This document shows, piece by piece, positions 1-64,000 of a stretch of DNA of 64,000 nucleotides. Where the stretch lies: assembly GCA_934630515.1 (NCBI GenBank), contig CAKTVV010000012.1, positions 7,578-71,577 of the forward strand, read 5' to 3'. Numbering within the stretch: the first letter of the stretch is position 1; each line of letters begins with the position of its first letter. Both the position numbers and the translations under genes were made by a program. The notes under the pieces were generated by a model. It saw only the letters and a list, made by a program, of their open reading frames with translations, was not told the origin of the DNA and did no database searches. Source of the stretch: an uncultured Eubacteriales bacterium (lineage in GTDB: Bacteria > Bacillota > Clostridia > Oscillospirales > Acutalibacteraceae).

Positions 1-249
1 CGGGTCTGCATCCGGCTGCGCTCGGATGTGGATGCTCTTCTCCGGCTGGATACGCCGACCGCCGGGGAGGATACCGTAAATTTTCCGCAGGACAGTAAGG
101 ATATCGTAATTACCCAAAAGTCCGCAAAGCGTGCGGACAAGGTCTTTACTGTCAATGTTATCAACAGCGGCGAACCGCTGCGTTTTCTTTTTCAAATGCG
201 ATATAATTATATCCATGTTAAGCGTTATCGTCAACAGGAGGAACGGCCG

Positions 250-900
250 ATGTATTTTGCCTACGGAGAAACGGAGCTGGCGTACCTGCGCCAAAAGGAT
301 GAGCGGCTGTGCGCCGTAATCGACGCTGTCGGACACATCGACCGCCCGGTGGACAAGGATCTGTTTTCCTCTGTGGTACACCACATCATCGGACAGCAGA
401 TCTCCACAAAAGCGCAGGCCACCATCTGGCAGCGGCTGCAGGACGCACTCGGCACGGTCAGCGCCGAGACCGTGCTGGCCGCCGGAGTGCCCCGGCTGCA
501 GGCGCTGGGCATGACCTTTCGCAAGGCGGAATACATCACGGACTTTGCGACGCAGGTGCACAGCGGTGCATTTGATCCGGCAGCCGTGGAGACGATGCCG
601 GATGCCGACGCCATCCGGGCGCTGTGTGCGCTGAAAGGGATCGGCGTCTGGACGGCGGAGATGATCCTGCTGTTCTGTCTGCAGCGCCCGAACGTTTTCA
701 GCTACGACGATCTGGCGATCCAGCGGGGGCTGCGCATGGTATACCATCACCGTGCCATTGACCGCCGGCTGTTTGAAAAATACCGCCGGCGGTTCAGCCC
801 CTATTGCAGCGTGGCGAGCCTGTATCTGTGGGCGGCAGCCGGCGGCGCCGTGCCGGGGCTGCGGGACTATAAGCCCGCCGCCAAGACCGGCGGAAAATGA
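250..900 (+). CDS. alkA: DNA-3-methyladenine glycosylase II family protein (HhH-GPD)
   Basis: Part of track ORF 28..900. AGGAGG at 235-240 precedes ATG 250. The N-terminus MYFAYGETELAYL... and the motifs IIGQQISTKAQATIW and GIGVWTAEMILLF match short Firmicute AlkA-type glycosylases. Confidence 0.8.
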   Translation: MYFAYGETELAYLRQKDERLCAVIDAVGHIDRPVDKDLFSSVVHHIIGQQISTKAQATIWQRLQDALGTVSAETVLAAGVPRLQALGMTFRKAEYITDFATQVHSGAFDPAAVETMPDADAIRALCALKGIGVWTAEMILLFCLQRPNVFSYDDLAIQRGLRMVYHHRAIDRRLFEKYRRRFSPYCSVASLYLWAAAGGAVPGLRDYKPAAKTGGK

Positions 901-940
901 CCGGGCATAAACCGACGGCTTTTTTTCGGAGGTGCAAGAG

Positions 941-1474
941 ATGACCTGTATCCAGCATTACCGCTCCCCGCTGGGCGGCATTTTACTGGCGGCGGACGAG
1001 GACGGGCTGACCGGACTGTGGTTCGACGGACAAAAATACTACGCCGACACGCTGCCGCCGGACGCCGCCGAGGAGGAGACCCCGGCGCTGACGGCTGCCA
1101 AGCGGTGGCTGGATGTATATTTCACCGGTCGGCAGCCCGCCTTCATGCCCCCGCTGCACCCCATCGGTTCACCGTTCCGGCAGGCGGTGTGGCAGCTCCT
1201 GCTGCAGATCCCCTACGGGCAGACCACGACCTACGGGGCGATCGCCCGGCAGCTGGCTGCCGGACAGGGTCTGCCGAGCGTATCGGCGCAGGCGGTGGGC
1301 GGCGCCGTAGGACACAACCGGATCTCCATCCTCATTCCCTGTCACCGGGTCGTCGGCACGGGGGGCAGTCTAACCGGGTATGCCGGCGGCATCGATAAAA
1401 AAATTCAGCTGCTTACATGGGAGCATACCGATATGAGCGGCTTTTTCGTACCGAAAAAAGGTACGGCACTTTGA
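941..1474 (+). CDS. ogt: methylated-DNA--protein-cysteine methyltransferase
   Basis: PCHRVVG active-site motif. GGAGGTG RBS lies about 6 nt before ATG 941 (the track ORF starts at GTG 932). It sits directly after alkA. Confidence 0.9.
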   Translation: MTCIQHYRSPLGGILLAADEDGLTGLWFDGQKYYADTLPPDAAEEETPALTAAKRWLDVYFTGRQPAFMPPLHPIGSPFRQAVWQLLLQIPYGQTTTYGAIARQLAAGQGLPSVSAQAVGGAVGHNRISILIPCHRVVGTGGSLTGYAGGIDKKIQLLTWEHTDMSGFFVPKKGTAL

Positions 1475-1487
1475 TGGAGGGATACTG

Positions 1488-1991
1488 ATGCTGGTAGCTA
1501 CGGCAATTGAACGCATGATCGCCTTTTACAAGGGGGATCTCCACGACGTCAGCCACTTTCTCAAGGTGTGGGCGCTGGCAAAGACCATCGGCGAGCAGGA
1601 GCGGCTGGAGGAGCCGGTACAGCTGACACTGGAGCTGGCGGCGGTGGTACACGACATTGCCTGCCCCCTCTGCCGGGAGAAATACGGTGACGTGCACGGG
1701 CACCATCAGGAGCTGGAAAGTCCGCCGCTGGTGCAGGCGTTTCTGACAGAGCTGCCGGTCCCGGCGCCGATGGCGGAGCGCATCACATGGCTGGTGGCGC
1801 ATCACCACACCTATGCGCCGGTGGACGGCTTGGATCACCGGATCCTGCTGGAGGCGGATTTTTTGGTAAATGCCGGGGAAAGCGGCTATTCCCCGACGGC
1901 GATCGACAACGCCCGGCAAAGGGTGTTCCGGACCGCCGCCGGGCTCCGTCTGCTGGATACGCTGTATCGGGGAGGTGCCGCTGGCACATGA
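1488..1991 (+). CDS. HD domain-containing protein
   Basis: H..HD-type metal motif (AAVVHDIACP, VAHHH). GGAGGG RBS precedes ATG 1488. Confidence 0.75.
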   Translation: MLVATAIERMIAFYKGDLHDVSHFLKVWALAKTIGEQERLEEPVQLTLELAAVVHDIACPLCREKYGDVHGHHQELESPPLVQAFLTELPVPAPMAERITWLVAHHHTYAPVDGLDHRILLEADFLVNAGESGYSPTAIDNARQRVFRTAAGLRLLDTLYRGGAAGT

Positions 1992-2764
1992 GCTCCTCGA
2001 ACCAAGCGGAAATTCAAGCATCCTTCACCTGTCAGGCAGAGGACTTTGAGAGCCGCCGCATGAGCTTCTCCAAGGCGGACTATCTGGCGTATGTGGTGTC
2101 GAAAATAGCGCCGACAAAGGAGGCGACGGTTCTGGAGGTGGCGGCCGGCACCGGTGTCTGCGGCCGGGCATTGGCGCCCCACGTCCGCCGGGTGACCTGT
2201 CTGGATATGACCCCCGCCATGCTGGCGGTAGGCAAGGCGCAGGCAGAACAGGCGGGGCTGAACCATATGTCCTTTGTCCTCGGAGATGCCGCTGCGCTGC
2301 CGTTTCCGGACGTCGGCTTCGATATCGTCCTCTCCCGGCTGGCGTTTCACCATTTTCCGGCTGTGGAGCCGCCCTTTGCGGAGATGGTGCGGGGGCTGCG
2401 GCCGGGCGGCAGACTGTTGCTCATCGACATGGAGGCATCCGCCGAGCCGCTGCGGGAGAGCCGGGATCGGATCGAGCAGCTGCGGGATCCCTCCCACGTC
2501 CGCAATTGCAGTCGGACGGAGCTGCTGGCGCTGTACGCCGCCCACGGGCTTACCGCAGACTGCTGCGAGACGACCCGCATCCCGGTGGATGCAGAGAGCT
2601 GGCTGGAGCTGACCCACACGCCTCCACCGGTGCGGGAGGAGATACGGCGGCGGTTCACCGACGAGCTCAACGGCGGAGAAAAAACCGGCTTTGCGCCCTA
2701 CACCGTTTCCGGACAGCTGCGCTTTGACCAGCAGTGGCTGCTGCTTATCGGACGGAAAGGATAA
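1988..2764 (+). CDS. class I SAM-dependent methyltransferase
   Basis: ATG 1988 overlaps the HD gene stop (ATGA). SAM motif I VLEVAAGTG and the LLLIDM post-I region are present. The track ORF start at 1787 is an out-of-context extension. Confidence 0.85.
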   Translation: MSSSNQAEIQASFTCQAEDFESRRMSFSKADYLAYVVSKIAPTKEATVLEVAAGTGVCGRALAPHVRRVTCLDMTPAMLAVGKAQAEQAGLNHMSFVLGDAAALPFPDVGFDIVLSRLAFHHFPAVEPPFAEMVRGLRPGGRLLLIDMEASAEPLRESRDRIEQLRDPSHVRNCSRTELLALYAAHGLTADCCETTRIPVDAESWLELTHTPPPVREEIRRRFTDELNGGEKTGFAPYTVSGQLRFDQQWLLLIGRKG

Positions 2765-2822
2765 TGTCGAACGCAGCCGGGTACACAGACGGAATTTTTG
2801 CCGCCGCACACCATTTCCGGGG

Positions 2823-2851
2823 TTGAATTTTCACGGAAGGTGTGGTATACT
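2823..2851 (+). promoter_or_regulatory. sigma-A-type promoter upstream of eutS
   Basis: TTGAAT (2823-2828), a 17-nt spacer, then TGg-TATACT (2846-2851). Confidence 0.55.
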
Positions 2852-2881
2852 GCTTTAGTATGAAGAAAGGAGGCGATCGCC

Positions 2882-3241
2882 GTGGACATTCAGGATAAGA
2901 TGCGCTTGGTACAGGAGCTGGTACCGGGCAAGCAGATCACCATCTGCCATGTGATCGCCAACCCCGACGCCGTCATCTATCGTAAGCTGGGGCTGGATCC
3001 GGCAGTAGATTACAGCCGGGCTGCCATCGGCATCGTCACCATGTCCCCCGCCGAGACCGCCATCATCGCCGGCGATATTGCCATCAAGACCGCCGGGGTG
3101 GAGCTGGGCTTCGTGGATCGGTTCAGCGGCACGCTGATCGTCACCGGACGGGTCTCCGAGGTGGAGGCGGCGCTGCGGGCGCTGAGCGACTATTGCCGGG
3201 ATACTCTGGGTTTCACAGTCTGCGACATCACCCGCACATGA
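2882..3241 (+). CDS. eutS: bacterial microcompartment shell protein, EutS/PduU type
   Basis: GTG start after a GAAAGGAGG RBS. It aligns by eye over its full length to EutS (VPGKQ.T..H.IA, IG..T..P.E.A.IAGD.A.K, GF.DRFSG.L...G). Confidence 0.85.
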   Translation: MDIQDKMRLVQELVPGKQITICHVIANPDAVIYRKLGLDPAVDYSRAAIGIVTMSPAETAIIAGDIAIKTAGVELGFVDRFSGTLIVTGRVSEVEAALRALSDYCRDTLGFTVCDITRT

Positions 3242-3708
3242 AAAAGATCATCCTCATGGGACGGGTCTCCGCCGGGAAAACTACGCTCACTCAGGCGCTG
3301 CGGGGCGAAAGCATCCGCTATGAAAAGACCCAGTATATTCACCACACCGATGTGGTCATCGACACCCCCGGAGAATATGCAGAGACCGCTCATCTGGGGC
3401 GAGCACTGGCGCTGTATACCTATGAAGCGGATGTGGTGGGGCTGCTGCTCAGCGCCACCGAGCCGTACAGCCTGTATCCCCCCTGTGTGACCTCCTCATG
3501 CAACCGACCGGTCATCGGCATCGTCACCCATATCCACGCCCCCGACGGCGATCCCGCCCGGGCGGAGCGCTGGCTGCGTCTGGCAGGCTGCCGGACGGTG
3601 TTTTGGGTAGACAGCACCACCGGCGAGGGGATCGATCCCATTTTGCAGTATCTGTCCGGCGAGGAGCCGCCGGAGACTGCCCGTATCCCGTCTGAACCCA
3701 AAGGATAA
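3238..3708 (+). CDS. eutP: EutP/PduV family GTPase
   Basis: P-loop GRVSAGKTTL and DTPGE motif. ATG 3238 overlaps the eutS stop (ATGA). Confidence 0.85.
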   Translation: MKKIILMGRVSAGKTTLTQALRGESIRYEKTQYIHHTDVVIDTPGEYAETAHLGRALALYTYEADVVGLLLSATEPYSLYPPCVTSSCNRPVIGIVTHIHAPDGDPARAERWLRLAGCRTVFWVDSTTGEGIDPILQYLSGEEPPETARIPSEPKG

Positions 3709-3739
3709 AGCCAACCGACACGTTCGGTTGGCTTTTTTT
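3709..3739 (+). terminator. rho-independent terminator of eutP
   Basis: Stem AGCCAACCGA / TCGGTTGGCT with a 5-nt loop, followed by a 7-T run. Confidence 0.8.
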
Positions 3740-3761
3740 GCGGTGCCGGTCGGCACCGCTG

Positions 3762-3875
3762 CCGTTAAGGGTACCAAGTTGTGTGGATACACCGGATGCG
3801 GCTCGAATACAGGAGCAGTCAATGCCGCTGCCCACAGGGAAACTAACTGCGTGGGTACACCGGATATGGCTCGAC
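3762..3875. repeat. structured repeat units U0 (degenerate, 3762-3807) and U1 (3818-3875)
   Basis: U1 is GTCAATGCCGCTG-CCCAC-AGGGAAACTAACTGC-GTGGG-TACACCGGATATGGCTCGAC. U0 carries the same tail (GGATACACCGGATGCGGCTCGAA) and a decayed hairpin. Confidence 0.6.
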
Positions 3876-4122
3876 GGCGGTTGCCGCCGGCGCTGGTATC
3901 TGCAGGAAAACCGCTGTGCGGTGCGCCGGGGGCAGCTCTGCAGCGGAGAGGTAGCGTTCACCAGCACTGGTATCTGCGATAAAACAAGCCTTGTTCTATG
4001 CCTTGTCCCCGGCTTTTTTCCCGCTCCCGCACATTTTTCGCCCCGCTGCTCGGATTTTTCGCTTTTTGGGGGTACATAGTTCCGTGTTCCGCTTTCTGAA
4101 AACAGGCTTGCCAGCGGTTACC

Positions 4123-4180
4123 GTCAATCCGGCTACCCACAGGGAAACCGACTGCGTGGGTGCGCCGAGTGCGGTTCGAC
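4123..4180. repeat. structured repeat unit U2
   Basis: GTCAATCCGGCTA-CCCAC-AGGGAAACCGACTGC-GTGGG-TGCGCCGAGTGCGGTTCGAC. It is collinear with U1 and has the same 5-bp stem and 15-nt loop. Confidence 0.6.
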
Positions 4181-4220
4181 AGCGGTGCCGCTTTGGGGGG
4201 CTGGATATCACAGCGCACAC

Positions 4221-4257
4221 AAAAGGAGACCGCCGCCCGTAAACGGACGGCGGTCTC
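4221..4257 (-). terminator. rho-independent terminator of mrp
   Basis: GAGACCGCCG...CGGCGGTCTC stem (4226-4257), followed on the minus strand by a T run (plus-strand AAAA at 4221-4224). Confidence 0.7.
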
Positions 4258-4304
4258 TTTATCGAAGCGATCCGAAACAAGGGAGGGAGTCCGAACCGCA
4301 GAAG
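4258..4304 (-). repeat. 3'-UTR motif, copy A (anti-SD-like CUCCCUCCCUU core)
   Basis: The plus strand reads tccgaaacaagggagggagtccgaaccgcagaag (4271-4304) plus a similar flank. It lies between the mrp stop and its terminator and is near-identical to 16027-16060. Confidence 0.6.
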
Positions 4305-4341
4305 AAAGCAACAGGTAAATGGGTGCACTATTGCGCCGGTG

Positions 4342-5163
4342 TTATTGCAGCAGCGCCTCCACAGCGTCGGCAGCAGGCTCCAGCTCCTCGCAGACCACCC
4401 GCTCGATCTCGCCGCTGTCACACAGCGCCGCCACAGCCGCATCCATCGGCAGCCGTGCCAGCACCGGCAGACCCAGCTCAGCCGCCGCTGCATCCAGCGC
4501 CTTGCCATCCCCGAACAGCGGGATCTGCTTCCCGCAATCGGGGCAGGTCACATAGCTCATGTTTTCCACAAAGCCCAACACGGGGATATCCAGCATCTCC
4601 GCCATGCGGCGTGCCTTACCCACCACCATCTGCACCAGGCTCTGGGGGGTGGTGACCACCACATTGCCGTCCAGCGGGATGCTCTGATACACCGTCAGCG
4701 GAATATCGCCGGTGCCGGGGGGCATATCGATGAACAGCACATCCAGCTCCCCCCAGACCACGTCCGTCCAGAACTGGGTGACCGCACCCGCCACCACGGG
4801 ACCGCGCCATACCACCGGCTGGTTCTCATCCTCCAGCAGCAGATTGATGCTCATCACCTTGATCCCCATATGGGTCTCTGCCGGGAGAATGCCCAAATCG
4901 TTGGCCTGCGCCCGGCAGGTCAGCCCAAATGCCTTGGGAATGGACGGACCGGTGATATCGGCGTCCAGCACGCCCACCTTATAGCCCCGCCGGGCCATGA
5001 GGGTCGCCAGCATGGCGGTGACGGAGGATTTACCAACTCCGCCCTTGCCGCTGCTGACCGCTACCACCTTTTTGATCTGGCTGTATTGATTCAGCTTCGC
5101 CCGCAGATCCTGCTGGTCGCATTTCTGCCCGCAGGAGCTGCAATCGTGGGTACATTCGCTCAT
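4342..5163 (-). CDS. Mrp/NBP35 family ATP-binding protein (Fe-S cluster carrier)
   Basis: SGKGGVGKSS deviant Walker A, an N-terminal Cys cluster and a C-terminal CPDCG motif. GAGGAG RBS. Confidence 0.9.
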   Translation of the reverse strand: MSECTHDCSSCGQKCDQQDLRAKLNQYSQIKKVVAVSSGKGGVGKSSVTAMLATLMARRGYKVGVLDADITGPSIPKAFGLTCRAQANDLGILPAETHMGIKVMSINLLLEDENQPVVWRGPVVAGAVTQFWTDVVWGELDVLFIDMPPGTGDIPLTVYQSIPLDGNVVVTTPQSLVQMVVGKARRMAEMLDIPVLGFVENMSYVTCPDCGKQIPLFGDGKALDAAAAELGLPVLARLPMDAAVAALCDSGEIERVVCEELEPAADAVEALLQ

Positions 5164-5187
5164 GTCATTCGCTCCTCATATCTATAC

Positions 5188-5736
5188 TTACAGCTTACTC
5201 TCATCGTAAACCGCCCGGCAGCCGCCGATGAATTTCGGACGGGTGCGGGCGCACAGCAGCAGCGCTGCGCCGATCTGCTTCAGGGACAGCCGCACCGGCA
5301 CCGCCACGGGGCGCAGGTGCATCCCGATCAAAGTGCCGCCGATGTCCAGCCCGGCGTGTGCCTGCACCCGCTCCACCGCCACCGGGTGCTGCAGCCGCTG
5401 CCAGGCGGTGGTGGCAAAGGAGCCGCCCGCCTTGGGCTGGGGCAGCACATTCACCGGCTCCAGCCCATAGGTGCGTGCCGCCTCCGCCTCCAAAACGATC
5501 GCCCGGTTGAGGTGCTCGCAGCATTGCGCCGCCAGATACAGCCCGTTTTCCTGCAGCACCGGCAGGATGCCGTCCATAACCGCACCGGCAGCGTCCATGC
5601 TGGAGCCGGTGCCGATCCGCTCCCCCAGCACCTCGCTGGAGGAACAGCCCACCACCACGATGTCGCCCGGCTGCAGCCGGGCTGTCTCCAGCAGCTCGGT
5701 GATCGCCTGCCGTGCCTGTTCGGTGATCTCTTTCAT
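5188..5736 (-). CDS. TIGR01440 (UPF0340) family protein
   Basis: VVVGCSSSEV and AAQCCEHLNRA signature stretches. ATG 5736 (MKEITEQ) has an AGAGGG RBS; the track start at 5784 is less likely. Confidence 0.8.
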   Translation of the reverse strand: MKEITEQARQAITELLETARLQPGDIVVVGCSSSEVLGERIGTGSSMDAAGAVMDGILPVLQENGLYLAAQCCEHLNRAIVLEAEAARTYGLEPVNVLPQPKAGGSFATTAWQRLQHPVAVERVQAHAGLDIGGTLIGMHLRPVAVPVRLSLKQIGAALLLCARTRPKFIGGCRAVYDESKL

Positions 5737-5794
5737 ACTTCTGACCCTCTTCTTTATAACGGAATCCTCGCCGTCCGGCAGCAAAAGCGGAGCG

Positions 5795-6505
5795 TTACCG
5801 TTCCGCTGCGTCTACCTCCCGGTAGCCGCCGGCTTCCTCCACGGCGTCCATGATCTTCCTGTATATCGGCGCCAGCGCCTCAAACCCGGCGATCAGCCGC
5901 TCCGGCAGCCCGGCGTCCGCCACAAATTCCGGCGGCTCGCTGCAGGATAGCTCGATGCTGCGGCAATCGTACAGGGGGCGCAGCAGCGCCGGGGTATCCG
6001 CCCCGCTGCGGGGGCGGGCATAGGGGTCGCCGCCCAAGGTGAATCCCGCTTTTTGCGCTTTTTTCACCGCCCGGAGCATTCCGGCGGGGTCTGCGTCGGT
6101 GCGCCGGCGCAGACACTGCATGATCGTCGGGGTCGCCCGGTAAAAGCCCACGCCCCATTCCGCCCGGCGCAGGGAAAAATCCAGATAAAACGCCGGGATG
6201 GTCTCCCAGGTATGCTTGTCCCGCATAAACGCCACCCACAGATTCTCCCGGTACATGGATTTGTCGTGGGTATAACGGTTATCCCGCCGCACCCGGCTGA
6301 CGCAGCCGTTGGTGAGGGGGTCGGTGACGATCAGCGGATCGATCCGGTGCATGGCAGGCGCCACATCCGCCACCAACCGCCGCAAGGGGTCGATGGCGCC
6401 CGCCTTGATGGCAGCCTTATGCTCCTCATAAAAGCTCTTGCTGTCCTGAAAGCGGTTCTCCGCCAGCAGAAACAGGATCTCCGAGGAAATGCCCTCATAT
6501 TGCAT
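5795..6505 (-). CDS. DUF2461 (TIGR02453) family protein
   Basis: The stretch SRVRRDNRYTHDKSMYRENLW is typical of DUF2461. Start 6505 (MQYEGIS) has an AAAGGAAG RBS at about 10 nt; start 6526 is possible. Confidence 0.75.
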   Translation of the reverse strand: MQYEGISSEILFLLAENRFQDSKSFYEEHKAAIKAGAIDPLRRLVADVAPAMHRIDPLIVTDPLTNGCVSRVRRDNRYTHDKSMYRENLWVAFMRDKHTWETIPAFYLDFSLRRAEWGVGFYRATPTIMQCLRRRTDADPAGMLRAVKKAQKAGFTLGGDPYARPRSGADTPALLRPLYDCRSIELSCSEPPEFVADAGLPERLIAGFEALAPIYRKIMDAVEEAGGYREVDAAER

Positions 6506-6580
6506 AGCGCTATGGCTTCCTTTCATTACCTCACGGCTAAACGGCTCTTAAAGCCGACGAACCGCCGTCTCTTGCCGCCG

Positions 6581-7495
6581 TTATTTTTCTGCCCCTTTCC
6601 GATGGGGAGCGGGCAGCTGTGCCAGCACGATGGCGGCGAACATCAGCCCGGAGCCGATCCATTCGTACACGCCCATATTGCCGCTGCCGATCAGCCAGCC
6701 TGCCAGCGCCCCGAACACCGATTCCAGACTCATCAGCAGGGAGGCGGTGGTGGGGTTGGTATCCCGCTGCCCCAGGATCTGCAGCGTATAGCCTACGCCG
6801 CTGGACATCAGCCCCAGATACAGCAGCTCCGGCAGGTGAGCGAGAATGACCGCCCCGGTGGGACGCTCGATCAGCAGCATCAGCGGCAAATTCAGTATGC
6901 CCACCACAAGGAATTGCATACGGGACAGCCGCACACCGTCCACCAGCGGCGCAAAATGATCCACCAGCAGGATCTGCACGGCGAACGCCAGCGCACACAG
7001 CAGCAGCAGCGCCTCGCCCCGGCCGAAGCCGGTCTCGCCCATGGCGCACAGCAGATACAGCCCGCCCGCCGCCAGCACCACGCCAAGCCAAGTCAGCACC
7101 GGCACCCGCCGCCGGAAAAACAGCCCCAGCAGCGGCACCAGCACAATATAAAGAGCGGTGATGAAAGCACTCTTACCCTCCGTCACACCCGGCACGTTGA
7201 TGCCCAACTGCTGAAGGTTGGTGGCGGCGAACATCGCCAGCCCGCACAAAAGACCGCCGATGAGCAGCAGCCGTTTTTCGGCAGGCCCGGTGGGACGGCG
7301 GCTGATCCCCGCTTTATCCATCACGGGCAGCGCCAGCGACAGCCCGGCGGCGCAGATAAGGGAGCGCAGTCCGTTGCAGGTCAGCGCCCCCAGCGCATCG
7401 CCGCCGCTCTTCTGCGCTACAAACGCCACACCCCAGATAAACGCTGTCACCAGCAGCATCAGGTTGCCCCGCAGCCGCTTTTTCCGCTCCGCCAT
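6581..7495 (-). CDS. DMT/EamA family transporter
   Basis: About ten hydrophobic helices in a duplicated EamA-like pattern. AAGGAG lies 10 nt before ATG 7495 (the track start 7522 is a TTG). Confidence 0.8.
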   Translation of the reverse strand: MAERKKRLRGNLMLLVTAFIWGVAFVAQKSGGDALGALTCNGLRSLICAAGLSLALPVMDKAGISRRPTGPAEKRLLLIGGLLCGLAMFAATNLQQLGINVPGVTEGKSAFITALYIVLVPLLGLFFRRRVPVLTWLGVVLAAGGLYLLCAMGETGFGRGEALLLLCALAFAVQILLVDHFAPLVDGVRLSRMQFLVVGILNLPLMLLIERPTGAVILAHLPELLYLGLMSSGVGYTLQILGQRDTNPTTASLLMSLESVFGALAGWLIGSGNMGVYEWIGSGLMFAAIVLAQLPAPHRKGAEK

Positions 7496-7586
7496 GATCG
7501 CAAAACTCCTTAGATCCGCCAAATACCGACTTACTTCTCCCTATTATACCACGCCGGCGGTAAAATGCAAGCCCCTGCCGGTGGAT

Positions 7587-8285
7587 TTACGGCGTGCCGT
7601 CTCCTTTTTCGTACCGTCGGCGGAGCTTGAGGAGCGCCCGGGTCTCCAGTCGGCTCACATAGGAGCGGGAGATGCCCAGCCGCTCCGCCACCTGCCACTG
7701 GGTCAGCTCCTCCCGCCCATCCAGCCCGTAGCGCAGCCGGATGATCTGCTGCTCCCGCACCTCCAGGCATTCCCGGATATACCGCCCCAGCTTTTGCACC
7801 GCCAGCTTGCGGTGGAGGTCGTCCACGATGGTATCCTCCTCCGCCAGCACATCCATGAGGGTCAGCGGCCGCCCCTCTCCGTCGGTGTCGATCGGCTCCG
7901 ACAGGGACACATCCTGCGCCGACTTTTTCCCCGCCCGGAAGTGCATCAGAATCTCATTATGAATGCAGGTGGCGGCATAGGTGGTCAGACGCCGCTCCTT
8001 TGACGGATCGAAGGTGTCCACCGCCTTGATGAGCCCGATGGTGCCGATGGACACCAGATCCTCCTGATCCCGGGCGTTGGGGTAGTGCTTTTTGATGATA
8101 TGCGCCACCAGCCGCAGATTGTGCTCGATCAAGGTCTGGCGTGCCTGCCGGTCGCCCGCCGCCATAGCGGCGAACGCCTCCCGCTCCTGCTTGGCGGTCA
8201 GCGGCTTCTCAAAGGAGCTGCCATTCACCACATGCAGCACCAGAAACAGCATCTGCGACAGCAGCTCAAAAACCGTATTCCACAT
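7587..8285 (-). CDS. sigK: sporulation sigma factor SigK (pro-sigma-K, uninterrupted)
   Basis: IEHNLRLVAHIIKK, SIGTIGLIKA, ATCIHNEILMH and GISRSYVSRLE match SigK rather than SigE. The hydrophobic pro-sequence is MWNTVFELLSQMLFLVLHVV. GGAAAGGGGAG RBS precedes ATG 8285. Confidence 0.9.
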   Translation of the reverse strand: MWNTVFELLSQMLFLVLHVVNGSSFEKPLTAKQEREAFAAMAAGDRQARQTLIEHNLRLVAHIIKKHYPNARDQEDLVSIGTIGLIKAVDTFDPSKERRLTTYAATCIHNEILMHFRAGKKSAQDVSLSEPIDTDGEGRPLTLMDVLAEEDTIVDDLHRKLAVQKLGRYIRECLEVREQQIIRLRYGLDGREELTQWQVAERLGISRSYVSRLETRALLKLRRRYEKGDGTP

Positions 8286-8345
8286 ATCGGATCTCCCCTT
8301 TCCCTCTATGCCTATGCAGCGGACAAAAACGACTTGCCAGTCCGG

Positions 8346-8374
8346 TTGACAGAAAGCGACACCTATGCTATACT
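8346..8374 (+). promoter_or_regulatory. sigma-A-type promoter for the 8436 gene
   Basis: TTGACA (8346-8351), a 17-nt spacer, then TATACT (8369-8374). Confidence 0.6.
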
Positions 8375-8435
8375 GGCAGCAAGATCGCTGTGCTCGCAAG
8401 GGCACAGCGGAAAAGAGAAAAGAGGAGTTTTCAGT

Positions 8436-9131
8436 ATGTATGAGCAATCCGCACCGGCGCAGCCCGTTCAGCTGCCGCCGGACGAAAACAAGATAGCCGG
8501 TACCGTCGGCGCTTTTCTATTTGCGCTGGTGGGCGGTCTGGCGTTCTACCTGCTGTATCAGGTGGGTAAGCTCGCCGCCATCAGCGGCATCATCGGAGTC
8601 AGCTGCGCTCTGGTGGGCTATCGGCTGTTCGCCAAGCGGGAGAGCCGCTACGGCACGGTGATCGCCGTGGTGATGGCGGCGCTGGTGATCGTGCTGGCGT
8701 GGTACCTGTGTCTGGCACAGGATGTGTACGAAGCCTACAAAGAGTGGTACGAGTCCGGCGATATTGACTATCAGGTGGGGTATTTCACCGCCGTGCGGTA
8801 TGCCTACCGGTTCCTGGAGGAGCCGGACATTGCAAGGGGCTATCTGACGGATCTGATCATCGGGCTGCTGTTGTGCGTGGCGGGCTGGATCGGCACCTTC
8901 GTCAAGTCCTCCAAGCGGACAAAGGCGCAGCCGGCGGATCAGCCCACCGTGCAGCCCGCCCAGCCGATGTATGCACAGCCGGTGTACACCCAGCCGGCAG
9001 CGCCGGCGCAGACCGCCCCCGTCCCGCCGACGGAGTATGCCGCACCGACACAGCCGGCAGCGACGGCTCCGGTGACGGAGCCCACGGCAGCTCCCACCAT
9101 CCTCAACGGCGAGGAGACCACCTCGGTCTGA
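8436..9131 (+). CDS. membrane protein with Pro/Ala/Gln/Thr-rich C-terminal tail
   Basis: AGAGGAG RBS precedes ATG 8436. About four hydrophobic helices. The part of the track ORF upstream of 8436 is antisense to sigK. Confidence 0.7.
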   Translation: MYEQSAPAQPVQLPPDENKIAGTVGAFLFALVGGLAFYLLYQVGKLAAISGIIGVSCALVGYRLFAKRESRYGTVIAVVMAALVIVLAWYLCLAQDVYEAYKEWYESGDIDYQVGYFTAVRYAYRFLEEPDIARGYLTDLIIGLLLCVAGWIGTFVKSSKRTKAQPADQPTVQPAQPMYAQPVYTQPAAPAQTAPVPPTEYAAPTQPAATAPVTEPTAAPTILNGEETTSV

Positions 9132-9218
9132 CCGAAGACAAGCGGCAAGATCGGCGCCCGCAGCAGCTTTTGATCTGTACCCCCAATACTGGACACCCAG
9201 TATTGGGGGTATTGCTAT

Positions 9219-9682
9219 ATGAAATACAGCTATGAGTACAAGCGAATGTGCGTGGAAATGTATCGGGAAGGGAAATGATCAGAAACGCCAGAGGGCATAC
9301 AAGAAGGGAACTTTCACAAAATAATTCGTAAGTGGTTCAGAATAGAAGAATCCTGTGGTCCGGATGCGTTGCGACACAAGATGCAATGCAAGTAGAAGAA
9401 AAGTATGCGCTGGTAGCAAAAGTTCTGGCAGGAGCATCGTACAAAGAAGCAGCATTTTCATCAGGAATAGAAGACAGCCTATTGCGGCAGTGGGTCAAGC
9501 GGTATAAAATAGAGGGGTATGGGGGATTGGCCGGGCAACGAAGAGGACGGCCACCCAAGGAGCCTCAAATGAAAAAGAAAATAGAACCAGCCGAGTTGAC
9601 GCCTTCAGAGCGAGAAGAAATGATTCGGCTTAAGGCGAGTATACCGAGAACTTGTCCGGCGTGGCTTCCCGGTGAATCATAA
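9219..9682 (+). pseudogene. IS3-family transposase OrfA, disrupted
   Basis: MKYSYEYKRMCVEMYREGK, then an in-frame TGA at 9276-9278 where homologs have Trp. The sequence ...SETPEGI...CGPDALRHK follows, then a frameshift into ...EEKYALVAKVLAG...GRPPKEP...LTPSEREEMIRLKA. The remainder is deleted. Confidence 0.75.
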
Positions 9683-9697
9683 GCGGGTGCAGCGTAT

Positions 9698-9886
9698 ATG
9701 GAAACATTCTTTGAACGCCTGAAAAATGAGATGTTTTACGGTTGTGAGAAAGAATACACTTCTTTTGAGATCTTCTCAAAAGCGATCTCAGACTATATTG
9801 ATTACTATAACAACAGAAGAATTCAAGCCAAGACAAAATGGATGCCTCCCGTAAAATTCCGGGAAGCATCCATGATGCGAAACTAA
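9698..9886 (+). pseudogene. IS3-family transposase OrfB, C-terminal fragment only
   Basis: FFERLKNEMFYG...DYIDYYNNRRIQ matches the tail of rve-type IS3 integrases. The catalytic core is absent. Confidence 0.7.
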
Positions 9887-9966
9887 TTGTTCAATTCAAA
9901 TAACAGTGTCCAGAAAACTGGGTACATATCAGTTTCCATGGTGAAAAGCCGGGGCGCTTGTGCGTT

Positions 9967-10860
9967 TCAGCCCGTTTCCAGACTGCGGTAGTTCTTCATG
10001 ATATCGCTGAGAATATCCATGTGGGTGAAATCCCGGTTGTATAAGATCCGGGTCTCCCGCACCATGCTGAGATTTTCGATGGGCAGGGCGGTGAGCTTGC
10101 CCTTTTTCAGCTCATCCAGACAGGCGCTGTGGGGTAGAATGGACACCCCCAGATTCTTACGGATCAGATCCTTGATGGTGGCGATATTGTCCACCTCCAG
10201 CGTGATATTGAAATCCCCCACGGACACATTGTTGCTTTCCAGCGTGGACTCAAACAGCATCCGGGTGGCGGAGGCCGGGGTGCGCAGGATCATCTTCTGC
10301 TTTTTCAGCTCCGCCAGAGTGATGACCCCTTTTTTCGCCAGCGGATGGCTGTTGGAGAGGATACACATAAGATAGTCGGTATCCAGCATGGTGGAGGAGA
10401 ACCGGGAATTGGTGACCGCCCCGTCCACGATAGCGATATCGATCTCGTAATTCTCCAGCATATCATAAAGATTATTTATGGTATCCGTAAAAAGTATGAT
10501 CCGTGTATGGCTCCGCTCGCTGCCGTATTTCGCCAGCGCCGCCGCCGTCAGATTGCTCTCCGAGGTGTGGGTGATCCCCACCCGCAGCACCGACAGATGG
10601 GTCTCGGAGTTCTGCAGCTCTCGCTGCATCTTCTCGTCAAGGGACTTGAACCGGCGGGCATACTTGACGGCGATCTCCCCTTGGGGCGTCAGCTTCAGCC
10701 CCGTGCGGCTGCGCACCAGCAGCGGAGCGCCCAGCTCCGCCTCCAGCTGCTTGATATGGTGGCTGACGGCAGGCTGGGTCATGGACAGCGCCTGCGCCGC
10801 CCGGGTAAAATTCTGCTGCTCCACCACCGTCAGCAGCGTTTCCAATTTACTGTCCAGCAT
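9967..10860 (-). CDS. LysR family transcriptional regulator
   Basis: N-terminal HTH (FTRAAQALSMTQPAVSHHIKQLE) plus a LysR substrate-binding region. Confidence 0.9.
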   Translation of the reverse strand: MLDSKLETLLTVVEQQNFTRAAQALSMTQPAVSHHIKQLEAELGAPLLVRSRTGLKLTPQGEIAVKYARRFKSLDEKMQRELQNSETHLSVLRVGITHTSESNLTAAALAKYGSERSHTRIILFTDTINNLYDMLENYEIDIAIVDGAVTNSRFSSTMLDTDYLMCILSNSHPLAKKGVITLAELKKQKMILRTPASATRMLFESTLESNNVSVGDFNITLEVDNIATIKDLIRKNLGVSILPHSACLDELKKGKLTALPIENLSMVRETRILYNRDFTHMDILSDIMKNYRSLETG

Positions 10861-10905
10861 CGTCGATCATTCCAATCCTTTATCGATAGCAAAGAAAACA
10901 TAATT

Positions 10906-10918
10906 TGCATTTATTGCA
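10906..10918. promoter_or_regulatory. candidate LysR T-N11-A box
   Basis: TGCATTTATTGCA (TGCA-N5-TGCA dyad) in the divergent LysR/antiporter intergenic region. Confidence 0.3.
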
Positions 10919-11000
10919 CGACCAGTATATCATAGGTCTGTTCCTTTGGCAAGAAGCATATAGCTCCTCTGTACCGAAAATCTGCGGAAAGGACGATCCT

Positions 11001-12458
11001 ATGCTGCCACCCTTATATGAAAAGCTGCATATCACCTCCCCTGTCTCCCAAGTCATCATCGCCGTGGCGCTGATGCTCATGGGAGGCTTTCTTGCTACCC
11101 GCCTCACCAAGCGGCTGCGGCTGCCCAACGTGACCGGCTACATCGTCGCCGGGATCCTCATGGGCCCCTTCTGTCTGGATCTGGTGCCGGAGACCATCAT
11201 CGGTGGGATGGATTTCATCGCCGACATTGCGCTGGCGTTCATCGCCTTCAGCACCGGCGAGTATTTTCGGATCGAGACCCTCAAAAAAAGCGGCGCCAAG
11301 GTGCTGGTCATCACCGTGCTGGAGGCGTGTCTGGCGTCGCTGGCGGTGTTTGTCGTCACCTACGGCGTGCTGGGGCTGGAGCTGAATTTTTCTCTGGTGC
11401 TGGGGGCGCTGGCGTCTGCCACCGCCCCCGCCTCCACCATGATGACCATTCGCCAAACCCACGCCCGGGGGGATTTCGTGGACACGCTGCTGCAGGTGGT
11501 GGCGCTGGACGACGTGGTGGGGCTGGTGGCGTATTCCGTCGCCATATCGGTGGCGCTCACCGCCTCGGTCGGACGGTTCAGCGCCGGGAATGTGCTGAAG
11601 CCGCTGCTGATCAACGGGCTGGTGTTTGCGCTGGGCAGCCTGTTTGGAGTGCTGCTCAAATGGCTGCTGCAAAAGCGCTCCACCGACAACCGACTCATCG
11701 TGTCGGTGGCGCTGCTGTTCGCCTTTTGCGGCATCTGCACCCTGTTCGATGTGTCCCCGTTGTTGGGCTGTATGTCCATGGGCATGGTCTACATCAACTG
11801 CACCGGCGACGAGCGGCTGTTCAAGCAGCTCAACTATTTCTCCCCGCCGCTGCTGCTGCTGTTTTTCGTCCGCTCGGGACTGAATTTTGACCTAAAGGCG
11901 CTGTTCAGCCCCTCCGGCTCGGTGGGGGCGGTGCCGCTGCTGGCGGTGGGGGTGCTGTACTTCTTCGTGCGGATCGTGGGCAAATACGCCGGCGCCTTTC
12001 TGGGCTGTCTGGCGGTGAAAAAGGACCGGCTGGTGCGCAACTATCTGGGGCTGGCACTGATCCCTCAGGCGGGGGTCGCCATCGGGCTGGCCGCCATGGG
12101 TGCCCGCACGCTGGGGGGCGAGACCGGACGGGCGCTGGAGACCATCGTGCTGGCGTCCAGCGTGCTCTATGAGCTGATCGGTCCCGCCTGCGCCAAGCTG
12201 TCCCTGTACCTCTCCCATTCCTATTCCACCAAGCTGGAGGAGCTGGTGCCGGAGCCGCTGCCGGAGGACGCCGCTGCCCCGCCGACCGAGGTGGAGCGGC
12301 TCATCGCCCGCATCCACGCCATTCAGGCGGAGCTGCCCCGGCACGAGGACCCCTATTATGAAGATGAAAAAGCATTTTCCGAGGCAGCGGAGGAGCATTA
12401 CGCCCGCATGACGGCGGCGCTGCCCCGCCGCCCCGAAAGGAGGAGAACCCGCTTATGA
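11001..12458 (+). CDS. cation:proton antiporter (CPA family)
   Basis: LPNVTGYIVAGILMGP N-terminal signature and about 12 TM helices. GGAAAGGA RBS precedes ATG 11001. Confidence 0.85.
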   Translation: MLPPLYEKLHITSPVSQVIIAVALMLMGGFLATRLTKRLRLPNVTGYIVAGILMGPFCLDLVPETIIGGMDFIADIALAFIAFSTGEYFRIETLKKSGAKVLVITVLEACLASLAVFVVTYGVLGLELNFSLVLGALASATAPASTMMTIRQTHARGDFVDTLLQVVALDDVVGLVAYSVAISVALTASVGRFSAGNVLKPLLINGLVFALGSLFGVLLKWLLQKRSTDNRLIVSVALLFAFCGICTLFDVSPLLGCMSMGMVYINCTGDERLFKQLNYFSPPLLLLFFVRSGLNFDLKALFSPSGSVGAVPLLAVGVLYFFVRIVGKYAGAFLGCLAVKKDRLVRNYLGLALIPQAGVAIGLAAMGARTLGGETGRALETIVLASSVLYELIGPACAKLSLYLSHSYSTKLEELVPEPLPEDAAAPPTEVERLIARIHAIQAELPRHEDPYYEDEKAFSEAAEEHYARMTAALPRRPERRRTRL

Positions 12459-13195
12459 ATCCTATTCTGTCTCTGACCGACCTCGATCCGCTGGCGAACC
12501 TGCTGGGGGACTGGTCGAAGGAATTGAACACCGGCTCGGTGATCTTCCGGGTGGCGCTGGTGGTGGTGCTGGCGGCGGTCATCGGCTGCGAGCGCTCCAG
12601 CAAGCGCCATTCCGCCGGATTGCGCACCTTCATCCTGATCTCGTTCGCCTCCACGGTGGCGATGCTGCTGGATCTGTTCCTCATGGAGACCCACGGCTGC
12701 CGGCTGCCCCTGCTGTCCGCCGCCACGTTAGCGGCGTCGGCGCTGGTGAGCGTCAATTCCATTCTGTTCAGCTCCCGCAGCCAGATCAAGGGGCTGACCA
12801 CCTCGGCGGGGCTGTGGGCGTGCAGCGTGCTGGGCTTCACCGTGGGGGCAGGGCTGTACACCCTCACGGTGGTGGTGTTTCTGTTCCTGTTGTGCATCCT
12901 TGCCTGCTTCCCCTCCTTTGAGGTATTCCTGAAAAACCGCTCCAACCACTTTGAGATCCATCTGGAGCTGAAGAGCAGCGAATATCTCCGGGATTTCGTC
13001 ACGGTGAGCCGGCGGCTGGGGCTGCGCATCGACGACATCGAGGCGAATCAGGCGTATGTGGGGTCGGGCTTGAGTGTGTACACCATCACCGTCACCATCT
13101 GCAGCCCGGAGCTAAAGAAGTATAAGACCCACCGGGAGGTGGTGGAGGCGCTGCAGTCGCTGGAGTATATTTACCATATCGAAGAATTGACCTGA
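12455..13195 (+). CDS. MgtC/SapB family protein
   Basis: GCERSSKRHSAGLRTF motif. ATGA overlap with the antiporter stop. AAAGGAGGAG RBS. Confidence 0.85.
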   Translation: MNPILSLTDLDPLANLLGDWSKELNTGSVIFRVALVVVLAAVIGCERSSKRHSAGLRTFILISFASTVAMLLDLFLMETHGCRLPLLSAATLAASALVSVNSILFSSRSQIKGLTTSAGLWACSVLGFTVGAGLYTLTVVVFLFLLCILACFPSFEVFLKNRSNHFEIHLELKSSEYLRDFVTVSRRLGLRIDDIEANQAYVGSGLSVYTITVTICSPELKKYKTHREVVEALQSLEYIYHIEELT

Positions 13196-13209
13196 TTGCA
13201 GATTTTTTG

Positions 13210-13238
13210 TTGCCAAGCGACACGATTCGTGTTATAGT
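13210..13238 (+). promoter_or_regulatory. sigma-A-type promoter
   Basis: TTGCCA (13210-13215), a 17-nt spacer, then TGt-TATAGT (13233-13238). Confidence 0.5.
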
Positions 13239-13288
13239 AATGAGGATAAACGGAAGCTCCGGATCTTTGTTACGAGAGGACGTATCGT

Positions 13289-14569
13289 ATGAAACACGCA
13301 AAAGGAAGAAAATGGCTGCCGCTGCTGCTGCTGATCGGCTGTCCGGTGTTCTTGATCGCCGGATTGCTGTTCTATCTCATCGGCGGCAACTGGGCCATGG
13401 GCATATTGCTGGCAATCTTCAGTCTGCTGAGTCTGTCGCTGGCATTGGCGCTGGCGCCGGGTATGAAGCCGCCGGTGCGGCTGGGCGGACGCATCGGCGC
13501 CGGGGTCTTCACCGGGCTGCTGGGGGTGCTGGCGCTGGGCGCCCTGTTCCTAGTGGCGATGCTGAACACCTCCCTGCTGCCCGCCATGAAGACCAAGTAT
13601 GTGCTGCGGTTCTACCAGACCTCCAACCCGTGGCTGGTGTCGGCATTCACGCCCGAGAGCAACATCCAGCGGATCTTTAAGGAAAACGGGGTGGAGGCGC
13701 CGGATGACAGCACCGATATCGGCTCCATCAGCATCACCACCTCCACGGCGCCCACCACCACGGAGAGCGCCCCCTCCACCACGGCAACCACCACTACGAC
13801 CACCACGCAGGCGACGACCACCACCACCCGCAGCCCCGAGGCGGCGAAGCCGGAGGATTATCCCGCCACCGTGATCTTTGAAGAAAACGGGGTCCGGGTG
13901 TCGGAAATCAAGAATGCGAATTTCACCGCCCGGCTGGCGGAGATCAGCGACCCCAAGCGGGTGTCGCTGGGGGTCACCAACCGGTACGGACAGTTCGGGG
14001 AAAAGCTGCTGAATATGTGCCAGCGCACCGACTCCCTGCTGGGCATCAACGCCGGCGGCTTCTACGATCCCAAGGGCTCCGGCAACGGCGGCATCCCCTC
14101 CTACCTGCTCATCCGGGACTATGAGGTGGTATACACCGACGGACAGGAGCGGCATAACGTCATCGGTCTCAACGACGAGGGCGTGCTGATCCTCGGCAAT
14201 TTCACCAACCAGGAGATCAAGGACCACAAGATCAAGGAGGGCACCTGCTTCAAGCCGTATCTGATTGTCAACGGCAAGAAATCCACCTTCTACGGCGAGG
14301 CAGGCGGGCGTGACCCCCGTTCCGCCATCGGGCAGCGCCCGGACGGCACCATCCTGCTGCTCACCGCCGACGGACGGCAGTCCGGCATGGAGGGCGCCAA
14401 TCAGCGGGAGATGGGCAACATCATGGAGGCGTACGGCGCCTATAATGCGGCGGCGCTGGACGGCGGCTCCTCCACCACCATGGTGCTCAACGGGCAGATC
14501 ATCAACAAGCCCTGCTCCCTCTACGGTCCCCGGTATCTGAACACCGCCTGGCTGGTATCCAAGCAATAG
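13289..14569 (+). CDS. phosphodiester glycosidase family protein, membrane-anchored with a Thr-rich linker
   Basis: LGINAGGFYD and RSAIGQRPDGTILLLTADGRQ...ALDGGSSTTMV match the NAGPA/DUF2233 fold signature. N-terminal TM helices and a TTATTTTTTTQATTTTT linker are present. Confidence 0.85.
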   Translation: MKHAKGRKWLPLLLLIGCPVFLIAGLLFYLIGGNWAMGILLAIFSLLSLSLALALAPGMKPPVRLGGRIGAGVFTGLLGVLALGALFLVAMLNTSLLPAMKTKYVLRFYQTSNPWLVSAFTPESNIQRIFKENGVEAPDDSTDIGSISITTSTAPTTTESAPSTTATTTTTTTQATTTTTRSPEAAKPEDYPATVIFEENGVRVSEIKNANFTARLAEISDPKRVSLGVTNRYGQFGEKLLNMCQRTDSLLGINAGGFYDPKGSGNGGIPSYLLIRDYEVVYTDGQERHNVIGLNDEGVLILGNFTNQEIKDHKIKEGTCFKPYLIVNGKKSTFYGEAGGRDPRSAIGQRPDGTILLLTADGRQSGMEGANQREMGNIMEAYGAYNAAALDGGSSTTMVLNGQIINKPCSLYGPRYLNTAWLVSKQ

Positions 14570-14593
14570 ATCCGGGGATAAGCCCCGGTATTT

Positions 14594-14630
14594 TCCGGTC
14601 TGCACCCGACGGTGCGGACCGGATTTTTTT
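14594..14630 (+). terminator. rho-independent terminator
   Basis: Stem TCCGGTCTGCACC / GGTGCGGACCGGA with loop cgac, followed by a 7-T run. Confidence 0.8.
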
Positions 14631-14737
14631 GACTGGCAAAACCCGGAATGAAGAATGAGAATCGGAGCATACGGGAGCAAAAACGAGAGAAAACGAGCGA
14701 TTGAGGGATGTAAATGAAAAATTCCGAATTTTAAGGG

Positions 14738-14766
14738 TTGACAGCGAATTTTGCCTGTGGTATGAT
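14738..14766 (+). promoter_or_regulatory. strong sigma-A promoter of rplM-rpsI
   Basis: TTGACA (14738-14743), a 17-nt spacer, then TGg-TATGAT (14761-14766). Confidence 0.7.
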
Positions 14767-14882
14767 AGCCAACGTTCCGCAGAAAAGCGGCGTCTGTCCC
14801 CGGCTTCTCACGGCCGCAGGGTCCGCACGCCGCCCTGTATGCAAAAATGCAATGCTCAACGCTTAATTAGGAGGAAACTACA
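14767..14882 (+). promoter_or_regulatory. structured 5' leader of rplM (candidate L13-type r-protein leader)
   Basis: A leader of about 115 nt with GC hairpins lies between the promoter and the RBS. L13 leaders are known in Firmicutes; no covariance model was run. Confidence 0.35.
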
Positions 14883-15308
14883 ATGACTTTTATGGCAAAG
14901 GCTGGTCAGGTCGAGCGTAAGTGGTACGTCATCGACGCTGCCGGTAAACCCCTGGGCCGTGTCGCCGTGCAGGCCGCCGTGCTGCTGCGCGGCAAGCACA
15001 AGCCCACCTTCACCCCCCACGTGGATTGCGGTGACAACGTCATCATCATCAACTGCGCTCAGGCCGTGCTGACCGGCAAAAAGCTGGATCAGAAGCTGTG
15101 GCAGCGCCACACCGGCTGGATCGGCAACCTCAAGACCACCAACTACGCCACGCTGATGGCGCAGCGCCCGGAAAAGGCGATGGAGCTGGCTGTGGGCGGC
15201 ATGATCCCCAACAACACCATCGGTCGTGCGGCGGAGACCCGCCTGCACTGCTATGCCGGTGCGGAGCATCCCCACGCATCCCAGAAACCCGAAGCGATCG
15301 AGCTGTAA
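14883..15308 (+). CDS. rplM: 50S ribosomal protein L13
   Basis: KWYVIDAAGKPLGRVA...LLRGKHKPTFTPH signature. AGGAGG RBS. Confidence 0.97.
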   Translation: MTFMAKAGQVERKWYVIDAAGKPLGRVAVQAAVLLRGKHKPTFTPHVDCGDNVIIINCAQAVLTGKKLDQKLWQRHTGWIGNLKTTNYATLMAQRPEKAMELAVGGMIPNNTIGRAAETRLHCYAGAEHPHASQKPEAIEL

Positions 15309-15332
15309 TTGAGATTGAAGGAGGCTATTACA

Positions 15333-15737
15333 ATGGATTACAATGCAAGACCCTTTTTCTATGGCACCGGCCGCCGGAAATCCTCTGTTGCTCGGGTGCG
15401 CCTGTACCAGGGTACCGGTAAGGTGACCATCAACGGTCGTGACATCGACGACTATTTCGGTCTGGAGACGCTGAAGCTGATCGTGCGTCAGCCGCTGGCG
15501 CTGACCGATCTGACCGAGAAATTCGACGTGGAGTGCCGGGTCGCCGGCGGCGGCGTCACCGGTCAGGCGGGCGCTATCCGCCACGGCATCGCCCGTGCGC
15601 TGCTGCAGTACGACAGCGAGAATCTGCGTTCCTCTCTGAAGAAAGCGGGCTTCCTGACCCGTGACCCTCGTATGAAGGAGCGGAAGAAGTACGGTCTGAA
15701 GGCTGCCCGCCGGGCTCCTCAGTTCAGCAAGCGCTGA
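15333..15737 (+). CDS. rpsI: 30S ribosomal protein S9
   Basis: [15 protein letters not shown] and a C-terminal ...[23 protein letters not shown] precedes ATG 15333. Confidence 0.97.
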
Positions 15738-15770
15738 TCGACGCTATCCGTATACAAGCCGATCTCTGCA

Positions 15771-15803
15771 CCCGGACAGGTACGCCTGTCCGGGTGTTTT
15801 TTT
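15771..15803 (+). terminator. rho-independent terminator of rpsI
   Basis: Stem CCCGGACAGG / CCTGTCCGGG with loop tacg, followed by TGTTTTTTT. Confidence 0.85.
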
Positions 15804-15977
15804 CTATATTCGGCTTCTGTCCCCCGGCATCGATCGCTCCGCAGCAGCCCGGCACAAGGGCGGTCTGCTGCGCCGCCGGCGCCGGTCTCGCCTACCGCCG
15901 CTGTATGGGACAGCCGCAGCGCTCCCGCCCTCCGACAGAAAACATCATTTTACAGCAGGCAGCGCCTGCGCATAGCC

Positions 15978-16014
15978 AAAAAAGCCCCGCCGCTCATACA
16001 TGAGCGGCGGGGCT
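15978..16014 (-). terminator. rho-independent terminator of the 22032-16081 operon
   Basis: 14-bp stem AGCCCCGCCGCTCA / TGAGCGGCGGGGCT, followed by a T run on the minus strand. Confidence 0.75.
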
Positions 16015-16060
16015 TTGATGAAACGCTCCGAAACAAGGGAGGGAGTTCGGAACGCAGAGG
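16015..16060 (-). repeat. 3'-UTR motif, copy B (anti-SD-like CUCCCUCCCUU core)
   Basis: The plus strand reads tccgaaacaagggagggagttcggaacgcagagg (16027-16060). TCCGAA and TTCGGA can pair and would leave the C/U-rich core in a 13-nt loop on the minus-sense RNA. Confidence 0.6.
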
Positions 16061-16080
16061 TAAGCGGAGATCCGGTGCGG

Positions 16081-16989
16081 TCACGCCGCAGCGGTCAGCA
16101 CATCCTGCACGCTGCGGGTCAGTATAGCGCCGTAGATATACTGCACGGCGCCCTCACCGTCGTAGTAGGCGATATACGGGCGGATATTCACCGCCGTGCC
16201 CGCCGCCTTTTCGGGGATATTCACCACCGTCACCGCATACTGCACCGTGCCGGCAGCCACATCATAGGCCTTCTTTGCCTCTACATCCTTGATGTAGTTG
16301 GTGTTGGCGCCCGCTACCAGCTCCTCGGCGGTCGCCTTGTCCGCCCGGGCAACCACCGCCCCGATGCGGGCAACGGTCCGTGCTGCACCGTTCACGGTGA
16401 CCGTGGCGGCGGAGTAGTCCACCTCATAGCCGCCATCTGTTTTGTAGGCGGCACCGGCGCATTGCGCCTCTACGATGAACCGCAGCGCATAGGGTGCCTC
16501 GCCCGCCCGCAGCTGGGCGCCCAGCGCCCGGGTGAGAGGCGCCGTCGTCAGCTTTCCGTTCACGATGGAGATGTTCTCCACCAACTGAGTGGCGCTGGCT
16601 GCCAGCTGCGCCGTCACCGCAATATCCGCATCGGCATTCACCGTCGCCGTGACCGTCAGGGTCAGCGCCGCCTTGCCGTTCAGATCCACCAGCTGGATCT
16701 TGTTGGCGGACAGGGTGTAGTTGTCGTCCCGGGTCAGTGTGATGTCCTCGGAGGCGACGCTCTTGAACACCACCCCGGCGGTGCCGGTGATGGTGACATC
16801 CATGCCCTTGACGCCCTCAAAATTGGTCAGCTGCACCTGAAAGGTCGTTTCCCCGCCGGGGGCGACGGGAGCGCTGTCGTTGCCCACCACCGTGATGGTG
16901 GGGGCGGCGTCCGCCAGCGCCGTCAGGCTCAGCATCGAAAACGCCAGCACCAGTGCCAGAAAAAAGGCTGCAAATTGTTTTTGCTTCAT
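16081..16989 (-). CDS. secreted beta-rich protein (possible cohesin-like N-terminal module)
   Basis: AGGAGG RBS precedes ATG 16989. Signal peptide MKQKQFAAFFLALVLAFSMLSLTALADA. The stretch APGGETTFQVQLTNFEGVKGMDVTITG resembles a cohesin first strand. Confidence 0.7.
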   Translation of the reverse strand: MKQKQFAAFFLALVLAFSMLSLTALADAAPTITVVGNDSAPVAPGGETTFQVQLTNFEGVKGMDVTITGTAGVVFKSVASEDITLTRDDNYTLSANKIQLVDLNGKAALTLTVTATVNADADIAVTAQLAASATQLVENISIVNGKLTTAPLTRALGAQLRAGEAPYALRFIVEAQCAGAAYKTDGGYEVDYSAATVTVNGAARTVARIGAVVARADKATAEELVAGANTNYIKDVEAKKAYDVAAGTVQYAVTVVNIPEKAAGTAVNIRPYIAYYDGEGAVQYIYGAILTRSVQDVLTAAA

Positions 16990-17021
16990 GTCGATTCCTC
17001 CTAACTTAGTTGTATATATAT

Positions 17022-17666
17022 TTATTCCTCTACGGAATACACCACATTGTCCAATGCCGAGAGCTGGGACACATCCATATCGATCCGCTTGTCGATGACC
17101 ACATTGATGCCCACATTGCCCTGAATCCCGCTCTTGGGAGCGAAGATCTGGTAGGTGAAGCACTCCGGTATGGCTTTTTCCAGCGCCCGCACCACATCGT
17201 TCACCCGATAGGCGTCGTCGATCTCCACATAGATCACCTCGGCGGACTTGCGCTTGCGCTCAAACCGGGCGAACAGCACGATGGTGGTCAGGAAAAGCAT
17301 CGTCACCACCACAGCCCCCACATAATATCCGTACCCCAGCGCCACGCCGATGGTGGCGGTGGTCCACACCCCCGCCGCCGTCGTCAGCCCGGTGATGATA
17401 TTATTGGATTTGAGGATGATCATGCCTGCGCCCAGAAAGCCGATGCCCGACACCACCTGCGCCGGAATCCGGAACACATCGCCGCTGCCCAGAAAACTGT
17501 GGACAAACATGCTGGTCATAGCGGTCATGCAGGAGCCCAGACACACCAGGATATGGGTGCGCATCCCTGCCGCCCGTCCGTGCCGGGCACGCTCGCTACC
17601 AATAAGACCGCCGATCACCACCGCCGCCAGCGCCCGCATCACCGTTTGTAAAAGCATTTCTTTCAT
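17022..17666 (-). CDS. MgtC/SapB family protein
   Basis: GSERARHGRAAGMRTH motif. ATG 17666 overlaps the upstream stop (ATGA). Confidence 0.85.
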   Translation of the reverse strand: MKEMLLQTVMRALAAVVIGGLIGSERARHGRAAGMRTHILVCLGSCMTAMTSMFVHSFLGSGDVFRIPAQVVSGIGFLGAGMIILKSNNIITGLTTAAGVWTTATIGVALGYGYYVGAVVVTMLFLTTIVLFARFERKRKSAEVIYVEIDDAYRVNDVVRALEKAIPECFTYQIFAPKSGIQGNVGINVVIDKRIDMDVSQLSALDNVVYSVEE

Positions 17667-18973
17667 GGTATCTCCTTGCTCTCCTCGTCCGCTATCTCGA
17701 ACAGCAGCCGCCCGTCGGCATCGGTATAGGCGGAGCAGATCCGTCCGTCCTCCAGACGGCATGCCACCCGCCCCCGCCAGCAGAAGCCGCTCACTGTCTC
17801 CGGAATCTCCCGGCGGGGACGCTCGGTATATTGGCAGTATGCCCAATCCTTTTCCCGCATGAACCGGTTCACATCGGTATACCGATGGCCAAACGCCCGG
17901 TCGCCGCACAGCCGCCACACATAGGTGTCATCGGTCTCGAAGCCATCCAGCGTATACCGGTCGCTGTAATGGAGGGTGCCCAGCGCCACCCGGTTCTTCC
18001 AGTCGATCTCCCAGAGGAATCCGTTGTCGGTCATGGCGTATACCCGCCCGTTGGCGCCCGGCTTCAGCCCGTTTTCCACCACCCTGCCACAGCCGGCGGT
18101 AAACACACCGGTCAGCGGCGCCGGGGCATAGGGCGGGCGCACCGCCCCCGCCGGACGGACATAGTCGGCAGGCTCCTCGATCCGCCCTGTGTCGTGGTTA
18201 TAGGTGCGCACGGTCAGCTGCCCGTTTTTCTCGTCCAGTATCCGGGTATGCCGCTGCCCATCCCGGGAGCAGGAGGGGGCGGCGCCGACGGTGAAATAGG
18301 CGATCCCGTCGGTCAGCGCCTGACTGTCCGGGTGATGATGCCCCATATGGTAATGCCCGGAGAACCACAGGGCGATCTGCCGGTAGCGGCGTGCCAGCGC
18401 CGGCCATACCTCGATGCCGTGATCCTGATCAAGATAGGCATTCGCCGCCCGCACATGCACCGTCGGCACCGTCAGCAGTCCGCAGCCCATCGGCGGCGCA
18501 TGGGTGATCAGCACCGTGGGCTTTTCCGGCTCCCGCTCCAGCTCCGCCGTCAGCCAGCGCAGGCTGTCCGGCGAAACGTAGCACTCATATTCAAAGTAGA
18601 AATCGTTCCGGGGCTGCGGCTCGATGTTCACGCAGATCACCCGGAAGGTGTCAAACTCCAGCACGGTATTCCGGGGCGGGCTGCCGAAGGCACGGGCGTA
18701 GTTCGCCGCCACCGTGCCGCTTTTCATCTGCCGCTCCCCCGATTCATATTGCACGTCGTGGTTGCCCACCAGCGCCAGCGGCCGGGGAATGCCCGCCCGC
18801 TCAAATGCCGCCGCCACCCGATGGAACGCCTCATAGTTGCCGAAAATATCCCAGTAGCCGTAGTCCCCCACCAGAATCGTATGATCCGGGTGCAGCGCTG
18901 CGATCTCCGCCGCTACGGTATCCAGAGACTCATCCTTCTCGTATTGCAGATCTCCCACAATGGCGATTCTCAT
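17663..18973 (-). CDS. metallophosphoesterase with a C-terminal beta-rich domain
   Basis: GDLQY, VGDYG, GNHDV, THAPP and GHYHMGHHH motifs. ATGA overlap with the upstream GH-like gene. Confidence 0.85.
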   Translation of the reverse strand: MRIAIVGDLQYEKDESLDTVAAEIAALHPDHTILVGDYGYWDIFGNYEAFHRVAAAFERAGIPRPLALVGNHDVQYESGERQMKSGTVAANYARAFGSPPRNTVLEFDTFRVICVNIEPQPRNDFYFEYECYVSPDSLRWLTAELEREPEKPTVLITHAPPMGCGLLTVPTVHVRAANAYLDQDHGIEVWPALARRYRQIALWFSGHYHMGHHHPDSQALTDGIAYFTVGAAPSCSRDGQRHTRILDEKNGQLTVRTYNHDTGRIEEPADYVRPAGAVRPPYAPAPLTGVFTAGCGRVVENGLKPGANGRVYAMTDNGFLWEIDWKNRVALGTLHYSDRYTLDGFETDDTYVWRLCGDRAFGHRYTDVNRFMREKDWAYCQYTERPRREIPETVSGFCWRGRVACRLEDGRICSAYTDADGRLLFEIADEESKEIP

Positions 18974-21900
18974 TGCGCTTCCTCCTTAAACAAACGAATG
19001 ACGGGGGCGGACAGAATGCCGGTCTCCTGAAAACAGTAGCCCTCCGTATAGTTGGCATCCACATCCCATGAGGACGGCAGAATATAATAGTGCGGGTCGG
19101 CGATCCGGCGATTGTGAATGGGACCGAAGGTGTTGTTGCGGTTGCCATAGCACACCAGCTCCAGCGTATGCCGCCCCCGGGTAAGAGACGTGCGCACCGT
19201 AAAGGGCGCCCAGGCGATCAGACCCGCATCCCGCCCGTCCACCCGCACCCGGATACAGGGGGCGGCAAAATCCGCCACAGCGATCTCCGCCACACACGCC
19301 TCGGTATCCAGCTCGGTGCGGTAGACCACCGTGCCGCCGTAGAAGGGCATTCCCTGCCGCCCGGGAGCGGTAAAGCCCTCGGCATCCGACGCCGGCTGCA
19401 GGGTCACGGCGGTGCCGTCCAGCGCCGCCGCAAATTCGCCCAGCAGATAGCCCGGCTCCAACTGCCGCACGGTGGTGATCGGCAGCAGCACCATCAGCTC
19501 GTTTTCCCCGGCCCGGGCAGCAGGCAGCGCCACGGTGGGAATATCCTCATCCACATACCAGCCGGTGAGGGCAGTCGGCACCTCGGCTCCGTTGAACCAC
19601 AGGCGTGCCTCCCCCACCCGCTCCAGCGCCAGCTGCAGCCCTGTCAGCGGCTGGGTGCAGCGGAACGTATACCGGACATACACCGGATACCGGGGAGGGT
19701 TCTCCACAATATACGGCTGCGCCTCAGTGGGCGTCATGCCCAATATCCGGCAGATCCACGTATTCTGCGCCAGCACATAGTCCTCATCGCCGTAGACGGT
19801 GCCGTCCAGCGACACCCGGCACCGATCCAGCACCACGCAGTTCGGCTCCGTCCGGGTACACACCGCCCGCTCCGGCACAATCACCCGGTACGGCTGCGGC
19901 GGCGTCTCCGGGTGCAGCGGCGCCGGGCGCTCCTGCGTCAACCGCAGCAGCAGGCTATCATTGGCGTACCAATCCCGGCGCACCAGCGTTTTGCCCTTTT
20001 CCACCGTATAGTCCGCCGGCTCCGTCGTCCCGGTCAGGGTGTTATACACCGTTACGCCGTATTCTCCGGCGATCTCAACGGTCACCCGCTCCGGCGTGAC
20101 GGTGCGGCGGGCGGGGTCGGTCTTGCCCAGCTCCCGGGCGGTGGCGATCAGCAGCCAGCGGTCGCCGTCCTTTTCGCTGAGACGGCAGAGCTTATCCGAC
20201 GTGCCGACGGGCTGCCCCGCCTGCGCAATGCGCACCCGGCGGCAGAACTCCAACGCCTCCGGCAGCGCCGCCAGCGTCGGCAGCACCATCGCCTGCCGAT
20301 ACAGCGCTTCCACCCGGCGGCTAGGACGGCCGTCCAGATACCGGGGGCACTCTCCCAGAAAGATCACCCTGCCGCCGGTGTGCAGAAACCGCTCCAACAG
20401 CGCCACGGTGGTCTCCCGCAGCGTCAGCACGGGCGGCACCACCACGGCGGCATAGGACATGGCGCCTACCTGCAGCCGCTCGGAGCAGGCGGTCTCCTGC
20501 GCTGGCAGATTGCCCTCGCAGAGAAAATCAAAATCATAGTTGGCGTACAGCAGCGTCCGGATCACGGCGTGAATCTGCTGCTCCTGCTGCCGGATGGCAG
20601 CGGCGGACTTATCCCGGGGCCCAACGGACAGCATCATGCTCTCGATGGGATGGATCACCGCCACATCCACCACATCCCGGCTGCCCTCGAACACCACATT
20701 CAGCCGGGCGTAATGCTCCTCCAGCGTCCGCAGCTCCCGGCACCAGGGCGCCTGCTCGTTAAAGGAGGCGGGATAATCCCGCTTAGCACTGCCCTTCATG
20801 GAATACATTGCCAGATGGGGCACCCGGAGGGTCACCCCGCACACCGCCTGCCAATCGCCCTGCATCTTCAGACATTTGAAGTCGAAATCCCAGCCGGTGA
20901 CGCCATACAGCTCCGACAGCATCCCCGGCTTTCCGTACTGCCGCACCACCGACTGGGTCTGCTTGGCGGTGAGCAACTCGATGTGGTCGAACAGCATATC
21001 GATGCCGGGAATATCAAAGGCGGGATACAGCTGCATCAGATCGCCGCCCCAGCTGAGCTGCTCAAACAGCTCGTCCTCCATCATCAAATGCCCGCAGAAC
21101 CGCAGCCCCTGCCGCTGCGCCGTGGTACGCAGTGTATCAAAAAACGCCTCCCGTGTCAATCGGGTGGTCAGCTGAAAATAATCGTACCGCAGGGCGCTGT
21201 GAACCCCCTCCCGGTCCCAGAACAGCTCCGGCAGCCGGTCTATGAGGTCATAGCCATAGGTTTCCCGGAACCGCTCCGGCAGCCGATAGGTCCAGCAGAC
21301 CGCCGCCGCTCCGGTGCTGGTCTCCTCCGGCAGCCGGATAGGCATATGCCGGGGTTCATCGGAGAAAATGGTGGGGATCGTTTTCCCGTATTCCGCCCCG
21401 AAGCGGCGAAAATATTCCCCATGGGTCAGCTCCGTAAAGCGCACCATCGCCTCCGGCTGCATAATATCTGCATAGGTCTGGAAATTATACCGCCCGCTGG
21501 GAGCCATGGTCTCGGAATAGGCGTATATCTTACGGTGCGCCGCCGGCTCCTCCGGCCGGATCCGCCGGTAGGAGCGCAGCCAACCCGCAGCGGTAAATTC
21601 CACATCGTAGCAGCCCACCAGATAGGCGCCGCCGCTCTCCACGGCGGCATCCCGGTCGGCGGTGAGGGGCGGCAGGCTCTCCTCGTCGGCGGTGAGAATC
21701 AGCGTACGCTGCCGATACCGGGGGGTACAGGTCACAGCGCCCCCTGCATAGCCGGAGGGCCACCGATCCTCATCGTAGAGACACGCCTGCATCCCGGCAG
21801 CCTTTGCCGCCTCGATGCACGCCCCCACACAATCCAAAAACGCTTCACTGAGATACGCCGTTTCCAGCCCGTAGCGGGAATGCATATAAAAGCCGCCGAA

Positions 21901-22032
21901 CCCCATCTCCCGGAAAACGGCGATCTGCCGCTCCAGCCGTTTCCGCTCCAGCGGACCGTTCCAGGACCAAAAGGGCGCCGACCGATAGGCGGCGGTGGGA
22001 TGCGCAAACAGCTCCGTGGAAAAGCTCTGCAT
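18970..22032 (-). CDS. large glycoside hydrolase-like protein (TIM barrel plus jelly-roll; GH106-like from memory)
   Basis: The N-terminus YRSAPFWSWNGPL...FREMGFGGFYMHSRYGLETAYLSE...LYDEDRWPSGYAGG is typical of about 1000-aa proteins annotated as glycosyl hydrolase or glycosylhydrolase-like jelly-roll. AGAGGAG RBS. Confidence 0.6.
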   Translation of the reverse strand: MQSFSTELFAHPTAAYRSAPFWSWNGPLERKRLERQIAVFREMGFGGFYMHSRYGLETAYLSEAFLDCVGACIEAAKAAGMQACLYDEDRWPSGYAGGAVTCTPRYRQRTLILTADEESLPPLTADRDAAVESGGAYLVGCYDVEFTAAGWLRSYRRIRPEEPAAHRKIYAYSETMAPSGRYNFQTYADIMQPEAMVRFTELTHGEYFRRFGAEYGKTIPTIFSDEPRHMPIRLPEETSTGAAAVCWTYRLPERFRETYGYDLIDRLPELFWDREGVHSALRYDYFQLTTRLTREAFFDTLRTTAQRQGLRFCGHLMMEDELFEQLSWGGDLMQLYPAFDIPGIDMLFDHIELLTAKQTQSVVRQYGKPGMLSELYGVTGWDFDFKCLKMQGDWQAVCGVTLRVPHLAMYSMKGSAKRDYPASFNEQAPWCRELRTLEEHYARLNVVFEGSRDVVDVAVIHPIESMMLSVGPRDKSAAAIRQQEQQIHAVIRTLLYANYDFDFLCEGNLPAQETACSERLQVGAMSYAAVVVPPVLTLRETTVALLERFLHTGGRVIFLGECPRYLDGRPSRRVEALYRQAMVLPTLAALPEALEFCRRVRIAQAGQPVGTSDKLCRLSEKDGDRWLLIATARELGKTDPARRTVTPERVTVEIAGEYGVTVYNTLTGTTEPADYTVEKGKTLVRRDWYANDSLLLRLTQERPAPLHPETPPQPYRVIVPERAVCTRTEPNCVVLDRCRVSLDGTVYGDEDYVLAQNTWICRILGMTPTEAQPYIVENPPRYPVYVRYTFRCTQPLTGLQLALERVGEARLWFNGAEVPTALTGWYVDEDIPTVALPAARAGENELMVLLPITTVRQLEPGYLLGEFAAALDGTAVTLQPASDAEGFTAPGRQGMPFYGGTVVYRTELDTEACVAEIAVADFAAPCIRVRVDGRDAGLIAWAPFTVRTSLTRGRHTLELVCYGNRNNTFGPIHNRRIADPHYYILPSSWDVDANYTEGYCFQETGILSAPVIRLFKEEAQ

Positions 22033-22183
22033 AAGGTATTGCTCCTCTGTTTCCGATACGGTATTTCTTATAATCTAAGTATAGCATACATTCCCAAAAA
22101 ATTAACAGTCGATTTTTTGCATTTGTTGTGGTATACTAAGGAATAGACGGTATATATAACACACTGCGAAAGGAGAACCGGGG

Positions 22184-23137
22184 ATGAAGACCTACACCAT
22201 GAATGACCGCCTGCCGTTTCACTCGCTGAATGACGACGGCATTGTTTTGTGGAAAGGGGATGCCATACGGCCCGAGCCCATCCACACCCACGAATTTGTC
22301 GAAATCACCTACATATACTCCGGCAAAGGCGTCCACAAGATCAACGGCACCTCCTATCCGGTGCACCGGGGCGATTTCCTGTTTATCAACTACAACGACA
22401 CCCACTGCTTCGAGCCCATCGAGAATCTGGTGTATTGCAACATCCTGCTGCTGCCCAGCTTCATCAACAATGAGCTGATCAACTCCGAGAATGCGCTGGA
22501 CATGCTGATGCTGTCCACCTTCAGCAGCATCAACGCCGATCTGAAATCCATCCACCCGTTTATTCATTTCCGGAAAAAAGAGGCGGAGGAGATCGAAAGT
22601 CTCATCAACCAGATGCTGCTGGAAAACGAAAACCGGGATCGGGAATTTCGCACCGTCTTAAAGTCCCTGATGATGGTGCTGCTGGTGAAGATCTTCCGGA
22701 AAATGCAGGCGGACGATCACGCTGTCGCCATCAACAACACCGGCAAGCTGACCCCGGAGATCATCGACTATATCAACAAAAACTGCTACGAAAAGATCTC
22801 CCTGAGCCATCTGGCGCAGAAATGCTTTTACAATCCGGCGTATTTCAGCCGCATCTTCAAGGAATACACCGGCATGACCCTCACCAGCTTCGTGCAGAAG
22901 CAGCGCATCGCCAAGGCGCAGCAGCTGCTGGTGGATACGGAGCGCAGCGTCAGCGACATCAGCACCACTGTCGGCTACAGCGACAAGACCCAGTTCTACA
23001 AAATTTTCCGCAAATACTCCGACGGGCTGCTGCCAAACGAATTCCGCAGCCGCTATCGGGAGAGCGGCGCTCCCCTTCCTCTGTCGGCGGACAGCATCCA
23101 GCCCTCCGCCGAAGACGAACCATCGGACAACGACTAA
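22184..23137 (+). CDS. AraC family transcriptional regulator (cupin plus HTH)
   Basis: N-terminal cupin-like region and C-terminal AraC HTH (YFSRIFKEYTGMTLTSF, GYSDKTQFYKIFRKY). Confidence 0.9.
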   Translation: MKTYTMNDRLPFHSLNDDGIVLWKGDAIRPEPIHTHEFVEITYIYSGKGVHKINGTSYPVHRGDFLFINYNDTHCFEPIENLVYCNILLLPSFINNELINSENALDMLMLSTFSSINADLKSIHPFIHFRKKEAEEIESLINQMLLENENRDREFRTVLKSLMMVLLVKIFRKMQADDHAVAINNTGKLTPEIIDYINKNCYEKISLSHLAQKCFYNPAYFSRIFKEYTGMTLTSFVQKQRIAKAQQLLVDTERSVSDISTTVGYSDKTQFYKIFRKYSDGLLPNEFRSRYRESGAPLPLSADSIQPSAEDEPSDND

Positions 23138-23141
23138 AGAC

Positions 23142-23171
23142 AGCCCCGCCAACCGGTCGGTTGGCGGGGCT
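23142..23171. terminator. bidirectional terminator hairpin between the araC-like gene and the end of the 30-kb block
   Basis: 13-bp stem AGCCCCGCCAACC / GGTTGGCGGGGCT with loop ggtc and T-rich flanks on both strands. Confidence 0.6.
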
Positions 23172-23210
23172 TCTTTCCGCTTCGGGGAATAGGGGAGGTT
23201 TATAGGAAAT

Positions 23211-26200
23211 TTACTCTACGGTGATCTTCATCACGCCGCCATAATGGGAACCGTACATGGTGTGCTGCGGAATAATCACCGTCTCCCCCGTGGTCGGGTC
23301 CGTTCCGGAAATGTGCGTGTAGAAGTTGGCGTGCCAGTGGCCGTTAAAGACCGCCTTCACCACATCCGCATTGTTCCGGATCAGGTCGCACACCTGATTG
23401 GTGGTCGCATCGCTGATGGAATTGCCCACAAAATCCAGGCTGGTGGTGGTGTTGTATACGCCATTGTTGTTTTCCGCTGTACCGAACTGACCGCCCCGGC
23501 CGTAGCCGCTCATATCGTACACGGTGGTCTCATCCGGTGCGATCGGAATATGCTGGAATACGAGGATCGGGATCTGCTTTTCCCGTGCCGTCTGAATATC
23601 CGCTGTCAGCGGGGCGATCTGGCTCGCCCAATACTTACCCTGCGAGTTATCCAGCACCACCAGCATATAGGCGGGCTTGCCGTCGGCATCGTTTACCGTC
23701 TCGCTGTGATAGTACACATCGTTGGACCAGCCCTCCTGAATCCGGGCAAAGCCCTCCGCCGGGGTGATGTCCGTCAGCGCCTTGTTATCCGGCTGGGACA
23801 GCTCCTTGACCTCGTGGTTGCCCACCGCCATGAGCACGCTGCCGTTCACCGACCGCCGGGTGATAAGATTTCTCGTCACATCCAGCGCTCCATAGGTGAG
23901 ATAGTCCACGGCATCGCCGCCCATAACTGTCTTCTGGAAGGTGGCGGCGTATTTCGCCACCGCCGCCTGCTTGCGGATGGCGTCGCCGGCACGCAGCCAG
24001 CTGCGGCCACGATAGGAGGACAGCGCATTGATGTTCTTGCTCTCAATGTCCCGGCTGTTGATATACGCCATATGGGGGTCGGTGTAGAAGCACAGCTCGC
24101 TCTTCGTGATGTTGAAGCCGCTGTTCACGGTGACGCTGCGCTCATACAGGCCGTTGGACAGCTGCAGGATCTTGTGGTTGGGATCCGTGGGATCCTCATA
24201 GAGGGTCGTTGCCCCCGCATACAGGCTGTTGCGGTAGTTCGGGAACACCGTATCCTCCACATGCCGGACGATCGCCTCGTAGTCGGCATTGGTCTCGCCG
24301 CCAGCAATGGCCTCCGCCGCTACCTTATAGGCGCTGGTGGTGTCATCCTCGGTGTAGAGCACCCGCTCGATGCCGTTGCCGTCCCGATAGCGGATATAGC
24401 CCCGCACCTGATGGAACTCGTCGTAAGAATCAGCCGTGATGCCGGTAATGACGCACCGATAGCTGCGCTCGGTATCCGACTCCAGTATGCCGGTCGGTGC
24501 CAGCGTGATCGGTGTGGCACCCACGGTCTTGGGGGTGAATACATTCACATCCTCCACCGTCGGCTCCCATTCCAGCACCACCGGCGTATCCAGACAGATC
24601 TCCCGTCCGCCCGCCGTATCGGAGGGCAGGGTGATGGCGCCGGATTCCACCACGGTAGGCAGCGCCGCCAAAAATGCCTTGCTCTGCTTAAAGGCAACGC
24701 TCAGCGCCGTTCCGGAGAGGGTATCCACCGCCACGTCTGCGATCCCGAAGTCGTCAGCGGTCAAAGCTACATACTGCGCCGTCAGCACATCCCCGTGCTG
24801 ATAGGTGTCCACCGCCTGCACATACTGTCCGGCGGCGTTTTTCCAGCCCAGGAACGCCTGCCCGGCGACGTACGCCGCCGTTTCCTTGGTCAGATCGACG
24901 GTGACGTTATCGTATACGGTGATAGTCTTGCCGTCGTTGGCGTAGTATTCCACCACCTGCACGGTATAGGAGCCGGCAGCCGGCAGCGTCAGCACGCCGC
25001 CCACCGAAACCGCCTCGTTGCCGTTTGCATCCGTGGCGATAGCGGTGTAGCCCTCCGCCACGGTATAGACACCCACCTTGTCGGTCAGCGTCAAAGCGCC
25101 GGGCATTTTGGTTGTGACCTGCACCATATAGATCCCATCCTGAGCGGTCACGCCGCTGAATTTTGTCACATCGCCCACGCAGGTGGCACCGTTCACCAGC
25201 ACCTGAATGGCGCCGCCCACCGTCAGCGGACCGCTGCCGTCCACCAGTGTGACTGTGGAAGCGTCCTTCACCTCGAGGCTGAGATTGCCGTCGATGGTGG
25301 TGGTACCGGAGCCGTTATTTCCGATATACACCTCGGGAGCCGCCGCCGCATTGTCAAACACCAGCTGCACATTTCCGGCGAACCGGTTGGAATTATTGCT
25401 GTACGCCTCCAGATAGATGGTCTGGTTTTTGCCGTTTGCCTTATAGGCGTTGCGGAACACCACCGTCGTATCTGCCGCCGCCGTGTTGCCGCCCTTGAGA
25501 TAGCCGAGATTCGTTCCCAGCGCACCCCGGGCCTTCACCTGTCCGTTCCAGCGGGTGGGCTGGGTGGCAGAGGCGTTGGTCTCGTAGTCGGCGCCGTAGC
25601 CGTCGGTATAGTCGTTATCGAACATGCCGTACAGCACCGAATCGTCATAGGTGACGCTGTAACCGTTGTGATAGATATACTGATTGACCCGGCGGGTACC
25701 CACCAGCGTCAGATCCTTGAACACCGTAGGACCGCCGATGGTCAGCGGTGCATTGCCGCCCAGCGTGTTGCTGAAGGGCAGATAGGTGGGATCCTCGGCG
25801 GTATTGTACAGTCCCTGCACCACCACCGTCGCCTCATAGGTGGGGGTAGCGGTATACCGGTTGCTGGTCGCCTCCGCATTGGTGAGGTTCACCCAGGAGG
25901 TAAATCCGTGCTGGGGCATCACCTTATTGGTGACGCCGTTCACCTTGTAGTTGCCGACGATCTCATCCACGCCCTTGGTCGCCCGCTCGGCGCCCTTCAG
26001 GATATAGAGATGCGCCGTAGCCCCGGCAGTCAGTCCGTCGGCGTTGATAGTATTCAGCGCATCCACCACGGATGCCGCCGGAGCGGTGGCGGTGCGTCCG
26101 TCGCCGGTGCCGCCCGCCTGCACATAATAGTTTCGGGAGGCCGCCTCGGGATCCTCCCACTCGATGGAAGCCAGCCCCAGCAGGCACCGGCGCAGCAGCG

Positions 26201-28877
26201 CCGCATCTGCCTCGTCCACGGTGCCGTCGGCATTGGCATCGGCGGCGGCGCAATAGACACCGCTCATCTTATCCGCAATGCTCACCAGATCCCGGATATC
26301 CAGCGTGCCGTCCATATTGGCGTCGCCGTACCGCACCACCTGCGCCGTCTGATAGGCTGCATCCCGGGCATACAGCACCGGGATCGCCACCCGCATGGAG
26401 AAGGTGGACATATCCGGCTTGATATACGCCGTATGGGCGCCGGAGTGCAGCCCGGTCGCCAGCACGGTGGGGTTATGGGGATCTAGCTCCACCGTCTGAT
26501 AGTCCCCGTTGTCGATCTTCACCTGCACCTGATTGCCTGCAGCCGCATTGGCGGCGAACAGCGCCAGCTCGGTGCCGGTAAACTCCACCGCCAGCAGCGG
26601 CTCGGTGGTGTAGCTGTCCTTTTTATCCAGCCGGAAATCGCCGGTATAGGTGCCCATGGTCACCGACCCGGAGTTGAAGCGGAACTCACTGCCGCCCAGC
26701 TCCTGACTGCGCTGCATCAGCACCGCCGTGGGCTGGATCACCGTCACGTTGCCGTCCAGCAGGGTCTTGCTCTGCAGCGGCGGCATGGGATGCTTCGTCA
26801 CCGCCGGCTCCGCAAAGAGGGGCGCCACCAGTGAGTTATGCAGATATTCCTTGATCACATCGAAATACAGCGCATAGCCCGCCTCGTTGGGATGGACGGT
26901 ATCGCTCATATAGCTACTCCAGTCGGCATCCGCCACCCGGTTTGCCAGCGCCGAGCCCACATCCACGGTGGGAATGTTGTAGACCGCCGCCATATCCTCG
27001 TGCGCCTGCGCCTGGGCATACAGCGTGCCCTTACGGGCGTTTTCCGCCATCGTGCGCTCGGTGGTCAGCACCGTCACGATGTCGCATTCCGGCAGCGCCG
27101 CCCGCACATTCCGCACGATCGTCTCATACTGCCGGGCGGTGTCATCGTAGCTGCTGCTGCTGTAATAGTCGTTCACCGCATACTCGATGAACAGCAGGTC
27201 GGGCTTAGCGGAGATCACATCCCGCTCCACCCGGTAGGAACCCAACAGAGTGCCGCTCTCGCCGGTGGCCCGGTTGATCTGGGTGATGCTGGCAGTGGGG
27301 AAATTCTCCGCCAGCCAGCTGCCCACCTGCGCCCGCCAGGACAGAGTATCCTGATCGGCGCTGGCCAGTCCGGCGCCTTGGGTCACCGAGCCGCCGAAAT
27401 AGACCACGTTGACCGCCTCGCCGTTTTGCAGCTTGGTATAGGTGTTTTCCAGCGAGCTGCGGTACCGGATATAGTCCTCATATTCCGTCAGCCGCTCCGC
27501 ATTGCCGCCCTCATACTGGGCGGTCATGGTACCGTCGCCGTTATCCTGCCAGCCGATGAACCGAGAATTGGACGGCTTCACCGACACAGTGGACAGATCG
27601 GCGGTTTCATAGACGTTGTACTCGCCGGCACCGCCCACGGTCAGCGTCTCGCTGCCGTAATACAGGGTATCCGGGTGGTTGGCGGCATCGTAGGCATAGG
27701 CGTAGCCTACCGTGCTATGTACCGTATAGGTGCCCGCCGTCTCGGTGAAGGTCAGCAGCTCGCTGTTGCTGCTGTAGTTGGTCAAAATGTAGCTGCCGCC
27801 CTTGACGGTGACGTTCTTGAACTCCTCCACATTGGTGGTGGTGGGAGCGCTGGTATAGCTGCCGTCCTTACGGGCATCCCAGTCGGTGTACAGGGTCTTG
27901 GAATCCTTGATCACCTGATAGGCGCCGTTGATTGTCACGGCGCCGGGACGCTCCGCCAGCACCAGCTCCCGGGCGGACTTGACGTTCAGATTCAGATTCT
28001 TCCGATAGGTGATGGGAAAATACCCGTTGCCGAAATACACCAGCGGCGCACCACCGGAGGAACCGCTGACGATATCAAAGGTCAGGGTCACATCCTCGGC
28101 GTAGCTCTCTGCCGCCTTGTTGCCACCAAGCAAGATAGGAGACAAGGGAGAACCGCCGGTGATGCTGTGGGTACCCAGCAGGAAATTGAACTGAATATCC
28201 ACCGGCTGCTCATACAGGGTGCCGTTGGTGGTGCCGCAATAGATCTCCATGGACTGCCGCAGCATGATCGTGCTGTCCCCGGTCATGGGCCAGTTGTTGA
28301 TATAGCCGAAGTGGGGGCTGGTCTTGTCCGTGTGAGAGAAGGTCACGTTGTTGCCGTTGAGCCGGATGGCTTTCTGGTTCCAGCCGCTGATGATGTTCAG
28401 ATTCTGGAAATGGGTGGGACCGGTCACCACCATTTCGTCACCTTGAACCGCCCGGTTGCCGGTCACCAAATAGGTGCGCCCGGTGTTGTCCGGATGGGGC
28501 TGCACCACCAACTGCGCCGTATATGTCTCCGGCACCGCATTCTCTGCCGTCCATGACGCCAAGCCGTGCTCCGGCTTATCGGCGTATGTCAGGTTGTTAT
28601 TGTAGGTGAACCGATCCGGACGCTGCATGATGTATATGTTGGCCACATCGCCGGCGCCCAGTCCGTCCTCATTGACGGCGTGGATGGCAGCCGCCACCGT
28701 CGCCGCCGGGGTCTCCTCGGTCTTGCCGTCGCCGGTGCCGCCGTTCTGCACATAATAATTGTGCTCGGCAGCAGCGGTGCGCAGGGTGCCGGCGCCGCTG
28801 GCTGCCAGACTGAAGCAGGACAGCAGCATCGCCAGAGACAGCACAAGGCTGCACACCGTGCGTAGCTGTTTTTTCAT
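23211..28877 (-). CDS. 1888-aa secreted multidomain protein: beta-helix-like module, SGNH esterase, dockerin, second beta-helix-like module, metallophosphoesterase
   Basis: AGGAGG RBS precedes ATG 28877. Signal peptide MKKQLRTVCSLVLSLAMLLSCFSLAASGAG. The domain motifs are listed in the sub-features below. Confidence 0.9.
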   Translation of the reverse strand: MKKQLRTVCSLVLSLAMLLSCFSLAASGAGTLRTAAAEHNYYVQNGGTGDGKTEETPAATVAAAIHAVNEDGLGAGDVANIYIMQRPDRFTYNNNLTYADKPEHGLASWTAENAVPETYTAQLVVQPHPDNTGRTYLVTGNRAVQGDEMVVTGPTHFQNLNIISGWNQKAIRLNGNNVTFSHTDKTSPHFGYINNWPMTGDSTIMLRQSMEIYCGTTNGTLYEQPVDIQFNFLLGTHSITGGSPLSPILLGGNKAAESYAEDVTLTFDIVSGSSGGAPLVYFGNGYFPITYRKNLNLNVKSARELVLAERPGAVTINGAYQVIKDSKTLYTDWDARKDGSYTSAPTTTNVEEFKNVTVKGGSYILTNYSSNSELLTFTETAGTYTVHSTVGYAYAYDAANHPDTLYYGSETLTVGGAGEYNVYETADLSTVSVKPSNSRFIGWQDNGDGTMTAQYEGGNAERLTEYEDYIRYRSSLENTYTKLQNGEAVNVVYFGGSVTQGAGLASADQDTLSWRAQVGSWLAENFPTASITQINRATGESGTLLGSYRVERDVISAKPDLLFIEYAVNDYYSSSSYDDTARQYETIVRNVRAALPECDIVTVLTTERTMAENARKGTLYAQAQAHEDMAAVYNIPTVDVGSALANRVADADWSSYMSDTVHPNEAGYALYFDVIKEYLHNSLVAPLFAEPAVTKHPMPPLQSKTLLDGNVTVIQPTAVLMQRSQELGGSEFRFNSGSVTMGTYTGDFRLDKKDSYTTEPLLAVEFTGTELALFAANAAAGNQVQVKIDNGDYQTVELDPHNPTVLATGLHSGAHTAYIKPDMSTFSMRVAIPVLYARDAAYQTAQVVRYGDANMDGTLDIRDLVSIADKMSGVYCAAADANADGTVDEADAALLRRCLLGLASIEWEDPEAASRNYYVQAGGTGDGRTATAPAASVVDALNTINADGLTAGATAHLYILKGAERATKGVDEIVGNYKVNGVTNKVMPQHGFTSWVNLTNAEATSNRYTATPTYEATVVVQGLYNTAEDPTYLPFSNTLGGNAPLTIGGPTVFKDLTLVGTRRVNQYIYHNGYSVTYDDSVLYGMFDNDYTDGYGADYETNASATQPTRWNGQVKARGALGTNLGYLKGGNTAAADTTVVFRNAYKANGKNQTIYLEAYSNNSNRFAGNVQLVFDNAAAAPEVYIGNNGSGTTTIDGNLSLEVKDASTVTLVDGSGPLTVGGAIQVLVNGATCVGDVTKFSGVTAQDGIYMVQVTTKMPGALTLTDKVGVYTVAEGYTAIATDANGNEAVSVGGVLTLPAAGSYTVQVVEYYANDGKTITVYDNVTVDLTKETAAYVAGQAFLGWKNAAGQYVQAVDTYQHGDVLTAQYVALTADDFGIADVAVDTLSGTALSVAFKQSKAFLAALPTVVESGAITLPSDTAGGREICLDTPVVLEWEPTVEDVNVFTPKTVGATPITLAPTGILESDTERSYRCVITGITADSYDEFHQVRGYIRYRDGNGIERVLYTEDDTTSAYKVAAEAIAGGETNADYEAIVRHVEDTVFPNYRNSLYAGATTLYEDPTDPNHKILQLSNGLYERSVTVNSGFNITKSELCFYTDPHMAYINSRDIESKNINALSSYRGRSWLRAGDAIRKQAAVAKYAATFQKTVMGGDAVDYLTYGALDVTRNLITRRSVNGSVLMAVGNHEVKELSQPDNKALTDITPAEGFARIQEGWSNDVYYHSETVNDADGKPAYMLVVLDNSQGKYWASQIAPLTADIQTAREKQIPILVFQHIPIAPDETTVYDMSGYGRGGQFGTAENNNGVYNTTTSLDFVGNSISDATTNQVCDLIRNNADVVKAVFNGHWHANFYTHISGTDPTTGETVIIPQHTMYGSHYGGVMKITVE
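23214..24101 (-). other. calcineurin-like metallophosphoesterase domain (C-terminal 296 aa)
   Basis: All five motifs occur in order: FYTDPHM (DxH), GGDAVDY (GDxxD), VGNHE (GNHE), VFQHIP (H) and NGHWHAN (GHxH). Confidence 0.8.
26169..26336 (-). other. type-I dockerin module (internal)
   Basis: YGDANMDGTLDIRDLVSIADKM...ADANADGTVDEADAALLRRCLLGL forms two EF-hand-like Ca-binding repeats. Confidence 0.8.
26844..27416 (-). other. SGNH/GDSL hydrolase domain
   Basis: VVYFGGSVTQG (block I), GESG (block II), EYAVNDY (block III) and DTVHPNEAGY (block V). Confidence 0.75.
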
Positions 28878-28927
28878 GGGTATTCCTCCTTTTTGATTGT
28901 ATATATTCAAACGGCACAAGGTCCGTC

Positions 28928-31660
28928 TCATGCCTCCAGCCAATCCGCCGTCGCTGCGGCGTCCACCGCCTGCAGCGCCTCCCGGAAGCCGATCCCGTCG
29001 GCGGGATACAGCAGGCTGCCCTTACTCACGCTGTAGCAGCTGTGACGATCCTGATAGTAGGTGTTGCCCTCGATCCCGAACCGATCCGCCGCCCGGGGTG
29101 CATAGAAAAAGTAGCCGTTCGCCACATCAAACACATTGGCGGTGATATGAAAATCTGCGATCGTTCCATTGGTATAGGCGTTGTTCCAAGCCAAGATAAA
29201 CGCCTGATTATCCTTGTTCTGCCGCTGGCTGCACAGCCCGTATCCGGCGAACCGCAGGATATTCTCCGTGAACCGGATGCTCTCCATCGTCACATGGTCG
29301 TTATCCCCGTCCCAGAACTCAAAATTCATTCCGCTGTACTCCACCAGATTATGCGTATAGGTCAGACCCCGGTACACGCCGCCGCTGTAGCCCTGAAAGG
29401 TCATCGCCGCATCGTAGATCTGCCAAAACCGGGTATACTGCACCGTGCAGTCGGCGGCGGCACCCCAAAACTGAATGGCGTTGCCGTAGCGACCGGCCGT
29501 GTACTGCCCGGTGGAGCTGTCCACCGTGTTCTCCCCGCCGATCCAGCGGAATGCGCAGCCGGTCACGGTAATGCCGGAGCAGCTGCCTAGATTGACGGCA
29601 TGCTCGGCAAAATGCTCGATCACCAGATTCTCCAGCGTGATATCGGCGGCATGAAAGCCATTCATAAACCGCCGGGTGGAGGAGATCTGAATGGAGCGGA
29701 ACCGCCATCCGGGATTGATCTGCCGCCAATAGAAATACAGCTTCCCCGTCGTGCGGTCAAAATAATAGTCTCCATCGTCATCCACCTGTGTCCGGTCGGC
29801 ACAGCGCTGCCCGATATAGGCACCGTCGTCCAGCACCACACCGCCCACGCCGCTGCCCTCCACGGCAGCCGTCCACACATACCCGTCCGCCGTATCCCAC
29901 AGCGCCGGGTCCGCATACTCCCGCCGGGAGCCGGTGATGACCGGCTTAGCCCCGCTGCCGTAGGCACCGTACCGGACCCCCGTTTGGGGAACCAGATAGT
30001 CCGTCAGCGGAAATGTATCCCCCCGGCGAAATCGCACGGCATCCCCGGCGGCATAGGTGAGACGGTTTAGCTTGGCTGCCGAAATCGGACGATCGGGGCT
30101 GCAGCCGTCGTTTTGATCGTCACCGTCGGCTGCCACATAATAGGTCGTACCGCCGGCAGCCGCCATCACCGTATCCGGTCGGGCGGCGATCGCCGCCCCC
30201 AGAGCTGCGGCAGCCGCATCGGCACCGCCGGTCAGCGCCGCCGCAGGCTGCAGACGGCTTGCCGCCGTCTCCCATACAAGGGGAGCCAGCCCCAGCAGAT
30301 GCTGCCGCAGACGGATGCTGTCTGCCGGGGTCAGCGCCCCGTCTGCATCGCAGTCGGCAGCGGACAGATACCGTCCCTGCGCCTGCCGCTCCCAGAGAGC
30401 CAGCAGATCCCGCACATCCAGCTCACCATCCAGATTGCCGTCGCCATAATGTACCACATCCCGCTCGGCGGCAAACAGCGTCTCGTCATAGGGCACATAG
30501 CCGGCGGTATAGTCCAGCGCCGCCGCCTGTGCCGTGCCGAAGCTGTCGCTGCCCACGGCAGCGGTACTCCAATTGCTGCGCCAGCCGCCCATATCCCAGA
30601 TGGTGGTCTTTTGCAGCCGGCTGCGGCGGGCGGGATCGTCGGCAGCATACAGGGTGAACTCCGCCACATACAGCTCTGTGATGTACTTGGCCTCCTGCCG
30701 GAAAAAGAACCCGGCATACAGGTGCGTATACGCCGCTGCCTGCGCAGCGGTCAGCGTAAAGGTGTATTCCACCCGCAGCCCATCGTCCTTAACAGCAGCC
30801 GTCACCGGATTGGTCGCCACCGAGGATTGGAACAGGCGTACCCGATCGGTGTTGCTGTCCGGCGTATCCAGAAGCACAAAATCCACCGATCCATTCAGGG
30901 CGCCGCTGACAAAATAGTAGGAGAAGGCGGCGGTGTAGACCCGCCCGCTTTCCAGTGCTCCCACCGGCAGCAGCAGCGACTCTCCCACCATATCCGCATT
31001 TTCATTGCGTATCCTCAGCATGGTGCGCCACCGCTCCGGGCGGTATTCCTCCACCCGCAGGGCAGTAGCGCTGTCGCTGTCCGTCCCCTCGACGGCGCCG
31101 GCGGCGAAGCTCTGATTATTGGCGAGCCAGCCGGTCAGACCCCGGCTGAAATCGCCATTGCGCAGCCGGTTGGTCTTTTCCGCATCCCCGGCATCCCACA
31201 CCCGGGCGTCGAAGAAATAGCCCTCGCCGGTGGCGGCCTTTTTCAGCCGGAGGATAAAATAGACGTCCTTTCCCGCCAGACTGCCGCCGTTGTTATCCGC
31301 CGTCGGCATCGTGACGGTATAGGTATACTCATTGGCTGTCCCCACCGCCGTAACAGCGGTCCGCTCCGCCGTGGCGGGTACGCCGACCCGCTCCCCCCAG
31401 CGCTCCGACACCACCCGGAACACGACCTCAAGCTCCGTCTCCGGAATGGTGTCGGTCAGCGCAAAGGAGAAACCATACTGACCCCCCGGCGTTACCGCCA
31501 CCGGGGTGCGCAGCTCAAAATACTGCGCCGTACCGGTCTTACACAGGTGCAGCACCCGCCGCCCGGCGGTATCCTCCGCCGTCTGCGCCGCAGCGCCGCC
31601 GGGCAGGAGTGCCAGAAGCAGCCATACAGCCAACAGGAGGGAACCGATCCTTTTACCCAT
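28928..31660 (-). CDS. 910-aa secreted protein: two jelly-roll modules, dockerin, right-handed beta-helix
   Basis: AAAGGAG RBS precedes ATG 31660. Signal peptide MGKRIGSLLLAVWLLLALLPGGAAA. The C-terminal half is paralogous to 45808..47163 and 47178..48857 (TYYVAADGDDQNDGCSPDRP, GDAVRFRRGDTF, YGAYGSGAKP). Confidence 0.9.
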   Translation of the reverse strand: MGKRIGSLLLAVWLLLALLPGGAAAQTAEDTAGRRVLHLCKTGTAQYFELRTPVAVTPGGQYGFSFALTDTIPETELEVVFRVVSERWGERVGVPATAERTAVTAVGTANEYTYTVTMPTADNNGGSLAGKDVYFILRLKKAATGEGYFFDARVWDAGDAEKTNRLRNGDFSRGLTGWLANNQSFAAGAVEGTDSDSATALRVEEYRPERWRTMLRIRNENADMVGESLLLPVGALESGRVYTAAFSYYFVSGALNGSVDFVLLDTPDSNTDRVRLFQSSVATNPVTAAVKDDGLRVEYTFTLTAAQAAAYTHLYAGFFFRQEAKYITELYVAEFTLYAADDPARRSRLQKTTIWDMGGWRSNWSTAAVGSDSFGTAQAAALDYTAGYVPYDETLFAAERDVVHYGDGNLDGELDVRDLLALWERQAQGRYLSAADCDADGALTPADSIRLRQHLLGLAPLVWETAASRLQPAAALTGGADAAAAALGAAIAARPDTVMAAAGGTTYYVAADGDDQNDGCSPDRPISAAKLNRLTYAAGDAVRFRRGDTFPLTDYLVPQTGVRYGAYGSGAKPVITGSRREYADPALWDTADGYVWTAAVEGSGVGGVVLDDGAYIGQRCADRTQVDDDGDYYFDRTTGKLYFYWRQINPGWRFRSIQISSTRRFMNGFHAADITLENLVIEHFAEHAVNLGSCSGITVTGCAFRWIGGENTVDSSTGQYTAGRYGNAIQFWGAAADCTVQYTRFWQIYDAAMTFQGYSGGVYRGLTYTHNLVEYSGMNFEFWDGDNDHVTMESIRFTENILRFAGYGLCSQRQNKDNQAFILAWNNAYTNGTIADFHITANVFDVANGYFFYAPRAADRFGIEGNTYYQDRHSCYSVSKGSLLYPADGIGFREALQAVDAAATADWLEA
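30284..30454 (-). other. type-I dockerin module
   Basis: YGDGNLDGELDVRDLLALWE...ADCDADGALTPADSIRLRQHLLGL. Confidence 0.8.
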
Positions 31661-31751
31661 CAGACACCCGCTCCTTTGATGCGCCGAGCAGCTTCCCTGC
31701 ATAAGCACCGCCCGGGTACAGAGAGACCCGGGACAGAGGCGCCCGGCGCTT

Positions 31752-34700
31752 TTATGCCTGCTTTTTCTTCTTCTGCACGAGGATCACGGCGATCACAGCA
31801 CCGGCAGCGATCACCAGCACGGCGACCCCCGCCAGCACGATCCACAGCACCGGAGTGCCGTCGGCGGCGGTATCCGTCGCCGGATCGTATTTCAGCTTGA
31901 CCGACAGTCCCACGTTTTCCTTGATCTGCACGGTACGGAATACATATTTGGAGCCGTCCTCCAGCAGGGTATACAGCTCATATTCGCCCACCGGCACATT
32001 TTCAAAGGTGAAGCTGCCCTGAGCATTGGTGGTGGTTTCCCCCACGCCCTTCAGGAAGATCTTCAGATCCGCTACCGTTTTCAGCTGGGGGGTATACACC
32101 GTCCCCCGCAGGGTGCTGCCGGCAGTCTCGGGCGTATCGTCGTCCGGCGTATTGTCCGGCTCCGTCGCCGCCCCGGAGGCATCCAGCGTCAGCTGCAGCA
32201 CTGCCGTATCGCCGCCGGAGAAGCTGGAGAAGTAGCCGGTGGACACGCTGTTTCCGTCGGCATCCACCGCATACAGCTCATAGAAGCCCGCCGGGAAATT
32301 CTTAAATGTGAACCGTCCGTTTTTATCGGTCACCGCCGTATAGGTCTTGCTGTCGGATTTCAGCAGCAGCTTGACCCCCGCCCGGGGTTGCCGGTTCTCG
32401 TCCAGCAGCGTGCCGCTCAGGGTGGCAGTCTGGGGCGTATCCTCCTGAATAATGTCGCTGTCGTTCCACCACTTGCCGTCATTGACGTTCAGCTCGGCAA
32501 TGAGCTGATCGATCTTAGACAGGTCGAAATCCATCACCTTGACGGTGTTGGCGCCGTTGGTCCACTCAAAGGTTCCCGCCGGATTCTCCGCCCAGGTGCC
32601 GAACCATGCGTGCCAATCCCAGATCCAGCCGTCCAGACCGACGCCGAAGGTGGCGTTGTTCCAAAGGTTCTTCTGCTTGGGGTCGTCCGCCCGATACAGG
32701 CTCATATCGAAGATATAGCCCTCGGAGAAGAAGTTCACCAGCACACCTACGAATACATTTTCCGTCTTGACCGTATCCGGCATGGTGAACCGATAGGTAT
32801 AGGTGGTGTAGTTGCCGTGCTTTTCCTCGCTCACCAGCTCGGAATTCACCCGCACCGTGGGACGGGCGTCGTCCTCCGTCACCTTGATGTCAAAGGGGCC
32901 GGTGGAATAGGCGCTGAAGGTGACCTGATACTCGGCATTCGCCTGCAGCGCTACCCGGGAGGCGAAGTTGGAGGACTTGGTGCCGTTGACGAAGTACACC
33001 ATCTTCTTGGAGGGAATCTTGGCGATCATATCCGCAATGGACTGGTCGCTGTATTCCACCGTCTCCAGCAGGGTGGATTCGTTCTCCCAGCGGTTCATTC
33101 CGGCGAGGGCGGTGTCGCTGTGGGCGAACCACGCATCCCAGCCCCACGCCCAGTCGTTCAGCTCCAGCTTGAACTCCGGGTTGTTCAGCAGCTCGATTTT
33201 GGCGGGGTCATTGACATTGTGCACGGAGGCGTCGAAGAACAGCGCCTCAAAGGTACCCGCCGCCTTCATGCCGAAGAACACCGTATCGGTCATGGGGACG
33301 CTGTTGCCCTCGCTGTCCACATAGGTGACGGGGATGGTGTAGCGGTAGGTATACACCGTGTAGCCGTCCTTTTCCACCTCGCTGACCGCCTGAATGTTGG
33401 CGTCCACCGGACGGCGCTTGCCGTCGGACAGGCAGACCATGGTGAAGTTCTTCAGGTTATGGGTCAGAGAGAAGCTGAACTCGTAGCTCTCCCCCGCCTT
33501 CACCGGTACCCGCTGCATCAGCTCCTTGGCACGGGAGGTCTTGATGTGCAGCATATGCTTTTCATCCCGGTTTTTCTCCAGCAGAGACTCGTCCAGCGTC
33601 ACCACCGTCAGCTCCATATCGCTGTTCTGGAAGTGCTTGCCGGACAGCCAGGTGTATTCCAGACTCCACTTATCCAGACCGGAGCGGAAATCCGCATTGG
33701 TCAGCAGCTCGGTCGATTCCGCCCCGACGGCGCACACGCTGGGGACATACAGCGCCCCCTGATAGATGCTCCCTTGGGGGAACCGGACGATAAAGAACAC
33801 CTGATCGGTCACCGGGTTCCCGTTGTTATCCTTTTCGGGGATGGTAAAGCGATAGGTATACAGGGTGCCGCCGTTGCGCACATCCTTCTTCACCTGCGTG
33901 ATCTGGGCGTTGATGCCCGCCCGCTTGGCCGCATCCGATGCCCGGCATACCACCTCAAATTTATCGATGGAATCGGTCAGACCGAAGGTGAAATCGTAGC
34001 TGGCTCCCGCCGTCACCGGCACCAGCTGCATCAGCTCGCCCCGGGCAGCGCCGGTCTTGTTCACCTGCAGCATCTTCGGGGTGTTATCGGATTCCTCCAG
34101 CAGCGCCTCGTCAAAGTCCACGACCTGCAGCTTGGCAGCGTATTCGGTCACATCCGCCTCCCGCTGGTCCGCCGCAAAGGTGCGGAATTCCCAGATCCAG
34201 CCGTACAGTCCGGAGGTGAAATCGCCGTTATCCAGCAGATTCGTCTTGTCGGCATCGTCGGTGCGGTATACGCAGGGGTTGAACAGGTCGCCCTCGCACG
34301 CCGTCTTGAACCGGATGATGAAATACAGCTCATGATCGCCGATATTCTGGTCATTCAGCGGCACCGTAAAGCGGTAGGTGTACAGGGTGCTGATCTTGTT
34401 TTCCACCCGGCGCACCCGCTGAATGTTGGCAGCCACCCCCGGCTGGGTGCCGGTGCCGGTATTCACCCGGCATACCAGCTCAAAGTCGGAGTCGGTGAAG
34501 CCGTTGGACAGCCCAAAGGTATAGTCGTAGGTCTGTCCCTTTTCCACCGGCGCAGAGTTCTTCAGCTCACCCCGGGCGGCGGAGGTTTTGGTGATATGCA
34601 GCATCTGGGGACCGGACGGCTCCGCATCGATCAGGGATTCATCAAAGGGCAGCACCGTCAGCTGGGTGGTGCCGTTGGAGTCCGTCCCCGTGGTGTCGCC

Positions 34701-35798
34701 GCTCTTAAACTCCTTGAAGCCTGCCACCCAGCCGCACAGACCGTCGCTGAAATCCCCATTGGTCAGCAGCTGGGTCTTGGCGGTGTCCGCCGTCTCGTAT
34801 ACGGTGGCATCGAAGAGGTTGCCCTCGCACACAGCGGCGTTCTTGAACCGGATGATGAAGTAGAGACTCTTTCCGGTGATGTCGCTGCCGTTGTTATCCT
34901 TAGAGGGAGCGTCAAAGGTATAGGTGTAATACACCGACTTTCCGTTGGGCTCCTTGCTGGCCGTGACCTGCGGGGTCACCCCCGGCTGCGTCCACGAGCC
35001 GGTCACCACCCGGAACACCAGATCAAAATCGTCCTCGGTGATGCCCTCCGACAGGGCAAAGGTGTAGGTGTAATTCTTGCCCGCCGTTACCGCCACCGGC
35101 ACCTTGAGCTCGCAGTTGCCGCTGTTCTTAGTCTTGTTGATGTGCAGCATCTTTTTGGCGGCGCTGCTGTCCAGAAGAGACTCATCCAAATCCGTCACCG
35201 ACACCGCAACATAGGTGCCGTCGGCATACTCCGAGCCGGACAGGGGCGTGGACTCCACAAACCAGCCCTTCAGCCCGCTTTTGAAGTCGCCGTTCTGCAG
35301 CAGCTCCGTCTTGGCGCTGTCATCTGCCGCATAGGCGGTGGGACGCACCAGATAGCCCTCGCAGGCGGCCTTGAACCGGATGATGAAAAAGACGGAATCG
35401 GTCATGGCGTTGCCGTTATTGTCCTTGGCGGGGATCGTCAGGCTGTAGGTATAATCATACAGCTGTCCGTTTTTCTCCCGGCTGACCTGCGTGATGGCGG
35501 CATTGACCCCCACCTTGACACCGCCGGGGCTGTCCGCCCGACACACCACCTCAAAGCTGCCGTCCATGGCGGCACTGGCCAAGAAGCGGAAGTGGTACTG
35601 CTTGCCCACCTCCACCCGGACGGGCGTGCGCAGCTCGTCATAGTTGCTGTTTACCTTGCTCACCTGGATCCGGAGCATCTTCTCCCCGGCGGCGGCACGT
35701 ACCGTCAGCGGCAGGAACAATCCCAGCAGCAGGCTGACGATCAGCACCCCGCAGAGCAGTCCCTTCCATCCGGTCAAGCTCTTTCGTATGCTACCCAT
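31752..35798 (-). CDS. 1348-aa surface protein: 6-7 tandem jelly-roll modules, two CarboxypepD_reg-like domains, C-terminal TM anchor
   Basis: AAAGGTGGA RBS precedes ATG 35798. Signal peptide ...LLLGLFLPLTVRAAAG. The C-terminal tail is PVLWIVLAGVAVLVIAAGAVIAVILVQKKKKQA. Confidence 0.9.
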   Translation of the reverse strand: MGSIRKSLTGWKGLLCGVLIVSLLLGLFLPLTVRAAAGEKMLRIQVSKVNSNYDELRTPVRVEVGKQYHFRFLASAAMDGSFEVVCRADSPGGVKVGVNAAITQVSREKNGQLYDYTYSLTIPAKDNNGNAMTDSVFFIIRFKAACEGYLVRPTAYAADDSAKTELLQNGDFKSGLKGWFVESTPLSGSEYADGTYVAVSVTDLDESLLDSSAAKKMLHINKTKNSGNCELKVPVAVTAGKNYTYTFALSEGITEDDFDLVFRVVTGSWTQPGVTPQVTASKEPNGKSVYYTYTFDAPSKDNNGSDITGKSLYFIIRFKNAAVCEGNLFDATVYETADTAKTQLLTNGDFSDGLCGWVAGFKEFKSGDTTGTDSNGTTQLTVLPFDESLIDAEPSGPQMLHITKTSAARGELKNSAPVEKGQTYDYTFGLSNGFTDSDFELVCRVNTGTGTQPGVAANIQRVRRVENKISTLYTYRFTVPLNDQNIGDHELYFIIRFKTACEGDLFNPCVYRTDDADKTNLLDNGDFTSGLYGWIWEFRTFAADQREADVTEYAAKLQVVDFDEALLEESDNTPKMLQVNKTGAARGELMQLVPVTAGASYDFTFGLTDSIDKFEVVCRASDAAKRAGINAQITQVKKDVRNGGTLYTYRFTIPEKDNNGNPVTDQVFFIVRFPQGSIYQGALYVPSVCAVGAESTELLTNADFRSGLDKWSLEYTWLSGKHFQNSDMELTVVTLDESLLEKNRDEKHMLHIKTSRAKELMQRVPVKAGESYEFSFSLTHNLKNFTMVCLSDGKRRPVDANIQAVSEVEKDGYTVYTYRYTIPVTYVDSEGNSVPMTDTVFFGMKAAGTFEALFFDASVHNVNDPAKIELLNNPEFKLELNDWAWGWDAWFAHSDTALAGMNRWENESTLLETVEYSDQSIADMIAKIPSKKMVYFVNGTKSSNFASRVALQANAEYQVTFSAYSTGPFDIKVTEDDARPTVRVNSELVSEEKHGNYTTYTYRFTMPDTVKTENVFVGVLVNFFSEGYIFDMSLYRADDPKQKNLWNNATFGVGLDGWIWDWHAWFGTWAENPAGTFEWTNGANTVKVMDFDLSKIDQLIAELNVNDGKWWNDSDIIQEDTPQTATLSGTLLDENRQPRAGVKLLLKSDSKTYTAVTDKNGRFTFKNFPAGFYELYAVDADGNSVSTGYFSSFSGGDTAVLQLTLDASGAATEPDNTPDDDTPETAGSTLRGTVYTPQLKTVADLKIFLKGVGETTTNAQGSFTFENVPVGEYELYTLLEDGSKYVFRTVQIKENVGLSVKLKYDPATDTAADGTPVLWIVLAGVAVLVIAAGAVIAVILVQKKKKQA
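32433..35687 (-). repeat. tandem array of ~177-aa protein modules (coding repeat)
   Basis: The module-initial motif N[GAP][DET]F..[GE]L..W falls at ORF residues 177, 355, 532, 709, 881 and 1056 (spacing 172-178). Each module also has ML.I.KT, Y.Y.F, YTY.FT.P.KDNNG and FFI.RFK blocks. Confidence 0.85.
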
Positions 35799-35825
35799 AG
35801 CGTTTCCACCTTTCTCATGCAAGTT

Positions 35826-36719
35826 TTATTCCCAATGCTTCACGCAATACCGTTGATACAGCAGATAGATGGCTCCGATCACCACCAGCACTACCGCAAA
35901 ATAGAGCCACAGCATCGCCGAGCTGTTGCCGTAATCCTGATTGAGCATCCGGCTGTAGGCATTGGCCACCAGCGTATTGTTGGTATCCACAAACAGCTCG
36001 ATCATGGTGTAGATCAGCACCAGCGAGATGATGTGCCGCAGACTGGGCACGGTGATGAGCCAGAACTCCTCCCACTTGTTGGCGCCCTCCAGCTTCGATA
36101 CCTCATAGAGGGAGGCGGGGATGCTCTGCAGACCGGCGATGAACAGCACCGTCTGCACCCCACATTTCCAGATGATGTTGATGCTGTTGGACAGCAGGAA
36201 CACCAAAATCGGTGTGACCTGGGAGGGAATATTCAGATTGGCGATGATCTCATTATAGTTGATGATGCCCGTGCCGGCGGTGCCGGAGGAGAACAGGGGC
36301 ATGGTGATGAAATCGCCGTTGAGGGTGCTCATCACCACGGAGTTGCTGATGATGGCGGGCAGGAAGAAGATCGCCCGAAAGACGGTCTTGCCCTTGAAAT
36401 TCTGGTTGAGCAGCACCGCCAGAATGAGGCTCAGCGCCAGAATAAAGGGCAGGGAGTAGAACATCATCCCCATGGAATCCCGCATATTGTCCAGATAGTC
36501 GGCGCTGACCGTCAGCAGCTCCCGGTAATGCTCCAGCCCCACGAACTGCGTCACCACGCTGCCAGGCTCAATAAGGATATTGTTGAAGCTGTACCACAGC
36601 GAGCAGCCCAGCGGATACACAAAGAACAGTGCCAGCCCGATGAGCCAGTGCAGCACAAAGCTGTACCCGGCACGGGTGCGGGTCTTTTCCAGACTTCTGG
36701 CGGAAGTTGATCTTGCCAT
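35826..36719 (-). CDS. sugar ABC transporter permease (MalF-type)
   Basis: N-terminal FVGLEHY pattern, EAA loop LYEVSKLEGANKWEEFWLITVP and 6 TM helices. Confidence 0.85.
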   Translation of the reverse strand: MARSTSARSLEKTRTRAGYSFVLHWLIGLALFFVYPLGCSLWYSFNNILIEPGSVVTQFVGLEHYRELLTVSADYLDNMRDSMGMMFYSLPFILALSLILAVLLNQNFKGKTVFRAIFFLPAIISNSVVMSTLNGDFITMPLFSSGTAGTGIINYNEIIANLNIPSQVTPILVFLLSNSINIIWKCGVQTVLFIAGLQSIPASLYEVSKLEGANKWEEFWLITVPSLRHIISLVLIYTMIELFVDTNNTLVANAYSRMLNQDYGNSSAMLWLYFAVVLVVIGAIYLLYQRYCVKHWE

Positions 36720-36730
36720 TGTTACACCTC

Positions 36731-38932
36731 TCAGCCCAGACAGAACGCATAGGGCTGCAATTCCCCGGCGGGGCAGCGCTGCGTTCGGTCGGTTTGGTTC
36801 ACATAGACGGTCTTGCCGTTTGCATAGCGGGTACAGCTGACCCCGTCCGCCCCCAGCGTATATTCGACCAGCGGCGACTGCGCCACCGCCGCATACAGGG
36901 CGGCGTAGCCGCTGGCGGTCAGGGTCTCGACGATGCTCTGCCGATGGTCGGCGTAGAGCGTGCCGTACAGCTTATATTCGCTCAGGTCATCGGAGCCGTC
37001 CACAAAGGTATCCGTCAGCGTATAGCCCAGCCCCATGCCGTAGGCGGCTGCCCGGGCGATCGCCAGCGGAATGTTCTCTGCCAGATTGATCGCCTCGGTA
37101 TACAGAGGCTTATAGCCGTGGAACACCATCTGGTAGAACGGCACGGCGGCGTCCAGCCCGTCGTAGCTGCCGGTATCCGCAGGAGCGTCAAACACCACGT
37201 CCGCCGTCCCGGCGGCATAGCCGTTGGCGGCAGCCACCGCCGTCCGGTAGCCCGCCTGCTGCGCCGTTTTCAGCAGCACCGCCGCATCCTGCTCCATCCC
37301 CGCCTTGCTGATATACCCCTCGTCGGAGTATGCCGTGCTGCCCAGACTGGACAGACTCACCGCACCCACGCCGTAGCGTGCTGCCTTTTTCAGTGCAAAG
37401 GCGGCGGCGTTTGCCAGCTCCTTCCGGGCGAGGGTGTAATAGGCGTTGGTCTTATCGTTCACCCGCAGCGGGGTCACGGGGAAATGCTCCGCTTTATACT
37501 GGATAGCGGTCTTGGCTGCATCCAAATTAAGAGAGAATCCACCGCCGGACTTAGAGAAGTTCACGATATCGTAATCCGGGAACAGGTTGTCGCCGCACAG
37601 CGCCGTCAGCGCTGCAAGCTCGCTCTTGGAGCCATACACCGACGGATAGCTCTTGCCTCCGGCGATGCGTCCCGGGCGGATCCCGGCGTCTCCGTAGCCC
37701 ATCAGCCGCACCAGCGGCAGCGTGCCCGTCGTCTCCTGCAGCTCCGACACGATGCTCTGCGCCTGTGAGAAGGTGGTCATCGTCACCAGTTTTTTCCGGG
37801 GAATTCCGAATATGGAAGTGGTGATATTGGTTCCGCCCAGCAGTGTCACCGCATAGGGAGCGCTTTCCTCCGTCGTGGCGGTCATGCCCTGCGCCAGCAG
37901 GTAGTCCTGATACCGGGCGGCGATTCCGGCATAGCCAGCCTCGTCGCCGTGAAGCGCCTGATACGCCACGGTCATCTTCTCTCCGGACATCCGGTCGTTG
38001 ACCCGGCTGGTGATCCCTTTATAGTTGCCGTGATATACATAAGAGAACTCGTCATAGCCCCGCACATAGAACACAGCCCCGACGTAGGAGCTGCCCAGCC
38101 GGGAATTGCCCGCCTGCGCCTGAATCTCGCAGGAGGCGGCGCCCTCCTCGATGATGCCCATCAACCCCTTGCCGTCGCCATAGGCGCCGAACACGGGCAG
38201 CCGCACCGCCTGCTCCTCGGTCAGATTCAGCGGATTGCGGCGAGCCGCATCCCGGCCGTACACCTCGCCGGTATACTGGCGGGCGCCGTCCGGCGTCTCC
38301 GCCGTATGCATCACCGCTCCGCTGCCGGCGGGAACAAACAGCTGTCCGCCCGCCGCATCGTTCTTCACGCTGCACAGGAACGGGGTGACCGTGACCGATA
38401 CCAGCTTATAGTCATCTCCATCCTCCAGAATCTTGGAGGAATCCACGGTGACGGTCAGACCGTCCTCCCGCAGCACATAATCCACCGGCACGGCGATCTT
38501 ATACGCATCGAAGAAATAGGTGACCCGCATGCCGTTATCCAGCTTTTTGCACACCACGCTGCCGTTATTTTCTGTCTGGGAATAGCTGGAGAGGGTGTCC
38601 CATTTCAGCGTCTTGGTGTTCGCCACCGTGATGCTGATGGGGCTGCTGGCGTTGGCGCCGGCGCTGCCCTCCCGGAACGCATCCAGCAGAATGTCCGACC
38701 AATAATCGCCGGTATCCGTCGCCTGCAGCACGATCGCCCGGCCGTCCGACTCCCAGGTCAGCGCATACCGGTCGTTCGTCGCCAGCGTCTGGGCGTCCGA
38801 CACCGTCCCGCTGACGCTGCGGTAGCCGTTGGCAGCGGCGGAGCCGCCGCAGCCGGACAGCGCCACCAGCGGAATGCACAGCGCCAGCAAAACAGCGGCG
38901 GTGCGGATGAAGCTATGTTTGAACGCCGTCAC
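36731..38932 (-). CDS. large lipoprotein of unknown function (DUF5696-like from memory)
   Basis: The preferred start is GTG 38932, with an AAAGGAAAGG RBS 8 nt upstream, giving signal MTAFKHSFIRTAAVLLALCIPLVALSGC (lipobox LSGC). The track start ATG 38995 would overlap the upstream gene by 23 nt. Confidence 0.75.
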   Translation of the reverse strand: MTAFKHSFIRTAAVLLALCIPLVALSGCGGSAAANGYRSVSGTVSDAQTLATNDRYALTWESDGRAIVLQATDTGDYWSDILLDAFREGSAGANASSPISITVANTKTLKWDTLSSYSQTENNGSVVCKKLDNGMRVTYFFDAYKIAVPVDYVLREDGLTVTVDSSKILEDGDDYKLVSVTVTPFLCSVKNDAAGGQLFVPAGSGAVMHTAETPDGARQYTGEVYGRDAARRNPLNLTEEQAVRLPVFGAYGDGKGLMGIIEEGAASCEIQAQAGNSRLGSSYVGAVFYVRGYDEFSYVYHGNYKGITSRVNDRMSGEKMTVAYQALHGDEAGYAGIAARYQDYLLAQGMTATTEESAPYAVTLLGGTNITTSIFGIPRKKLVTMTTFSQAQSIVSELQETTGTLPLVRLMGYGDAGIRPGRIAGGKSYPSVYGSKSELAALTALCGDNLFPDYDIVNFSKSGGGFSLNLDAAKTAIQYKAEHFPVTPLRVNDKTNAYYTLARKELANAAAFALKKAARYGVGAVSLSSLGSTAYSDEGYISKAGMEQDAAVLLKTAQQAGYRTAVAAANGYAAGTADVVFDAPADTGSYDGLDAAVPFYQMVFHGYKPLYTEAINLAENIPLAIARAAAYGMGLGYTLTDTFVDGSDDLSEYKLYGTLYADHRQSIVETLTASGYAALYAAVAQSPLVEYTLGADGVSCTRYANGKTVYVNQTDRTQRCPAGELQPYAFCLG

Positions 38933-38972
38933 TTGCGTCACCTTTCCTTTTACAAAATCAGTCGATCGGCTC

Positions 38973-41093
38973 TCATCGGTAGGCGACCTCCTCATAAACG
39001 GATACGAGGAAGGTGAAGAACTGGGAGATCAGGATCGCACAGAGAAACAGAATGAACACCACCAAAATCATGAAGAAGATGGTGACCAGCCCCGTCAGCA
39101 GAAACTGGAAGAAATCGTATTCGTGCATCTTCATGGTCGCCACCGCCACCAGGAAGAAGGTGTAGAGCAGCATCACCGTCGTCAGCGCCCCGATCAGCCC
39201 GGAGGTGGACAGGGGCAGGAACCGGGTCAGCAGCACCCGCACCAGCTGGAACAGGACCCACGGCACCAGCGCATAAGCGGTGGCGGTATAGACCTCCCGG
39301 AGGGTGCCCTTGCCGGAGAACATGGAGCAGACCAGCCAGTTGCACACCGACCACAGCACCAGCAGACCGGCGGTGCTGCCCAGCGTATACAGCGAATTGT
39401 AATTGCGCAGCAGCGTATCCGTATACAGGAACCCGGCGCCGATCACATTCAGCACCGCCGCCACATAAAACAGCACCGTGATCCCCATCGCCGCCTTGAC
39501 CGAGCCGAGCTTTTTATACTTCATCTCGTCGTAGCTGTCAAAGGGGTGAAACGGTACCCGCAGCATCAGCTGCAGCTGCGGGTTGGTGATCAGCCGCTTT
39601 TTCCGGCGGCGCAGCCACAGCCAAAGCCCCACCACGGCGCCGATGACCGCCACAATCAGCAGCAGGATCCACACAAAGTGGTCGGCGATGAACTGGGAGA
39701 CCAGCTCCTGCCACGCCAGATCGTACACGGAATAATCCATTCCGGTGCGGGCCGCCTCCAGCGCCGCCCGGTAGTCGCCCTCGTTATAGTACGCCATCGC
39801 CAGACCCTTATAGGCGGGATGGCAGTTCCGGTTGAGGGACAGCACCTCCTGCCACAGGTTCTTCGCCTGGGCATAGTCGCCGTCCAGATACAGCCCCTGC
39901 GCCTGAAAGAGCTTGTCGCCGTAGTCGGTCATCCGGAACACGGTGACGGTGTAGCTGTCCTGATCCGCCACCAGCACGTCCCGGCCGTTGAGGGCCAGCG
40001 CCGTCGCCTTGCGGAACACGCCCAGCTGGTTTCCCTGCCCATAGCCGCCGCCGAAGGCGGACAGCAGGTTGCAGTCGGTGTCATAGATGTACACCGTGCC
40101 GTTGCCGCCATCCAGCACATAGATGAATCCGTCGTCGCTGACCGCCACCGAGGTCAGATCCTGCACGGCGGCGCCCTCCGGCTTGGAGGTCTCCAGAAAA
40201 TTCACCGTGGAGGAGGTCACGGAATCCCCGTCCAGCTTACGCTTATAGAGGATGTTATCGCCGTTGTGGCTGATCTTCCGCAGCTGCCCCACCGTCCCCT
40301 GAGAGCTGTATTTGTCCGAGCTGATGGCGCCGGTGACGGTGATCATGAAATCCTCGGTGTCAAAGCAGAAATCCGTGAAGGAATAGGGCAGGGTCTTGAC
40401 GGACGCCGCCTTTTTCGCATCGGTGCTGGTGAGCCGCTTCCACAAATAGGACAGGGTGTCCAGCGCCGACGCCTCCACGGTGTTGGAGCCGTAGAAGCCC
40501 ATAAATTCGTATTCCGGCGAGTACATCAGCGCTCCGTAATAGCACCCAAGGCTGAGGATATAGGTGTACCCCTCCGTATCCTTTTCGATGGCTATGGGGT
40601 GGAACAGGAAATCCTCCGGGATCAGCGACGACTGGGGGCTGCCCAGCGTCTGCTGCACCACGCCGTCGGCGCTGCAGATCAGGATGCGCTCATGGTTGGT
40701 GTCGGCGATATAGAGGTTGCCCTCCCCGTCGGCATATACCCCGCCGGCGCCCTCAAAATCCACGGCGCCCTCCCCGTCGGTCACCGGGATCTCCCGGGCG
40801 GCGGAATAATCGGAGCGGATGGAGATGAGCCGGGAGGTACCGCCGCACAGCAGCAGGATCTCTCCGTTCGGCTGGCGGAAAATATCGGTGATCCCCTCCA
40901 GACTGCTGGTCAATCCCAGCGAGGCGGCACTCATCTCCTGCACGGCGGCATACATTTCCCGGGTCACGTTGACCTCGATGGCGCCGGGAACGTCCGCACG
41001 GGTGTAGGAATCCGTGACGCCCGCCGCCGCCGGCAGCACCGTCGCCGCCGCTAACACAACGAGAAGTGCAAAAACAGCTATTTTCTTGAACAA
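38973..41093 (-). CDS. NHL-repeat/TPR extracellular domain fused to a Yip1-family membrane domain
   Basis: TTG start after GGGAGGGAAGGA. Signal peptide MFKKIAVFALLVVLAAATVLPAAAG. NHL-like blades (NLYIADTNHERILI, FIYVLDGGNGTVYIYD, VLVADQDSYTVTVF) and a TPR-like stretch (GDYAQAKNLWQEVL...AYYNEGDYRAAL) are followed by one TM and a 5-TM Yip1-like region. Confidence 0.8.
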   Translation of the reverse strand: MFKKIAVFALLVVLAAATVLPAAAGVTDSYTRADVPGAIEVNVTREMYAAVQEMSAASLGLTSSLEGITDIFRQPNGEILLLCGGTSRLISIRSDYSAAREIPVTDGEGAVDFEGAGGVYADGEGNLYIADTNHERILICSADGVVQQTLGSPQSSLIPEDFLFHPIAIEKDTEGYTYILSLGCYYGALMYSPEYEFMGFYGSNTVEASALDTLSYLWKRLTSTDAKKAASVKTLPYSFTDFCFDTEDFMITVTGAISSDKYSSQGTVGQLRKISHNGDNILYKRKLDGDSVTSSTVNFLETSKPEGAAVQDLTSVAVSDDGFIYVLDGGNGTVYIYDTDCNLLSAFGGGYGQGNQLGVFRKATALALNGRDVLVADQDSYTVTVFRMTDYGDKLFQAQGLYLDGDYAQAKNLWQEVLSLNRNCHPAYKGLAMAYYNEGDYRAALEAARTGMDYSVYDLAWQELVSQFIADHFVWILLLIVAVIGAVVGLWLWLRRRKKRLITNPQLQLMLRVPFHPFDSYDEMKYKKLGSVKAAMGITVLFYVAAVLNVIGAGFLYTDTLLRNYNSLYTLGSTAGLLVLWSVCNWLVCSMFSGKGTLREVYTATAYALVPWVLFQLVRVLLTRFLPLSTSGLIGALTTVMLLYTFFLVAVATMKMHEYDFFQFLLTGLVTIFFMILVVFILFLCAILISQFFTFLVSVYEEVAYR

Positions 41094-41115
41094 GGTGATC
41101 CTTCCCTCCCGTTGT

Positions 41116-41979
41116 TTATTCTTTGATGCCCGAGCTGCTCATGGTCTCCAGCACATTCCCCTGGGTCAGCAAAAACACCAGAATCGGCGGGATCATCATC
41201 AGCACCGTGATCGCCATGGAGCTGCCGGAGCGGGCGATTCCGCCCGCCGCCACGGAGCTCATCACCGACGGCAGCGTTTTCAGCTCCTCGCTGAAGATAG
41301 TGCCGGTGGACTGGGTGGACCACATGGCTTGGAACGAGAACAGCAGCACCGTCATCAACGCCGGTTTCATGATAGGCATCACGATGCGCCCGTACATCAC
41401 CAGCACCCCGGCGCCGTCGATCCGGGCAGCCTCCAGCAGCGAGTTGTTCACGCTGGCATCCATAAACTGCTTCATCAGGAAGCAGCTGACCGTCGAAGCC
41501 AGCGTGGGGAAAATATACACCCAGTAGGTATCGATCAGGTGCAGCTTGGAAAAGATCAGATACTGGGGCACCGCCAGCGTGACGGCGTTATACAGCATCA
41601 TCATCTGGATGAGGGTGAAGATCGCCTTGCGCCCCCGAACCTTGGATTTCGACAGGGTGAACGCCGCCATCGACCCCACCAGCACCGACAGAAGCGTGGT
41701 GGTGATGGAGATGAACAGGCTGTTGAACAGATACCGGGAGATCGGCACCTGCAGATTGCTCAGCAGCGCCGGCAGCACCTTGAAATTCCGCAGGGTCGGT
41801 CGGACCACGTAGAACTTCGGGGGGAAGATCAGCAGCTCATCCAGCGGCTTGAGGGATGTCAATATGCAGTAAAACAGCGGAAAGACCGTAAACAGCCCTG
41901 CACCCAGCAGGACCGCAAAGAAAACGACGTTTCCTGCCTTTGAGCGGGTGAACCGCCTGTATTGCGCATTCTTTGCCAA
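41116..41979 (-). CDS. carbohydrate ABC transporter permease (MalG-type)
   Basis: TTG start after GAGGAG. LTSLKP... N-terminal pattern and EAA loop LLEAARIDGAGVLVMYGRIVMP. Confidence 0.85.
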   Translation of the reverse strand: MAKNAQYRRFTRSKAGNVVFFAVLLGAGLFTVFPLFYCILTSLKPLDELLIFPPKFYVVRPTLRNFKVLPALLSNLQVPISRYLFNSLFISITTTLLSVLVGSMAAFTLSKSKVRGRKAIFTLIQMMMLYNAVTLAVPQYLIFSKLHLIDTYWVYIFPTLASTVSCFLMKQFMDASVNNSLLEAARIDGAGVLVMYGRIVMPIMKPALMTVLLFSFQAMWSTQSTGTIFSEELKTLPSVMSSVAAGGIARSGSSMAITVLMMIPPILVFLLTQGNVLETMSSSGIKE

Positions 41980-41996
41980 ATCGTACCGCTCCTCAC

Positions 41997-42911
41997 TTAC
42001 TCACTTTTCCCGATGAGGTTGAGAATCGCTCCGATGCCGTATCGGAAAGCGATCACCACCGCAAACAGGAACACCGACAGCGCCGCCGCATAGCCCATCT
42101 CATAGCGGGAGGTCGCCACATCCTCGATATACGACACCAGCGTATCCACCGAATTGTTCACGCTGGGGTAGCCCGCCAGCGTCTTGATCAGGGTGCTGAT
42201 GGAAAACGCCGCCTGGATCTGCATCACGGCGCTGAACAGCAGAATGGTCTTCATGGACGGCAGGGTGATATACCACAGCTCGTGCCACCGGGTGCGGATG
42301 CCGTCGATCGCACCCGCCTCATACAGCTCCGTGTTCACATTCTGCAGACCGGAGATATTCGCCAGGAAGGAAATGCCCATGCTCATCCACAGCTGCACCA
42401 GCACGATCACGAAAAAGTTATAGCTGGTGTTCTGGAACCACTGGATCGGCTCGGTGATGAACCCGAAGCTCAGCAGGATGTTATTCACATAGGCATAGCT
42501 GTCGCCGGAAAACATCACCTGCCAGATATACAGGGCGTTGCCCACCAGCGAGGGCACATAGAACACAAAGGTCAGCAGCACCCGGATGGCACGGGGAAAC
42601 TCGTTGATCATCCACGCCAGCAGAAACGCCAGCAGATATCCGCCCGGTCCCACGATAAGAGCAAATTTGAGAGTCGTCCCCACCACCTTAAAGAAGGTGC
42701 GGTCCGCCGTGAACATCCGGATGTAGTTGCCGAAGCCGATGAACAGCGGCGAGGACACCATGTCGTAGTCAAAAAAGCTCAACACCATGGACGCCAGCAC
42801 CGGCAGCATATTAAAGATAAAGAAAGCCAGCAAAAAGGGCAGCAGGATCAGATAGAACATCACGTCCTCCCGCACAGCACCCTGTCGGATGGCGGCATTG
42901 CGTTTTCTCAC
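41997..42911 (-). CDS. sugar ABC transporter permease (MalF/LplB-type)
   Basis: GTG start after GAGG. FIGFGNY pattern and EAA loop LYEAGAIDGIRTRWHELWYITLP. Confidence 0.85.
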   Translation of the reverse strand: MRKRNAAIRQGAVREDVMFYLILLPFLLAFFIFNMLPVLASMVLSFFDYDMVSSPLFIGFGNYIRMFTADRTFFKVVGTTLKFALIVGPGGYLLAFLLAWMINEFPRAIRVLLTFVFYVPSLVGNALYIWQVMFSGDSYAYVNNILLSFGFITEPIQWFQNTSYNFFVIVLVQLWMSMGISFLANISGLQNVNTELYEAGAIDGIRTRWHELWYITLPSMKTILLFSAVMQIQAAFSISTLIKTLAGYPSVNNSVDTLVSYIEDVATSRYEMGYAAALSVFLFAVVIAFRYGIGAILNLIGKSE

Positions 42912-42948
42912 ATTCTTCGCCTCATTCTGTCGTTACAAGATAGATCGG

Positions 42949-45774
42949 TCATCGGTTGGCATACTGCTTCCACTTGCGGTCGATCTCGTCGTCCGCCTCC
43001 TTGCCGAAGCGCATGAGCATATCCTTGGAGTTCTTGTTGGAATTCACCACGTTCCAATACGCCTGATAGATGGAACGGGAGACGTAGTAGCTGCCCGGAT
43101 ACTCCGGCAGCTCCTGCACATTCTGCCAGGCGTCGAGAATCGACGCCTGCTCCTCCCGGCTCCAGGAGAACTGCCGGAATGCCTCAGTGTTCGCCACCGC
43201 TACCCGGCCGGTGGGACCCAGCACCGACTCCAGATCGTTGGAATAGGACATCTGGGTGTCGGCGGAGGTCCACCACTTGAGGAATTCCCACGCCCCCGAC
43301 GGATTCGCAGAGGATTTGAGGATCACGCACCCGGTGCCGCCGCCGCTCACCGCATGGGAGACGGTGCCGTCGCTCTGCACGGTGCCGGGGATCGCCGTTA
43401 CGCCCCACAGCCCCTCGATCTCGGGGGCAGCCGCCTTGATGGTGTTAAACAGGGTATATGAGCTGATGCCCAGCGGGGTGGTGCCGGTACGGAACCGGTT
43501 ATAGAAATCCAACGTCTTGGGGAATTTCAGCTTGGTATAATAATTCGTCCACTGACCGAAGATCTCCATCGCCTCGGCGGACAGCAGATTGGTCTTTTTG
43601 CCGTCCTCCGCATACAGCGGCACGCCGTTTTGCAGCAGCAGACTGGGGAAAATATTGTTGCTGCCCACACCCAGATTCGCCTGTGCCACATCGGTGGCGG
43701 CAGTGATGGGCAGATACACCGTCATATTATTGCGCATGAGGATCTTGGCGACCAGATTCAGCTCCTCCCATGTCGTCGGCACCGACAGACCGTACTCCGC
43801 CAGAATATCCTTGCGATAGAACATCATGTAGAAATTCTGGGTGTCCGGCAGGGCATACAGTCCGCCGTTGAAGCGATAGGGGGTGTCGGCGCCGGGCATA
43901 AACCGGGTCAGCACCTCGTCGCAGTCCTCAAATTCCGACAGATTCCGCAGCACACCACGCAGCGCCAGATTCACCGGCTCCGAGCGCACCATCTGCAGGA
44001 AGCAGTCCGGTCCGTTGCCCGACAGAATCGCCTGAATGACCGTGGCGTTCGCCAGCCGCAGGTTCACCTGCACATGGCTCTGGGGCTCAAAGGAACGCTT
44101 GATGAGAGAATTCAGCACCTGCGCCTGATCCCGGCCCCACGAGACCCAAATGGTGATGGACTGTCCGTCCCCGTCGCCGCCGGCTACGGTGTTATAATCC
44201 TTGGAGAAGGACACCGCAAACCGCCGGGCGGAAAACGCCAGCTGCCGGAAAAAGCCGCTGCTTTCAAAGGGCTCCTCGGCACCCACCGGGTTGAGGGTGA
44301 TCCGATCCAGATCCAGCGGCATCTCCCGCAGCTCCTGCAGCACCGAGGACACCGAGCAATAATTGGAATAGTAGGTGTCCTTATACCGATGCGCCTCATA
44401 CCGGTGATTCAGCATCTGCTCCACCGTGTTCCGCATATTCAGGATCACCGCATACTTGGAGCCGCTCGTCTCGCCGGTCACCTGCTGCAGCGCCTCACCG
44501 GACTCCTGCAGCCGGGCGGCAATGGTCTGCAGCCGCTCCTCCATATCGGCGATCTGGGTGAACAGGTCATAATCCCGATAGATATCCACCGTCTCGCCGG
44601 TGATCTTCGTCATATCCACATAAAGGGTGCCCAGTTGGGACACCGCCTGAGTCAGCAGGGTGCGCACCTGCGCCATATCCGCCGCCGTCACCGACAGCCC
44701 GATGCGGTGCTTGCCGGCGGAGAGATACACCAGATAAGGTGTGCCGTCGTCAGCGGAGAAAAATTGCTTTTGCCAATCCTCGCCGTAGGGGAAGCCCACC
44801 TGCGCCGCCTCGGCAAAGGGGATCTCTCCGTCCACCGTCAGGGTGCGGTAGCTCTTGCCGCCGATATTGCTGCTCTGACGGAAGGAAAAGCCCAACTGGT
44901 AATAGCCTGCCGGCAGCTCCGGGGTCTCCCACACCAGCGTCTCGCCCACCGTCTTCCAGTTGCCGCCGCCGATGTAGTTGATGCGGTTGCGGTCGGCGCT
45001 CTGGGGGGTCACCGCCACCGAGGCGCCGTCGTTCTTGCCCACCAGATAATAGCTGGATTTCACCGCAGCGTCTTCGCCCTCCAGCACCACCGTGTCGCCG
45101 GTATAATACTGCGCCGTATCGGTGGGAGCGGTGTAGGCCGCCGGCGTCGCCGCCGGGGCAAACCGGAAATACTCCAGCTGAATGGCATCCTCCTGCGGCT
45201 CCAGCGCCACCGTATGGGTGCCGGCGGTCAGATACACCCGGTACTTCTCGCCGCACTGGATGGATTCGTCCACCGCCTCGTTATAGAAATACTCCGTATA
45301 CGGCACCTGCTGGGCGACAAACTCGTTGCCCAGATCGTCCGTATGCACCTCGCCGTCCTCATTCGTCCACATCCGGGGAAACTCCAGCGCCGACGCCGCC
45401 TCATAGGGGTAGGCACCGTCCACCCGCAGCCCCAGAGTGACGCCGGACATCTGCCGCTGAGGTGCTCGGTAGGACAGCCCGACGTAGTAATAGGCGCTCT
45501 CCGGCACCGCCAGCGGGAAAGAGATCGCCTCTTTCTCCAGCACGGCTCCCTCCAGCGCATACACCGCCTCGGCGGTCGCCGCCGGGGTATCGCCGTGGGC
45601 GGCGACATAAGCGGCATAGTCGGCGTCGCCGGCAGCCGTCGTCGCCGGTGCCGTGCTGCTCTGCGCCGTTTCCTCCGCCGCAGCCGCCGGCACCCCCCAG
45701 GGAGCGAGCCCCACCAGCAGCGCCAGCGCTCCCAACAGCGCCACGCTGCGTACGACTTGTTTACTCACTTTCAT
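42949..45774 (-). CDS. 941-aa extracellular solute-binding protein with an N-terminal jelly-roll/CBM-like extension
   Basis: AGGAGG RBS and a signal peptide ending AAAAEE. The N-terminal ~480 aa has two similar beta-rich modules (YYYVGLSYR..., YYQLGFSFRQ...). The C-terminal half is SBP family-1-like (ITIWVSWGRDQAQVL..., LPDTQNFYMMFYRKD). Confidence 0.8.
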   Translation of the reverse strand: MKVSKQVVRSVALLGALALLVGLAPWGVPAAAAEETAQSSTAPATTAAGDADYAAYVAAHGDTPAATAEAVYALEGAVLEKEAISFPLAVPESAYYYVGLSYRAPQRQMSGVTLGLRVDGAYPYEAASALEFPRMWTNEDGEVHTDDLGNEFVAQQVPYTEYFYNEAVDESIQCGEKYRVYLTAGTHTVALEPQEDAIQLEYFRFAPAATPAAYTAPTDTAQYYTGDTVVLEGEDAAVKSSYYLVGKNDGASVAVTPQSADRNRINYIGGGNWKTVGETLVWETPELPAGYYQLGFSFRQSSNIGGKSYRTLTVDGEIPFAEAAQVGFPYGEDWQKQFFSADDGTPYLVYLSAGKHRIGLSVTAADMAQVRTLLTQAVSQLGTLYVDMTKITGETVDIYRDYDLFTQIADMEERLQTIAARLQESGEALQQVTGETSGSKYAVILNMRNTVEQMLNHRYEAHRYKDTYYSNYCSVSSVLQELREMPLDLDRITLNPVGAEEPFESSGFFRQLAFSARRFAVSFSKDYNTVAGGDGDGQSITIWVSWGRDQAQVLNSLIKRSFEPQSHVQVNLRLANATVIQAILSGNGPDCFLQMVRSEPVNLALRGVLRNLSEFEDCDEVLTRFMPGADTPYRFNGGLYALPDTQNFYMMFYRKDILAEYGLSVPTTWEELNLVAKILMRNNMTVYLPITAATDVAQANLGVGSNNIFPSLLLQNGVPLYAEDGKKTNLLSAEAMEIFGQWTNYYTKLKFPKTLDFYNRFRTGTTPLGISSYTLFNTIKAAAPEIEGLWGVTAIPGTVQSDGTVSHAVSGGGTGCVILKSSANPSGAWEFLKWWTSADTQMSYSNDLESVLGPTGRVAVANTEAFRQFSWSREEQASILDAWQNVQELPEYPGSYYVSRSIYQAYWNVVNSNKNSKDMLMRFGKEADDEIDRKWKQYANR

Positions 45775-45807
45775 TCCGTCCTCCTGAAACCGTCGAGACC
45801 GGCTCGG

Positions 45808-47163
45808 TCAGCCCAGCCATTTCACCAGCCGGGGATGGGCGTCAAAGGTGGCGATCGCCTGCTCCAGCGCCTCCGCCCCGGTGGGGCGGAAGCTCAGCCC
45901 CTTGACGATCTCCACATAGTCATGGATACCGGAGGGCGTTTTCTGATAATAGGTGTTATCGGTCACCGTCAGCCCTGCCTGCTCCTTGGGAGATTTGGTG
46001 TAGATCAGGGCGCAGTCGGCGCAATCCAGCACATTTTCCGTGATCACGAAATCGTGCAGATCCTCATAGAGATTGTACCAGCCCAGCAGCGACCCCTGAT
46101 TTTCCTTCTTGCACCGCTGGAGACCGCCCCAGCCGTATCCGGCGAACCGGATCAGATTTCCCTTGTAGAGAATGTGGTCGATATGGGGCGGCCGCTTATC
46201 CGTCGCCCGTCCTGCCCAGAACTCGATGTTCATGCAGCAGTATTCGATGAGGTTATCCGCAAAGCAGATATGCTCGAACCGGGCGCCCTCCTCACCGAAG
46301 CCCTGAAAGGTTAGGGCGGCGTCAAACTGCTGATAAATCCAGCAGTTTTTCACGGTGATATGGCTGCCGAAGTACCACACCTGAAAGGCGTTGCCGTACC
46401 GGGAGGGGACATTCCGCCGCTCATCAAAACCGCAGAGCTTGCCGCCGCACCAGCCTACCACGCAGCCCCGTACCTCCACCCGGTCGATCTCGCCCAGATG
46501 GAACGGACCAAAGGTGAAATACTGAAAATGCAGGTTCTCCGCCTGAAAATCCTCTATGTAGCTGCCCCGGAACGCCACATCCGTGGTGCTGATCTCGATA
46601 TTATCGAAGTATTCTCCCGGATTGCCGCCGGTGAAGTAGAGGTAAAAGACCCCCTCCTCTGCGGTATGGTAAAAATCGCCGTCCCGCTCCAGCTCCGCCC
46701 GGGTGTAGCGCCAGCGCCCCAGCAGCGTATCGTGATTAAAGGTGGCGATGCCCGCCCGGGTATGCTGCAGAGGGGTGCACCAGACGGCGGGATCCTCCGT
46801 CTGGTGCCAGATGGCGGGATCGGCATAATCCCGGAGGGAGCCATAGATACGGGGCTTGTCGCCGGTGCCGTAGGCGCCGAAGTATACGCCGCTGTGCGCC
46901 ATATGCTTCTGCGCCGAGCGGAACACCGAGCCCCGCTCAAACAGCACCGCATCCCCCGCCTCCAGCGGCAGGGCCTCCAGCCCCTCAAAGCTCCGCCGGG
47001 GGCGCTCCGGGGACAGCCCGTCGTTGGCGTCGTCCCCCCGCTGCGATACATAGTAGGTGCTCCTGCGGGCGCTCACCGTATCCGGCGCCTCCAGGATCTG
47101 CTTTTTCCGTGCCTGAGCAGCGGCGTCTGCGCCGCCGGTCTGCCCCTTCACCTGTTCCATCAT
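45808..47163 (-). CDS. right-handed parallel beta-helix protein without a signal peptide
   Basis: STYYVSQRGDDANDGLSPERP, GDAVLFERGSVFR and FGAYGTGDKPRIYGS, plus repeated N..I.N-type turns. The N-terminus MMEQVKGQTGGADAAAQARKK is hydrophilic. Confidence 0.8.
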   Translation of the reverse strand: MMEQVKGQTGGADAAAQARKKQILEAPDTVSARRSTYYVSQRGDDANDGLSPERPRRSFEGLEALPLEAGDAVLFERGSVFRSAQKHMAHSGVYFGAYGTGDKPRIYGSLRDYADPAIWHQTEDPAVWCTPLQHTRAGIATFNHDTLLGRWRYTRAELERDGDFYHTAEEGVFYLYFTGGNPGEYFDNIEISTTDVAFRGSYIEDFQAENLHFQYFTFGPFHLGEIDRVEVRGCVVGWCGGKLCGFDERRNVPSRYGNAFQVWYFGSHITVKNCWIYQQFDAALTFQGFGEEGARFEHICFADNLIEYCCMNIEFWAGRATDKRPPHIDHILYKGNLIRFAGYGWGGLQRCKKENQGSLLGWYNLYEDLHDFVITENVLDCADCALIYTKSPKEQAGLTVTDNTYYQKTPSGIHDYVEIVKGLSFRPTGAEALEQAIATFDAHPRLVKWLG

Positions 47164-47177
47164 AATTCAAACTCCCA

Positions 47178-48857
47178 TTAGTTTTCGTGCCACTCCAGCG
47201 TCGCCTGTGCATCAAACCGCTGCATCACGGCGACAAAATCCGCCGCCGTCGTCACGGAATATGAGTTGGGATCGCTGTCATTCAGTTTATAGCCCCGGTA
47301 GATCTCGGCATCCTGCCGATACCGGGCGTTCACATAGATCTTGGTGCCGGAAACCGACAGGCGGCTGCCGATGTCGGCGGCGGTGATCTGCCAGTTGATG
47401 ATCATGCGGCCGGGGCAGTCGATGATATTGTTCTGCACCCGCAGCCCATCCACGGTCATCGTCTTGGTGTTGCCCACAAAGCTGCCGTCGATGCCCCGGG
47501 GGCCGCCGTCATTGATGCGGGTGCCCCATCCCAGCGAGGTGAACCGCATAATGTTGTTCGCCATGGTAAAATTCCGCACCGTGGAGCCCTTGTCCCAATA
47601 CTCGAAGTCGGCGTTGTTGTACTCCAGCAGGTTGTCGTTGAAGGTGATATTCTCATAGCTGAAGTCCGCCCCGCCGTAGCCCTGCCACGAGATGGCGGTG
47701 TCAAACACCTGATAGATCCAGTTGTGATTGCAGACGATGTTTTTCGCCCCCGTCCAGAACTGGATGCCGTTGCCGTAGCGGGAATTGCCGTCGGTGGTGG
47801 TGGCGCCGCCGATGTAGCCGATCTCACAATTGGTGATGGATACATTGTAGGCGTTCCAGGTGCAGCTGACCCCCATGATGCCGCCGTATTTCAGGCAGAG
47901 GTTGTCGATCACCACATTGCCCACGCCGCTGGGTACGCCGATGATGCCCATACGCAGGGCGATCTCGATATCCGCATACACCTTGGCGGGGTTGCCCTTA
48001 TCGCAATAGAGATACAGGGTGTTGGTGGATTTATCCTGGAAGAAATCCGTATTCTTTTCCAGACTGCGCAGCCCGGTCTTGCGGTAGCCCACCGCCTGCC
48101 CATGATCGAAGATCATGCTGCCGCAATCGGCGTAGATATAGTCCATCTGCCACACATTTCTCTTGACAGAGGGCGTCCAGACGGCGTTCGCCAGATTCGC
48201 CGGCGAACCATAGAATTTCGGCTTTTCGCCGGTGCCGTAGGAGCCGTAGGTGACCCCCTTCACCGTCAGGAAGGTGGTATACAGCCGGAACACCGAGCCC
48301 CGCTCAAACAGCACGGCGTCTCCCTCGCTCAGGGGCAGACCCCGCACCGCCTCAATGGTCTGGAGGGGAGCCGAGGGCGAGGTGCCGGCGTTGGCGTCGT
48401 CTCCCTTTTCAGAGGAGACGTAGTATTTCTTCCCGGTGATGGTGTAGTAATTCTCCGTGTTGCCGGTGCCCACGATGGCGCTGCGCAGCGCCTCCGCCTG
48501 AGCGTCGGCATAGCCCTTCAGCGGGTTGCTGAGGCTCGCCGTATTCCCGGTGGGAAGCACCTCCTTCACCGTGCCGGAGGTATTGCTCACCGTCTCGTCA
48601 AAGGTGAACTGCCCCGACGCCACCGCATCCACCGACGGGCCGTCGGAGGAGGGATCGGAAGCGTCATCGGGGGTCGGGCTGCTGTTGTCCGACACATTCC
48701 CCGAGGACGGGGTGTCGCTATTCGATGGAGTGACCGAGGGATCCTTCCCGCCGCCGCAGCCGGACAGCAGCACCGCCAGGATCGCCAGCAGAGCGAGGAC
48801 GACCTGTAATCGACCCGCTCCCTTTAAGGAGCGGTTGTTATTTCCAGCTTTCTTCAT
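47178..48857 (-). CDS. right-handed parallel beta-helix lipoprotein
   Basis: Lipobox LLSGC after a hydrophobic signal, then a Ser/Pro/Asp-rich linker. KYYVSSEKGDDANAGTSPSAP, GDAVLFERGSVFR and YGSYGTGEKPKFYGS mark it as a paralog of 45808..47163. Confidence 0.85.
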   Translation of the reverse strand: MKKAGNNNRSLKGAGRLQVVLALLAILAVLLSGCGGGKDPSVTPSNSDTPSSGNVSDNSSPTPDDASDPSSDGPSVDAVASGQFTFDETVSNTSGTVKEVLPTGNTASLSNPLKGYADAQAEALRSAIVGTGNTENYYTITGKKYYVSSEKGDDANAGTSPSAPLQTIEAVRGLPLSEGDAVLFERGSVFRLYTTFLTVKGVTYGSYGTGEKPKFYGSPANLANAVWTPSVKRNVWQMDYIYADCGSMIFDHGQAVGYRKTGLRSLEKNTDFFQDKSTNTLYLYCDKGNPAKVYADIEIALRMGIIGVPSGVGNVVIDNLCLKYGGIMGVSCTWNAYNVSITNCEIGYIGGATTTDGNSRYGNGIQFWTGAKNIVCNHNWIYQVFDTAISWQGYGGADFSYENITFNDNLLEYNNADFEYWDKGSTVRNFTMANNIMRFTSLGWGTRINDGGPRGIDGSFVGNTKTMTVDGLRVQNNIIDCPGRMIINWQITAADIGSRLSVSGTKIYVNARYRQDAEIYRGYKLNDSDPNSYSVTTAADFVAVMQRFDAQATLEWHEN

Positions 48858-48869
48858 CGTACATCTCCC

Positions 48870-50297
48870 TTATTTTTGCAGCTGCTTCACCAGATTGTTG
48901 AAGTTGCGTACACGGGTATCGATCATACCGGCGTTGCTGTCCAGAAAGCTCTTGATCTGGCTGCCCTGCAGGGACAGCAGACCCTGCTTGCCGTCGCCGA
49001 AGGTATCCTCGGCGCTCTCATAGTTGGTGGACCAGATGGTGTTCGTCTGGCTCATGCACCAGTTGTATACCTCCAGATTCTGCTTGTTGCAGAAGAAGGA
49101 ATCCAGATCGTAGTGGCTGCCGTCCAGGAAATACCGCAGGAAATACGGCACCGCCTTGGCGTTCTTGGCGCCCTTTACCAGCGCATACGCCTCATACTCG
49201 TCCCGACCCTGATAATAGGTGCTCTGACCATCCACCGACGGCATGGGAACCGCATAGAGGGTGCCGGCGGACTTCAGATTGCCGAAATAGGAGTTGTTGC
49301 GCCGCAGATACACCGACGCACCGGCGTAGAACAGGCTCTCCGAGGCGTCGAACACCTCCGCACGTCCCCAGCCCAGCAGCTTATCCTTGTTGTACCAGTC
49401 GGCGATCTGCTGGGTCGCCGTGACGAAGGCGCTGTTGGACAGATTGCTGTAATACTGATTGCCGTCATAGCCCACGGGGCCGGCGATGCCGTACAGCTCG
49501 CTCCAGCCCTCCCAATAGGCGCCGGTGCAGCCGAAATTGGCGTTGGAGACCTTTTTATACTCCTTGCACATGCTGATGAACTTGCTCATGGTCCACTTGC
49601 CGTTCTTCCACAGCGTATAGGGATCCTCAAAGTCGTATTTGCTGATGAGGTCCTTGTTGTAGAACATCATATTCACCGAGCCGATGTGGGTGCCCTTGAG
49701 GCTGGTGGCATAGGTGACGCCGTTGACCGTATAATCCTTCATAAGCGTCTGATCCCACGCCGCATCGGTGAAGTCGTAGCCCGCCGCCGAAAGAGGCTGG
49801 AAGGACTGCATCCACGCCGGGTTGGGGGTGCGGGTACGGGCGACATCCGGTGCATTGCCGGAGGCGACCATGGACGCCAGACGGGTGGTGTAGATGCCAT
49901 ACTGGATGGTCTGCCAATCCACCTTGATACCGGTCTGCTTCTGGAATTCCTTGATCGCCGCCGAAGCGCCGGTGTATTCGGACATCGGATTCCAGTTGGC
50001 GATGGTGACGGTGGTGCCCCGCAGCTCCTTGGGCATGGAGGACAGCACCTGACTCCAGCTCTTGCCGTTGACGGTGTTTTCCGCCCGCACCGAGCTGGTG
50101 GGCGCCGCCGAGCCGGAATCGGAGGAGGAGGACGTCGAGTCGGAGTCGGTGCTCTGAGACACCCGGCTCTCCTCATCGGCAAAGAAATCGTCGTTTACCC
50201 CGGACTGGGGGTCCTGCTTGTCGCCGCAGCCGGCCATCGTCGCTGTCATGACGATCACCAGAAGGATCGCTGTCATCGCTCGCAGAAGATTTTTCAT
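48870..50297 (-). CDS. ABC transporter substrate-binding lipoprotein (sugar, family 1)
   Basis: The signal MKNLLRAMTAILLVIVMTATMAGC contains the lipobox. A Ser/Asp-rich linker is followed by an SBP_bac_1-like body (VTIANWNP..., MFYNKDLISKYD). Confidence 0.85.
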   Translation of the reverse strand: MKNLLRAMTAILLVIVMTATMAGCGDKQDPQSGVNDDFFADEESRVSQSTDSDSTSSSSDSGSAAPTSSVRAENTVNGKSWSQVLSSMPKELRGTTVTIANWNPMSEYTGASAAIKEFQKQTGIKVDWQTIQYGIYTTRLASMVASGNAPDVARTRTPNPAWMQSFQPLSAAGYDFTDAAWDQTLMKDYTVNGVTYATSLKGTHIGSVNMMFYNKDLISKYDFEDPYTLWKNGKWTMSKFISMCKEYKKVSNANFGCTGAYWEGWSELYGIAGPVGYDGNQYYSNLSNSAFVTATQQIADWYNKDKLLGWGRAEVFDASESLFYAGASVYLRRNNSYFGNLKSAGTLYAVPMPSVDGQSTYYQGRDEYEAYALVKGAKNAKAVPYFLRYFLDGSHYDLDSFFCNKQNLEVYNWCMSQTNTIWSTNYESAEDTFGDGKQGLLSLQGSQIKSFLDSNAGMIDTRVRNFNNLVKQLQK

Positions 50298-50332
50298 GGT
50301 ACTCATCCTTTCATAAAACATAGATCCAATCG

Positions 50333-51322
50333 TCAACCGACGATACCGCTTGTAGCAATGCTGGCCATAAACTTCCGCTGAATGCAGATATAAAACACGA
50401 TCAGCGGGAGAATGAACAGCAGGCACCCCGACAGCAGGATCGGCACCAGCATGGTGGTGCTGGTCTGCAGATCCGTCTGGAGGGTAGCCGCAATGGTCTG
50501 GGCACCGAAATTGTTGATGGCGGTGGCGAAGGTGTATTTATCCAGATACATCTGCGCCAGATACACGTCGTTCCAGTGCCAGATCACCGAGAACAGCAGC
50601 ACCGTGATGATGGCTGCCCCCGAGGAGGGGATGACGATCCGCAGAAAGGTCTTCCACGCCCCGGCGCCGTCGATGGCTGCCGCCTCCTCCAGCTCCTTGG
50701 GCAAGCCCTTGAAGAACTGGGTGAATATGTAGATGAACAGTGCCCCCTTCAAGCCTACGCCGAACAGCGAGGGCAGATAAAACACCAGCGGCGTGCCGAT
50801 CACATTGGGCCGCAGCTCGTGTCCCACCACCTTGGACAGCAGCCCCAGAATCCCGAAGAAATCCAAACGGCTGAACCCGATATAGCTGGGGATGATCGTC
50901 ATCATGGTGGGCACCAGAATATTCAGCACCATCAGTGCCAGCATGATGCGCTTGCCCTTCAGATTGAACCGTGCCAGCCCGTATGCCGCCACAGCGCAGG
51001 AACAAAACTGAATGAGCGCCGCCACGATCTCGTACACCAGCGTGCGGGGCAGGGTATGCGCCACGTCGAACACCTTGAGCGCATCCACTATGTTGCCGAA
51101 ATAGACGGATTTCGGCACCCAGGTCACCGTCGCATCGTAGGCGTCGGAATAGCTCTTGACCGCATTCACCAAAATATACAAAAACGGGTAGATCAGCACA
51201 TAGCTCAACGAGAGGAAAAACAGATACCGCAGCGCCGACGCCGCCACCCGGGGCAGCGCTTTCTTCCAGCGCTCCTTATCCACGATCACAGGCGCCCGCT
51301 CCTTTCCGATTGATCTTGCCAT
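50333..51322 (-). CDS. carbohydrate ABC transporter permease (MalG-type)
   Basis: TAGGAG RBS. LVNAVKS N-terminal pattern and EAA loop LEEAAAIDGAGAWKTFLRIVIP. Confidence 0.85.
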   Translation of the reverse strand: MARSIGKERAPVIVDKERWKKALPRVAASALRYLFFLSLSYVLIYPFLYILVNAVKSYSDAYDATVTWVPKSVYFGNIVDALKVFDVAHTLPRTLVYEIVAALIQFCSCAVAAYGLARFNLKGKRIMLALMVLNILVPTMMTIIPSYIGFSRLDFFGILGLLSKVVGHELRPNVIGTPLVFYLPSLFGVGLKGALFIYIFTQFFKGLPKELEEAAAIDGAGAWKTFLRIVIPSSGAAIITVLLFSVIWHWNDVYLAQMYLDKYTFATAINNFGAQTIAATLQTDLQTSTTMLVPILLSGCLLFILPLIVFYICIQRKFMASIATSGIVG

Positions 51323-51332
51323 CTCACCGCTC

Positions 51333-52808
51333 CTATCCCATCAGTACAAAGGAAATATACAGCGCCGTATGCCGCCCGGCGGGCAGCACCTCCAGCACCA
51401 CCCGCTCGGTGGCGGCCACCGTCTCCCCGGCGGTCAGCGTACAGTCATAGCCGGTGACCGGATCGGTGTGGATATCCCAGCCGGGCAGGAACACCGTCCG
51501 CTCCCCCTGTGCCGTGAAGCCATCGGGGAGGATCCACCGCAGCGCCAGCGTATAGGGCTGATTTTCAAAATACAGCCGGGAGGAAAACTCGATATGTACA
51601 TCCACACTCCCGCCGGGGGCGATCCGGGGCGCCGACAGCGTCACCGCCGCCCGCAGCAGCGTGTGGGAAAACTCCATGGTATACGGCGCCGCTTTATCCA
51701 GCAGGGGCTGCACCGCCTGCTCCACCGCCCGGGTGAACAGCTGCGCCGCATCCGCCGGGATGTCCTCCTCGCCAAAGGTCACCGTGTAGGGGCGGTGCTT
51801 ATCGTAGCGTCCGCTGTAATACTGCAGCACGGCGGGCGCCACCCGGGCGATCCGGTCGCCCAGCTCGGTGCAGGTGGACGGGAAGCTCTTGCCCACCGTC
51901 CCCCGGGACAGGGAGATGGTGACGATCTTATCCCCGATATAGGCGCTCCAGTCCGCCGGGATCCCGGCGGTGCCATAGAGCAGCCCCATGGTCGCTCCCA
52001 CCGTGGCGGCGGTGCAGTCGGTATCGTCGCCGCAGTTGATGGCGGTAAGCATGGAGCGCTTGAAATCTCCCCCGCCGTAGAGCAGCCCCAGCACCGCATA
52101 CGCCACATTGGAGGGCGCCTCAAACCAGCCGGTGCCGATGTCGGCATTCTGCTCCTGCACGGCGTTGCGTGCCTGCGTCCACTCCTTGCCGCTGCGGTAG
52201 CACTCCTGCACCAGCCGCACGCTCTGCGCCACCCGGGAGCCGGCGGGGATCGCCGCCATTCCCACGGCGATGCACTCCTCCATCCGGCACCCGCCAAAGG
52301 CGGCGGACTGCATCGCTGCCACAAAGGCGGCAGCCACCGTCCCCTCGCCGCAGCCGTGATCCACCCGGGCGTCCTCGATGGCATACCAGGCAGCCAGCGC
52401 CGGCAGCGCCGGAGCGGCACACGCCCAGATCTCCGTGCGGATCCAGGCGCCGTTGGAATGCTTCCAGGTGCTGTGGCAATCCCCCGTCAGACCGGGACGC
52501 AAGCCCTGCATCAGATTGGCCTTGGCGACGCCGTATTCGTTCCAGTGGGGGGTGATAAAGGACAGCCACAGTTCCCCCAGCGTATCGGCGTCGATGTGCT
52601 GGGGTCCTACGTTTTCCAAAGCGTGCAGCCATACCAGCTGCAGGTCCAGATCGTCATTGGGCAGCGGCTCCCCCGGCTCCGTGGCAAAGCCCCGGACATC
52701 CAAGAGCGTGCGGCTATGCTCATAGGGGCCGCCCATGGTGCCGCCGATATTCTTACCGATCCAGCAGGCTGCCACCTTATCCCGGTAGCGGTCAAAATCC
52801 AGTTTCAT
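51333..52808 (-). CDS. ADP-ribosylglycohydrolase family protein with a ~150-aa C-terminal extension
   Basis: CWIGKNIGGTMGGPYE and NCGDDTDCTAATVGATMG metal-site motifs. GGGAGAA RBS precedes ATG 52808. Confidence 0.85.
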   Translation of the reverse strand: MKLDFDRYRDKVAACWIGKNIGGTMGGPYEHSRTLLDVRGFATEPGEPLPNDDLDLQLVWLHALENVGPQHIDADTLGELWLSFITPHWNEYGVAKANLMQGLRPGLTGDCHSTWKHSNGAWIRTEIWACAAPALPALAAWYAIEDARVDHGCGEGTVAAAFVAAMQSAAFGGCRMEECIAVGMAAIPAGSRVAQSVRLVQECYRSGKEWTQARNAVQEQNADIGTGWFEAPSNVAYAVLGLLYGGGDFKRSMLTAINCGDDTDCTAATVGATMGLLYGTAGIPADWSAYIGDKIVTISLSRGTVGKSFPSTCTELGDRIARVAPAVLQYYSGRYDKHRPYTVTFGEEDIPADAAQLFTRAVEQAVQPLLDKAAPYTMEFSHTLLRAAVTLSAPRIAPGGSVDVHIEFSSRLYFENQPYTLALRWILPDGFTAQGERTVFLPGWDIHTDPVTGYDCTLTAGETVAATERVVLEVLPAGRHTALYISFVLMG

Positions 52809-52859
52809 ACAGTTTCTCCCATTCGTCATGCAGGCACACGGTGCTCCGTCCGGTGCGGC

Positions 52860-53675
52860 TCAGTACAGGCTCCGCAGGTATTCCACGCTCTTGCGGGCGC
52901 ATTCCAGCGGCGACAGCCCCATGCTGGGGCGATCCTGCTCCACCACCAGCCACTGGGTGCCGGCATCCTCCGCCGCCGCTAGGATCTCCGGAATATTCTG
53001 CAATCCGCAGCCCACCGGCCGCAGCTCAAACTCCCGTTCCACCTCGTCCCGCCGGTCGGCAGGGGTCGCCCGCAGGGCATACGCCACATCGTTGCGGCGC
53101 CCCACGAAATCCTTCAGGTGCAGCACCGGCACCCGCCCGGCATAACGGCGGATATAGTCCGCCGGATTCTCGCCGCCTACATTCACCCAGCAGACATCCA
53201 GCTGGGCGTCCAGCAGCGCCGCCGGTACCTCCCGGTAGATCCGATCCAGTGCATACTCTCCGTCGATGCGCTCAAATTCGTAGTCGTGGTTATGATACGC
53301 CAGCCGGATACCGCAGGCTTGGGCGCAGGCGCCCAGCTTTTTCAGCCCCTCGATCGCCTCGTCAATCCGCCCGCTTGCCGGACGCAGCTCCGGCGGCAGG
53401 GTGGCGCTGGCAATGTGAGGGCAGCCCAGCAGCCGGTAATCCTGCCACACCGCCGGATCGTCCATCATCTGGGCATAGGTCACATGCGCCGAGATGGGGG
53501 TCAGCCCCAGCCGGTCGCACAGCTGCTTGACCTCGCCGCCGCTGCGCCCGAACAGCCCTGCAAATTCCACGCCGTCGTAGCCCAGCTCCCGCACCTGCCG
53601 CAGAGTGCCTTCAAAATCCGCTTCCATTTCGTCCCGCACCGAAAACAGCTGCAGGGCAATGGGAAATTGCTTCAT
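52860..53675 (-). CDS. sugar phosphate isomerase/epimerase (xylose isomerase-like TIM barrel)
   Basis: IALQLFSVRDE...LGYDGVEFAG...ISAHV pattern. [13 protein letters not shown]. Confidence 0.85.
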   Translation of the reverse strand: MKQFPIALQLFSVRDEMEADFEGTLRQVRELGYDGVEFAGLFGRSGGEVKQLCDRLGLTPISAHVTYAQMMDDPAVWQDYRLLGCPHIASATLPPELRPASGRIDEAIEGLKKLGACAQACGIRLAYHNHDYEFERIDGEYALDRIYREVPAALLDAQLDVCWVNVGGENPADYIRRYAGRVPVLHLKDFVGRRNDVAYALRATPADRRDEVEREFELRPVGCGLQNIPEILAAAEDAGTQWLVVEQDRPSMGLSPLECARKSVEYLRSLY

Positions 53676-53764
53676 AATTTTCTCCCTTCCCGGTCGTCCC
53701 GTAGTGGACGTACCCGTTTCATGCTCTGGCTATATCTGCCAATTTCTTCAATTTTCACAATGTT

Positions 53765-53793
53765 ATTATAATTCTTTTGTACATTTGTATCAA
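53765..53793 (-). promoter_or_regulatory. near-consensus sigma-A promoter heading the 30-kb block
   Basis: The minus strand reads TTGATA (plus 53788-53793), a 17-nt spacer, then TATAAT (plus 53765-53770). It sits in an AT-rich stretch about 90 nt upstream of ATG 53675. Confidence 0.6.
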
Positions 53794-53902
53794 TGTGCCT
53801 TTTTTATATCTTTGTTTAGTTTTCTCTGATTGGAAGTAAAAAAAGCACAGGCGACGAAAGTTAGGCATCCCGACCAAAGCGGAATCTGCCGGCTGCGGCA
53901 CT

Positions 53903-53936
53903 AAAATGAGCCTGCGGAAGCAGCTCCGCAGGCTCA
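53903..53936 (-). terminator. terminator-like hairpin
   Basis: 12-bp stem TGAGCCTGCGGA / TCCGCAGGCTCA, followed on the minus strand by TTTT. Confidence 0.5.
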
Positions 53937-53980
53937 TGGACGCACCGGACATCGAACCGCTCCGTCCGATCCGGTCTCTG

Positions 53981-54022
53981 CACAAATATAAGCCCGCCAC
54001 CGGGCGCATCCGATGGCGGGCT
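53981..54022 (-). terminator. terminator of the SGNH hydrolase gene
   Basis: Stem AGCCCGCCA / TGGCGGGCT (53991-54022), followed on the minus strand by TATATTTGTG. Confidence 0.55.
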
Positions 54023-54030
54023 TACGTCTC

Positions 54031-55494
54031 TTATTTAGCAACGGTCCGGCGGCGGTGCGGCACCAGCACCACCACCGCCGCAGCGATCAGCAGCACACCG
54101 CCGCCCACAGCGAACCAGCCCCACAGCGGAAATCCGCCCGCCGTGGACGGCTCCGTCGGGGCAGATACGGTCAGATCCCCCTCCACCAGCACATACAGGC
54201 TGAAGTGGGTCAGCGCCGCCGTGACCGTTCCGGCAGCCTCATCCAATACCGTGGGCAGCAGCTCCGCCGTCCCCTCCGGGGAAACATACAGCAGCGCCGT
54301 CTTGGCGGGGTCATACTCCGGCGGAATACGGAACACCGCCTTAACGGTGCCGGCGGGCTGGCTGTCGGCGGTGAGGATATACGGGATATACTGTCCCACC
54401 CCCTCATAGGCCGCCAGCGCCCGGTTCACCGCCGTCGATTCGGCTTTGCCGGGCTTCACGGAGATGGATACCTCCACCCCCTCCGGAAAGGTGCCGGACT
54501 CCGCCAGAAGCGTCAGTCCGGATCGTGCCGCCACCTTTTGCTCACCGGTCGTGTCCAGCAGCTCCTGCCGCTGCTCCTCCGACAGAGTGGGGCGGGTCAC
54601 CGGTATCCGGGAGGGCTTTGTGGCGGTGGTCTTATCGGAGCCGGTGGTTCCCGGGGCGGATGCCGCCGTGGTCGAGGTGGTGGGGCGCTTGGTGGTGGTG
54701 GTCGTCGTGGTCGGACGTTTCGTCGTCGTAGTCGTGGTGGTGGTCGTCGAGGCGATATAGTCCGGCACCGGCGTGCCGGAGATCCCGGCATAGACGATGT
54801 CGGCGATCACCTTATGCCCGTTCTCGCCGGGATGCACCCGCAGCCCCTTGGCGGTGTCGATTTCGTCGATGAAATCCGCCTCCGTGTGGGCGAGGGTATA
54901 GGCCTTTGTATACATATACACATCAATGACCGTACCGCCCAGCTCCTGCGCCAGCTGCTTCTGCAGCGGCACGATCTCCCGCTCCAGCGCCGCATACTGG
55001 GAATTGGGCGTATAGGGGGAGGTCAGCACATACAGCTTCAGGTTCGGATTGAGCGCCCGATAGGCTTTGACAATATCGGTATAGCACTCCCGATACAGCG
55101 CCTTGCGGGCGCTCCAGGTGGGAGCGTCATTCGTCCCCAGCATGATGGTGAGGATATCGCAATATTGGATCTTATCCGTTTTGCGGGTGTGGTCAATCCA
55201 GCCCGCCACCGTGTCGCCGTTTCCGACCCGGTTCGAGCCCACCGTGGCGGCACCGCTGATGCCCGCATTGTAGAGGGTCGCCTCCAACCGATCCGCCACC
55301 AGCTTTGGGTAACAATTGGTAAAAGCGGCGGTGTTCCAATTGTCCAGATTCGGAAAATGGATGCCCTCGGTGATGGAATCCCCTACGCATACGAGCTTTT
55401 CCCCGGCAGCAGCCGCCGGAATAGCGGCACACGCCAGAGCGCCCGCCGCTACGATACCGCTCAGCACCACCGCTGCGATCCGCCGTAATTTCAT
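54031..55494 (-). CDS. secreted SGNH/GDSL hydrolase with Thr-rich linker, beta-rich domain and C-terminal TM anchor
   Basis: ACGGAGGAAA RBS. Signal peptide MKLRRIAAVVLSGIVAAGALACAAIPAAAA. Block I is LVCVGDSITEG, with GTNDA and HPGENGH also present. Linker T9KRPT7KRPTTSTT. Tail FPLWGWFAVGGGVLLIAAAVVVLVPHRRRTVAK. Confidence 0.9.
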   Translation of the reverse strand: MKLRRIAAVVLSGIVAAGALACAAIPAAAAGEKLVCVGDSITEGIHFPNLDNWNTAAFTNCYPKLVADRLEATLYNAGISGAATVGSNRVGNGDTVAGWIDHTRKTDKIQYCDILTIMLGTNDAPTWSARKALYRECYTDIVKAYRALNPNLKLYVLTSPYTPNSQYAALEREIVPLQKQLAQELGGTVIDVYMYTKAYTLAHTEADFIDEIDTAKGLRVHPGENGHKVIADIVYAGISGTPVPDYIASTTTTTTTTTKRPTTTTTTTKRPTTSTTAASAPGTTGSDKTTATKPSRIPVTRPTLSEEQRQELLDTTGEQKVAARSGLTLLAESGTFPEGVEVSISVKPGKAESTAVNRALAAYEGVGQYIPYILTADSQPAGTVKAVFRIPPEYDPAKTALLYVSPEGTAELLPTVLDEAAGTVTAALTHFSLYVLVEGDLTVSAPTEPSTAGGFPLWGWFAVGGGVLLIAAAVVVLVPHRRRTVAK

Positions 55495-55534
55495 CGCTGT
55501 TTCCTCCGTTTCGATCGTTGGTATGAATACATTT

Positions 55535-55562
55535 ATTGTACTGACAGAGGGGGCTTTGTCAA
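55535..55562 (-). promoter_or_regulatory. sigma-A-type promoter of the SGNH hydrolase gene
   Basis: The minus strand reads TTGACA (plus 55557-55562), a 16-nt spacer, then TACAAT (plus 55535-55540). Confidence 0.5.
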
Positions 55563-55662
55563 CCGAAAAGCCAAAATGTGCGAAAATACGACAGAAATAC
55601 CACGATTTTGAAAGAAATTCCGCCAGCCGCCGCCCGCTCCAAAAAAATTTGCTGTACACCTC

Positions 55663-55712
55663 TTGACAAGTAACCGTTCGGTCACTATACTGTAGAGTGA
55701 CCGAACGGTTAC
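55663..55712 (+). promoter_or_regulatory. sigma-A-type promoter overlapped by a perfect 17-bp inverted repeat (candidate operator)
   Basis: TTGACA (55663-55668), a 17-nt spacer, then TATACT (55686-55691). The inverted repeat is GTAACCGTTCGGTCACT (55670-55686) and AGTGACCGAACGGTTAC (55696-55712), separated by 9 nt. Confidence 0.55.
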
Positions 55713-55980
55713 CGAGCCATCCAACGTCACCCGAGCCGTCCTATCCGGCTCAAAAAAGGGCAGCGGGCGGATGCTGTCCGGCTGCCGCCGCACACCTGCC
55801 CCAAACACCGCCGCACCACAGCCCGGCACATCCGCCGGAACCGCTCCGCAGCTTCCGCCCGGCATCGCTTTGCCCGCCTGCCAAGACGCCTTGCCGCCGA
55901 AACGGTATATCGCCCGGTCCACTACTATACGCTATGGGGTGTCCGTAACCGACACCCCTGCAGCAAAGGAGAAATACACC

Positions 55981-56607
55981 ATGCACGAGATCAATTGGCA
56001 TATCCGACACGAAAGACCCGAGGAATACCGGACGGTCGAAGCCCTCACCCGGGACGCCTTCTGGAATGTATACCGCCCCGGCTGCTGCGAGCATTATGTG
56101 CTGCACCGCTTTCGGCAGGATCCGGCATTCGTCCCGGAGCTGGATCTGGTTCTGGAGCTGAACGGCACGCTCATCGGGCAGATCATGTATGTCCGCACGC
56201 AGCTGGAACTGGACGGCGGCGGTCAGCTGCCGATCATGACCTTTGGCCCCATCGGCATCGCCCCGGCGTATCAGCGGCAGGGCTTTGGCAAGCGGCTGCT
56301 GGACTATTCCATGGAGCAGGCGGCAGCGCTGGGGGTCGGCGCCCTCGTCATTGAGGGAAATATCCATTTTTACGGCAAGTGCGGCTTTACCCCTGCCAAG
56401 GAGCGGGGCATTCGCTACGCCGACGATCCGGAGGCGGCGTATTTGCTGGTGAAAGAGCTGCAGCCCGGGTATCTGGCAGGAGCAACGGGTCTGTTCCGGG
56501 ATCCGGAGGGATATCGGGTATGCGAACGGGATCCGGAGGGGTTTGCCCGGTATGAGGCCTCCTTTCCTGCCAAGGAAAAGCGCCGCCTGCCGGGACAGCT
56601 GTTTTAA
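55981..56607 (+). CDS. GNAT family N-acetyltransferase
   Basis: AAAGGAG RBS precedes ATG 55981. Acetyl-CoA motif YQRQGFGKRLL. Confidence 0.85.
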   Translation: MHEINWHIRHERPEEYRTVEALTRDAFWNVYRPGCCEHYVLHRFRQDPAFVPELDLVLELNGTLIGQIMYVRTQLELDGGGQLPIMTFGPIGIAPAYQRQGFGKRLLDYSMEQAAALGVGALVIEGNIHFYGKCGFTPAKERGIRYADDPEAAYLLVKELQPGYLAGATGLFRDPEGYRVCERDPEGFARYEASFPAKEKRRLPGQLF

Positions 56608-56693
56608 GACACGCCCGCAGCCTCTGAAAGACAGCGGGCAAGCCGCAGCCGGCAGACATCCCATTTGTGTCTGCCGGGCGGAGATGTAAAACC

Positions 56694-56735
56694 ACCGCAA
56701 GGGGCGGAGACCGAAAAGTCTCCGCCCCTTGCGGT
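56694..56735. other. perfect 18-bp stem-loop
   Basis: Stem ACCGCAAGGGGCGGAGAC / GTCTCCGCCCCTTGCGGT with loop cgaaaa. No clear U tract on either side. A 10-bp hairpin precedes it at 56649-56677. Confidence 0.5.
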
Positions 56736-56872
56736 CTTACCACGCTCTCCGACAGACGATGGTTTCTCTGCCCACGGCTTCTGTGGCTTGAACCCGTGTT
56801 TTTGCTCAATCCGGCGGAAACACACGGGCGATGTGGGGCGGCATCTCGGACACGGAGATTGGCGAATATGCC

Positions 56873-57346
56873 ATGACCGGTGAGTATTGTCCAGAACGAA
56901 TCAATGTTGGAACAGCGCAAAATCCATATTTACTTTCCTTGACAGACTCGGGCGTGCGGATAATCCGCATCAAGAGCAATCAAGAAGTCCCGGATTATTT
57001 CACGGAGTTGAGCCCGAAATCTTCTGACGAAAATTTGCAGCATTCTTCTGCATCGGGTATTTTCAAATATGAAGATGTGTATTGGGGAATTCATTCAAGG
57101 CCAAACGACGATCGCTATACAAAGAGTTTTAGAGAATCTAAGATTCTTCACCCCCGGCATCCGTTTGCTGAAAAAGATAGGATTGAACTGTATCCGCTGC
57201 AGCTTCAACCCGGTGATGCTGCAGAAAAATGGATTTTCTATACCAACGCATTGCGGGATCTCCCAATTCAGTACAATCAGTTGACGGTTCTTCCTCTACC
57301 GCTTCATCTGGCAAAAGGACTCGAAAAATACCTTTTCAATTCATAA
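56873..57346 (+). CDS. hypothetical protein (visibly AT-richer ORF)
   Basis: A 171-codon open frame (track 56831..57346) with natural-looking composition but no convincing RBS. The start is uncertain (GTG 56831 or ATG 56873). Confidence 0.4.
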   Translation: MTGEYCPERINVGTAQNPYLLSLTDSGVRIIRIKSNQEVPDYFTELSPKSSDENLQHSSASGIFKYEDVYWGIHSRPNDDRYTKSFRESKILHPRHPFAEKDRIELYPLQLQPGDAAEKWIFYTNALRDLPIQYNQLTVLPLPLHLAKGLEKYLFNS

Positions 57347-57709
57347 AAGGATCGTAAAAACAGGTTGCCAAAACGGCACAAAAATAGTCAAGCTACTGAA
57401 ATCGCCTTGATACGCATAGTGCGATGAGCTTGCCGTCCTCCCGGACCATATCGACCTTTTTTCCGCCCTTCAGACACAAGTCAAGAACATACCCATTTTC
57501 CATACCGGAGGCAACGCCGGCAGAAGCTTAATGAGGTGATTATTCAGACAACCGCCGCAGATTTTCCTGTGGCGGTTGCTCGTTTGGCGTTCAGATTTCG
57601 CACCGCCGTAAACAAAGAAAAGGAATTTTCAGTCCACATTTGTTTATGTTTATGTGGTCGGGAAAATATGATTTCTCAAAAAGTGGCGGTGAAACACCTA
57701 AAACAGCAT

Positions 57710-57750
57710 AAAAAATGACCGAAAGTGGAGAATAAACTCTGCTTTCGGTC
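57710..57750 (-). terminator. terminator downstream of tRNA-Pro
   Basis: Stem GACCGAAAG / CTTTCGGTC (57717-57750), followed on the minus strand by a T-rich run. Confidence 0.55.
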
Positions 57751-57757
57751 AAAATTT

Positions 57758-57834
57758 TGGTCGAGGTGACAGGATTTGAACCTGCGACTTCTACGTCCCG
57801 AACGTAGCGCTCTACCAAACTGAGCCACACCTCG
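57758..57834 (-). tRNA. tRNA-Pro (anticodon CGG), CCA encoded
   Basis: The minus strand reads CGAGGTG-TG-GCTC-AGTTTGGTA-GAGC-G-CTACG-TTCGGGA-CGTAG-AAGTC-GCAGG-TTCAAAT-CCTGT-CACCTCG-A-CCA. It folds by hand into a full 77-nt cloverleaf. Confidence 0.9.
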
Positions 57835-57952
57835 TCCTATTCCATGCCACTTCATCAGCAGCCTTGTTATTATAGTACAACTGCCGGTGTTTGTCAATCG
57901 ATTTTTTGCATTTTCTCAAAAAATCCAGCGTCATTCACACACGGCACCCCGC

Positions 57953-58543
57953 TCAAAACAGGCTGCGGGCGGTGGTGCCGTGGTCGTCATTCAGCGGAAA
58001 CGTCTTATAGGTGCGCCCCTCCAGCGTCACCCAACGGAATTCGCCATCCTCCAGCAGCATATAGCTTCGGGGCGACTCCTCCTTGGGCAGCGTGACCGAG
58101 CCGGGATTCAGATACCACCAGCCGCCGGGATGGTGCAGACAGGCAGGCACATGGGTATGCCCATGGAGCAGCACATCCCCCCGGGACAGCCGGGGCGGGT
58201 TTTCCGTATTATACAAATGTCCATGAGTCAGAAACAGCCGATGCCCGTCCACCGGCAGCAGCGCATAATCCGCCATCATGGGAAACTGCAGCAGCATCTG
58301 ATCCACCTCGGCGTCGCAGTTGCCCCGCACCGCCACGATTTTGTCCGCCAGCGGATTGAGCAGCGCCACCACCTCCTTGGGATCATAGCCCTGAGGCAGC
58401 GGATTGCGGGGTCCGTGGTACAGCAGATCCCCCAGCAGGATCAGCAGCTCCGCTCCGGACTGCCGGTACGCATCCAGCAGCTGCCGGGTGTACAGCGCCG
58501 ACCCATGCAGGTCGGAGGCAATCATATAGCAGGTATGTCTCAT
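57953..58543 (-). CDS. yfcE: YfcE-type phosphodiesterase (MJ0936 family metallophosphoesterase)
   Basis: It aligns over most of its length with E. coli YfcE (SDLHGS, LGDLLYHGPRNPLP.GY, VRGNCDAEVDQMLL, LTHGH, HGHTH). Confidence 0.85.
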   Translation of the reverse strand: MRHTCYMIASDLHGSALYTRQLLDAYRQSGAELLILLGDLLYHGPRNPLPQGYDPKEVVALLNPLADKIVAVRGNCDAEVDQMLLQFPMMADYALLPVDGHRLFLTHGHLYNTENPPRLSRGDVLLHGHTHVPACLHHPGGWWYLNPGSVTLPKEESPRSYMLLEDGEFRWVTLEGRTYKTFPLNDDHGTTARSLF

Positions 58544-58592
58544 GGTTTGTCATCCTTTCTGTCCATTTTACCGTAAGCTGCATATAGTGATA

Positions 58593-59057
58593 CTACCGGG
58601 ACAGGGTCGCCGTCCCGGTCAGAATGCCTGCCGGCGTAATGTCCACATAGCCATAGCTTTCTCCATACCCCAGACTGCCGGGGTTGAGAAAGTACATCCC
58701 ATCCTCATACGCTTCATAAGGCGCATGGGTATGCCCGAACAGCACCACATCCGCCTGCCGCTCCTTGGCCGTCAGCTGCAGCTTATACAAATCGTATTTT
58801 ACTCCATATTTATGCCCGTGAGTTATGAAAAACCGCTTGCCGCCCAGCAGCTCCACCCGGGTGGCGGGCAGCGAGCTGCTCCAATCGCAGTTCCCCGGCA
58901 CCATAAGGAATTGCCGCCGGGGCTCCCGGGCGGCAGCGTCCTCGACCTCCCGCAGCCCATCTCCCAGAAAGATCACATCCGCCGCCGGGTGCAGCGCCAA
59001 CACCCGCTCCAACGCCCCGGTCTGTCCGTGTACATCCGATATCACCAGCCAGCGCAT
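58593..59057 (-). CDS. MJ0936/YfcE family metallophosphoesterase
   Basis: ISDVHG, LGDG, PGNCD, ITHGH and FGHTH motifs. GGGGAG RBS precedes ATG 59057. Confidence 0.85.
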   Translation of the reverse strand: MRWLVISDVHGQTGALERVLALHPAADVIFLGDGLREVEDAAAREPRRQFLMVPGNCDWSSSLPATRVELLGGKRFFITHGHKYGVKYDLYKLQLTAKERQADVVLFGHTHAPYEAYEDGMYFLNPGSLGYGESYGYVDITPAGILTGTATLSR

Positions 59058-59147
59058 CCGATCACGCTCCCCGTGCATAAACTGCCGTTTCTCTCATACA
59101 TATCCAGTATACCACACAAATTGGATTTCGGAAAGGGGTAACAGACA

Positions 59148-59414
59148 ATGGCACAGGAATTTTCTGCATCGCAGCTGGAGAAGCTGCTGGAATACGCCAG
59201 CGACCGGCTGCACACCACCCCCGAGGCGCTGAAAACCGCCTTTCAGCAGAACGGGCTGTACGGACTGTCCCAGACGGCGGGTGCCGAGGGGAATCTGCCG
59301 CCGGAGGTTGCCGCCAAGGCGCAGGCGCTGCTGCAGGATAAGGAAAAAGCGGCGGCGCTGCTGGACAGTCCGGAGGTGCAGCAGCTGCTGCGGCAGCTGG
59401 GAGGAAACCCATGA
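59148..59414 (+). CDS. small hypothetical protein (88 aa)
   Basis: First of three overlapping same-strand ORFs. Its stop overlaps the next start (ATGA). Confidence 0.55.
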   Translation: MAQEFSASQLEKLLEYASDRLHTTPEALKTAFQQNGLYGLSQTAGAEGNLPPEVAAKAQALLQDKEKAAALLDSPEVQQLLRQLGGNP

Positions 59415-59863
59415 CCGCCCCCGCCGGGGACGATATGGGCGAAAAGATCGCCCGGCTGCTATCCTCGCCGGAGGGCATGGCGAAGATTCGCTCCGCTATG
59501 GCCGCTTTCGGCGGCGGAGACGTGCCCCTACCGCCGTCCCCCGCCGCAGCCGCAGCCGAAAGCACCGCCCCCGCTGCCGAGCCATCAAGCCCGGCGAGCC
59601 CCCAGCCGGAGCCCCCGGCAGCGGGCGGACTGCCGGATGCAGCAGCCCTGACCCGGCTGCTGCCCCTGTTGGGGTCTCTTAACAAGGACGACGACGACAC
59701 CCGGCTCTTACAGGCGCTGCGCCCCTATCTGCACGGGGAGCGGGAGCAGCGGCTGGACGAAGCGGTGAAGCTGCTGCGGCTGAGCCATCTGCTGCCACTG
59801 CTGCAGACGCAGGGGCTTTTCGGCGGCAAACCGGCGGAGGGAGGCGGTGCAGCCCATGGCTGA
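59411..59863 (+). CDS. hypothetical protein (150 aa, Ala/Pro-rich centre)
   Basis: ATGA-coupled to the previous ORF. The helical ends look natural (MGEKIARLLSSPEGMAKIRSAM, LRPYLHGEREQRLDEAVKLLRLSHLLPLL). Confidence 0.55.
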   Translation: MTAPAGDDMGEKIARLLSSPEGMAKIRSAMAAFGGGDVPLPPSPAAAAAESTAPAAEPSSPASPQPEPPAAGGLPDAAALTRLLPLLGSLNKDDDDTRLLQALRPYLHGEREQRLDEAVKLLRLSHLLPLLQTQGLFGGKPAEGGGAAHG

Positions 59864-60257
59864 GGATCTGCGCTTTATGCAGCGGGAGGCGGCACGGCGG
59901 GTGCGCCAGACCCAGGAGCACAACCGGCAGGTATTCGAGCAATACAGCGGTCATCCGGCGGAGGGACCGGCGGGTGGAAGCTCCGGTTTAACGCCGCCGC
60001 CCCTGTATGGCTCCGCCCGTCCGATGTCGCCCCTGTATGCGGATACGCCCCGCCCGGCACCATCTCTGTATGAGCGGCCGCCGATGCCCCCGCACGGCAA
60101 TCGGCCCACCGCCCCCTCACGTCCGCCCTCGCCGCCCGCATCGTCGCCGTCCGGGCTGGACGGAGAACAATGGCTGCTGCTGGGACTGGCGCTGCTGCTG
60201 TTCCGCAGCGGGTGCCGGGCGGAGCTGGTGGTGGCGCTGCTGTATCTGGCGATGTAA
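59856..60257 (+). CDS. hypothetical Pro-rich protein with a C-terminal hydrophobic helix
   Basis: ATG 59856 lies 8 nt after GAGGCGG and overlaps the upstream stop. The sequence runs MAEDLRFMQREAARRVRQ... then a Pro-rich region, then EQWLLLGLALLLFRSGCRAELVVALLYLAM. Confidence 0.55.
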   Translation: MAEDLRFMQREAARRVRQTQEHNRQVFEQYSGHPAEGPAGGSSGLTPPPLYGSARPMSPLYADTPRPAPSLYERPPMPPHGNRPTAPSRPPSPPASSPSGLDGEQWLLLGLALLLFRSGCRAELVVALLYLAM

Positions 60258-60303
60258 CAAGATCAAACCGCCCGGAGACGTTCTCCGGGCGGTTCGCTGC
60301 GCT
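60147..60303 (+). repeat. direct repeat copy 1 (3' end of the 59856 gene plus terminator hairpin 60266-60294)
   Basis: It matches 61672-61783 apart from point differences and a 45-nt in-frame segment present only in this copy. Confidence 0.8.
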
Positions 60304-60336
60304 GGGAGCAAAAAAGCGTCCTTGGCCAAATGAAGT

Positions 60337-61446
60337 TCAAGACGCTTTCAGCCGTTTCAGGAGCTCCCGGAAGGGCGCTTGCGTTTTTACCAGATCAAAG
60401 CAGGGCTCATCAAGATTATATAATAATTGCTCTTTTAAGGTTCCCTCCCAATTGGTGCCCGCTTTTTGGGGGTTCCAGGTCAATCGGCTCAGAAACACGG
60501 ATGCATATGTCTGTTCACCCCAATCCGAAACACTGTCATATCTGTTTGCACACGTTTCCGCCAGCAACAAATACCGCATCGTCCGGTCGCTGTCCCGCTG
60601 CTGACAAAACAGCTTCGCTATCATCAAATAATACAGCGACAGCCGGCAATTATAGAACAAGCTGTTTTCATCGCCTTCTAAAATAATTTGATATAGCTTA
60701 ATGGCGGTTTCAATACACTTAACCCGTTCATCTATGCCGAACACCTGCCGCAGGTCGCTGCGGCAAGCCATTTCATACAGTATCCCGCAGCAGTAGTCCA
60801 TCATCTGCATCAGATTTTCCTGCTCCTGCCTGAGCGCCTCTTCCCCTGTATAAATGCGGCTAAGCAGATTTTCTCTGCACAGCAGCATCTCGGGCATACT
60901 CTCGGCAAGCCGTATGGCTTCATCCTTTTTCCCGATTTTGGGGTAATTATAGCAGAGAATTTGAATCGCACTCTGTCGGAATCCATCCACCGTGCAATCC
61001 TCCAAAACTCTTTCGCACAACCGGATCGCCTCTTCTGTGAAGTTATGCTCTCGGCTATATTGCTGCTGTGCGGCAGTCGCACAATAGGACACCAATCCGT
61101 AGGCGAGATTCAGCATCCATTGATAATTCCGCGGGTGCTGCTCCAGCACCTTCCGGGCAAGTTCGATTTTTTCCAAAACCTTGCCCTTGCGGTTCAGAAT
61201 CAGATACTGCTCTTCGTATTGTCTGAGTTCCAAGTCATTTTCCGCCGGTTTCACATTCAGCAGTTCGTCGGCAGACACACCGAAAAAACCGGCCAGCTTC
61301 GGGAGCAGCGTAATGTCCGGTAAGGTAAGACCGTTTTCCCACTTGGATACCGCCTGAGCGGATACATTCAGATGATCCGCCAGCTTTTCCTGGGTCACAT
61401 TTTGCGCCTTTCTGAGTTCTTTGATCTTCTCGCCGATTTTCAGCAT
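60337..61446 (-). CDS. XRE-family HTH regulator with a ~300-aa TPR-like C-terminal domain (RNPP-like architecture)
   Basis: HTH KELRKAQNVTQEKLADHLNVSAQAVSKWENG. GGGGTGA RBS precedes ATG 61446 (the track start 61695 is an upstream extension). Confidence 0.8.
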   Translation of the reverse strand: MLKIGEKIKELRKAQNVTQEKLADHLNVSAQAVSKWENGLTLPDITLLPKLAGFFGVSADELLNVKPAENDLELRQYEEQYLILNRKGKVLEKIELARKVLEQHPRNYQWMLNLAYGLVSYCATAAQQQYSREHNFTEEAIRLCERVLEDCTVDGFRQSAIQILCYNYPKIGKKDEAIRLAESMPEMLLCRENLLSRIYTGEEALRQEQENLMQMMDYCCGILYEMACRSDLRQVFGIDERVKCIETAIKLYQIILEGDENSLFYNCRLSLYYLMIAKLFCQQRDSDRTMRYLLLAETCANRYDSVSDWGEQTYASVFLSRLTWNPQKAGTNWEGTLKEQLLYNLDEPCFDLVKTQAPFRELLKRLKAS

Positions 61447-61671
61447 TCCATTCACCCCGTTTTTTATTGGAAAGCGCTTTCCGAACTTATTATAAAGCCA
61501 TTTCTTAAAAATTACCATACCGTATCCGGTTACCTGTTCACAACCGCCGGTTGAGCAAGCGCCCCTATCCATGATGACCGCCGGGATTCGGCGCAAAAAT
61601 ACTACGGCCTGCGCAAAAGCGAAAAGCGGGAATCTGGCCGGAGACCGTGTCCCGTCGGATTCCCGCTCCCT

Positions 61672-61783
61672 TCCGCCGGCTTGGATGGAGAGCAATGGCT
61701 ACTGCTGGTGGTGGCGCTGCTGTGTCTGGCGATGTAACAAGATCAAACCGCCCGGAGAAGTTCTCCGGGCGGTTCGCTGCGCT
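61672..61783 (+). repeat. direct repeat copy 2 (truncated relic plus hairpin 61746-61774)
   Basis: It would encode ...LDGEQWLLLVVALLCLAM* with no start codon upstream. It ends at the first base of the stop codon (61783-61785) of the XRE/Cys-repeat gene. Confidence 0.8.
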
Positions 61784-62478
61784 TAACGATACAGGATATC
61801 GCCGTGGCACTCCACGTTGCCCTCGATTTTTTGACATTCCACGGTTCCGCCGCACTGCACATCGCCGGTAATGCTCTTGCCGCAGCTGACATGATCGCCG
61901 CAGTTGACGGCGCCGTGGATGCTTCTGCCGCAAGCAAGATTATCGCCGCAGTTGACGGCGCCGTTGATATCCCCGGCACAGGAGATGTTGTTCCGGCACT
62001 CCCGGACATCGCCGTTGATGTCATTGCATTCAATATTTCTATGACAAACAACATCTCCATTAATACTCGCGTCGCAGTTTAAATTGCCCATGACTTCGAC
62101 CTTAAAATATTGCCGGGTCTTTTCGTTGCATTCCTTTGGAAATGATACGTTGATCCAGCCGTTTTCGTCGGTAGACTCTAAAATTTTCTTTCCCAACGTC
62201 CGGAACACCCGGATTGTGTTATCGTCATTCCACGGCAGCTCGGAGCAAAGATCGTAGTGAATTTCCTTTTCGCACGGTCGTCCGAACAATTCGTCGATGC
62301 TGATGGCGAAAACATCGGCAAGCAGCGGCAATAAATAGATATCCGGGCAGCACTGGGCGGATTCCCATTTGGATACCGCCTGATTGGTCACGCCCAATTT
62401 CCGGGCAAGCTCCTCCTGCGTCAGTCCCTGTCTTTTCCGGTAAAACGCAATGGTGTCCTGCAGCTTCAGGGTTTCCAT
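61783..62478 (-). CDS. XRE-family HTH regulator fused to a Cys-ladder 16-residue repeat domain
   Basis: HTH RKRQGLTQEELARKLGVTNQAVSKWES. C-terminal residues 131-229 carry 12 Cys at alternating 10/6 spacing. Confidence 0.8.
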   Translation of the reverse strand: METLKLQDTIAFYRKRQGLTQEELARKLGVTNQAVSKWESAQCCPDIYLLPLLADVFAISIDELFGRPCEKEIHYDLCSELPWNDDNTIRVFRTLGKKILESTDENGWINVSFPKECNEKTRQYFKVEVMGNLNCDASINGDVVCHRNIECNDINGDVRECRNNISCAGDINGAVNCGDNLACGRSIHGAVNCGDHVSCGKSITGDVQCGGTVECQKIEGNVECHGDILYR

Positions 62479-62681
62479 AGAGTCTCTCCTTTACAGCTTT
62501 TTCGTAGCTACACCCCTATTGTATCCGATATTTCGGCTGTGCGCAATAACGCAGCTGTTGGATTTTTCCAACCGGCGGTTGGAAAGCGGTTGTTGGCTTT
62601 ATCCCGCCGGTTCCTGCGTCATCTGCCGCCGGCGTGAAATACCGCAAGCACTTTTTTCGTTGTTCGTCTTCTTTTACACAC

Positions 62682-62742
62682 AAAAAAAGCAGCACCCGTT
62701 TGCCCATCTTCCAAGACCTGATGATGTGCAAACGGATGCTGC
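62682..62742 (-). terminator. rho-independent terminator of the amino-acid ABC transporter operon
   Basis: Stem GCAGCAcCCGTTTGC / GCAAACGGaTGCTGC (62689-62742) with a 24-nt loop, followed by a 7-T run on the minus strand. Confidence 0.65.
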
Positions 62743-62883
62743 CGCATCCACTACCCGGTGGCAGTTCCTATTGAATTGTGTGTATTATACCACAAGCGGA
62801 TCGGCTATGCAAACCCCTTATAGGCAAGCAGCGGCCGTTTCCCGCCGGGCGGTACATCCGGCGCTGCCGGTGTGTATGCCCCG

Positions 62884-63639
62884 TCAATTCTGCTGATAGC
62901 TGCGCAGGAACTGCCGGGTGCGCTCATTTTGGGTGTTGCCGAATACCGCCTCCGGCGCCCCCTGCTCCACGATCACACCGCCGTCCATGAAGATCACCCG
63001 ATCCGACACCGCCCGGGCGAAGGACATCTCGTGGGTGACGATCACCATGGTCATTTTTTCCTCCGCCAGCTGACGGATCACCTTCAGCACCTCACCGGTC
63101 AGCTCCGGATCCAGCGCCGAGGTGGGCTCGTCAAAAAACAGAATTTCCGGCTGCATCGCCAGCGCCCGCACGATGGACACCCGCTGCTGCTGCCCGCCGG
63201 ACAGCTGGCAGGGATAGGCATTCGCCTTGTCCTCCAGCCCCATCTTCCGCAGCAGCTCCATGACCTCCTCCTGCACCTGCGCCCGGGGACGCCCCAGCAC
63301 CGACACCGGCGCATCGGTGCAGTTTTTCAGCACCGTATAGTGGGGGAACAGATTAAAGCTCTGAAATACCAACCCGAACCGGGTGCGGAACGGCTTCAGG
63401 TTCTTCGCATACACCGTCTTGCCGTTCTCCTCCCAGGCTGCCGCCTCCCCCATATACCGCAGCGTGCCGCCGTCCAGCGTTTCCAGGAGGGTGGCACAGC
63501 GCAGCAGAGTGGATTTGCCGCTGCCGGAGGGGCCGATGACCGACACCACCTCGCCCTTATCCACCGTCAGAGAAATATCCTGAAGCACCTGCACCTCTCC
63601 AAAGGACTTGCGGGCGTTTTCAATGGTCAGAATGTTCAT
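62884..63639 (-). CDS. amino acid ABC transporter ATP-binding protein (GlnQ-like)
   Basis: Walker [25 protein letters not shown] signature and Walker [24 protein letters not shown] precedes ATG 63639. Confidence 0.9.
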
Positions 63640-63652
63640 GCTGCGTCCCTCC

Positions 63653-64000
63653 TCAGCGATAGTAATCCAGCGCCTTTTCCAGCCGCTGCATACCGAACGC
63701 CACCAGATAGTTGAAGATATAATAGAACACGGCGGCGGCGGCAAAGGCGATCATGCCCGGCGAATGAGGTGCCACGGCGATCTGCTTGGCCCGGGTGAAC
63801 ATCTCCACCATGCCCAGCACCGACGCCAGCGAGGTATCCTTGACCAGCGTAATGACCTCATTCGTCACCGGCGGCACCACCCGCTTGATCATCTGGGGCA
63901 GAATGATCTTGCCGAAGGTCTGCACCCGGGTATACCCCAGCACCTGCGCCGCCTCCTGCTGCCCCAACGGGATCGACTGAATGCCCGCCCGGTAGATCTC
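63653..64000 (-). CDS. amino acid ABC transporter permease (partial; N-terminus beyond the window end)
   Basis: EAA loop [22 protein letters not shown]. The frame stays open to the window edge. Confidence 0.85.

Follow-up and report, generated by a model that had tools for sequence, protein, structure and literature searches.

Organisation and gene content of the block

Fifteen successive open reading frames, g1 to g15, were found on the minus strand (23211-53675) of the window, the 64,000-nucleotide stretch of DNA analysed here from an uncultured gut Clostridia bacterium (Table 1). The block was about 30 kb long. Gene starts, including that of g2, were picked by ribosome-binding-site context before the gaps were measured, and the intergenic gaps from g1 to g15 were 51, 10, 35, 12, 14, 33, 37, 17, 22, 40, 11, 27, 91 and 50 nt. 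An earlier reading of the DNA (the sequence-only reading) had described a one-way block with short gaps, and this description held. It had also given each gene an AGGAGG-like ribosome-binding site; a GGAG, GAGG or AGGA core was present ahead of most of the block genes, but the complete AGGAGG was seen only for g7 and g15.

In a consensus scan of 23211-53800, the only sense-strand promoter-like site with a score of at least 9/12 was the one upstream of g1, as originally reported; the antisense strand within the block contained nine. The promoter evidence is weak, because total promoter-like counts were not above those of shuffled sequence, and the promoter and terminator scan matches, which are consensus-based, occurred at chance density. 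The strong hairpin described after the last gene was also recovered (folding z -4.3, better than each of 200 shuffles), though its T-tract was poor. No significant terminator was found in the 91-nt g13-g14 gap, in the g14-g15 gap or at any other internal position of the block. This layout is consistent with one transcript for all 15 genes.

Table 1. Features of the block and of its flanks (window coordinates)
Feature	Coordinates	Strand	Basis
SGNH esterase, membrane-anchored, upstream	54031..55500	-	Pfam Lipase_GDSL_2 E 8.9e-22
Sigma-70-type promoter-like site TTGATA-17-TATAAT, ~90 nt 5' of g1	53765..53793	-	consensus match only, 11/12
g1, xylose-isomerase-like TIM barrel, sugar isomerase/epimerase/dehydratase type, cytoplasmic, 271 aa	52860..53675	-	Pfam AP_endonuc_2 E 4e-19
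g2, ADP-ribosylglycohydrolase-fold, cytoplasmic, 491 aa	51333..52808	-	Pfam ADP_ribosyl_GH E 3.5e-38
g3, MalG/UgpE-type permease, importer 2	50333..51322	-	Pfam BPD_transp_1; NCBIfam UgpE/MalG-like
g4, small lipoprotein solute-binding protein, importer 2, 475 aa	48870..50297	-	Pfam SBP_bac_8, SBP_bac_1
g5, lipoprotein beta-helix enzyme candidate, GH136-like N-terminal cap, 559 aa	47178..48857	-	NCBIfam LnbX E 4.5e-11
g6, cytoplasmic beta-helix enzyme candidate, without signal peptide, 451 aa	45808..47163	-	AlphaFold model pLDDT 95.7
g7, large secreted solute-binding protein, importer 1, 941 aa	42949..45774	-	binding-protein domain residues 577-848
g8, MalF/UgpA-type permease, importer 1	41997..42911	-	domain searches
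g9, MalG/UgpE-type permease, importer 1	41116..41979	-	domain searches
g10, 706 aa	38973..41093	-	Pfam Yip1 E 1.1e-11, NHL, TPR; hydropathy profile
g11, DUF5696 lipoprotein, GH129/GH101-like glycosidase candidate, 733 aa	36731..38932	-	Pfam DUF5696 E 1.7e-113
g12, MalF/UgpA-type permease, importer 2	35826..36719	-	NCBIfam UgpA-like E 7e-17
g13, surface protein, 1348 aa	31752..35798	-	domain, location and repeat analysis
g14, secreted, dockerin and beta-helix enzyme candidate, 910 aa	28928..31660	-	beta-helix part vs g6 E 1e-79
g15, secreted multi-domain protein, 1888 aa	23211..28877	-	Pfam Lipase_GDSL_2 E 1.2e-22; Dockerin_1 E 2.4e-5
Terminator hairpin between convergent g15 and araC	23142..23171	-	13-pair stem
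AraC-family regulator, convergent with g15	22184..23137	+	Pfam HTH_18, HTH_AraC, AraC_binding
GH106-like protein (1020 aa) and metallophosphoesterase (436 aa), cytoplasmic pair, downstream	17663..22032	-	Pfam Glyco_hydro_106 E 6.2e-8, Metallophos E 3.5e-11

Domain searches confirmed the gene contents first listed: an isomerase-like protein, an ADP-ribosylglycohydrolase, two solute-binding proteins, four permeases, an SGNH domain, dockerins and an NHL/TPR/Yip1 protein, with no ABC ATPase gene within the block. Predicted locations were lipoprotein for g4 (N-terminus ...TMAGC), g5 (lipobox LSGC) and g11, secreted for g7, g14 and g15, membrane-anchored for g10 and g13, and cytoplasmic for g1, g2 and g6. 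A signal peptide was absent from g1, for which an IolE match was weak, and the C-terminal domain of g2 (~190 aa) had no family assignment.

The transport genes formed importer 1 (g7+g8+g9) and importer 2 (g4+g12+g3), the second of which is split in this window. As their components were only 22-26% identical between the importers, the pairing is old and not a recent duplication. The g12 match to Pfam BPD_transp_1 (E 1.6e-4) was short of the curated cut-off. A Pfam search of the N-terminal extension of g7 (~520 aa) gave no family, and one g7 homolog had a faint CBM_35 match. In g10, a signal peptide was followed by NHL repeats and TPR on the extracellular side, a single transmembrane segment and a multi-pass Yip1 membrane domain; the protein is probably an accessory subunit coupling surface capture to the permeases. 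A precedent is YknWXYZ of Bacillus subtilis, in which a Yip1-family membrane protein works with an ABC transporter; unlike g10, it belongs to a toxin-resistance exporter, without an NHL/TPR ectodomain or a known glycan link.

In the g13 surface protein, a signal peptide and a C-terminal membrane anchor accompany six CBM4/9-like modules and two CarboxypepD_reg domains. In what had been read as a 6-7x tandem array, six modules of ~177 aa each were clear; g13 of a sister strain carries one module more. The order in g15 was an unknown module A, an SGNH esterase, a dockerin, an unknown module B and a C-terminal domain with metallophosphoesterase motifs. Two DxNxDGxxDxxD calcium-binding motifs were seen by eye in the dockerins of both g15 and g14, that of g14 having a Pfam E of only 0.056. 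The C-terminal domain of g15, earlier called calcineurin-type, did contain ordered motifs (DxH 1600, GDxxD 1654, GNHE 1686 and GHxH 1846), but it had no Pfam or PDB sequence match.

Glycosidase-like proteins of the block

The sequence-only reading had recognised no classical glycoside hydrolase motif in the block. This is not supported for the g11 lipoprotein, whose AlphaFold model (pLDDT 89.8) matched GH129 (5opq, E 2.8e-32; NagBb, 1e-24) and GH101 (1e-16) in Foldseek, followed by GH36, GH31 and GH97. Like GH129 (NagBb, ZgGH129) and GH101 (EngBF, SpGH101) enzymes, the modelled g11 had an alpha/beta barrel with one beta-sandwich on its N-terminal and another on its C-terminal side. The target-normalised TM-score was ~0.7, yet identity was about 13-15%, Pfam places g11 in DUF5696 alone, and g11 differs from these enzymes in being a lipoprotein embedded within a transporter cassette. 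The DUF5696 family profile matched ZgGH129 weakly (E 0.004) and collinearly. Residues D453 and D537 were invariant across 45 aligned sequences, the most divergent with 34% identity to g11, and, with the invariant N570 and N616, come after predicted barrel strands; the GH129 catalytic residues could not be placed on g11. As modelled, g11 is related to glycosidase families at the fold level.

Five paralogous beta-helix modules had been proposed. The proteins g5 and g6 and the C-terminal part of g14 were indeed paralogs (mutual matches E 1e-45 to 1e-80), but the two g15 modules, A and B, matched only each other (E 1e-25) and constitute a separate family, so the count is 3+2. Modules A and B had no significant similarity to g5/g6/g14 by phmmer or hhalign, and no Pfam or PDB match. 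The first module of g14 aligned with the g13 modules, and g14 has a further unassigned N-terminal region.

The g5/g6/g14 family and the GH136 lacto-N-biosidases (LnbX/LnbY, ErLnb136, TnX) are both right-handed beta-helices with a common cap motif, YYVS..GDD.NDG....P...L......L..GD.VL.ERG. The cap matches reached E 2.5e-17, with similarity limited to the N-terminal 80-120 residues. In g5, the LnbX match spanned residues 122-240, the initial ~120 of its beta-helix module, and the PDB sequence matches 7v6m, 6kqs and 5gqc had E 1.8e-11 to 1.3e-8. The three proteins had no significant alignment to GH136 past about residue 120, and their surroundings gave no recognisable helical partner (LnbY / GH136-I). 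The g6 family has a conserved Glu-x6-Glu pair, whereas GH136 has an Asp-x6-Asp pair (D568/D575 in ErLnb136; PMC7335108). The E307-x6-E314 pair occurred in all three window paralogs and, like D281, was invariant across 36 aligned sequences with as little as 32% identity to g6. The GH136 catalytic residues could not be placed on g6. The top Foldseek matches of g6 were GH141 BT1002, GH120 XylC and GH136, with low TM-scores (0.2-0.47) that were as good for GH141 and GH120 as for GH136; a 58%-identity homolog of g6 passed Pfam Beta_helix. The g6 model is thus akin to glycosidase families in fold, and for the beta-helix proteins also the reading without a classical glycoside hydrolase is unsupported.

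It might be argued that DUF5696 and the beta-helix proteins are not catalysts but serve at the surface in glycan binding or as scaffolds, like the SusE/F-type binding proteins of Bacteroides, and that the cutting enzymes are encoded elsewhere. No characterised family gave an alignment of their catalytic residues, and DUF5696 stays invariant across loci whose accessory enzymes differ, as generic machinery would. We regard this as highly improbable in view of the invariant acids of g11 (D453/D537) and of the g6 family (E307/E314 and D281); moreover, surface binding makes no sense for g6, as this protein is cytoplasmic.

A cassette shared by related genomes

A common core was found in 79 loci of uncultured gut Acutalibacteraceae, Oscillospiraceae and Ruminococcaceae genome bins, many of them from the rumen and herbivore hindgut. 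It comprised the large binding protein, two permeases, the NHL-TPR-Yip1 membrane protein, DUF5696 and the second importer. The gene order g7-g8-g9-g10-g11-g12, sought in related genomes as had been suggested, was unbroken in 64 of the 79 loci, and the sequence-only view of a locus built from unusual parts is not supported, since its central genes are a recurring cassette. Homologs of g7 were found in 66/79 loci, g8 and g9 kept their positions, a g10 homolog adjoined DUF5696 in 78/79 (as two separate ORFs in the most distant loci), and a g12 homolog followed DUF5696 in 73/79. In 38 loci a g3 homolog came directly after the g12 homolog; 36 had a g4 homolog within 10 kb, placed in distant loci after the g12 and g3 homologs. 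Several genome bins had 2-4 cassette copies. The cassette is previously undescribed and widespread, and its likely cutting enzymes fall in two large uncharacterised protein families.

The surroundings of the core were variable. A beta-helix gene lay within 10 kb of it in 29/79 loci, and accessory enzyme genes were of GH36, GH20, GH29, GH2, GH123, GH130 or GH16. AraC regulators were the most frequent accessory genes, 17 in all. A g2 homolog adjoined the core in just one of the 79 loci, g1 was missing from the locus of a 59%-identity relative, and the whole g14 gene (28915-31751) was missing in two sister genomes with 94% identical DNA. Even among close relatives g1, g2 and g14 are not shared, so the set of 15 genes is variable.

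This variation might indicate that internal promoters divide the block into the core cassette and modules g1-g2, g3-g6 and g13-g15. Such a division would fit the 30 kb length, the lack of g1-g2 in the 59%-identity relative, the strain-dependent presence of g14 and the clade-dependent placement of g3-g4, and non-canonical promoters are invisible to consensus scans. We nevertheless consider it unlikely: no internal sense site of at least 9/12 was found in 30.5 kb, against ~6 expected from shuffles and nine on the antisense strand, and the gaps of 10-91 nt contained no significant terminator.

Proposed function and comparison with known systems

The block is probably a Gram-positive polysaccharide-utilisation (PUL-like) operon built around the conserved cassette. 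In this proposal, the membrane-anchored g13 array of six CBM-like modules would hold a complex heteroglycan, probably an acylated one, on the outside of the cell, where the dockerin-tethered g14 and g15 would also act. Substituents would be stripped by g15, through its SGNH domain and perhaps also its phosphoesterase-motif domain. The g5 lipoprotein, its dockerin-borne paralog g14 and the GH129/GH101-like g11 would cut the glycan to oligosaccharides, to be taken up by the two very divergent sugar ABC importers, powered by an ATPase encoded elsewhere, with g10 as the probable link between capture and permeases. Signal-less g6, the ADP-ribosylglycohydrolase-fold g2 and the TIM-barrel g1 would complete the breakdown in the cytoplasm. 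The adjacent AraC gene is probably the regulator of the locus. The sequence-only reading is upheld as regards a co-directional Gram-positive locus for surface glycan capture, processing and import with dockerin enzymes, but the locus is not a one-off and probably has glycosidases. The earlier guess that the DNA came from the Oscillospiraceae/Ruminococcaceae was correct.

As to the substrate, an esterified, phosphodiester-bridged polymer opened by the SGNH and metallophosphoesterase domains had been favoured. Candidates of this type include teichoic-acid-like or rhamnose-rich bacterial wall polysaccharides, capsule and phosphomannan. In addition to the g15 motifs, a second, cytoplasmic metallophosphoesterase is encoded with a GH106-like (rhamnosidase-family) protein just downstream (PDB 6q2f match, E 2.3e-7), and this pair is possibly linked to the block. 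The upstream SGNH esterase, a second one besides that of g15, has a signal peptide, a C-terminal transmembrane segment and its own promoter-like (55562..55535) and terminator-like (54005..53992) sites; it too is possibly linked functionally. A rhamnose mutarotase gene (rhaM) is present in the 59%-identity sister locus, and a NAGPA phosphodiester-glycosidase gene (13289-14569) lies 9 kb from the block, though separated from it by unrelated genes (two MgtC genes, a Na/H exchanger and a LysR regulator). However, phosphoesterase queries (the g15 C-terminal domain and the downstream 436-aa protein) had no match within 10 kb of any of the 79 loci, which carry glycoside hydrolases instead; just one of them had a g2 homolog, the g15 domain is without HMM or PDB sequence support, and the conserved enzyme candidates are glycosidase-like, not phosphodiesterase-like. 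A substrate of this kind is therefore quite doubtful.

Foraging on animal glycoconjugates (mucin O-glycans, N-glycans or glycolipids) is an alternative that we also consider rather unlikely, in which the GH129/GH101-like lipoprotein would cut an alpha-linked core, the GH136-like enzymes would free disaccharides and the SGNH esterases would remove O-acetyl groups. The enzymes closest in structure act on mucin and milk glycans (NagBb, EngBF, SpGH101 and the GH136 lacto-N-biosidases), and Limousia, also of the Acutalibacteraceae, applies dockerin-borne GH136 and GH101 to mucin (PMC12997984). Sister loci contain GH20, GH123 and GH36; one locus (L019), with GH29, GH2 and an esterase, shares a genome bin with a locus (L007) that has 94% DNA identity to the window. 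Genes for BNR-repeat proteins (sialidase-type fold) and fucose isomerase were likewise seen near related loci. Against this, remote fold similarity does not fix specificity, the ZgGH129 substrate being carrageenan oligosaccharides. The accessory genes of the window encode the GH106-like protein and phosphoesterases, and rhamnose is not an animal sugar. GH130 and GH16 were found in other related loci, and plant glycans dominate in the rumen and hindgut from which many cassette genomes came.

The proposed operon resembles the Gram-positive PULs of Roseburia and Eubacterium, including the GH136 milk-oligosaccharide/mucin loci (PMC5320581; PMC7335108), in its clustering of enzymes and a regulator with a sugar ABC importer whose binding protein is a lipoprotein, in its GH136-related beta-helix enzyme with surface and intracellular copies, and in the absence of an ATPase gene. 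It differs in having a second importer, an invariant NHL-TPR-Yip1 protein, a DUF5696 lipoprotein and a 941-aa binding protein with a 520-aa extension, and in lacking a GH112 phosphorylase and a recognisable GH136-I/LnbY, its GH136 match being in the cap only. The Limousia 'mucinolysome' (PMC12997984) also comprises dockerin-tethered glycan-degrading enzymes, GH136 and GH101 types among them, in a gut member of the family, but its defining parts are scaffoldins and dockerin enzymes that belong to recognised CAZy families, whereas dockerins occur here in 2 of the 15 proteins. The main text of that paper does not mention GH129, nor do its supplements, as far as available, mention DUF5696 or Yip1. 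With Bacteroidota Sus-like PULs the locus shares the logic of an invariant, multi-copy capture-and-import core that is paired with a varying set of enzymes and a regulator of its own. There is no homology between the cores: in place of SusC/SusD, ABC importers, a Yip1 protein and lipoproteins serve a single-membrane cell.

Anatomy and putative transcription signals of the block

The block comprised fifteen minus-strand ORFs in succession (g1 to g15, in the order of transcription), in a window with a G+C content of ~60%. The start codons of g2, g4, g11, g13, g14 and g15 were re-chosen from the ribosome-binding-site context, after which the intergenic gaps measured 10-91 nt. A promoter-like site was present upstream of g1, and a hairpin was located between g15 and the convergent gene for an AraC regulator. 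The anatomy claimed in the sequence-only reading (15 minus-strand ORFs, short gaps, an upstream promoter-like site and a downstream hairpin) is therefore real.

Internal promoters or terminators splitting the block would have argued against that reading. A consensus scan of the whole block found no promoter-like site of at least 9/12 on the sense strand, and in the two larger internal gaps no significant terminator was detected when folding was compared with shuffled sequences. An internal terminator in the 91-nt gap between g13 and g14 was considered and rejected, as folding was no better than that of the shuffles (z -1.3). The antisense strand of the block contained nine promoter-like sites of at least 9/12, against none on the sense strand and approximately six per strand expected from shuffles; the asymmetry could reflect either a bias in composition or selection against sense promoters within the block. 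The total number of promoter-like sites in the scan was at the chance level, and the site upstream of g1 is thus support for, and not proof of, a promoter. We infer that the block is a single transcript. The leader that separates g1 from the promoter-like site folded somewhat better than shuffles (z -2.55, 1/200 shuffles) and matched no Rfam family, and an Rfam scan of the block detected no riboswitch, leader or other RNA element.

Positions of the block and of other features in the window
Feature	Position	Strand	Remarks
Block, g1 to g15	23211-53675	minus	range of the promoter-like site scan
Promoter-like site TTGATA-17-TATAAT	53793..53765	minus	11/12 consensus match
Leader	53676-53764		~90 nt
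g13 module	34644-35159		window entry for the extra module of L007
g14	28915-31751		missing in L007 and L001
Terminator hairpin after g15	23171..23142	minus	strong, folding z -4.3
AraC regulator gene	22184-23137		convergent to g15
GH106-like and metallophosphoesterase gene pair	17663-22032	minus	4-nt overlap
NAGPA-domain protein gene	13289-14569	plus	426 aa
MgtC-family gene	12455-13195	plus
MgtC-family gene	17022-17918	minus
tRNA-Pro (CGG)	57758-57834	minus	Rfam; outside the block
tRNA-Pro with adjacent stretch of lower G+C	57758-62500		stretch G+C 0.52-0.54; possible integrated element
ABC ATPase gene	62884-63744	minus	286 aa; outside the block

Gene products, importers and glycosidase-like candidates

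Pfam and NCBIfam bore out most entries of the earlier gene list: a xylose-isomerase-like TIM barrel (g1), an ADP-ribosylglycohydrolase fold (g2), binding proteins (g4, g7), permeases (g3, g8, g9, g12), an NHL/TPR/Yip1 protein (g10), CBM4/9-like repeats with CarboxypepD_reg domains (g13) and an SGNH esterase with a dockerin (g15). The g4, g5 and g11 products were predicted to be lipoproteins, g7 to be secreted, g14 and g15 to be secreted with a dockerin, and g1, g2 and g6 to be cytoplasmic. Membrane anchoring was predicted for g10, which has a signal peptide, an ectodomain of ~450 aa and a multi-pass Yip1 domain, and for g13 by a C-terminal anchor. The tandem array described for g13 exists, with six clear modules of ~177 aa each in place of the proposed six to seven. 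The dockerin of g15 matched Pfam Dockerin_1 (E 2.4e-5) and that of g14 gave a weak Pfam match (E 0.056); each has two DxNxDGxxDxxD-type repeats, the type I calcium-binding layout. No cohesins were seen among the scanned window products.

The five beta-helix modules previously taken as paralogs fell into two unrelated groups. The first comprises g5, g6 and the C-terminal part of g14, which matched one another at E 1e-45 to 1e-80, and the second comprises two modules of g15 (A and B) that are similar to each other only. Module A had no match by phmmer against the PDB or in Pfam at E up to 10, and hhalign against the beta-helix family gave a non-significant alignment of 51 columns in the N-terminal cap (probability 1.9%); for module B nothing was found in Pfam (E up to 10) or by hhalign. 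Modules A and B were rejected as paralogs of g5, g6 and g14 on these results. At the C-terminus of g15, one regular-expression match (residues 1600-1849) contained DxH, GDxxD, GNH[DE], H and GHxH in order. The "calcineurin" domain claimed for g15 thus retains its full ordered motif set, while neither a metallophosphoesterase HMM in Pfam nor a solved member in the PDB was matched at E up to 10.

Two importer sets of the CUT1 type were present, g7/g8/g9 and g4/g12/g3, each with a binding protein, a MalF-type and a MalG-type permease; the g4/g12/g3 set is contiguous in distant loci. The components of the two importers were just 22-26% identical, so that a recent duplication of one importer was rejected and the pairing must be old. 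No ABC_tran domain of a cognate ATPase was found in the block with Pfam. Firmicutes importers of the CUT1 type usually use a shared ATPase encoded elsewhere (MsmK type). The only ABC ATPase of the window (ABC_tran E 2.3e-33) is encoded outside the block.

The g11 product is a DUF5696 protein (Pfam, E 1.7e-113). Its AlphaFold model, built from an alignment of 45 homologs (pLDDT 89.8, pTM 0.88), has an N-terminal beta-sandwich, an alpha/beta ((beta/alpha)8-like) barrel and a C-terminal beta-sandwich, which is the architecture of GH129 and GH101. The top Foldseek entries in the PDB were 5opq, 8rzk and 5wzn, followed by GH101 structures. The GH129 enzymes ZgGH129 (E 2.8e-32, target-normalised TM-score ~0.7) and NagBb (E ~1e-24) preceded GH101 endo-alpha-N-acetylgalactosaminidases (E ~1e-16), with weaker matches to GH36, GH31 and GH97. 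At the sequence level the DUF5696 family profile gave a weak match to ZgGH129 (E 0.004, in three collinear pieces), phmmer against the PDB gave none for g11, and in Pfam at E up to 0.01 DUF5696 was the only match, with no GH129 or GH101 family model. The g11 product thus looks glycosidase-like in its predicted fold, yet is not assignable to GH129 or GH101. Residues D453 and D537 were invariant in 45/45 sequences with identities down to 34%, and in the model D453, D537, N570 and N616 lie directly after predicted barrel strands. Active sites of TIM barrels sit just after the barrel strands. D453 and D537 may be regarded as candidate catalytic residues only. GH129 and GH101 enzymes have their catalytic carboxylates on the barrel, and the SpGH101 entries among the Foldseek matches carry mutated residues at D764 and E796. 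DUF5696 is a large family, with 5,055 clusters at 50% identity (E up to 1e-3) or 3,270 (E up to 1e-30); no paper mentioning DUF5696 (PF18952) was found in the literature searched.

The AlphaFold model of g6 (pLDDT 95.7) is a right-handed beta-helix built entirely of beta-strand rungs. Its Foldseek matches were beta-helix enzymes throughout, the best being GH141 BT1002, GH120 XylC and GH136 with modest TM-scores, and a homolog 58% identical to g6 passed the Pfam Beta_helix model. The N-terminal 80-120 residues of g5, g6 and g14 matched LnbX and the GH136 structures 7v6m, 6kqs, 5gqc and 7v6i. When the family profile was compared with the PDB, only profile residues ~31-155 aligned (E 2.5e-17 to 1.4e-9), later segments beyond this cap being non-significant for GH136, and the NCBIfam LnbX match reached 41 bits against a cut-off of 2500. 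In the GH136 enzyme ErLnb136, an Asp acid/base and an Asp nucleophile (D568/D575) are placed seven residues apart (PMC7335108). The invariant residues of the g6 family are D281 and E307-x6-E314, with the Glu pair in all three window paralogs; the spacing is the same as in ErLnb136, but the residues are Glu and not Asp, and their equivalence to the Asp pair is purely hypothetical. When homologs were sought with 86 aa of ErLnb136 taken from a printed alignment, only six short fragments were returned. GH136 has an obligate helical partner (LnbY, or the GH136-I subunit or domain); among the block ORFs, their Pfam domains and the g6 model, no such partner was recognised and no unassigned helical domain of ~220 aa was seen beside a beta-helix. 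From these comparisons, g5, g6 and g14 look glycosidase-like, yet are not assignable to GH136.

Recurrence of the cassette in related genomes

Glycan use is poorly understood in Acutalibacteraceae and related Oscillospirales, which are mostly uncultured and abound in the guts of humans and animals. Homologs of g11 and g6 occurred repeatedly on the same contigs. When genomes were scanned with the DUF5696 alignment, 76 loci were obtained, every one from a genome bin of uncultured Acutalibacteraceae, Oscillospiraceae, Ruminococcaceae or 'Clostridia', with human, ruminant, rabbit and chicken guts as hosts. The window proteins were mapped onto 79 loci after removal of duplicates. A g10 homolog was beside DUF5696 in 78/79 loci and a g12 homolog followed it in 73/79; the order g7-g8-g9-g10-g11-g12 was intact in 64/79, and contig ends cut most of the loci without the full order. 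The gene-order search proposed in the sequence-only reading therefore showed that the core recurs in Acutalibacteraceae, Oscillospiraceae and Ruminococcaceae bins. A g3 homolog directly followed g12 in 38/79 loci, and a g4 homolog and a beta-helix gene were found within 10 kb in 36/79 and 29/79, respectively. The ancestral unit is likely to have had eight genes with two complete importers; in the clade of the window, g3 and g4 are upstream, alongside the beta-helix genes. In the most distant loci (L073, L074, L076, L078 and L081, ~26% DUF5696 identity), the g10 homolog was present as two adjacent ORFs of ~520 and ~260 aa, ~10 kb upstream of the DUF5696 match.

Several genomes had 2-4 cassette loci, with four in UBA1734. 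A genome bin with 94% DNA identity to the window had two, L007 and L019. The second of these (contig CALAFJ010000053.1) is a copy of 41% identity, with genes for a GH29 fucosidase, a GH2 protein and an alpha/beta-hydrolase esterase downstream. The accessory genes varied by locus. AraC regulators were the commonest flanking family (17); GH130 (11), GH16 (5) and GH36 (3) genes were found near the loci, as were GH2, GH20, GH29 and GH123, AXE1 and other esterases, UxuA, fucose isomerase and dockerin proteins.

In the locus of a relative with 59% identity, g1 and g2 were missing and a giant SGNH protein was encoded upstream. L007 and L001, each of 94% DNA identity to the window, both lacked g14 cleanly, as a single-gene difference, and g13 of L007 had one extra module of ~177 aa. 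The variability of g1, g2 and g14 indicates that the 15-gene block has a core that is conserved and a periphery that changes fast. The g14 product itself looks like a mosaic that combines a module of the g13 type with a beta-helix of the g6 type.

Proposed function, substrate and known systems

The block is a Gram-positive PUL in kind (PMC5320581; PMC7335108), a class defined by co-located enzyme, transporter and regulator (PMC5320581). It contains two importers, an adjacent AraC regulator, and esterase and glycosidase-like candidates with putative enzyme activity. Its architecture is new, with a double importer, a Yip1 protein, a DUF5696 core and two enzyme candidates outside recognised families. 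No relevant work was found when the literature was searched for Yip1 in combination with binding proteins and glycoside hydrolases, and the accessible part of the Limousia paper supplements (PMC12997984) carries no mention of DUF5696 or Yip1.

The observed gene content, predicted locations and conservation, all of them computational results, are consistent with a route in which the enzyme activities and the role of g10 are putative. The array of g13 modules, together with the dockerin enzymes, would capture the glycan at the surface, after which g15 would remove acyl groups and perhaps phosphoesters, and g5, g14 and g11 would perform the cleavage. The two importers, joined by g10 in the role of accessory membrane subunit, would take up the products for cytoplasmic finishing by g6, g2 and g1, and the AraC regulator would control the locus.

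The phosphodiester glycan suggested as the substrate in the sequence-only reading appears quite improbable. The metallophosphoesterase motifs of g15, the neighbouring cytoplasmic metallophosphoesterase and GH106-like protein, a NAGPA phosphodiester-glycosidase gene 9 kb off and rhaM in a sister locus point towards it. A host-type glycan, which we also consider unlikely, would fit NagBb, GH101 and GH136 as the nearest enzyme relatives, GH20, GH29, GH2, GH123 and GH36 in sister loci, and the example of Limousia, a member of the same family whose dockerin-borne enzymes of GH136 and GH101 act on mucin (PMC12997984). Against a firm choice of either, specificity is not set by remote fold similarity, and GH130 or GH16 occurs in other loci. 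The cassette is probably used for many different glycans.

In Bacteroidota, a SusC/SusD core is combined with variable enzymes, and the cassette is parallel in logic. Our tentative proposal, somewhat likelier to fail than to stand in all its parts, is that the cassette, in order a large binding protein, two permeases, the NHL-TPR-Yip1 membrane protein, the GH129/GH101-like DUF5696 lipoprotein and a second importer, is a general engine, not described before, by which gut Acutalibacteraceae and other Oscillospirales that are uncultured acquire glycans, a functional counterpart of SusC/SusD, with DUF5696 and the GH136-capped beta-helix as two new GH families and the Yip1 protein as a new accessory subunit of ABC importers. 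If the cassette is general uptake machinery, it would be a simple marker to find and count glycan loci, like SusC/SusD in Bacteroidota. New CAZy families could come out of biochemical work on DUF5696 and the beta-helix family, and the constant association between two importers and the Yip1 protein raises a testable question on the coupling of ABC importers to surface capture.

Several other features of the window were recorded. The GH106-like protein (1020 aa; Pfam E 6.2e-8; PDB 6q2f E 2.3e-7) and the 436-aa metallophosphoesterase are encoded just past the AraC gene. The NAGPA-domain protein (Pfam E 5.1e-40) is separated from the block by unrelated genes, and two MgtC-family genes are present within 5 kb of each other. 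Beside the tRNA-Pro gene, a stretch of lower G+C encodes two XRE-type HTH proteins and may be an integrated element.

Follow-up and report, generated by a model that had tools for sequence, protein, structure and literature searches.

An apparent fusion of two paralogous modular enzymes joins a CE17-like esterase, a dockerin, and a divergent metallophosphoesterase in an uncultured gut Clostridia species

The gene and its domains

The DNA analyzed here, a 64,000-nucleotide stretch from an uncultured human-gut Clostridia species (the window), carries on its minus strand an open reading frame (positions 23211 to 28943) that encodes an 1888-aa protein from an ATG at 28877. A preliminary description, made from the letters of this DNA, had reported a multidomain 1888-aa protein here; the gene is intact, and the positions given for its named domains were borne out (Table 1). 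The N-terminal signal peptide read from the translation indicates that the protein would be exported. Full-length homologues at 97, 81, and 54% identity, each on independent contigs, together with a whole-gene dN/dS of 0.12 (versus L007), argue against an assembly chimera or a pseudogene. Values for individual domains ranged from 0.04 to 0.18, the sole exception being the 30-codon signal peptide, whose dN/dS of 0.35 comes from two differences. Purifying selection acts on all domains of the protein, and the C-terminal metallophosphoesterase (MPE) is the most constrained part (0.04).

Table 1. Features of the gene and its surroundings, in the direction of transcription
Feature	Position in window	Strand	Basis and remarks
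Ribosome-binding site AGGAGG	28885..28890	-	7 nt before ATG; sequence read directly
Complete coding sequence, 1888 aa	23214..28877	-	Stop codon at 23211-23213; ORF list, translation
Putative signal peptide, ~aa 1-27 (MKKQLRTVCSLVLSLAMLLSCFSLAAS)	28797..28877	-	Translation; homologues keep the same N terminus in consensus
Module 1 (SGNH-proximal type), aa 35-431	27585..28775	-	HMM delimitation; AlphaFold2
Short linker domain, aa 432-470 (FIGWQDNGDGTMTAQY)	27468..27584	-	Read from sequence
SGNH (GDSL) esterase domain, CE17-like, aa 471-690	26808..27467	-	Pfam PF13472; PDB 6HFZ
Beta-sandwich (CBM-like) domain, aa 691-845	26343..26807	-	C-terminal to SGNH domain; CE2_N match
Type I dockerin, aa 846-905	26163..26342	-	Pfam PF00404; two Ca-binding loops
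Module 2 (MPE-proximal type; module 1 family), aa 911-1315	24933..26147	-	BLASTP versus module 1; HMM delimitation
Small beta domain (aa 1316-1370), beta-sandwich "mid" domain and helical linker (aa ~1371-1560)	24198..24932	-	AlphaFold2
Calcineurin-type metallophosphoesterase, aa ~1561-1888	23214..24197	-	Motifs; PF00149 in homologues; Foldseek; dN/dS 0.04
Terminator-like hairpin, 13-bp stem	23142..23171	-	Pattern scan; separates stop codon from convergent AraC gene

Two halves can be distinguished. Half A (aa 35 to 905) comprises a beta module, a CE17-like SGNH domain, a CBM-like sandwich, and a dockerin; half B (aa 911 to 1888) comprises a second beta module, a small beta domain, a beta-sandwich, and the MPE. 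In half A, Pfam Lipase_GDSL_2 (PF13472) matched aa 494 to 670 with an E value of 1e-22 (81.8 bits against a cut-off of 32.9). SGNH blocks I, II, III, and V were found within aa 488 to 678, the segment (26844 to 27416) to which they had been assigned, and contribute S497, G539, N569, D659, and H662. Across 13 homologues the S, G, D, and H never vary; N569 is D in one of them. Residues ~479 to 681 align with chain residues 23 to 212 of PDB 6HFZ (RiCE17) at an E value of 7e-20, and this match to the founder places the domain, by similarity, in CAZy family CE17. The sandwich that follows has a weak, sub-threshold CE2_N jelly-roll match (E value, 1e-4) and is kept together with the SGNH domain in every half-A homologue. 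The linker preceding the esterase possibly resembles a Listeria-Bacteroides repeat; homologue P0020 has weak Pfam matches to Flg_new and Flg_new_2 (E values, 0.002 to 0.005) after its modules. Elsewhere in the window lies a 542-aa SGNH protein (54034 to 55659), which comparison showed not to be a paralogue of half A.

The two-repeat dockerin described in the middle of the protein (26169 to 26336, or aa 848 to 903) scored above the Pfam cut-off: Dockerin_1 (PF00404) matched aa 850 to 900 with 24.9 bits against 22.9. Both DxNxDGxxDxxD loops are intact (aa 852 to 863, DANMDGTLDIRD; aa 880 to 891, DANADGTVDEAD), the domain matches PDB dockerins 2vn5_B and 2vn6_B, and its dN/dS is 0.12. A Pfam scan of ~40 of the ORFs in the window found no cohesin.

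Assignment of the C-terminal domain required several lines of evidence. Pfam gave no PF00149 match on aa 1590 to 1888 even at E values up to 10, and no MPE was found when PDB sequences were searched with the full-length protein or with family profile A1, which matched only through the SGNH domain. All five calcineurin-type motifs reported for 23214 to 24101 were nevertheless present within aa 1598 to 1851: DPH (1600 to 1602), GDAVD (1654 to 1658), GNHE (1686 to 1689), H1776, and GHWH (1846 to 1849) fit the patterns DxH, GDxxD, GNH(D/E), H, and GHxH, with D1600, H1602, D1655, D1658, N1687, H1688, H1776, H1847, and H1849 as motif residues. These motifs are invariant in 12 close homologues and 96 to 99% conserved in 69 family members from ~60 species, save for the motif-III Asn, which is Gly in 22 of the 69, mostly stand-alone proteins. 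PF00149 does match the C-terminal regions of homologues P0009, P0016, and P0020 (26.9 to 32.7 bits against a cut-off of 21.5), to which the domain aligns at 28 to 41% identity. Its AlphaFold2 model (pLDDT, 88.7) matched MPE structures in Foldseek searches, led by Lmo2642 (2xmo; E value, 1e-7) and Rv0805 (2hyp and 3ib7; E values, 1e-5 to 2e-5) and including calcineurin and PP5, with identities to Lmo2642 and Rv0805 of 12 to 14% and TM-scores of 0.4 to 0.6 on the target. Because of the conserved motifs, the PF00149 matches in homologues, and the model, we assign the domain to the calcineurin-type MPEs, as a divergent member, despite the Pfam miss.

The MPE family has a specific insert between motifs I and II (aa 1620 to 1627), which includes a conserved R1625, and a conserved C-terminal PQ motif. 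The region preceding the MPE (aa 1316 to 1560) was modeled with pLDDT values mostly of 80 to 95 and accompanies the MPE in 24 loci, and its mid domain has weak Foldseek matches to Ig-like and DUF4466 sandwiches. When both catalytic domains were checked for substituted residues, the catalytic and metal-binding residues were all present and conserved. The MPE subfamily occurs in 62 species-level genomes. Many members are ~335-aa proteins without signal peptides, which implies that substrates of the family also include small, imported, or cytoplasmic compounds. A neighboring gene encodes a 436-aa Metallophos protein; it belongs to a different subfamily.

A repeated beta module and the joining of two paralogues

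The two large modules are homologous (BLASTP, 30% identity over 432 columns; E value, 5e-29), as had been proposed. Their opening strings, described as near-identical, are present but only ~60% identical by our count. The AlphaFold2 model of module 1 (pLDDT, 86.7) is all-beta with many short strands, and suggests a solenoid-like fold with a C-terminal beta-sandwich sub-domain. Pfam did not match the modules, and Pfam and NCBIfam gave nothing usable for the modules, mid domain, or MPE in isolation. Foldseek searches of PDB and BFVD with the module model returned no significant match (best E values, 0.83 and 0.017, respectively). These non-significant lists were mostly beta-helix enzymes and tailspikes, such as rhamnogalacturonan lyase 5olq (E value, 0.83), and a beta-helix assignment is therefore tentative.

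A word-indexed search with the module profile recovered only 2 proteins and was replaced by an exhaustive HMMER search, which found 293 cluster representatives among 1.84 billion. Individual proteins contain 1 to 19 stretches matching the profile, some members exceed 4000 aa, and the C-terminal sub-domain also repeats alone. In sets of 15 or 9 aligned modules, the invariant columns hold only V, Y, I, W, L, G, P, F, T, and A, with no invariant acidic or basic residue. These features bear on the idea that both ~400-aa modules are catalytic beta-helix depolymerases, lyases or hydrolases, in a four-activity protein. Such a reading would suit the many short strands, the make-up of the Foldseek lists, and the N-terminal string "YYV..GGTGDG...PA," which we take to resemble a pectate-lyase-fold cap; it is very unlikely, given the lack of significant matches in Pfam, PDB, and BFVD and the up to 19 stretches per protein with a sub-domain that repeats by itself. 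Because conserved polar residues are absent, we rejected a lyase or hydrolase role. The module apparently represents a new, uncharacterized, non-catalytic all-beta family.

The domains carried by module proteins are informative. In 36 sampled members, Pfam identified SGNH domains (9 proteins), dockerins (8), Metallophos (6), GDPD (3), CE4 (1), and a sialidase-like BNR (1), and no classical glycoside hydrolase. In homologue P0014, a GDPD domain accompanies a dockerin and five copies of the module. Co-occurrence with SGNH, CE4, MPE, and GDPD fits the stripping of acyl and phosphodiester decorations. As a large secreted repeat protein with a dockerin, from a module family in which some members exceed 4000 aa, the query could instead be mainly an adhesin or surface-layer component whose enzyme-like domains are inactive binding modules, yet this is extremely improbable for a protein with complete, conserved catalytic and metal-binding residues and an MPE dN/dS of 0.04.

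Most relatives encode the two halves separately. Half A alone is found in homologues P0007, P0008, P0010, P0013, P0015, and P0017 to P0019, and half B alone in P0004, P0006, P0009, P0011, P0012, P0016, and P0020. The query aligns contiguously to these half-A or half-B proteins at 41 to 43% identity, more than the 30% between modules 1 and 2. For example, module 1 and the SGNH domain align without interruption to the final module and SGNH domain of P0007 and P0008 (42%), and module 2 and the MPE to the final module and MPE of P0004, P0006, and P0009 (41%). In the half-A-only proteins with a dockerin (P0007, P0008, P0010, and P0017 to P0019), the dockerin lies at the C-terminal end. In one relative, an 89-kb contig carries half A (P0008) and half B (P0006) as separate genes with the same orientation; their cluster has paired solute-binding protein (SBP)/permease genes and an AraC-GH106 pair in common with the window. 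Sequence comparison thus identifies two paralogous enzyme types joined end to end in this protein. Its internal dockerin and its pair of modules, read earlier as design features, are both present and are better explained as the scar of a fusion between two complete paralogous genes. An SGNH-plus-MPE combination, without a dockerin, appears again in P0005, a protein 34% identical from a distant lineage.

Genomic context and proposed function

The gene sits in a ~40-kb glycan-utilization cluster with ABC permeases, SBPs, a GH106-like gene, DUF5696, and an AraC regulator, and synteny of the cluster is conserved in relatives. Many relatives of the fusion-protein family are labelled Acutalibacteraceae. 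A NAGPA phosphodiester glycosidase gene lies 9 kb from the fusion gene, and related clusters carry GH106-like rhamnosidase, rhaM, GH20, and GH36 genes. Among the neighboring genes scanned, which include GH106-like, DUF5696, and ABC transporter genes, none matched a mannanase family; a literature search on DUF5696 found no paper. When 260 ORFs from ~55 MPE-family loci were clustered, only AraC regulators were frequent (10 loci), with GH127, GH31, ADP-ribosylglycohydrolase, WbsX-like, and ABC permease neighbors at 4 loci each. Neighbors vary by species, and no single substrate emerges from this set.

We consider it fairly probable that the protein is a secreted bifunctional enzyme removing non-sugar decorations from a glycan, born by end-to-end fusion of paralogous modular enzymes. 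Once exported through the Sec pathway, the protein would be anchored by its dockerin to a partner with a cohesin, at the cell surface or on a scaffold, with the non-catalytic beta modules serving as spacers or polymer-targeting units. The SGNH triad Ser497-His662-Asp659 would hydrolyze sugar O-acyl esters, most likely O-acetyl. The MPE would use a predicted two-metal center (D1600, H1602, D1655, N1687, H1776, H1847, and H1849) and the motif-III histidine H1688 to cleave a phosphoester; the target is probably a phosphodiester, either a substituent or a linkage. Removal of these decorations could expose the glycan to glycosidases and ABC importers encoded in the AraC-associated cluster.

The earlier proposal of acyl and phosphodiester stripping before uptake is plausible and better supported than before, with regard to intact, constrained domains, a predicted export signal, and a cluster for sugar import and glycosidases; this does not extend to diesterase specificity or the identity of the substrate. 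We infer these two points, along with cohesin binding and cooperation on one polymer, the last from the fusion itself, since a natural fusion argues for cooperation of both activities. The weak structural neighbors Lmo2642 and Rv0805 suggest that the MPE may be a phosphodiesterase rather than a monoesterase or nucleotidase. The nearest solved MPE structures are cyclic-nucleotide phosphodiesterases, not glycan-active enzymes.

These same structural neighbors raise the question of whether the MPE half works at the surface as a scavenger of extracellular nucleotides or DNA, be it a nucleotidase, a nuclease, or a cyclic-nucleotide phosphodiesterase, with the acetylesterase fusion incidental and no glycan substrate common to both halves. 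Its counterparts would then be the CpdB- and UshA-type MPEs found on the surface of Gram-positive bacteria. Nucleotidases are common among secreted MPEs, and stand-alone cytoplasmic paralogues exist in this family. We regard nucleotide scavenging as quite unlikely, however: the likeness to Lmo2642 and Rv0805 is at the superfamily level only, the same scaffold module bears GDPD, SGNH, and CE4 domains in other proteins, the SGNH-MPE pairing recurs in P0005, and the gene and its relatives lie in sugar-utilization clusters, with stand-alone paralogues adjoining GH127 and GH31 genes.

A narrower version of the decoration-removing enzyme, not exclusive of it, would direct both activities at Gram-positive cell-wall polymers, either of the cell's own wall (remodeling or autolysis) or of the necromass of other bacteria. 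It would entail O-acetyl removal and cleavage of glycerol- or sugar-phosphate units in teichoic acids or rhamnose-rich wall polysaccharides. SGNH, CE4 deacetylase, GDPD, and MPE domains, the partners of the module, are enzyme classes that act on wall polymers, and the architecture of P0014, the rhamnosidase, rhaM, GH20, and GH36 genes of related clusters, and the nearby NAGPA gene all agree with such a target. GH106 and GH127 also mark degradation of pectin (RG-II), however, and the nearest characterized SGNH relative is a plant-mannan acetylesterase. A Bacillus subtilis MPE does act on lipid-linked teichoic acid (PMC11898649), but nothing links the query directly to any teichoic acid, and Pfam detected no SH3b, LysM, or CWB domain. 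We view a wall target as possible, if rather doubtful.

Gut glycan degradation is usually framed in terms of glycoside hydrolases, lyases, and acetyl or feruloyl esterases, and enzymes that take off phosphate-linked decorations are, to our knowledge, almost without example. The fusion protein ties a recognizable sugar acetylesterase to a strongly conserved, uncharacterized MPE, and relatives place GDPD phosphodiesterases on the same scaffold module. Together, these proteins point to a class of substrates among phosphate-bearing glycans and to a set of enzymes suited to them, both missed by current CAZyme annotation, as the module, mid domain, and MPE lack Pfam matches. The domain family (293 cluster representatives) and the MPE subfamily (62 species-level genomes) are newly defined here. 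Should biochemistry confirm a glycan phosphodiesterase, turnover of teichoic acids or phosphoglycans in the gut would become directly studiable.

More speculatively, the module could mark an unrecognized, cellulosome-like system, assembled via dockerins, that recruits only de-decorating enzymes to phosphate-containing glycopolymers; we think this unlikely. The recruited enzymes would be O-acetyl esterases, deacetylases, and GDPD and MPE phosphodiesterases, the hosts gut and rumen Clostridia and some Victivallales and Verrucomicrobia, and the candidate substrates teichoic acids, rhamnose-rich bacterial wall polysaccharides, and phosphomannans. If so, the MPE subfamily would be the first glycan-phosphodiesterase clade in the calcineurin-like superfamily.

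Relation to known systems

RiCE17 of Roseburia intestinalis, a CE17 acetyl-mannan esterase (PDB 6HFZ/6HH9), carries a CBM35 beta-sandwich C-terminal to its SGNH domain (PMC10154613), a position mirrored by the sandwich at aa 691 to 845. The SGNH domains are clearly homologous, with GGS(I/V)TQG, (F/Y)(S/A)VND, and D..HPN blocks in common, and both proteins come from human-gut Firmicutes and are encoded in glycan-utilization loci. In CE17, the CBM35 and the SGNH domain jointly clamp the substrate; in the query, the alignment is confined to the SGNH domain, and the ~155-aa sandwich is unaligned past RiCE17 residue 212, with its weak CE2_N match and no CBM35 match. RiCE17 is a two-domain enzyme of 378 residues, whereas the query unit lies inside a much larger protein with a dockerin and a phosphoesterase, and the scanned neighboring genes have no mannanase match. 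The characteristic CE17 activity is that of a 2-O-acetyl-mannose esterase; the query is CE17-like by sequence.

In predicted fold and in its five motifs, the MPE resembles the class III cyclic-nucleotide phosphodiesterase-type enzymes Rv0805 and Lmo2642. GpdQ also belongs to this group. Unlike Rv0805 and Lmo2642, the query MPE has the R1625 insert and the PQ motif, is predicted to be extracellular, and follows a beta-sandwich in a fusion to glycan-active domains.

The domain order has precedents in cellulosomal bifunctional enzymes with a dockerin between catalytic domains, such as Clostridium thermocellum XynZ (CE1-CBM6-dockerin-GH10) and XynY. As in XynZ, a catalytic domain, a CBM, a dockerin, and a second catalytic domain follow one another, and a single dockerin-bearing polypeptide combines an esterase with another activity. 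Here, however, the second activity is a phosphoesterase instead of a glycoside hydrolase, the protein also contains large non-catalytic beta modules, and the organism is an uncultured gut species in place of a cellulolytic thermophile. Among the papers open to searching, none mentioned dockerins together with the terms metallophosphoesterase, calcineurin-like, or glycerophosphodiester. The amylosome of Ruminococcus bromii, which GTDB classifies in Acutalibacteraceae, is a dockerin-cohesin assembly of non-cellulolytic enzymes from the human gut. It offers a parallel for gut Clostridia dockerins assembling enzymes for a non-cellulosic substrate, but involves other enzyme classes, and the window ORFs scanned here include no cohesin.

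For the proposed substrate class, precedent comes from UpsH (YpbG), a B. subtilis MPE that frees undecaprenyl phosphate from lipid-linked teichoic acid polymers (PMC11898649). UpsH is a membrane-associated enzyme of the cytoplasmic face from another MPE subfamily (COG1408); it illustrates that an enzyme of the MPE superfamily can have a phospho-linked glycopolymer as its substrate.

Architecture and origin of the 1888-aa protein

The target gene starts at an ATG at 28877, which on reading of the sequence lies seven bases 3' of AGGAGG, and its translation of 1888 aa opens MKKQLRTVCSLVLSLAMLLSCFSLAAS, a putative signal peptide of typical form. Every feature that the preliminary description had placed in this protein was matched where it had been placed. 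The proposed SGNH esterase, assigned to what corresponds to aa 488 to 678, matched Pfam Lipase_GDSL_2 at aa 494 to 670 (E = 1e-22), and the proposed mid-protein dockerin matched Dockerin_1 at aa 850 to 900, slightly over the curated cut-off, with its two calcium loops both intact. All five motifs said to be calcineurin-type (DPH, GDAVD, GNHE, an isolated His, and GHWH) are present in canonical order in the C-terminal 299 aa. The two large modules are homologous as described (30% identity over 432 columns, E = 5e-29), but their opening strings, described as near-identical, are about 60% identical when counted by hand.

Features of the target gene and its surroundings (nucleotide positions in the window unless marked aa; SBP, solute-binding protein)
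Feature	Position	Strand	Detail
Target ORF	23211-28943	minus	ORF list
Modules 1 and 2	aa 35-431 and 911-1315	minus	iterated HMM delimitation
Hairpin, 13-bp stem	23142-23171		after target stop codon, before convergent AraC gene; pattern scan
926-aa dockerin protein	28931-31708	minus	upstream of target
1356-aa CBM4_9/CarboxypepD_reg protein		minus	upstream of target
TIM-barrel isomerase-like protein; Yip1/NHL/TPR protein; DUF5696		minus	upstream of target
Two ABC sugar-import systems, one with 941-aa SBP		minus	upstream of target
941-aa SBP	42952-45774	minus	SBP_bac_8 only at aa 577-848
451-aa protein	45811-47163	minus	no Pfam match
559-aa protein	47181-48857	minus	no Pfam match; adjacent to 451-aa gene
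ADP-ribosylglycohydrolase-family gene	51336-52829	minus	upstream of target
Convergent AraC regulator, GH106-like protein, different 436-aa Metallophos, MgtC			downstream of target
This 436-aa Metallophos, a second metallophosphoesterase	17666-18973	minus	PF00149, E 3.5e-11; directly after GH106-like gene, stop/start codons overlapping
NAGPA "phosphodiester glycosidase" domain	13289-14566	plus	PF09992, E 5e-40; membrane-anchored protein with Thr-rich linker, ~9 kb from target

A homologue search with the target protein returned 21 proteins, which were mapped onto it. Two architectures were found among them, both opening with one to four extra module copies: module, SGNH domain, sandwich, and usually a dockerin (half A, aa 35 to 905 of the target), or module, mid domain, and metallophosphoesterase (MPE; half B, aa 911 to 1888). 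The target aligned contiguously with half A of P0007, P0008, and P0010 at 42 to 43% identity and with half B of P0004, P0006, and P0009 at 41%, and by these comparisons its architecture appears to be a gene fusion of a half-A and a half-B enzyme. Given this identity to separate halves, its own two modules, mutually 30% identical, are old paralogues of two types rather than products of a recent duplication within the gene. In those half-A-only proteins that carry a dockerin, no domain follows it and the chain stops shortly after, and the internal dockerin of the target would represent the former C terminus of such an enzyme. About ten residues would then join it to a half-B enzyme that apparently lost its signal peptide.

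In a single metagenomic relative, half A (P0008) and half B (P0006) are encoded by two distinct genes that are co-oriented on an 89-kb contig and lie in a cluster that has paired SBP/permease genes and an AraC-GH106 pair in common with the window. The fused form occurs in the target's lineage in P0001 to P0003 (down to 54% identity) and in the MAG locus L007, and occurs independently, without a dockerin, in P0005. Recurrent fusion is a classic sign of joint work, which suggests that the two activities cooperate. Between the target and L007, dN/dS was 0.04 to 0.18 in every domain except the signal peptide (0.35, from two differences in 30 codons); the MPE was the most constrained domain, and the dockerin (0.12) is maintained.

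Catalytic domains

The nearest solved relative of the SGNH domain was 6HFZ (E = 7e-20), the structure of RiCE17, a CE17 2-O-acetyl-mannan esterase of Roseburia intestinalis in which the SGNH domain is followed by a CBM35 (PMC10154613). The target also has a conserved beta-sandwich of about 155 aa in this position, but it did not align with the CBM35 of RiCE17, and its Pfam match to the CE2_N jelly roll was below threshold. Across 13 homologues, the catalytic Ser, block II Gly, and block V Asp and His never vary, and one of the 13 has Asp for the block III Asn.

Pfam and NCBIfam gave no match to the C-terminal 299 aa. Three independent lines, namely, motif conservation, transitive Pfam support, and predicted structure, identify this domain as a metallophosphoesterase. 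When the target is aligned with 11 homologues (26 to 98% identity), it is the motif residues that form the invariant columns, and among 69 members of the family, drawn from about 60 species, these residues are 96 to 99% conserved. The exception is the metal-binding Asn of motif III (GNH), which is Gly in 22 of the 69, mostly stand-alone proteins, and is kept as the canonical Asn in the target. The C-terminal regions of P0009, P0016, and P0020, where the target's MPE aligns, passed the PF00149 gathering score. An AlphaFold2 model of aa 1320 to 1888 was confident (pLDDT 88.7, pTM 0.88) and places a small beta domain and a beta-sandwich (aa ~1371 to 1560) ahead of the MPE core.

The top PDB matches of the MPE model in Foldseek were Lmo2642 (E = 1e-7) and Rv0805 (E = 1e-5 to 2e-5); calcineurin and PP5 came next. 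The domain is very divergent, with 12 to 14% identity to these structures, and a profile of the family found no MPE among PDB sequences. A family-specific insert between motifs I and II contains R1625, kept in 63 of the 69 members, and a C-terminal PQ motif is conserved; the subfamily is uncharacterised and new. The main rival to a glycan-directed role is that this MPE cleaves phosphodiesters of nucleotides or nucleic acids and acts on no glycan, a reading favoured by the identity of its nearest structures and opposed by its fusion partners and genomic context.

The repeated beta module

The module had no match in Pfam, NCBIfam, or PDB sequences. Its AlphaFold2 model was confident (pLDDT 86.7) and all-beta, with many short strands in a long run and then a beta-sandwich-like C-terminal part. 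Foldseek returned nothing significant in PDB (best E = 0.83) or BFVD (best E = 0.017), and these non-significant lists were filled by beta-helix enzymes, tailspikes, and adhesins. As modeled, the module is probably a beta-solenoid of a new family. Invariant residues in aligned modules are hydrophobic, Gly, Pro, or aromatic, and no conserved acid or base was found among them, which argues against catalysis.

When 1.84 billion cluster representatives were searched exhaustively with HMMER, no more than 293 module proteins emerged (155 at E<=1e-30), mostly of 1000 to 5000 aa and with 1 to 19 matched stretches each. In a Pfam census of 36 module proteins, the partners were SGNH (9), dockerin (8), Metallophos (6), GDPD (3), CE4 deacetylase (1), and BNR sialidase-like (1), with no classical glycoside hydrolase family. 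For example, in the homologue P0014 five modules are combined with a dockerin, a GDPD at the C terminus, and a weak match to CBM4_9. By this census the module consistently carries enzymes removing acyl or phosphodiester groups. The preliminary description had supposed that the protein strips such decorations from a polymer, and the partner set is the strongest, if indirect, support for that idea. The module family is uncharacterised, new, and tied to esterases and phosphodiesterases.

Genomic context, proposed role, and known systems

Members of the MPE subfamily turned up in the genomes of 62 species representatives, every one an uncultured MAG, and most of these came from gut samples of humans, ruminants, and other animals. 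By label, most belong to the Clostridia (Acutalibacteraceae, Oscillospiraceae, Lachnospiraceae), with Victivallales, Lentisphaeria, and Verrucomicrobia also represented; close relatives of the target came from human-gut metagenomes, Hadza samples included. Some members are large secreted proteins, others are ~390 aa long and resemble lipoproteins, and a third form, of ~335 aa, has no signal peptide. Stand-alone ~335-aa paralogues are common (L004 17026-18063, L006 17927-19012, and many of loci L024 to L068), and those in L004 and L006 lie two genes downstream of half-B genes.

Genes beside subfamily members vary, with AraC regulators in 10 loci and GH127, GH31, ADP-ribosylglycohydrolase, WbsX-like, and ABC permease genes in 4 loci each; the ADP-ribosylglycohydrolase family adjoins MPE-family genes in four other species (L017, L036, L044, and L063). 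Genes near relatives include rhaM, GH36, GH20, GH3, GH2, and further dockerin proteins. The 436-aa Metallophos of the window was ruled out as a subfamily member, the target-family profile having no match to it.

Directly upstream of the target, a 2.8-kb segment (28915-31751) holds the gene for the 926-aa secreted protein, which likewise has an internal dockerin and, after it, a beta-helix-like C-terminal domain opening "TTYYVAADGDDQNDG"; Pfam gave no match to this protein at E<=0.001. The segment is absent from L001 (97% identical), which has just 87 nt there, and from L007 (93%), and is a strain-specific gene insertion or deletion. Synteny with L001 stops after MgtC, near window position 15986, and L001 23124-24860 carries two genes absent from the window, one for an ISL3-family transposase and one, partial, of the MPE family. 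The 941-aa SBP is unusually long, its ~570-aa N-terminal part had no Pfam match, and the syntenic cluster of the distant relative L069 has kept a counterpart of 944 aa. There, 455- and 580-aa genes (18212-21344) occupy the same place between two SBP genes as the 451- and 559-aa pair, a likeness of length and position.

Domain identities, intact conserved catalytic residues, fusion, selection, context, and partner repertoire were established here, and beyond them a mechanism can be proposed. The protein would be exported and then kept at the cell surface or, presumably by cohesin binding, on a scaffold via its dockerin. The SGNH Ser-His-Asp triad would take off O-acetyl groups, and the binuclear MPE centre, as a diesterase rather than a monoesterase, would hydrolyse a phosphodiester decoration or linkage of the same glycan. 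Their joint action would open the glycan to the cluster's glycosidases and importers, with the modules serving as spacers or targeting units.

For the class of substrate, our first guess would be phosphate-bearing glycopolymers of the bacterial wall, be they teichoic acids or rhamnose-rich polysaccharides. This guess draws on the SGNH/CE4/GDPD/MPE repertoire, the rhamnosidase-like neighbours, the nearby NAGPA gene, whose product may be related to sugar-1-phosphodiester substrates, and the precedent of UpsH, an MPE that acts on lipid-linked teichoic acid (PMC11898649). Plant pectic glycans or fungal phosphomannan may also be substrates.

Each recognisable piece of the target comes from a known superfamily: SGNH/CE17-like, type I dockerin, and calcineurin-like MPE. 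In the literature library that was searched, no paper pairs "dockerin" with "metallophosphoesterase," "calcineurin-like," or "glycerophosphodiester," and a phosphoesterase as the second activity of a dockerin-bearing protein is new. Dockerin-based assembly for non-cellulosic substrates is represented by the R. bromii amylosome. In C. thermocellum, XynZ and XynY reportedly carry a dockerin between two catalytic domains, and the dockerin of the target is likewise placed.

Follow-up and report, generated by a model that had tools for sequence, protein, structure and literature searches.

The five genes that a preliminary description had placed at positions 36731-45774 of the window (the whole stretch of 64,000 nucleotides that was analysed) are all present there on the minus strand, with the domains assigned to them: a long solute-binding protein (SBP), two permeases (permA and permB), a membrane protein with NHL, TPR-like and Yip1 parts, and a lipoprotein of the DUF5696 family. 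They lie within a longer run of minus-strand genes. The run opens with the gene of a xylose-isomerase-like TIM-barrel protein of 271 aa (52860..53675; Pfam AP_endonuc_2, E 4e-19), which is outside the conserved core and whose family accounts for 9 of the 117 flanking ORFs of related loci. Upstream of this gene, a promoter-like site on the same strand (TTGATA-17-TATAAT, 53765..53793), recognised by its consensus match only (11/12), is a possible operon start. An ADP-ribosylglycohydrolase-family protein of 498 aa (51333..52829, minus strand; Pfam ADP_ribosyl_GH, E 3.5e-38) is likewise part of the operon periphery. At the other end of the run, the variable periphery includes a giant surface protein of 1356 aa (31752..35822, minus strand) with CBM_4_9-like repeats, two CarboxypepD_reg domains and a C-terminal TM anchor, and similar giant proteins come after the permease gene perm3 in window-type loci. 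It also includes two secreted proteins encoded on the minus strand. The protein of 926 aa (28928..31708), read from the sequence and without a match in a Pfam scan, contains a dockerin-like segment, and its C-terminal half carries 'YYVAADGDDQNDGCSPDRPIS', the opening motif of the beta-helix proteins. The protein of 1910 aa (23211..28943), the product of the final gene of the run, contains Lipase_GDSL_2 (GDSL/SGNH esterase, 1e-22) and Dockerin_1 (2e-5) domains. With modest confidence, we place the five genes in the middle of an operon for glycan utilisation that spans about 30 kb and has as its conserved core a module of eight to nine genes, not five.

The long SBP (941 aa; 42949..45774, minus strand) matches SBP_bac_8 and SBP_bac_1 at residues 577-848 only (E 3e-21), and an N-terminal extension of about 510 aa lies ahead of this match. 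The protein begins with a type-I signal peptide without a lipobox, followed by two beta-rich modules (residues about 55-372), a helical linker of about 150 aa (about 373-530) and a CUT1-type body (about 531-941), which is closest to solved oligosaccharide-binding proteins such as Lin1841 (5ysb, 2e-15). The two modules are weakly alike (25% identity, E 1e-5). Of 22 long-SBP orthologues, 12 match CBM_35 (best E 1.7e-7), with the copy in the window below threshold, and 13 match Golvesin_C; in addition, profiles of the modules gave weak matches to the CBM35 structures 2vzp, 2w47 and 2bgo (E 0.1-1.4). These comparisons suggest that both modules are CBM35-like. The two permeases of this importer both belong to BPD_transp_1, and their EAA motifs can be read in the sequence: permA (41997..42911, minus strand) is of the MalF/UgpA type with the motif ELYEAGAIDG, and permB (41116..41979, minus strand) is of the MalG/UgpE type with LLEAARIDGAG. 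Their median identities across the related loci are 61% and 62%, respectively.

The next gene (38973..41093, minus strand) encodes a membrane protein of 706 aa, in which Pfam detects NHL (37.4 bits against a cut-off of 20) and Yip1 (PF04893; 45.3 bits against 28.6, residues 514-681), with TPR matches slightly under their cut-offs. According to hydropathy and the AlphaFold2 (AF2) model, the protein consists of a signal peptide, a six-bladed propeller, TPR-like helices, a TM helix at residues 474-492 and five more TM helices. In the model, the propeller and the TPR-like helices are predicted to be extracytoplasmic and rigidly joined to the single TM helix, which is followed by the 5-TM Yip1 domain. 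Foldseek matched the propeller to the NHL domains of TRIM, Thin and Brat (TMt about 0.75, E 1e-13 to 1e-11). In 23 loci the NHL and Yip1 parts form one fused protein, in 33 metagenome loci and in Butyrivibrio they are encoded by two adjacent genes, and such fusion in some loci and splitting in others is the usual sign of interacting partners. A role as sensor or regulator was set aside, as the only cytoplasmic parts, short loops and a linker of about 25 residues, include no signalling domain. The idea that the NHL-TPR ectodomain tethers the non-lipidated long SBP is weakened by loci that lack the long-SBP importer and keep the full NHL-TPR-Yip1 protein.

The DUF5696 lipoprotein (733 aa; 36731..38932, minus strand) matches Pfam DUF5696 (PF18952) with an E-value of 1.7e-113 (380.7 bits against a cut-off of 25.6). 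Its gene has a GTG start 40 nt past the stop of the preceding gene, with the ribosome-binding site AAAGGAAAGG 8 nt upstream. The lipobox reads LSGC, with a Cys that is kept in 77 of 81 homologues. Since each DUF5696 protein has a lipobox, or a TM anchor instead, the family appears from its sequences to be always membrane-tethered. It is a large family: at E <= 1e-3, 5,239 clusters of 50% identity have their representative in it. Some members are longer; a fused CBM or Yip1 was rejected as the source of the extra length, which is a helical insertion within the N-terminal domain. Up to this point, the preliminary description held up well: the extension of the long SBP with two similar beta-rich modules, the order of NHL, TPR, one TM helix and 5-TM Yip1 in the membrane protein, and the lipoprotein with its lipobox and spacing of about 40 nt were all recovered.

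The AF2 model of the DUF5696 lipoprotein (pLDDT 88.6, pTM 0.87) has a beta-sandwich at its N-terminal end, another at its C-terminal end and a (beta/alpha)8 barrel between them, which is the three-domain fold of GH129 and GH101. The best matches of the model in the PDB are to GH129, GH101, GH36, GH31 and GH97; Foldseek ranked GH129 first (5opq, E 1.4e-32, TMt 0.70; 5wzn, 2.6e-25, TMt 0.72), then GH101. The structural matches to GH129 and GH101 are full-length (TM 0.63-0.73, E 1e-32 to 1e-17), at sequence identities of 10-15%. When DUF5696 profiles were compared with PDB sequences, the matches to GH129 were weak and collinear (E 0.0015 for 5opq and 0.013 for 5wzq), and the parts that align are the N-terminal and C-terminal domains and, of the barrel, the first third only. 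Meanwhile, none of the Pfam GH models matches any of 20 DUF5696 members. Because Pfam GH matches are lacking and the profile matches to GH129 are weak, DUF5696 is a distant relative of GH129/GH101 and not a member. GH129 includes the alpha-N-acetylgalactosaminidase NagBb and the 3,6-anhydro-D-galactosidase ZgGH129, and the GH101 enzymes are endo-alpha-GalNAc-ases.

Among 81 DUF5696 sequences, D537 is invariant and is a good candidate for the nucleophile. The barrel residues D453, D455, D578 and D594 are conserved in 75-93% of the sequences, and an acidic residue is kept at D455 in 75, at D594 in 68 and at D582 in 52 of the 81. E170 is conserved in 80 of the 81, but it lies in the N-terminal domain, and a search of these sequences for a second invariant catalytic acid on the barrel found none. 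With a single invariant barrel acid and a varying residue at the expected acid/base position, DUF5696 might be a non-catalytic, SGBP-like glycan binder that hands substrate to the SBPs, or the catalytic part might be the NHL propeller, since some six-bladed NHL-type propellers are enzymes and virginiamycin B lyase and lactonases are among the fold matches. However, the propeller's best fold matches are non-enzymatic NHL domains, and DUF5696 has an invariant S-D motif and the invariant or nearly invariant PFY, N570 and N616, which in the model lie in or just past barrel strands and are easier to reconcile with an active site than with a binding surface. We consider both versions of this alternative improbable. 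The modelled fold and the conserved residues point to an enzyme that is tethered to the membrane and built on the GH129/GH101 architecture, most probably a retaining glycosidase in which D537 is the nucleophile. The preliminary description had proposed that the lipoprotein is an accessory subunit of the importer that acts in substrate capture, trimming or hand-over. In view of the predicted GH129/GH101-type fold, trimming is plausible, and DUF5696 resembles an enzyme more than a structural subunit of a transporter.

A third permease gene, perm3 (35826..36719, minus strand), starts 11 nt past the DUF5696 stop in the window. Its product is of the MalF/UgpA type (NCBIfam UgpA-like, E 7e-17) and is the only one of the four permeases that falls below the BPD_transp_1 cut-off (21.9 bits against 26.4). 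Its partner, perm329 (50333..51322, minus strand), is a MalG-type permease (BPD_transp_1, E 1.6e-10) that is orthologous to a Paenibacillus gene annotated as 'carbohydrate ABC transporter permease'; the gene immediately after perm3 is perm329 in 46 of 73 loci from genomes and in 69 of 69 from metagenomes. As read from the sequences, EAA motifs occur in all four permeases, with YEVSKLEGAN in perm3 and ELEEAAAIDGAG in perm329. The second importer also has its own SBP, a canonical lipoprotein of 475 aa named SBP2 (48870..50297, minus strand; SBP_bac_8 and SBP_bac_1, 2e-15) with the lipobox MAGC; a lipobox is present in 31 of 31 SBP2 orthologues. Both importers therefore have a family-1 SBP and a pair of MalF-type and MalG-type permeases, and the module encodes the membrane half of a CUT1-type ABC sugar importer twice, each time complete. 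An ORF with Walker A and LSGGQ motifs, as expected of a MalK/MsmX-type ATPase, was sought in the cluster and none was found. The single ABC ATPase of the 64-kb window is encoded at about 62.9-63.7 kb, well outside the cluster, and in Paenibacillus a ugpC-like ATPase adjoins the module. In CUT1 systems of Firmicutes, the ATPase is usually supplied in trans (the MsmX/MsmK paradigm).

Two paralogous right-handed beta-helix proteins, found in the same alignment (A4), are encoded on the minus strand beside the core. Pfam Beta_helix matches 14 of the 23 members of this alignment. The lipoprotein of 559 aa (47178..48857), with the lipobox LSGC, is GH136-like and judging from its sequence probably an extracellular glycanase, and the protein of 451 aa (45808..47163), which has neither a signal peptide nor a hydrophobic segment, is probably cytoplasmic. 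The right-handed beta-helix is common to these proteins and the GH136 lacto-N-biosidases (LnbX, ErLnb136). The alignment with GH136 is significant for the N-terminal cap only, in which about 80 residues are strongly similar (profile E 1e-18 for 7v6m and 3.5e-16 for 6kqs), and no LnbY-like partner domain was identified for the beta-helix proteins of the window. They were rejected as part of a universal core, being missing in all 80 Paenibacillus-type loci.

To assess conservation, 160 related loci of Clostridia and Paenibacillus were compared, namely 80 loci from species-representative genomes and 80 metagenome loci, the latter seeded separately with Paenibacillus-type DUF5696. The gene for NHL/Yip1 is directly upstream of DUF5696 in all 129 testable loci (71/71 genome and 58/58 metagenome loci), and perm3 is directly downstream of DUF5696 in all 154 testable loci (76/76 and 78/78). 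In the genome loci, permA-permB precedes NHL/Yip1 in 68 of 69 and the long SBP is also ahead of it in 65 of 66. Two cultured species, Paenibacillus cellulosilyticus and Butyrivibrio fibrisolvens, have genes annotated in this same order, at DUF5696 identities of only 23-26% and with 4-nt overlaps of Yip1/DUF5696 in both species and of DUF5696/perm3 in Paenibacillus. Several paralogous copies of the module per genome occur in Oscillospirales, one genome holds up to four or more, and the module is also found in Lachnospiraceae and Paenibacillus. The recurrence in Paenibacillus and Clostridia, which the preliminary description had mentioned, is thus borne out by the related loci, and the co-occurrence of these families outside this genome is near-absolute across Clostridia and Bacilli. 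By median identity, permA/B (61%) are followed by perm3, the long SBP and perm329 (43-45%), NHL/Yip1 (40%), DUF5696 (34%) and SBP2 (30%), the core component that diverges most.

The gene order also bears on the extent of the unit. According to the preliminary description, the core consists of five genes, so that NHL/Yip1 and DUF5696 would be accessory specifically to the long-SBP importer (the 941-aa SBP, permA and permB). The five genes are indeed contiguous in this order in 65 of 66 genome and 40 of 45 metagenome loci, and the long SBP, having no lipid anchor, would need a tether. However, the long-SBP importer is missing from the fetched region in at least four loci (L102, L108, L144 and L155) and has moved downstream in two others (L119 and L166), and in all six Yip1-DUF5696-perm3-perm329 is intact. 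DUF5696 and NHL/Yip1 are linked more tightly to importer 2 than to the long-SBP importer. The five genes are real, but as a unit they are incomplete, since perm3 always follows DUF5696 and importer 2 had been left out; a specific attachment to the long-SBP importer appears very unlikely.

On balance, we favour the reading that the extended module captures, trims and imports glycans, and that for this it combines a pair of CUT1 importers with a surface enzyme of the GH129-like kind and a scaffold made up of NHL-TPR/Yip1. At the membrane, a polymer or a large oligosaccharide would be caught by surface enzymes and by the CBM35-like modules, DUF5696 would trim the caught glycan beside the transporters, and the trimmed products would enter via the two importers. 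Specificity would be set by the fast-evolving parts, namely SBP2, the CBM modules and DUF5696, and permA, permB and the body of the long SBP would form the conserved conduit. By analogy with the role of YknW for YknXYZ, the NHL-TPR ectodomain with its Yip1 membrane domain may serve as scaffold or assembly factor and keep enzyme and importer(s) together. Paralogous copies in one genome may serve different glycans.

From the gene order we infer physical membership of NHL/Yip1 or DUF5696 in a transporter complex, although gene order alone does not separate 'complex' from 'co-regulated'. The locus could also be read as an ordinary Gram-positive polysaccharide-utilisation locus (PUL), in which the importers, DUF5696 and NHL/Yip1 are co-regulated and work independently without forming a complex, the NHL/Yip1 protein being a surface glycan binder that stands alone or a membrane protein with an unrelated housekeeping role. 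The flanks of the related loci have typical PUL content associated with carbohydrate use (AraC and LacI regulators, GH16, GH36, GH3, GH29 and GH2), and surface enzymes without scaffolds are common in sugar ABC loci of Firmicutes (the gpPUL concept). In addition, a mirror-tree analysis based on partial correlations of pairwise distances between 12 domains in 66 loci, which aimed at the partner of NHL/Yip1, revealed no specifically co-evolving partner for it; the stand-outs were permA-permB, which served as control pair and reached a partial r of 0.42, and pairs of domains within the same protein. The weak values for SBP-CBM with TPR (0.23) and for Yip1-TM with perm3 (0.17) do not lend themselves to interpretation. 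However, co-regulation rarely fixes gene order, whereas the adjacency of Yip1 to DUF5696 and of DUF5696 to perm3 is without exception in the testable loci from Bacilli to Clostridia and is kept at about 23% protein identity, with stop/start overlaps, while the surrounding enzymes vary freely. Independent action of co-regulated genes is therefore conceivable but in our judgement rather unlikely. We also put forward, tentatively and as a doubtful extension of the scaffold reading, that NHL-TPR-TM/Yip1 and the GH129-like lipoprotein physically bridge the two importers into a membrane supercomplex (a 'Gram-positive utilisome'), in which the non-lipidated SBP with its CBM modules and the tethered glycosidase would catch and cut the polymer at the transporter mouth and the products would be shared between two channels.

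In the library searched, the literature on DUF5696, on Yip1 together with ABC transporters or glycoside hydrolases, on CBM35 SBPs and on families near GH129 contains no description of the module, and a 2026 review of glycoside transporters mentions no Yip1, NHL or accessory proteins. As the preliminary description had supposed, the architecture is apparently undescribed, and it is apparently widespread in gut and soil Firmicutes. Compared with the Sus paradigm of Bacteroidota, glycan uptake in the Firmicutes of the gut is far more poorly understood, and here it is represented by a fixed module of eight to nine genes. Two components of the module have no role assigned to them: DUF5696 and the bacterial Yip1 protein that carries an NHL-TPR ectodomain. 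Should these two proteins organise the importers into one complex, type-I ABC sugar importers would have their first described accessory architecture, and the bacterial Yip1 family would have its second ABC-transporter-linked function after YknW; should the supercomplex exist, a Yip1-family protein would be a general organiser of bacterial ABC-transporter assemblies. DUF5696 would probably constitute a new CAZy family. Under the supercomplex reading, it would found a family of glycoside hydrolases that is new and counts its members in the thousands. The cultured hosts Paenibacillus cellulosilyticus KACC 14175 and Butyrivibrio fibrisolvens D1 make the hypothesis directly testable.

Compared with known systems, the module has family-1 SBPs and MalF- and MalG-type permeases with EAA motifs in common with CUT1 importers such as MalEFGK2 of E. 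coli and MsmEFG/MsmX of Firmicutes. In contrast to those, two importers are always encoded together here, around two extra membrane-associated proteins, and one SBP is twice the normal length, with CBM35-like modules and without a lipid anchor. Unlike GH129 and GH101, DUF5696 is membrane-tethered and locked into a transporter operon. A Yip1-family membrane protein encoded in an ABC-transporter operon is also known from YknWXYZ of Bacillus, in which YknW is an assembly factor on which the activity of YknYZ depends (PMC4887032). However, YknYZ is an exporter of the MacB type that works together with a membrane-fusion protein, and YknW lacks an ectodomain, whereas the importers here are of the BPD_transp_1 type I, a membrane-fusion protein is absent, and Yip1 is fused to or adjoins an NHL-TPR ectodomain. 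The module is thus not a member of the YknWXYZ systems; the Yip1 component alone is shared, and the likeness suggests a possible mode of working. The Sus-like PULs and SusCD utilisomes of Bacteroidota follow the same logic of a surface binder, a surface lipoprotein glycosidase and a transporter that are encoded side by side, with paralogous loci in one genome that differ in specificity. The likeness to Sus is one of analogy only: monoderm Firmicutes have no outer membrane and take up glycans through ABC importers, and neither SusC, a TonB-dependent transporter, nor SusD is among the proteins scanned in the window and the flanking ORFs. The module is possibly a Gram-positive counterpart of the glycan-capture machines of Bacteroides.

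The window has a G+C content of about 60%, and its minus-strand genes lie in a single unbroken run that begins near 53.7 kb and ends at 23.2 kb, with gaps of 3-43 nt. The five genes of the preliminary description are all present in this run exactly as described. They encode, all on the minus strand, a long solute-binding protein (SBP) of 941 aa (42949-45774; SBP_bac_8 and SBP_bac_1 at residues 577-848 only), the UgpA/MalF-like permease permA (41997-42911), the UgpE/MalG-like permease permB (41116-41979), a 706-aa NHL/Yip1 membrane protein (38973-41093) and the DUF5696 lipoprotein (Pfam E 1.7e-113). The NHL, Yip1 and DUF5696 assignments passed the Pfam thresholds in HMM searches, and the TPR matches of the 706-aa protein fall slightly under the cut-offs. 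The DUF5696 gene starts with GTG at 38932, preceded by the ribosome-binding site AAAGGAAAGG 8 nt upstream; translation from here yields the previously described lipoprotein of 733 aa with its LSGC lipobox. The gap or overlap that had been described before this gene is a 40-nt gap to the stop of the Yip1 gene in the window, and a 4-nt overlap in both Paenibacillus cellulosilyticus and Butyrivibrio fibrisolvens D1; in Paenibacillus, DUF5696 overlaps the following permease gene likewise.

On the same strand, a third permease of UgpA/MalF type (perm3, 297 aa, 35826-36719) immediately follows DUF5696. Operon-upstream of the long SBP lie, in this order, a MalG-type permease (perm329, 50333-51322), a canonical lipoprotein SBP (SBP2, 48870-50297) and two beta-helix proteins (47178-48857 and 45808-47163). 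Thus the cluster includes two importers, namely importer 1 (long SBP, permA and permB) and importer 2 (SBP2, perm3 and perm329). Both have the characteristics of CUT1 transporters, except for an ATPase in cis; no ABC ATPase is encoded within the window's cluster.

Two sets of related loci were used to analyze gene order. Set 1 comprises 80 loci from species-representative genomes, collected by DUF5696 alignment (the best 80 of 356 genome hits, which are Clostridia without exception), and the window proteins were searched against the six-frame ORFs of these loci. Set 2 comprises 80 metagenome loci from soil, sludge, bioreactor and gut samples, for which a Paenibacillus-type DUF5696 was the seed; their DUF5696 proteins are 24-70% identical to the Paenibacillus protein. 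Among the loci whose contigs are long enough, which serve as denominators, NHL/Yip1 is found immediately upstream of DUF5696 in 71/71 (set 1) and 58/58 (set 2), and perm3 immediately downstream in 76/76 and 78/78. Perm329 comes immediately after perm3 in 46 of 73 and all 69 loci, respectively, and is followed by SBP2 in 32/61 and 27/58. Meanwhile, permA-permB precede NHL/Yip1 in 68/69 loci of set 1, and the long SBP precedes this pair in 65/66; in set 2, where the three genes were counted jointly, they lie upstream in 40/45. The long-SBP importer is displaced downstream in two set 2 loci (L119 and L166), and is not in the fetched region of four others (L102, L108, L144 and L155).

The annotated order is ugpC-SBP(986)-permease-permease-YIP1-DUF5696-permease-permease in P. 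cellulosilyticus, with SBPs further downstream, and SBP(977)-permease-permease-NHL-YIP1-DUF5696-permease-permease-SBP-SBP in B. fibrisolvens D1. The DUF5696 proteins of Paenibacillus and Butyrivibrio have the accessions WP_110042929 and WP_073386913, respectively, and the Paenibacillus strain is KACC 14175. The proteins of both loci are each the top match for their window counterpart, save the downstream SBPs of Paenibacillus, which match weakly. Therefore, the neighbour counts and the order in cultured organisms define an invariant core of NHL(+)Yip1, DUF5696, perm3 and perm329, which is nearly always accompanied by the long-SBP importer and SBP2. The preliminary interpretation is supported in part. 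The recurrence in Paenibacillus and Clostridia that had been proposed is real and striking in both sets and in the two cultured organisms. However, the unit is not the proposed five genes serving the long-SBP importer: it is a two-importer module of 8-9 genes, and its tightest link is that to importer 2, which had been missed.

The window order, perm329-SBP2-bh559-bh451-SBP941-permA-permB-Yip1-DUF5696-perm3 (bh, beta-helix protein; SBP941, the long SBP), is an exact cyclic permutation of the common order SBP941-permA-permB-Yip1-DUF5696-perm3-perm329-SBP2-bh-bh (compared with loci L023-L085 and L088-L167). Such a permutation would be expected if the entire module had been duplicated in tandem and its outer parts then lost. 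In the window, it separates the two importer 2 permeases by about 14 kb. Within the best 80 of 356 loci, the window's species has at least three copies of the module, and CAKSOL01 at least four.

According to hydropathy and an AlphaFold model (pLDDT 82), the NHL/Yip1 protein consists of a signal peptide, a six-bladed NHL propeller, TPR-like helices, a TM helix (474-492), a short cytoplasmic linker and five more TM helices. In the model, the TPR-like helices continue straight into the single TM helix, and the propeller matches TRIM-type NHL domains (TM ~0.75). The NHL-TPR-TM and Yip1 parts are encoded by separate adjoining genes in 33 metagenome loci and Butyrivibrio, and are fused in 23 loci and the window; the split point is the cytoplasmic linker. 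This fused-or-split pattern is evidence that the two parts function together. In a mirror-tree analysis, the only pair picked out was the positive control, permA-permB.

In the structure model of DUF5696 (pLDDT 88.6, pTM 0.87), a (beta/alpha)8 barrel lies between two beta-sandwiches, one N-terminal and one C-terminal. The top full-length PDB matches of the model are GH129 enzymes (ZgGH129, E 1e-32; NagBb, E 3e-25; TM 0.63-0.73), followed in order by GH101, GH36, GH31 and GH97, and sequence profiles give weak, collinear matches to the same GH129 proteins. Membership of the lipoprotein in a known GH family with no link to the transporter had been named as an outcome contrary to the preliminary description; no GH model of Pfam matches DUF5696. 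DUF5696 is a distant relative of GH129 and not a family member, sharing the fold but not the sequence family. In a comparison of 81 sequences, that of Paenibacillus among them, the barrel has a single invariant acid, D537 of the S-D motif, and no second strictly conserved one was found; variation is absent or almost absent at N570, PFY598-600 and N616, and E170 of the N-terminal domain is conserved in 80/81. Judging from the GH129-like fold, the trimming part of the proposed accessory role is plausible for DUF5696. The family comprises 5,239 representatives of 50%-identity clusters at E <= 1e-3. Many Paenibacillus- or Butyrivibrio-type members (in L087, L106, L108, L137, L155-L158 and L163) carry a 90-310-aa insertion at a single position of the N-terminal beta-sandwich (profile ~145 to ~148), which is absent from the window protein; the three insertions read (L158, L108 and L163) are rich in coiled-coil-like helical sequence.

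The long SBP had been described as CBM-fused. In the window copy, residues 1-545 have no significant Pfam match. Nevertheless, the description is supported for the family of long SBPs, because the extensions of orthologues match CBM_35 (12/22, best E 1.7e-7) or the related domain Golvesin_C (13/22), their profile weakly matches solved CBM35 modules, and the two modules of the window protein show weak mutual similarity (25% identity, E 1e-5). A helical linker of ~150 aa connects the modules to the SBP body; among solved structures, oligosaccharide-binding proteins are closest to this body (e.g. Lin1841 at 2e-15). The signal peptide of the long SBP is of type I and lacks a lipobox, an unusual trait among SBPs of monoderm bacteria; in the same operon, both SBP2 and DUF5696 are lipoproteins. 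A lipobox is present in 31/31 SBP2 and, by pattern, in 56/66 DUF5696 proteins (Cys conserved in 77/81). Some long-SBP orthologues have a Cys within the hydrophobic region and then an A-x-A site, making their anchoring ambiguous.

The components differ in divergence. Over 66 loci, the median identity to the window proteins is 61-62% for permA and permB, 44% for perm3, 43.5% for the long SBP, 43% for perm329, 40.5% for NHL/Yip1, 34% for DUF5696 and 30% for SBP2. The mean distance between paralogous loci (66 loci) is ~0.53 for permA/permB, 0.76 for the long-SBP body, 1.32 for its CBM part and ~1.3-1.7 for DUF5696. The far higher conservation of the long-SBP body and permA/permB than of the CBM part, DUF5696 and SBP2 suggests a chemically similar importer 1 ligand at every locus, with variation in importer 2 and in the parts for capture and trimming.

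The related loci are flanked by carbohydrate-utilisation genes (AraC and LacI regulators, xylose-isomerase-like TIM barrels, GH16, GH36, GH3, GH29 and GH2). The TIM-barrel family, the commonest non-regulatory neighbour (9/117 flanking ORFs), also occurs at the operon head in the window (51333-53675), together with an ADP-ribosylglycohydrolase-family gene. Both beta-helix proteins beside the long SBP resemble GH136 lacto-N-biosidases over their N-terminal ~80 residues (E 1e-18). Their start motif, YYVS/A..GDD.NDG.SP..P, occurs in three window proteins, namely this pair (a lipoprotein and its probably cytoplasmic paralogue) and a 926-aa secreted protein, in its C-terminal half (28928-31708), and all three match GH136 at the N-terminal cap only. 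Pfam Beta_helix matches 14/23 members of the family, no Pfam family covers the window copies, and the pair beside the long SBP is absent from the Paenibacillus-type loci. Since one protein of the pair is extracellular and the other, without a signal peptide, probably intracellular, stepwise depolymerisation is suggested.

After perm3 come three giant secreted proteins (23211-35822); those of 926 and 1910 aa carry dockerin-like calcium-binding segments, and the third ends in a TM anchor and contains six or more repeated CBM_4_9-like modules, each of ~170 aa. Further on are an AraC regulator (22184-23137), a GH106-like protein just past it (18970-22032), a calcineurin-like metallophosphoesterase (17663-18973) and an NAGPA-type phosphodiester glycosidase (13289-14569). 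Together with GDSL esterases, the latter three hint that the substrate is an acetylated glycan, possibly one containing phosphodiesters. L102 likewise has a GH106-like protein, upstream of the core.

In the literature searched, no paper mentions DUF5696 and none was found tying Yip1 or NHL proteins to sugar ABC importers; neither Yip1 nor NHL proteins come up in a 2026 review of bacterial glycoside transporters. The module combines the membrane parts of two CUT1-type importers with a membrane-tethered GH129/GH101-fold protein, an NHL-TPR/Yip1 membrane protein and an SBP that bears CBM35-like modules, all locked in a single gene order across two classes of Firmicutes. We propose that the CBM modules and peripheral surface enzymes would retain the glycan at the membrane, DUF5696, a predicted enzyme, would trim it, and the products would be taken up via both importers; the fast-evolving SBP2, CBMs and DUF5696 might give each paralogous locus its own specificity. 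NHL-TPR/Yip1 may organise the assembly; one precedent comes from Bacillus, where assembly of the ABC exporter YknXYZ is modulated by YknW, a Yip1-family protein (PMC4887032). The resemblance of the module to Sus utilisomes, and of its NHL/Yip1 part to YknWXYZ, points to a possible way of working rather than to membership in either system.
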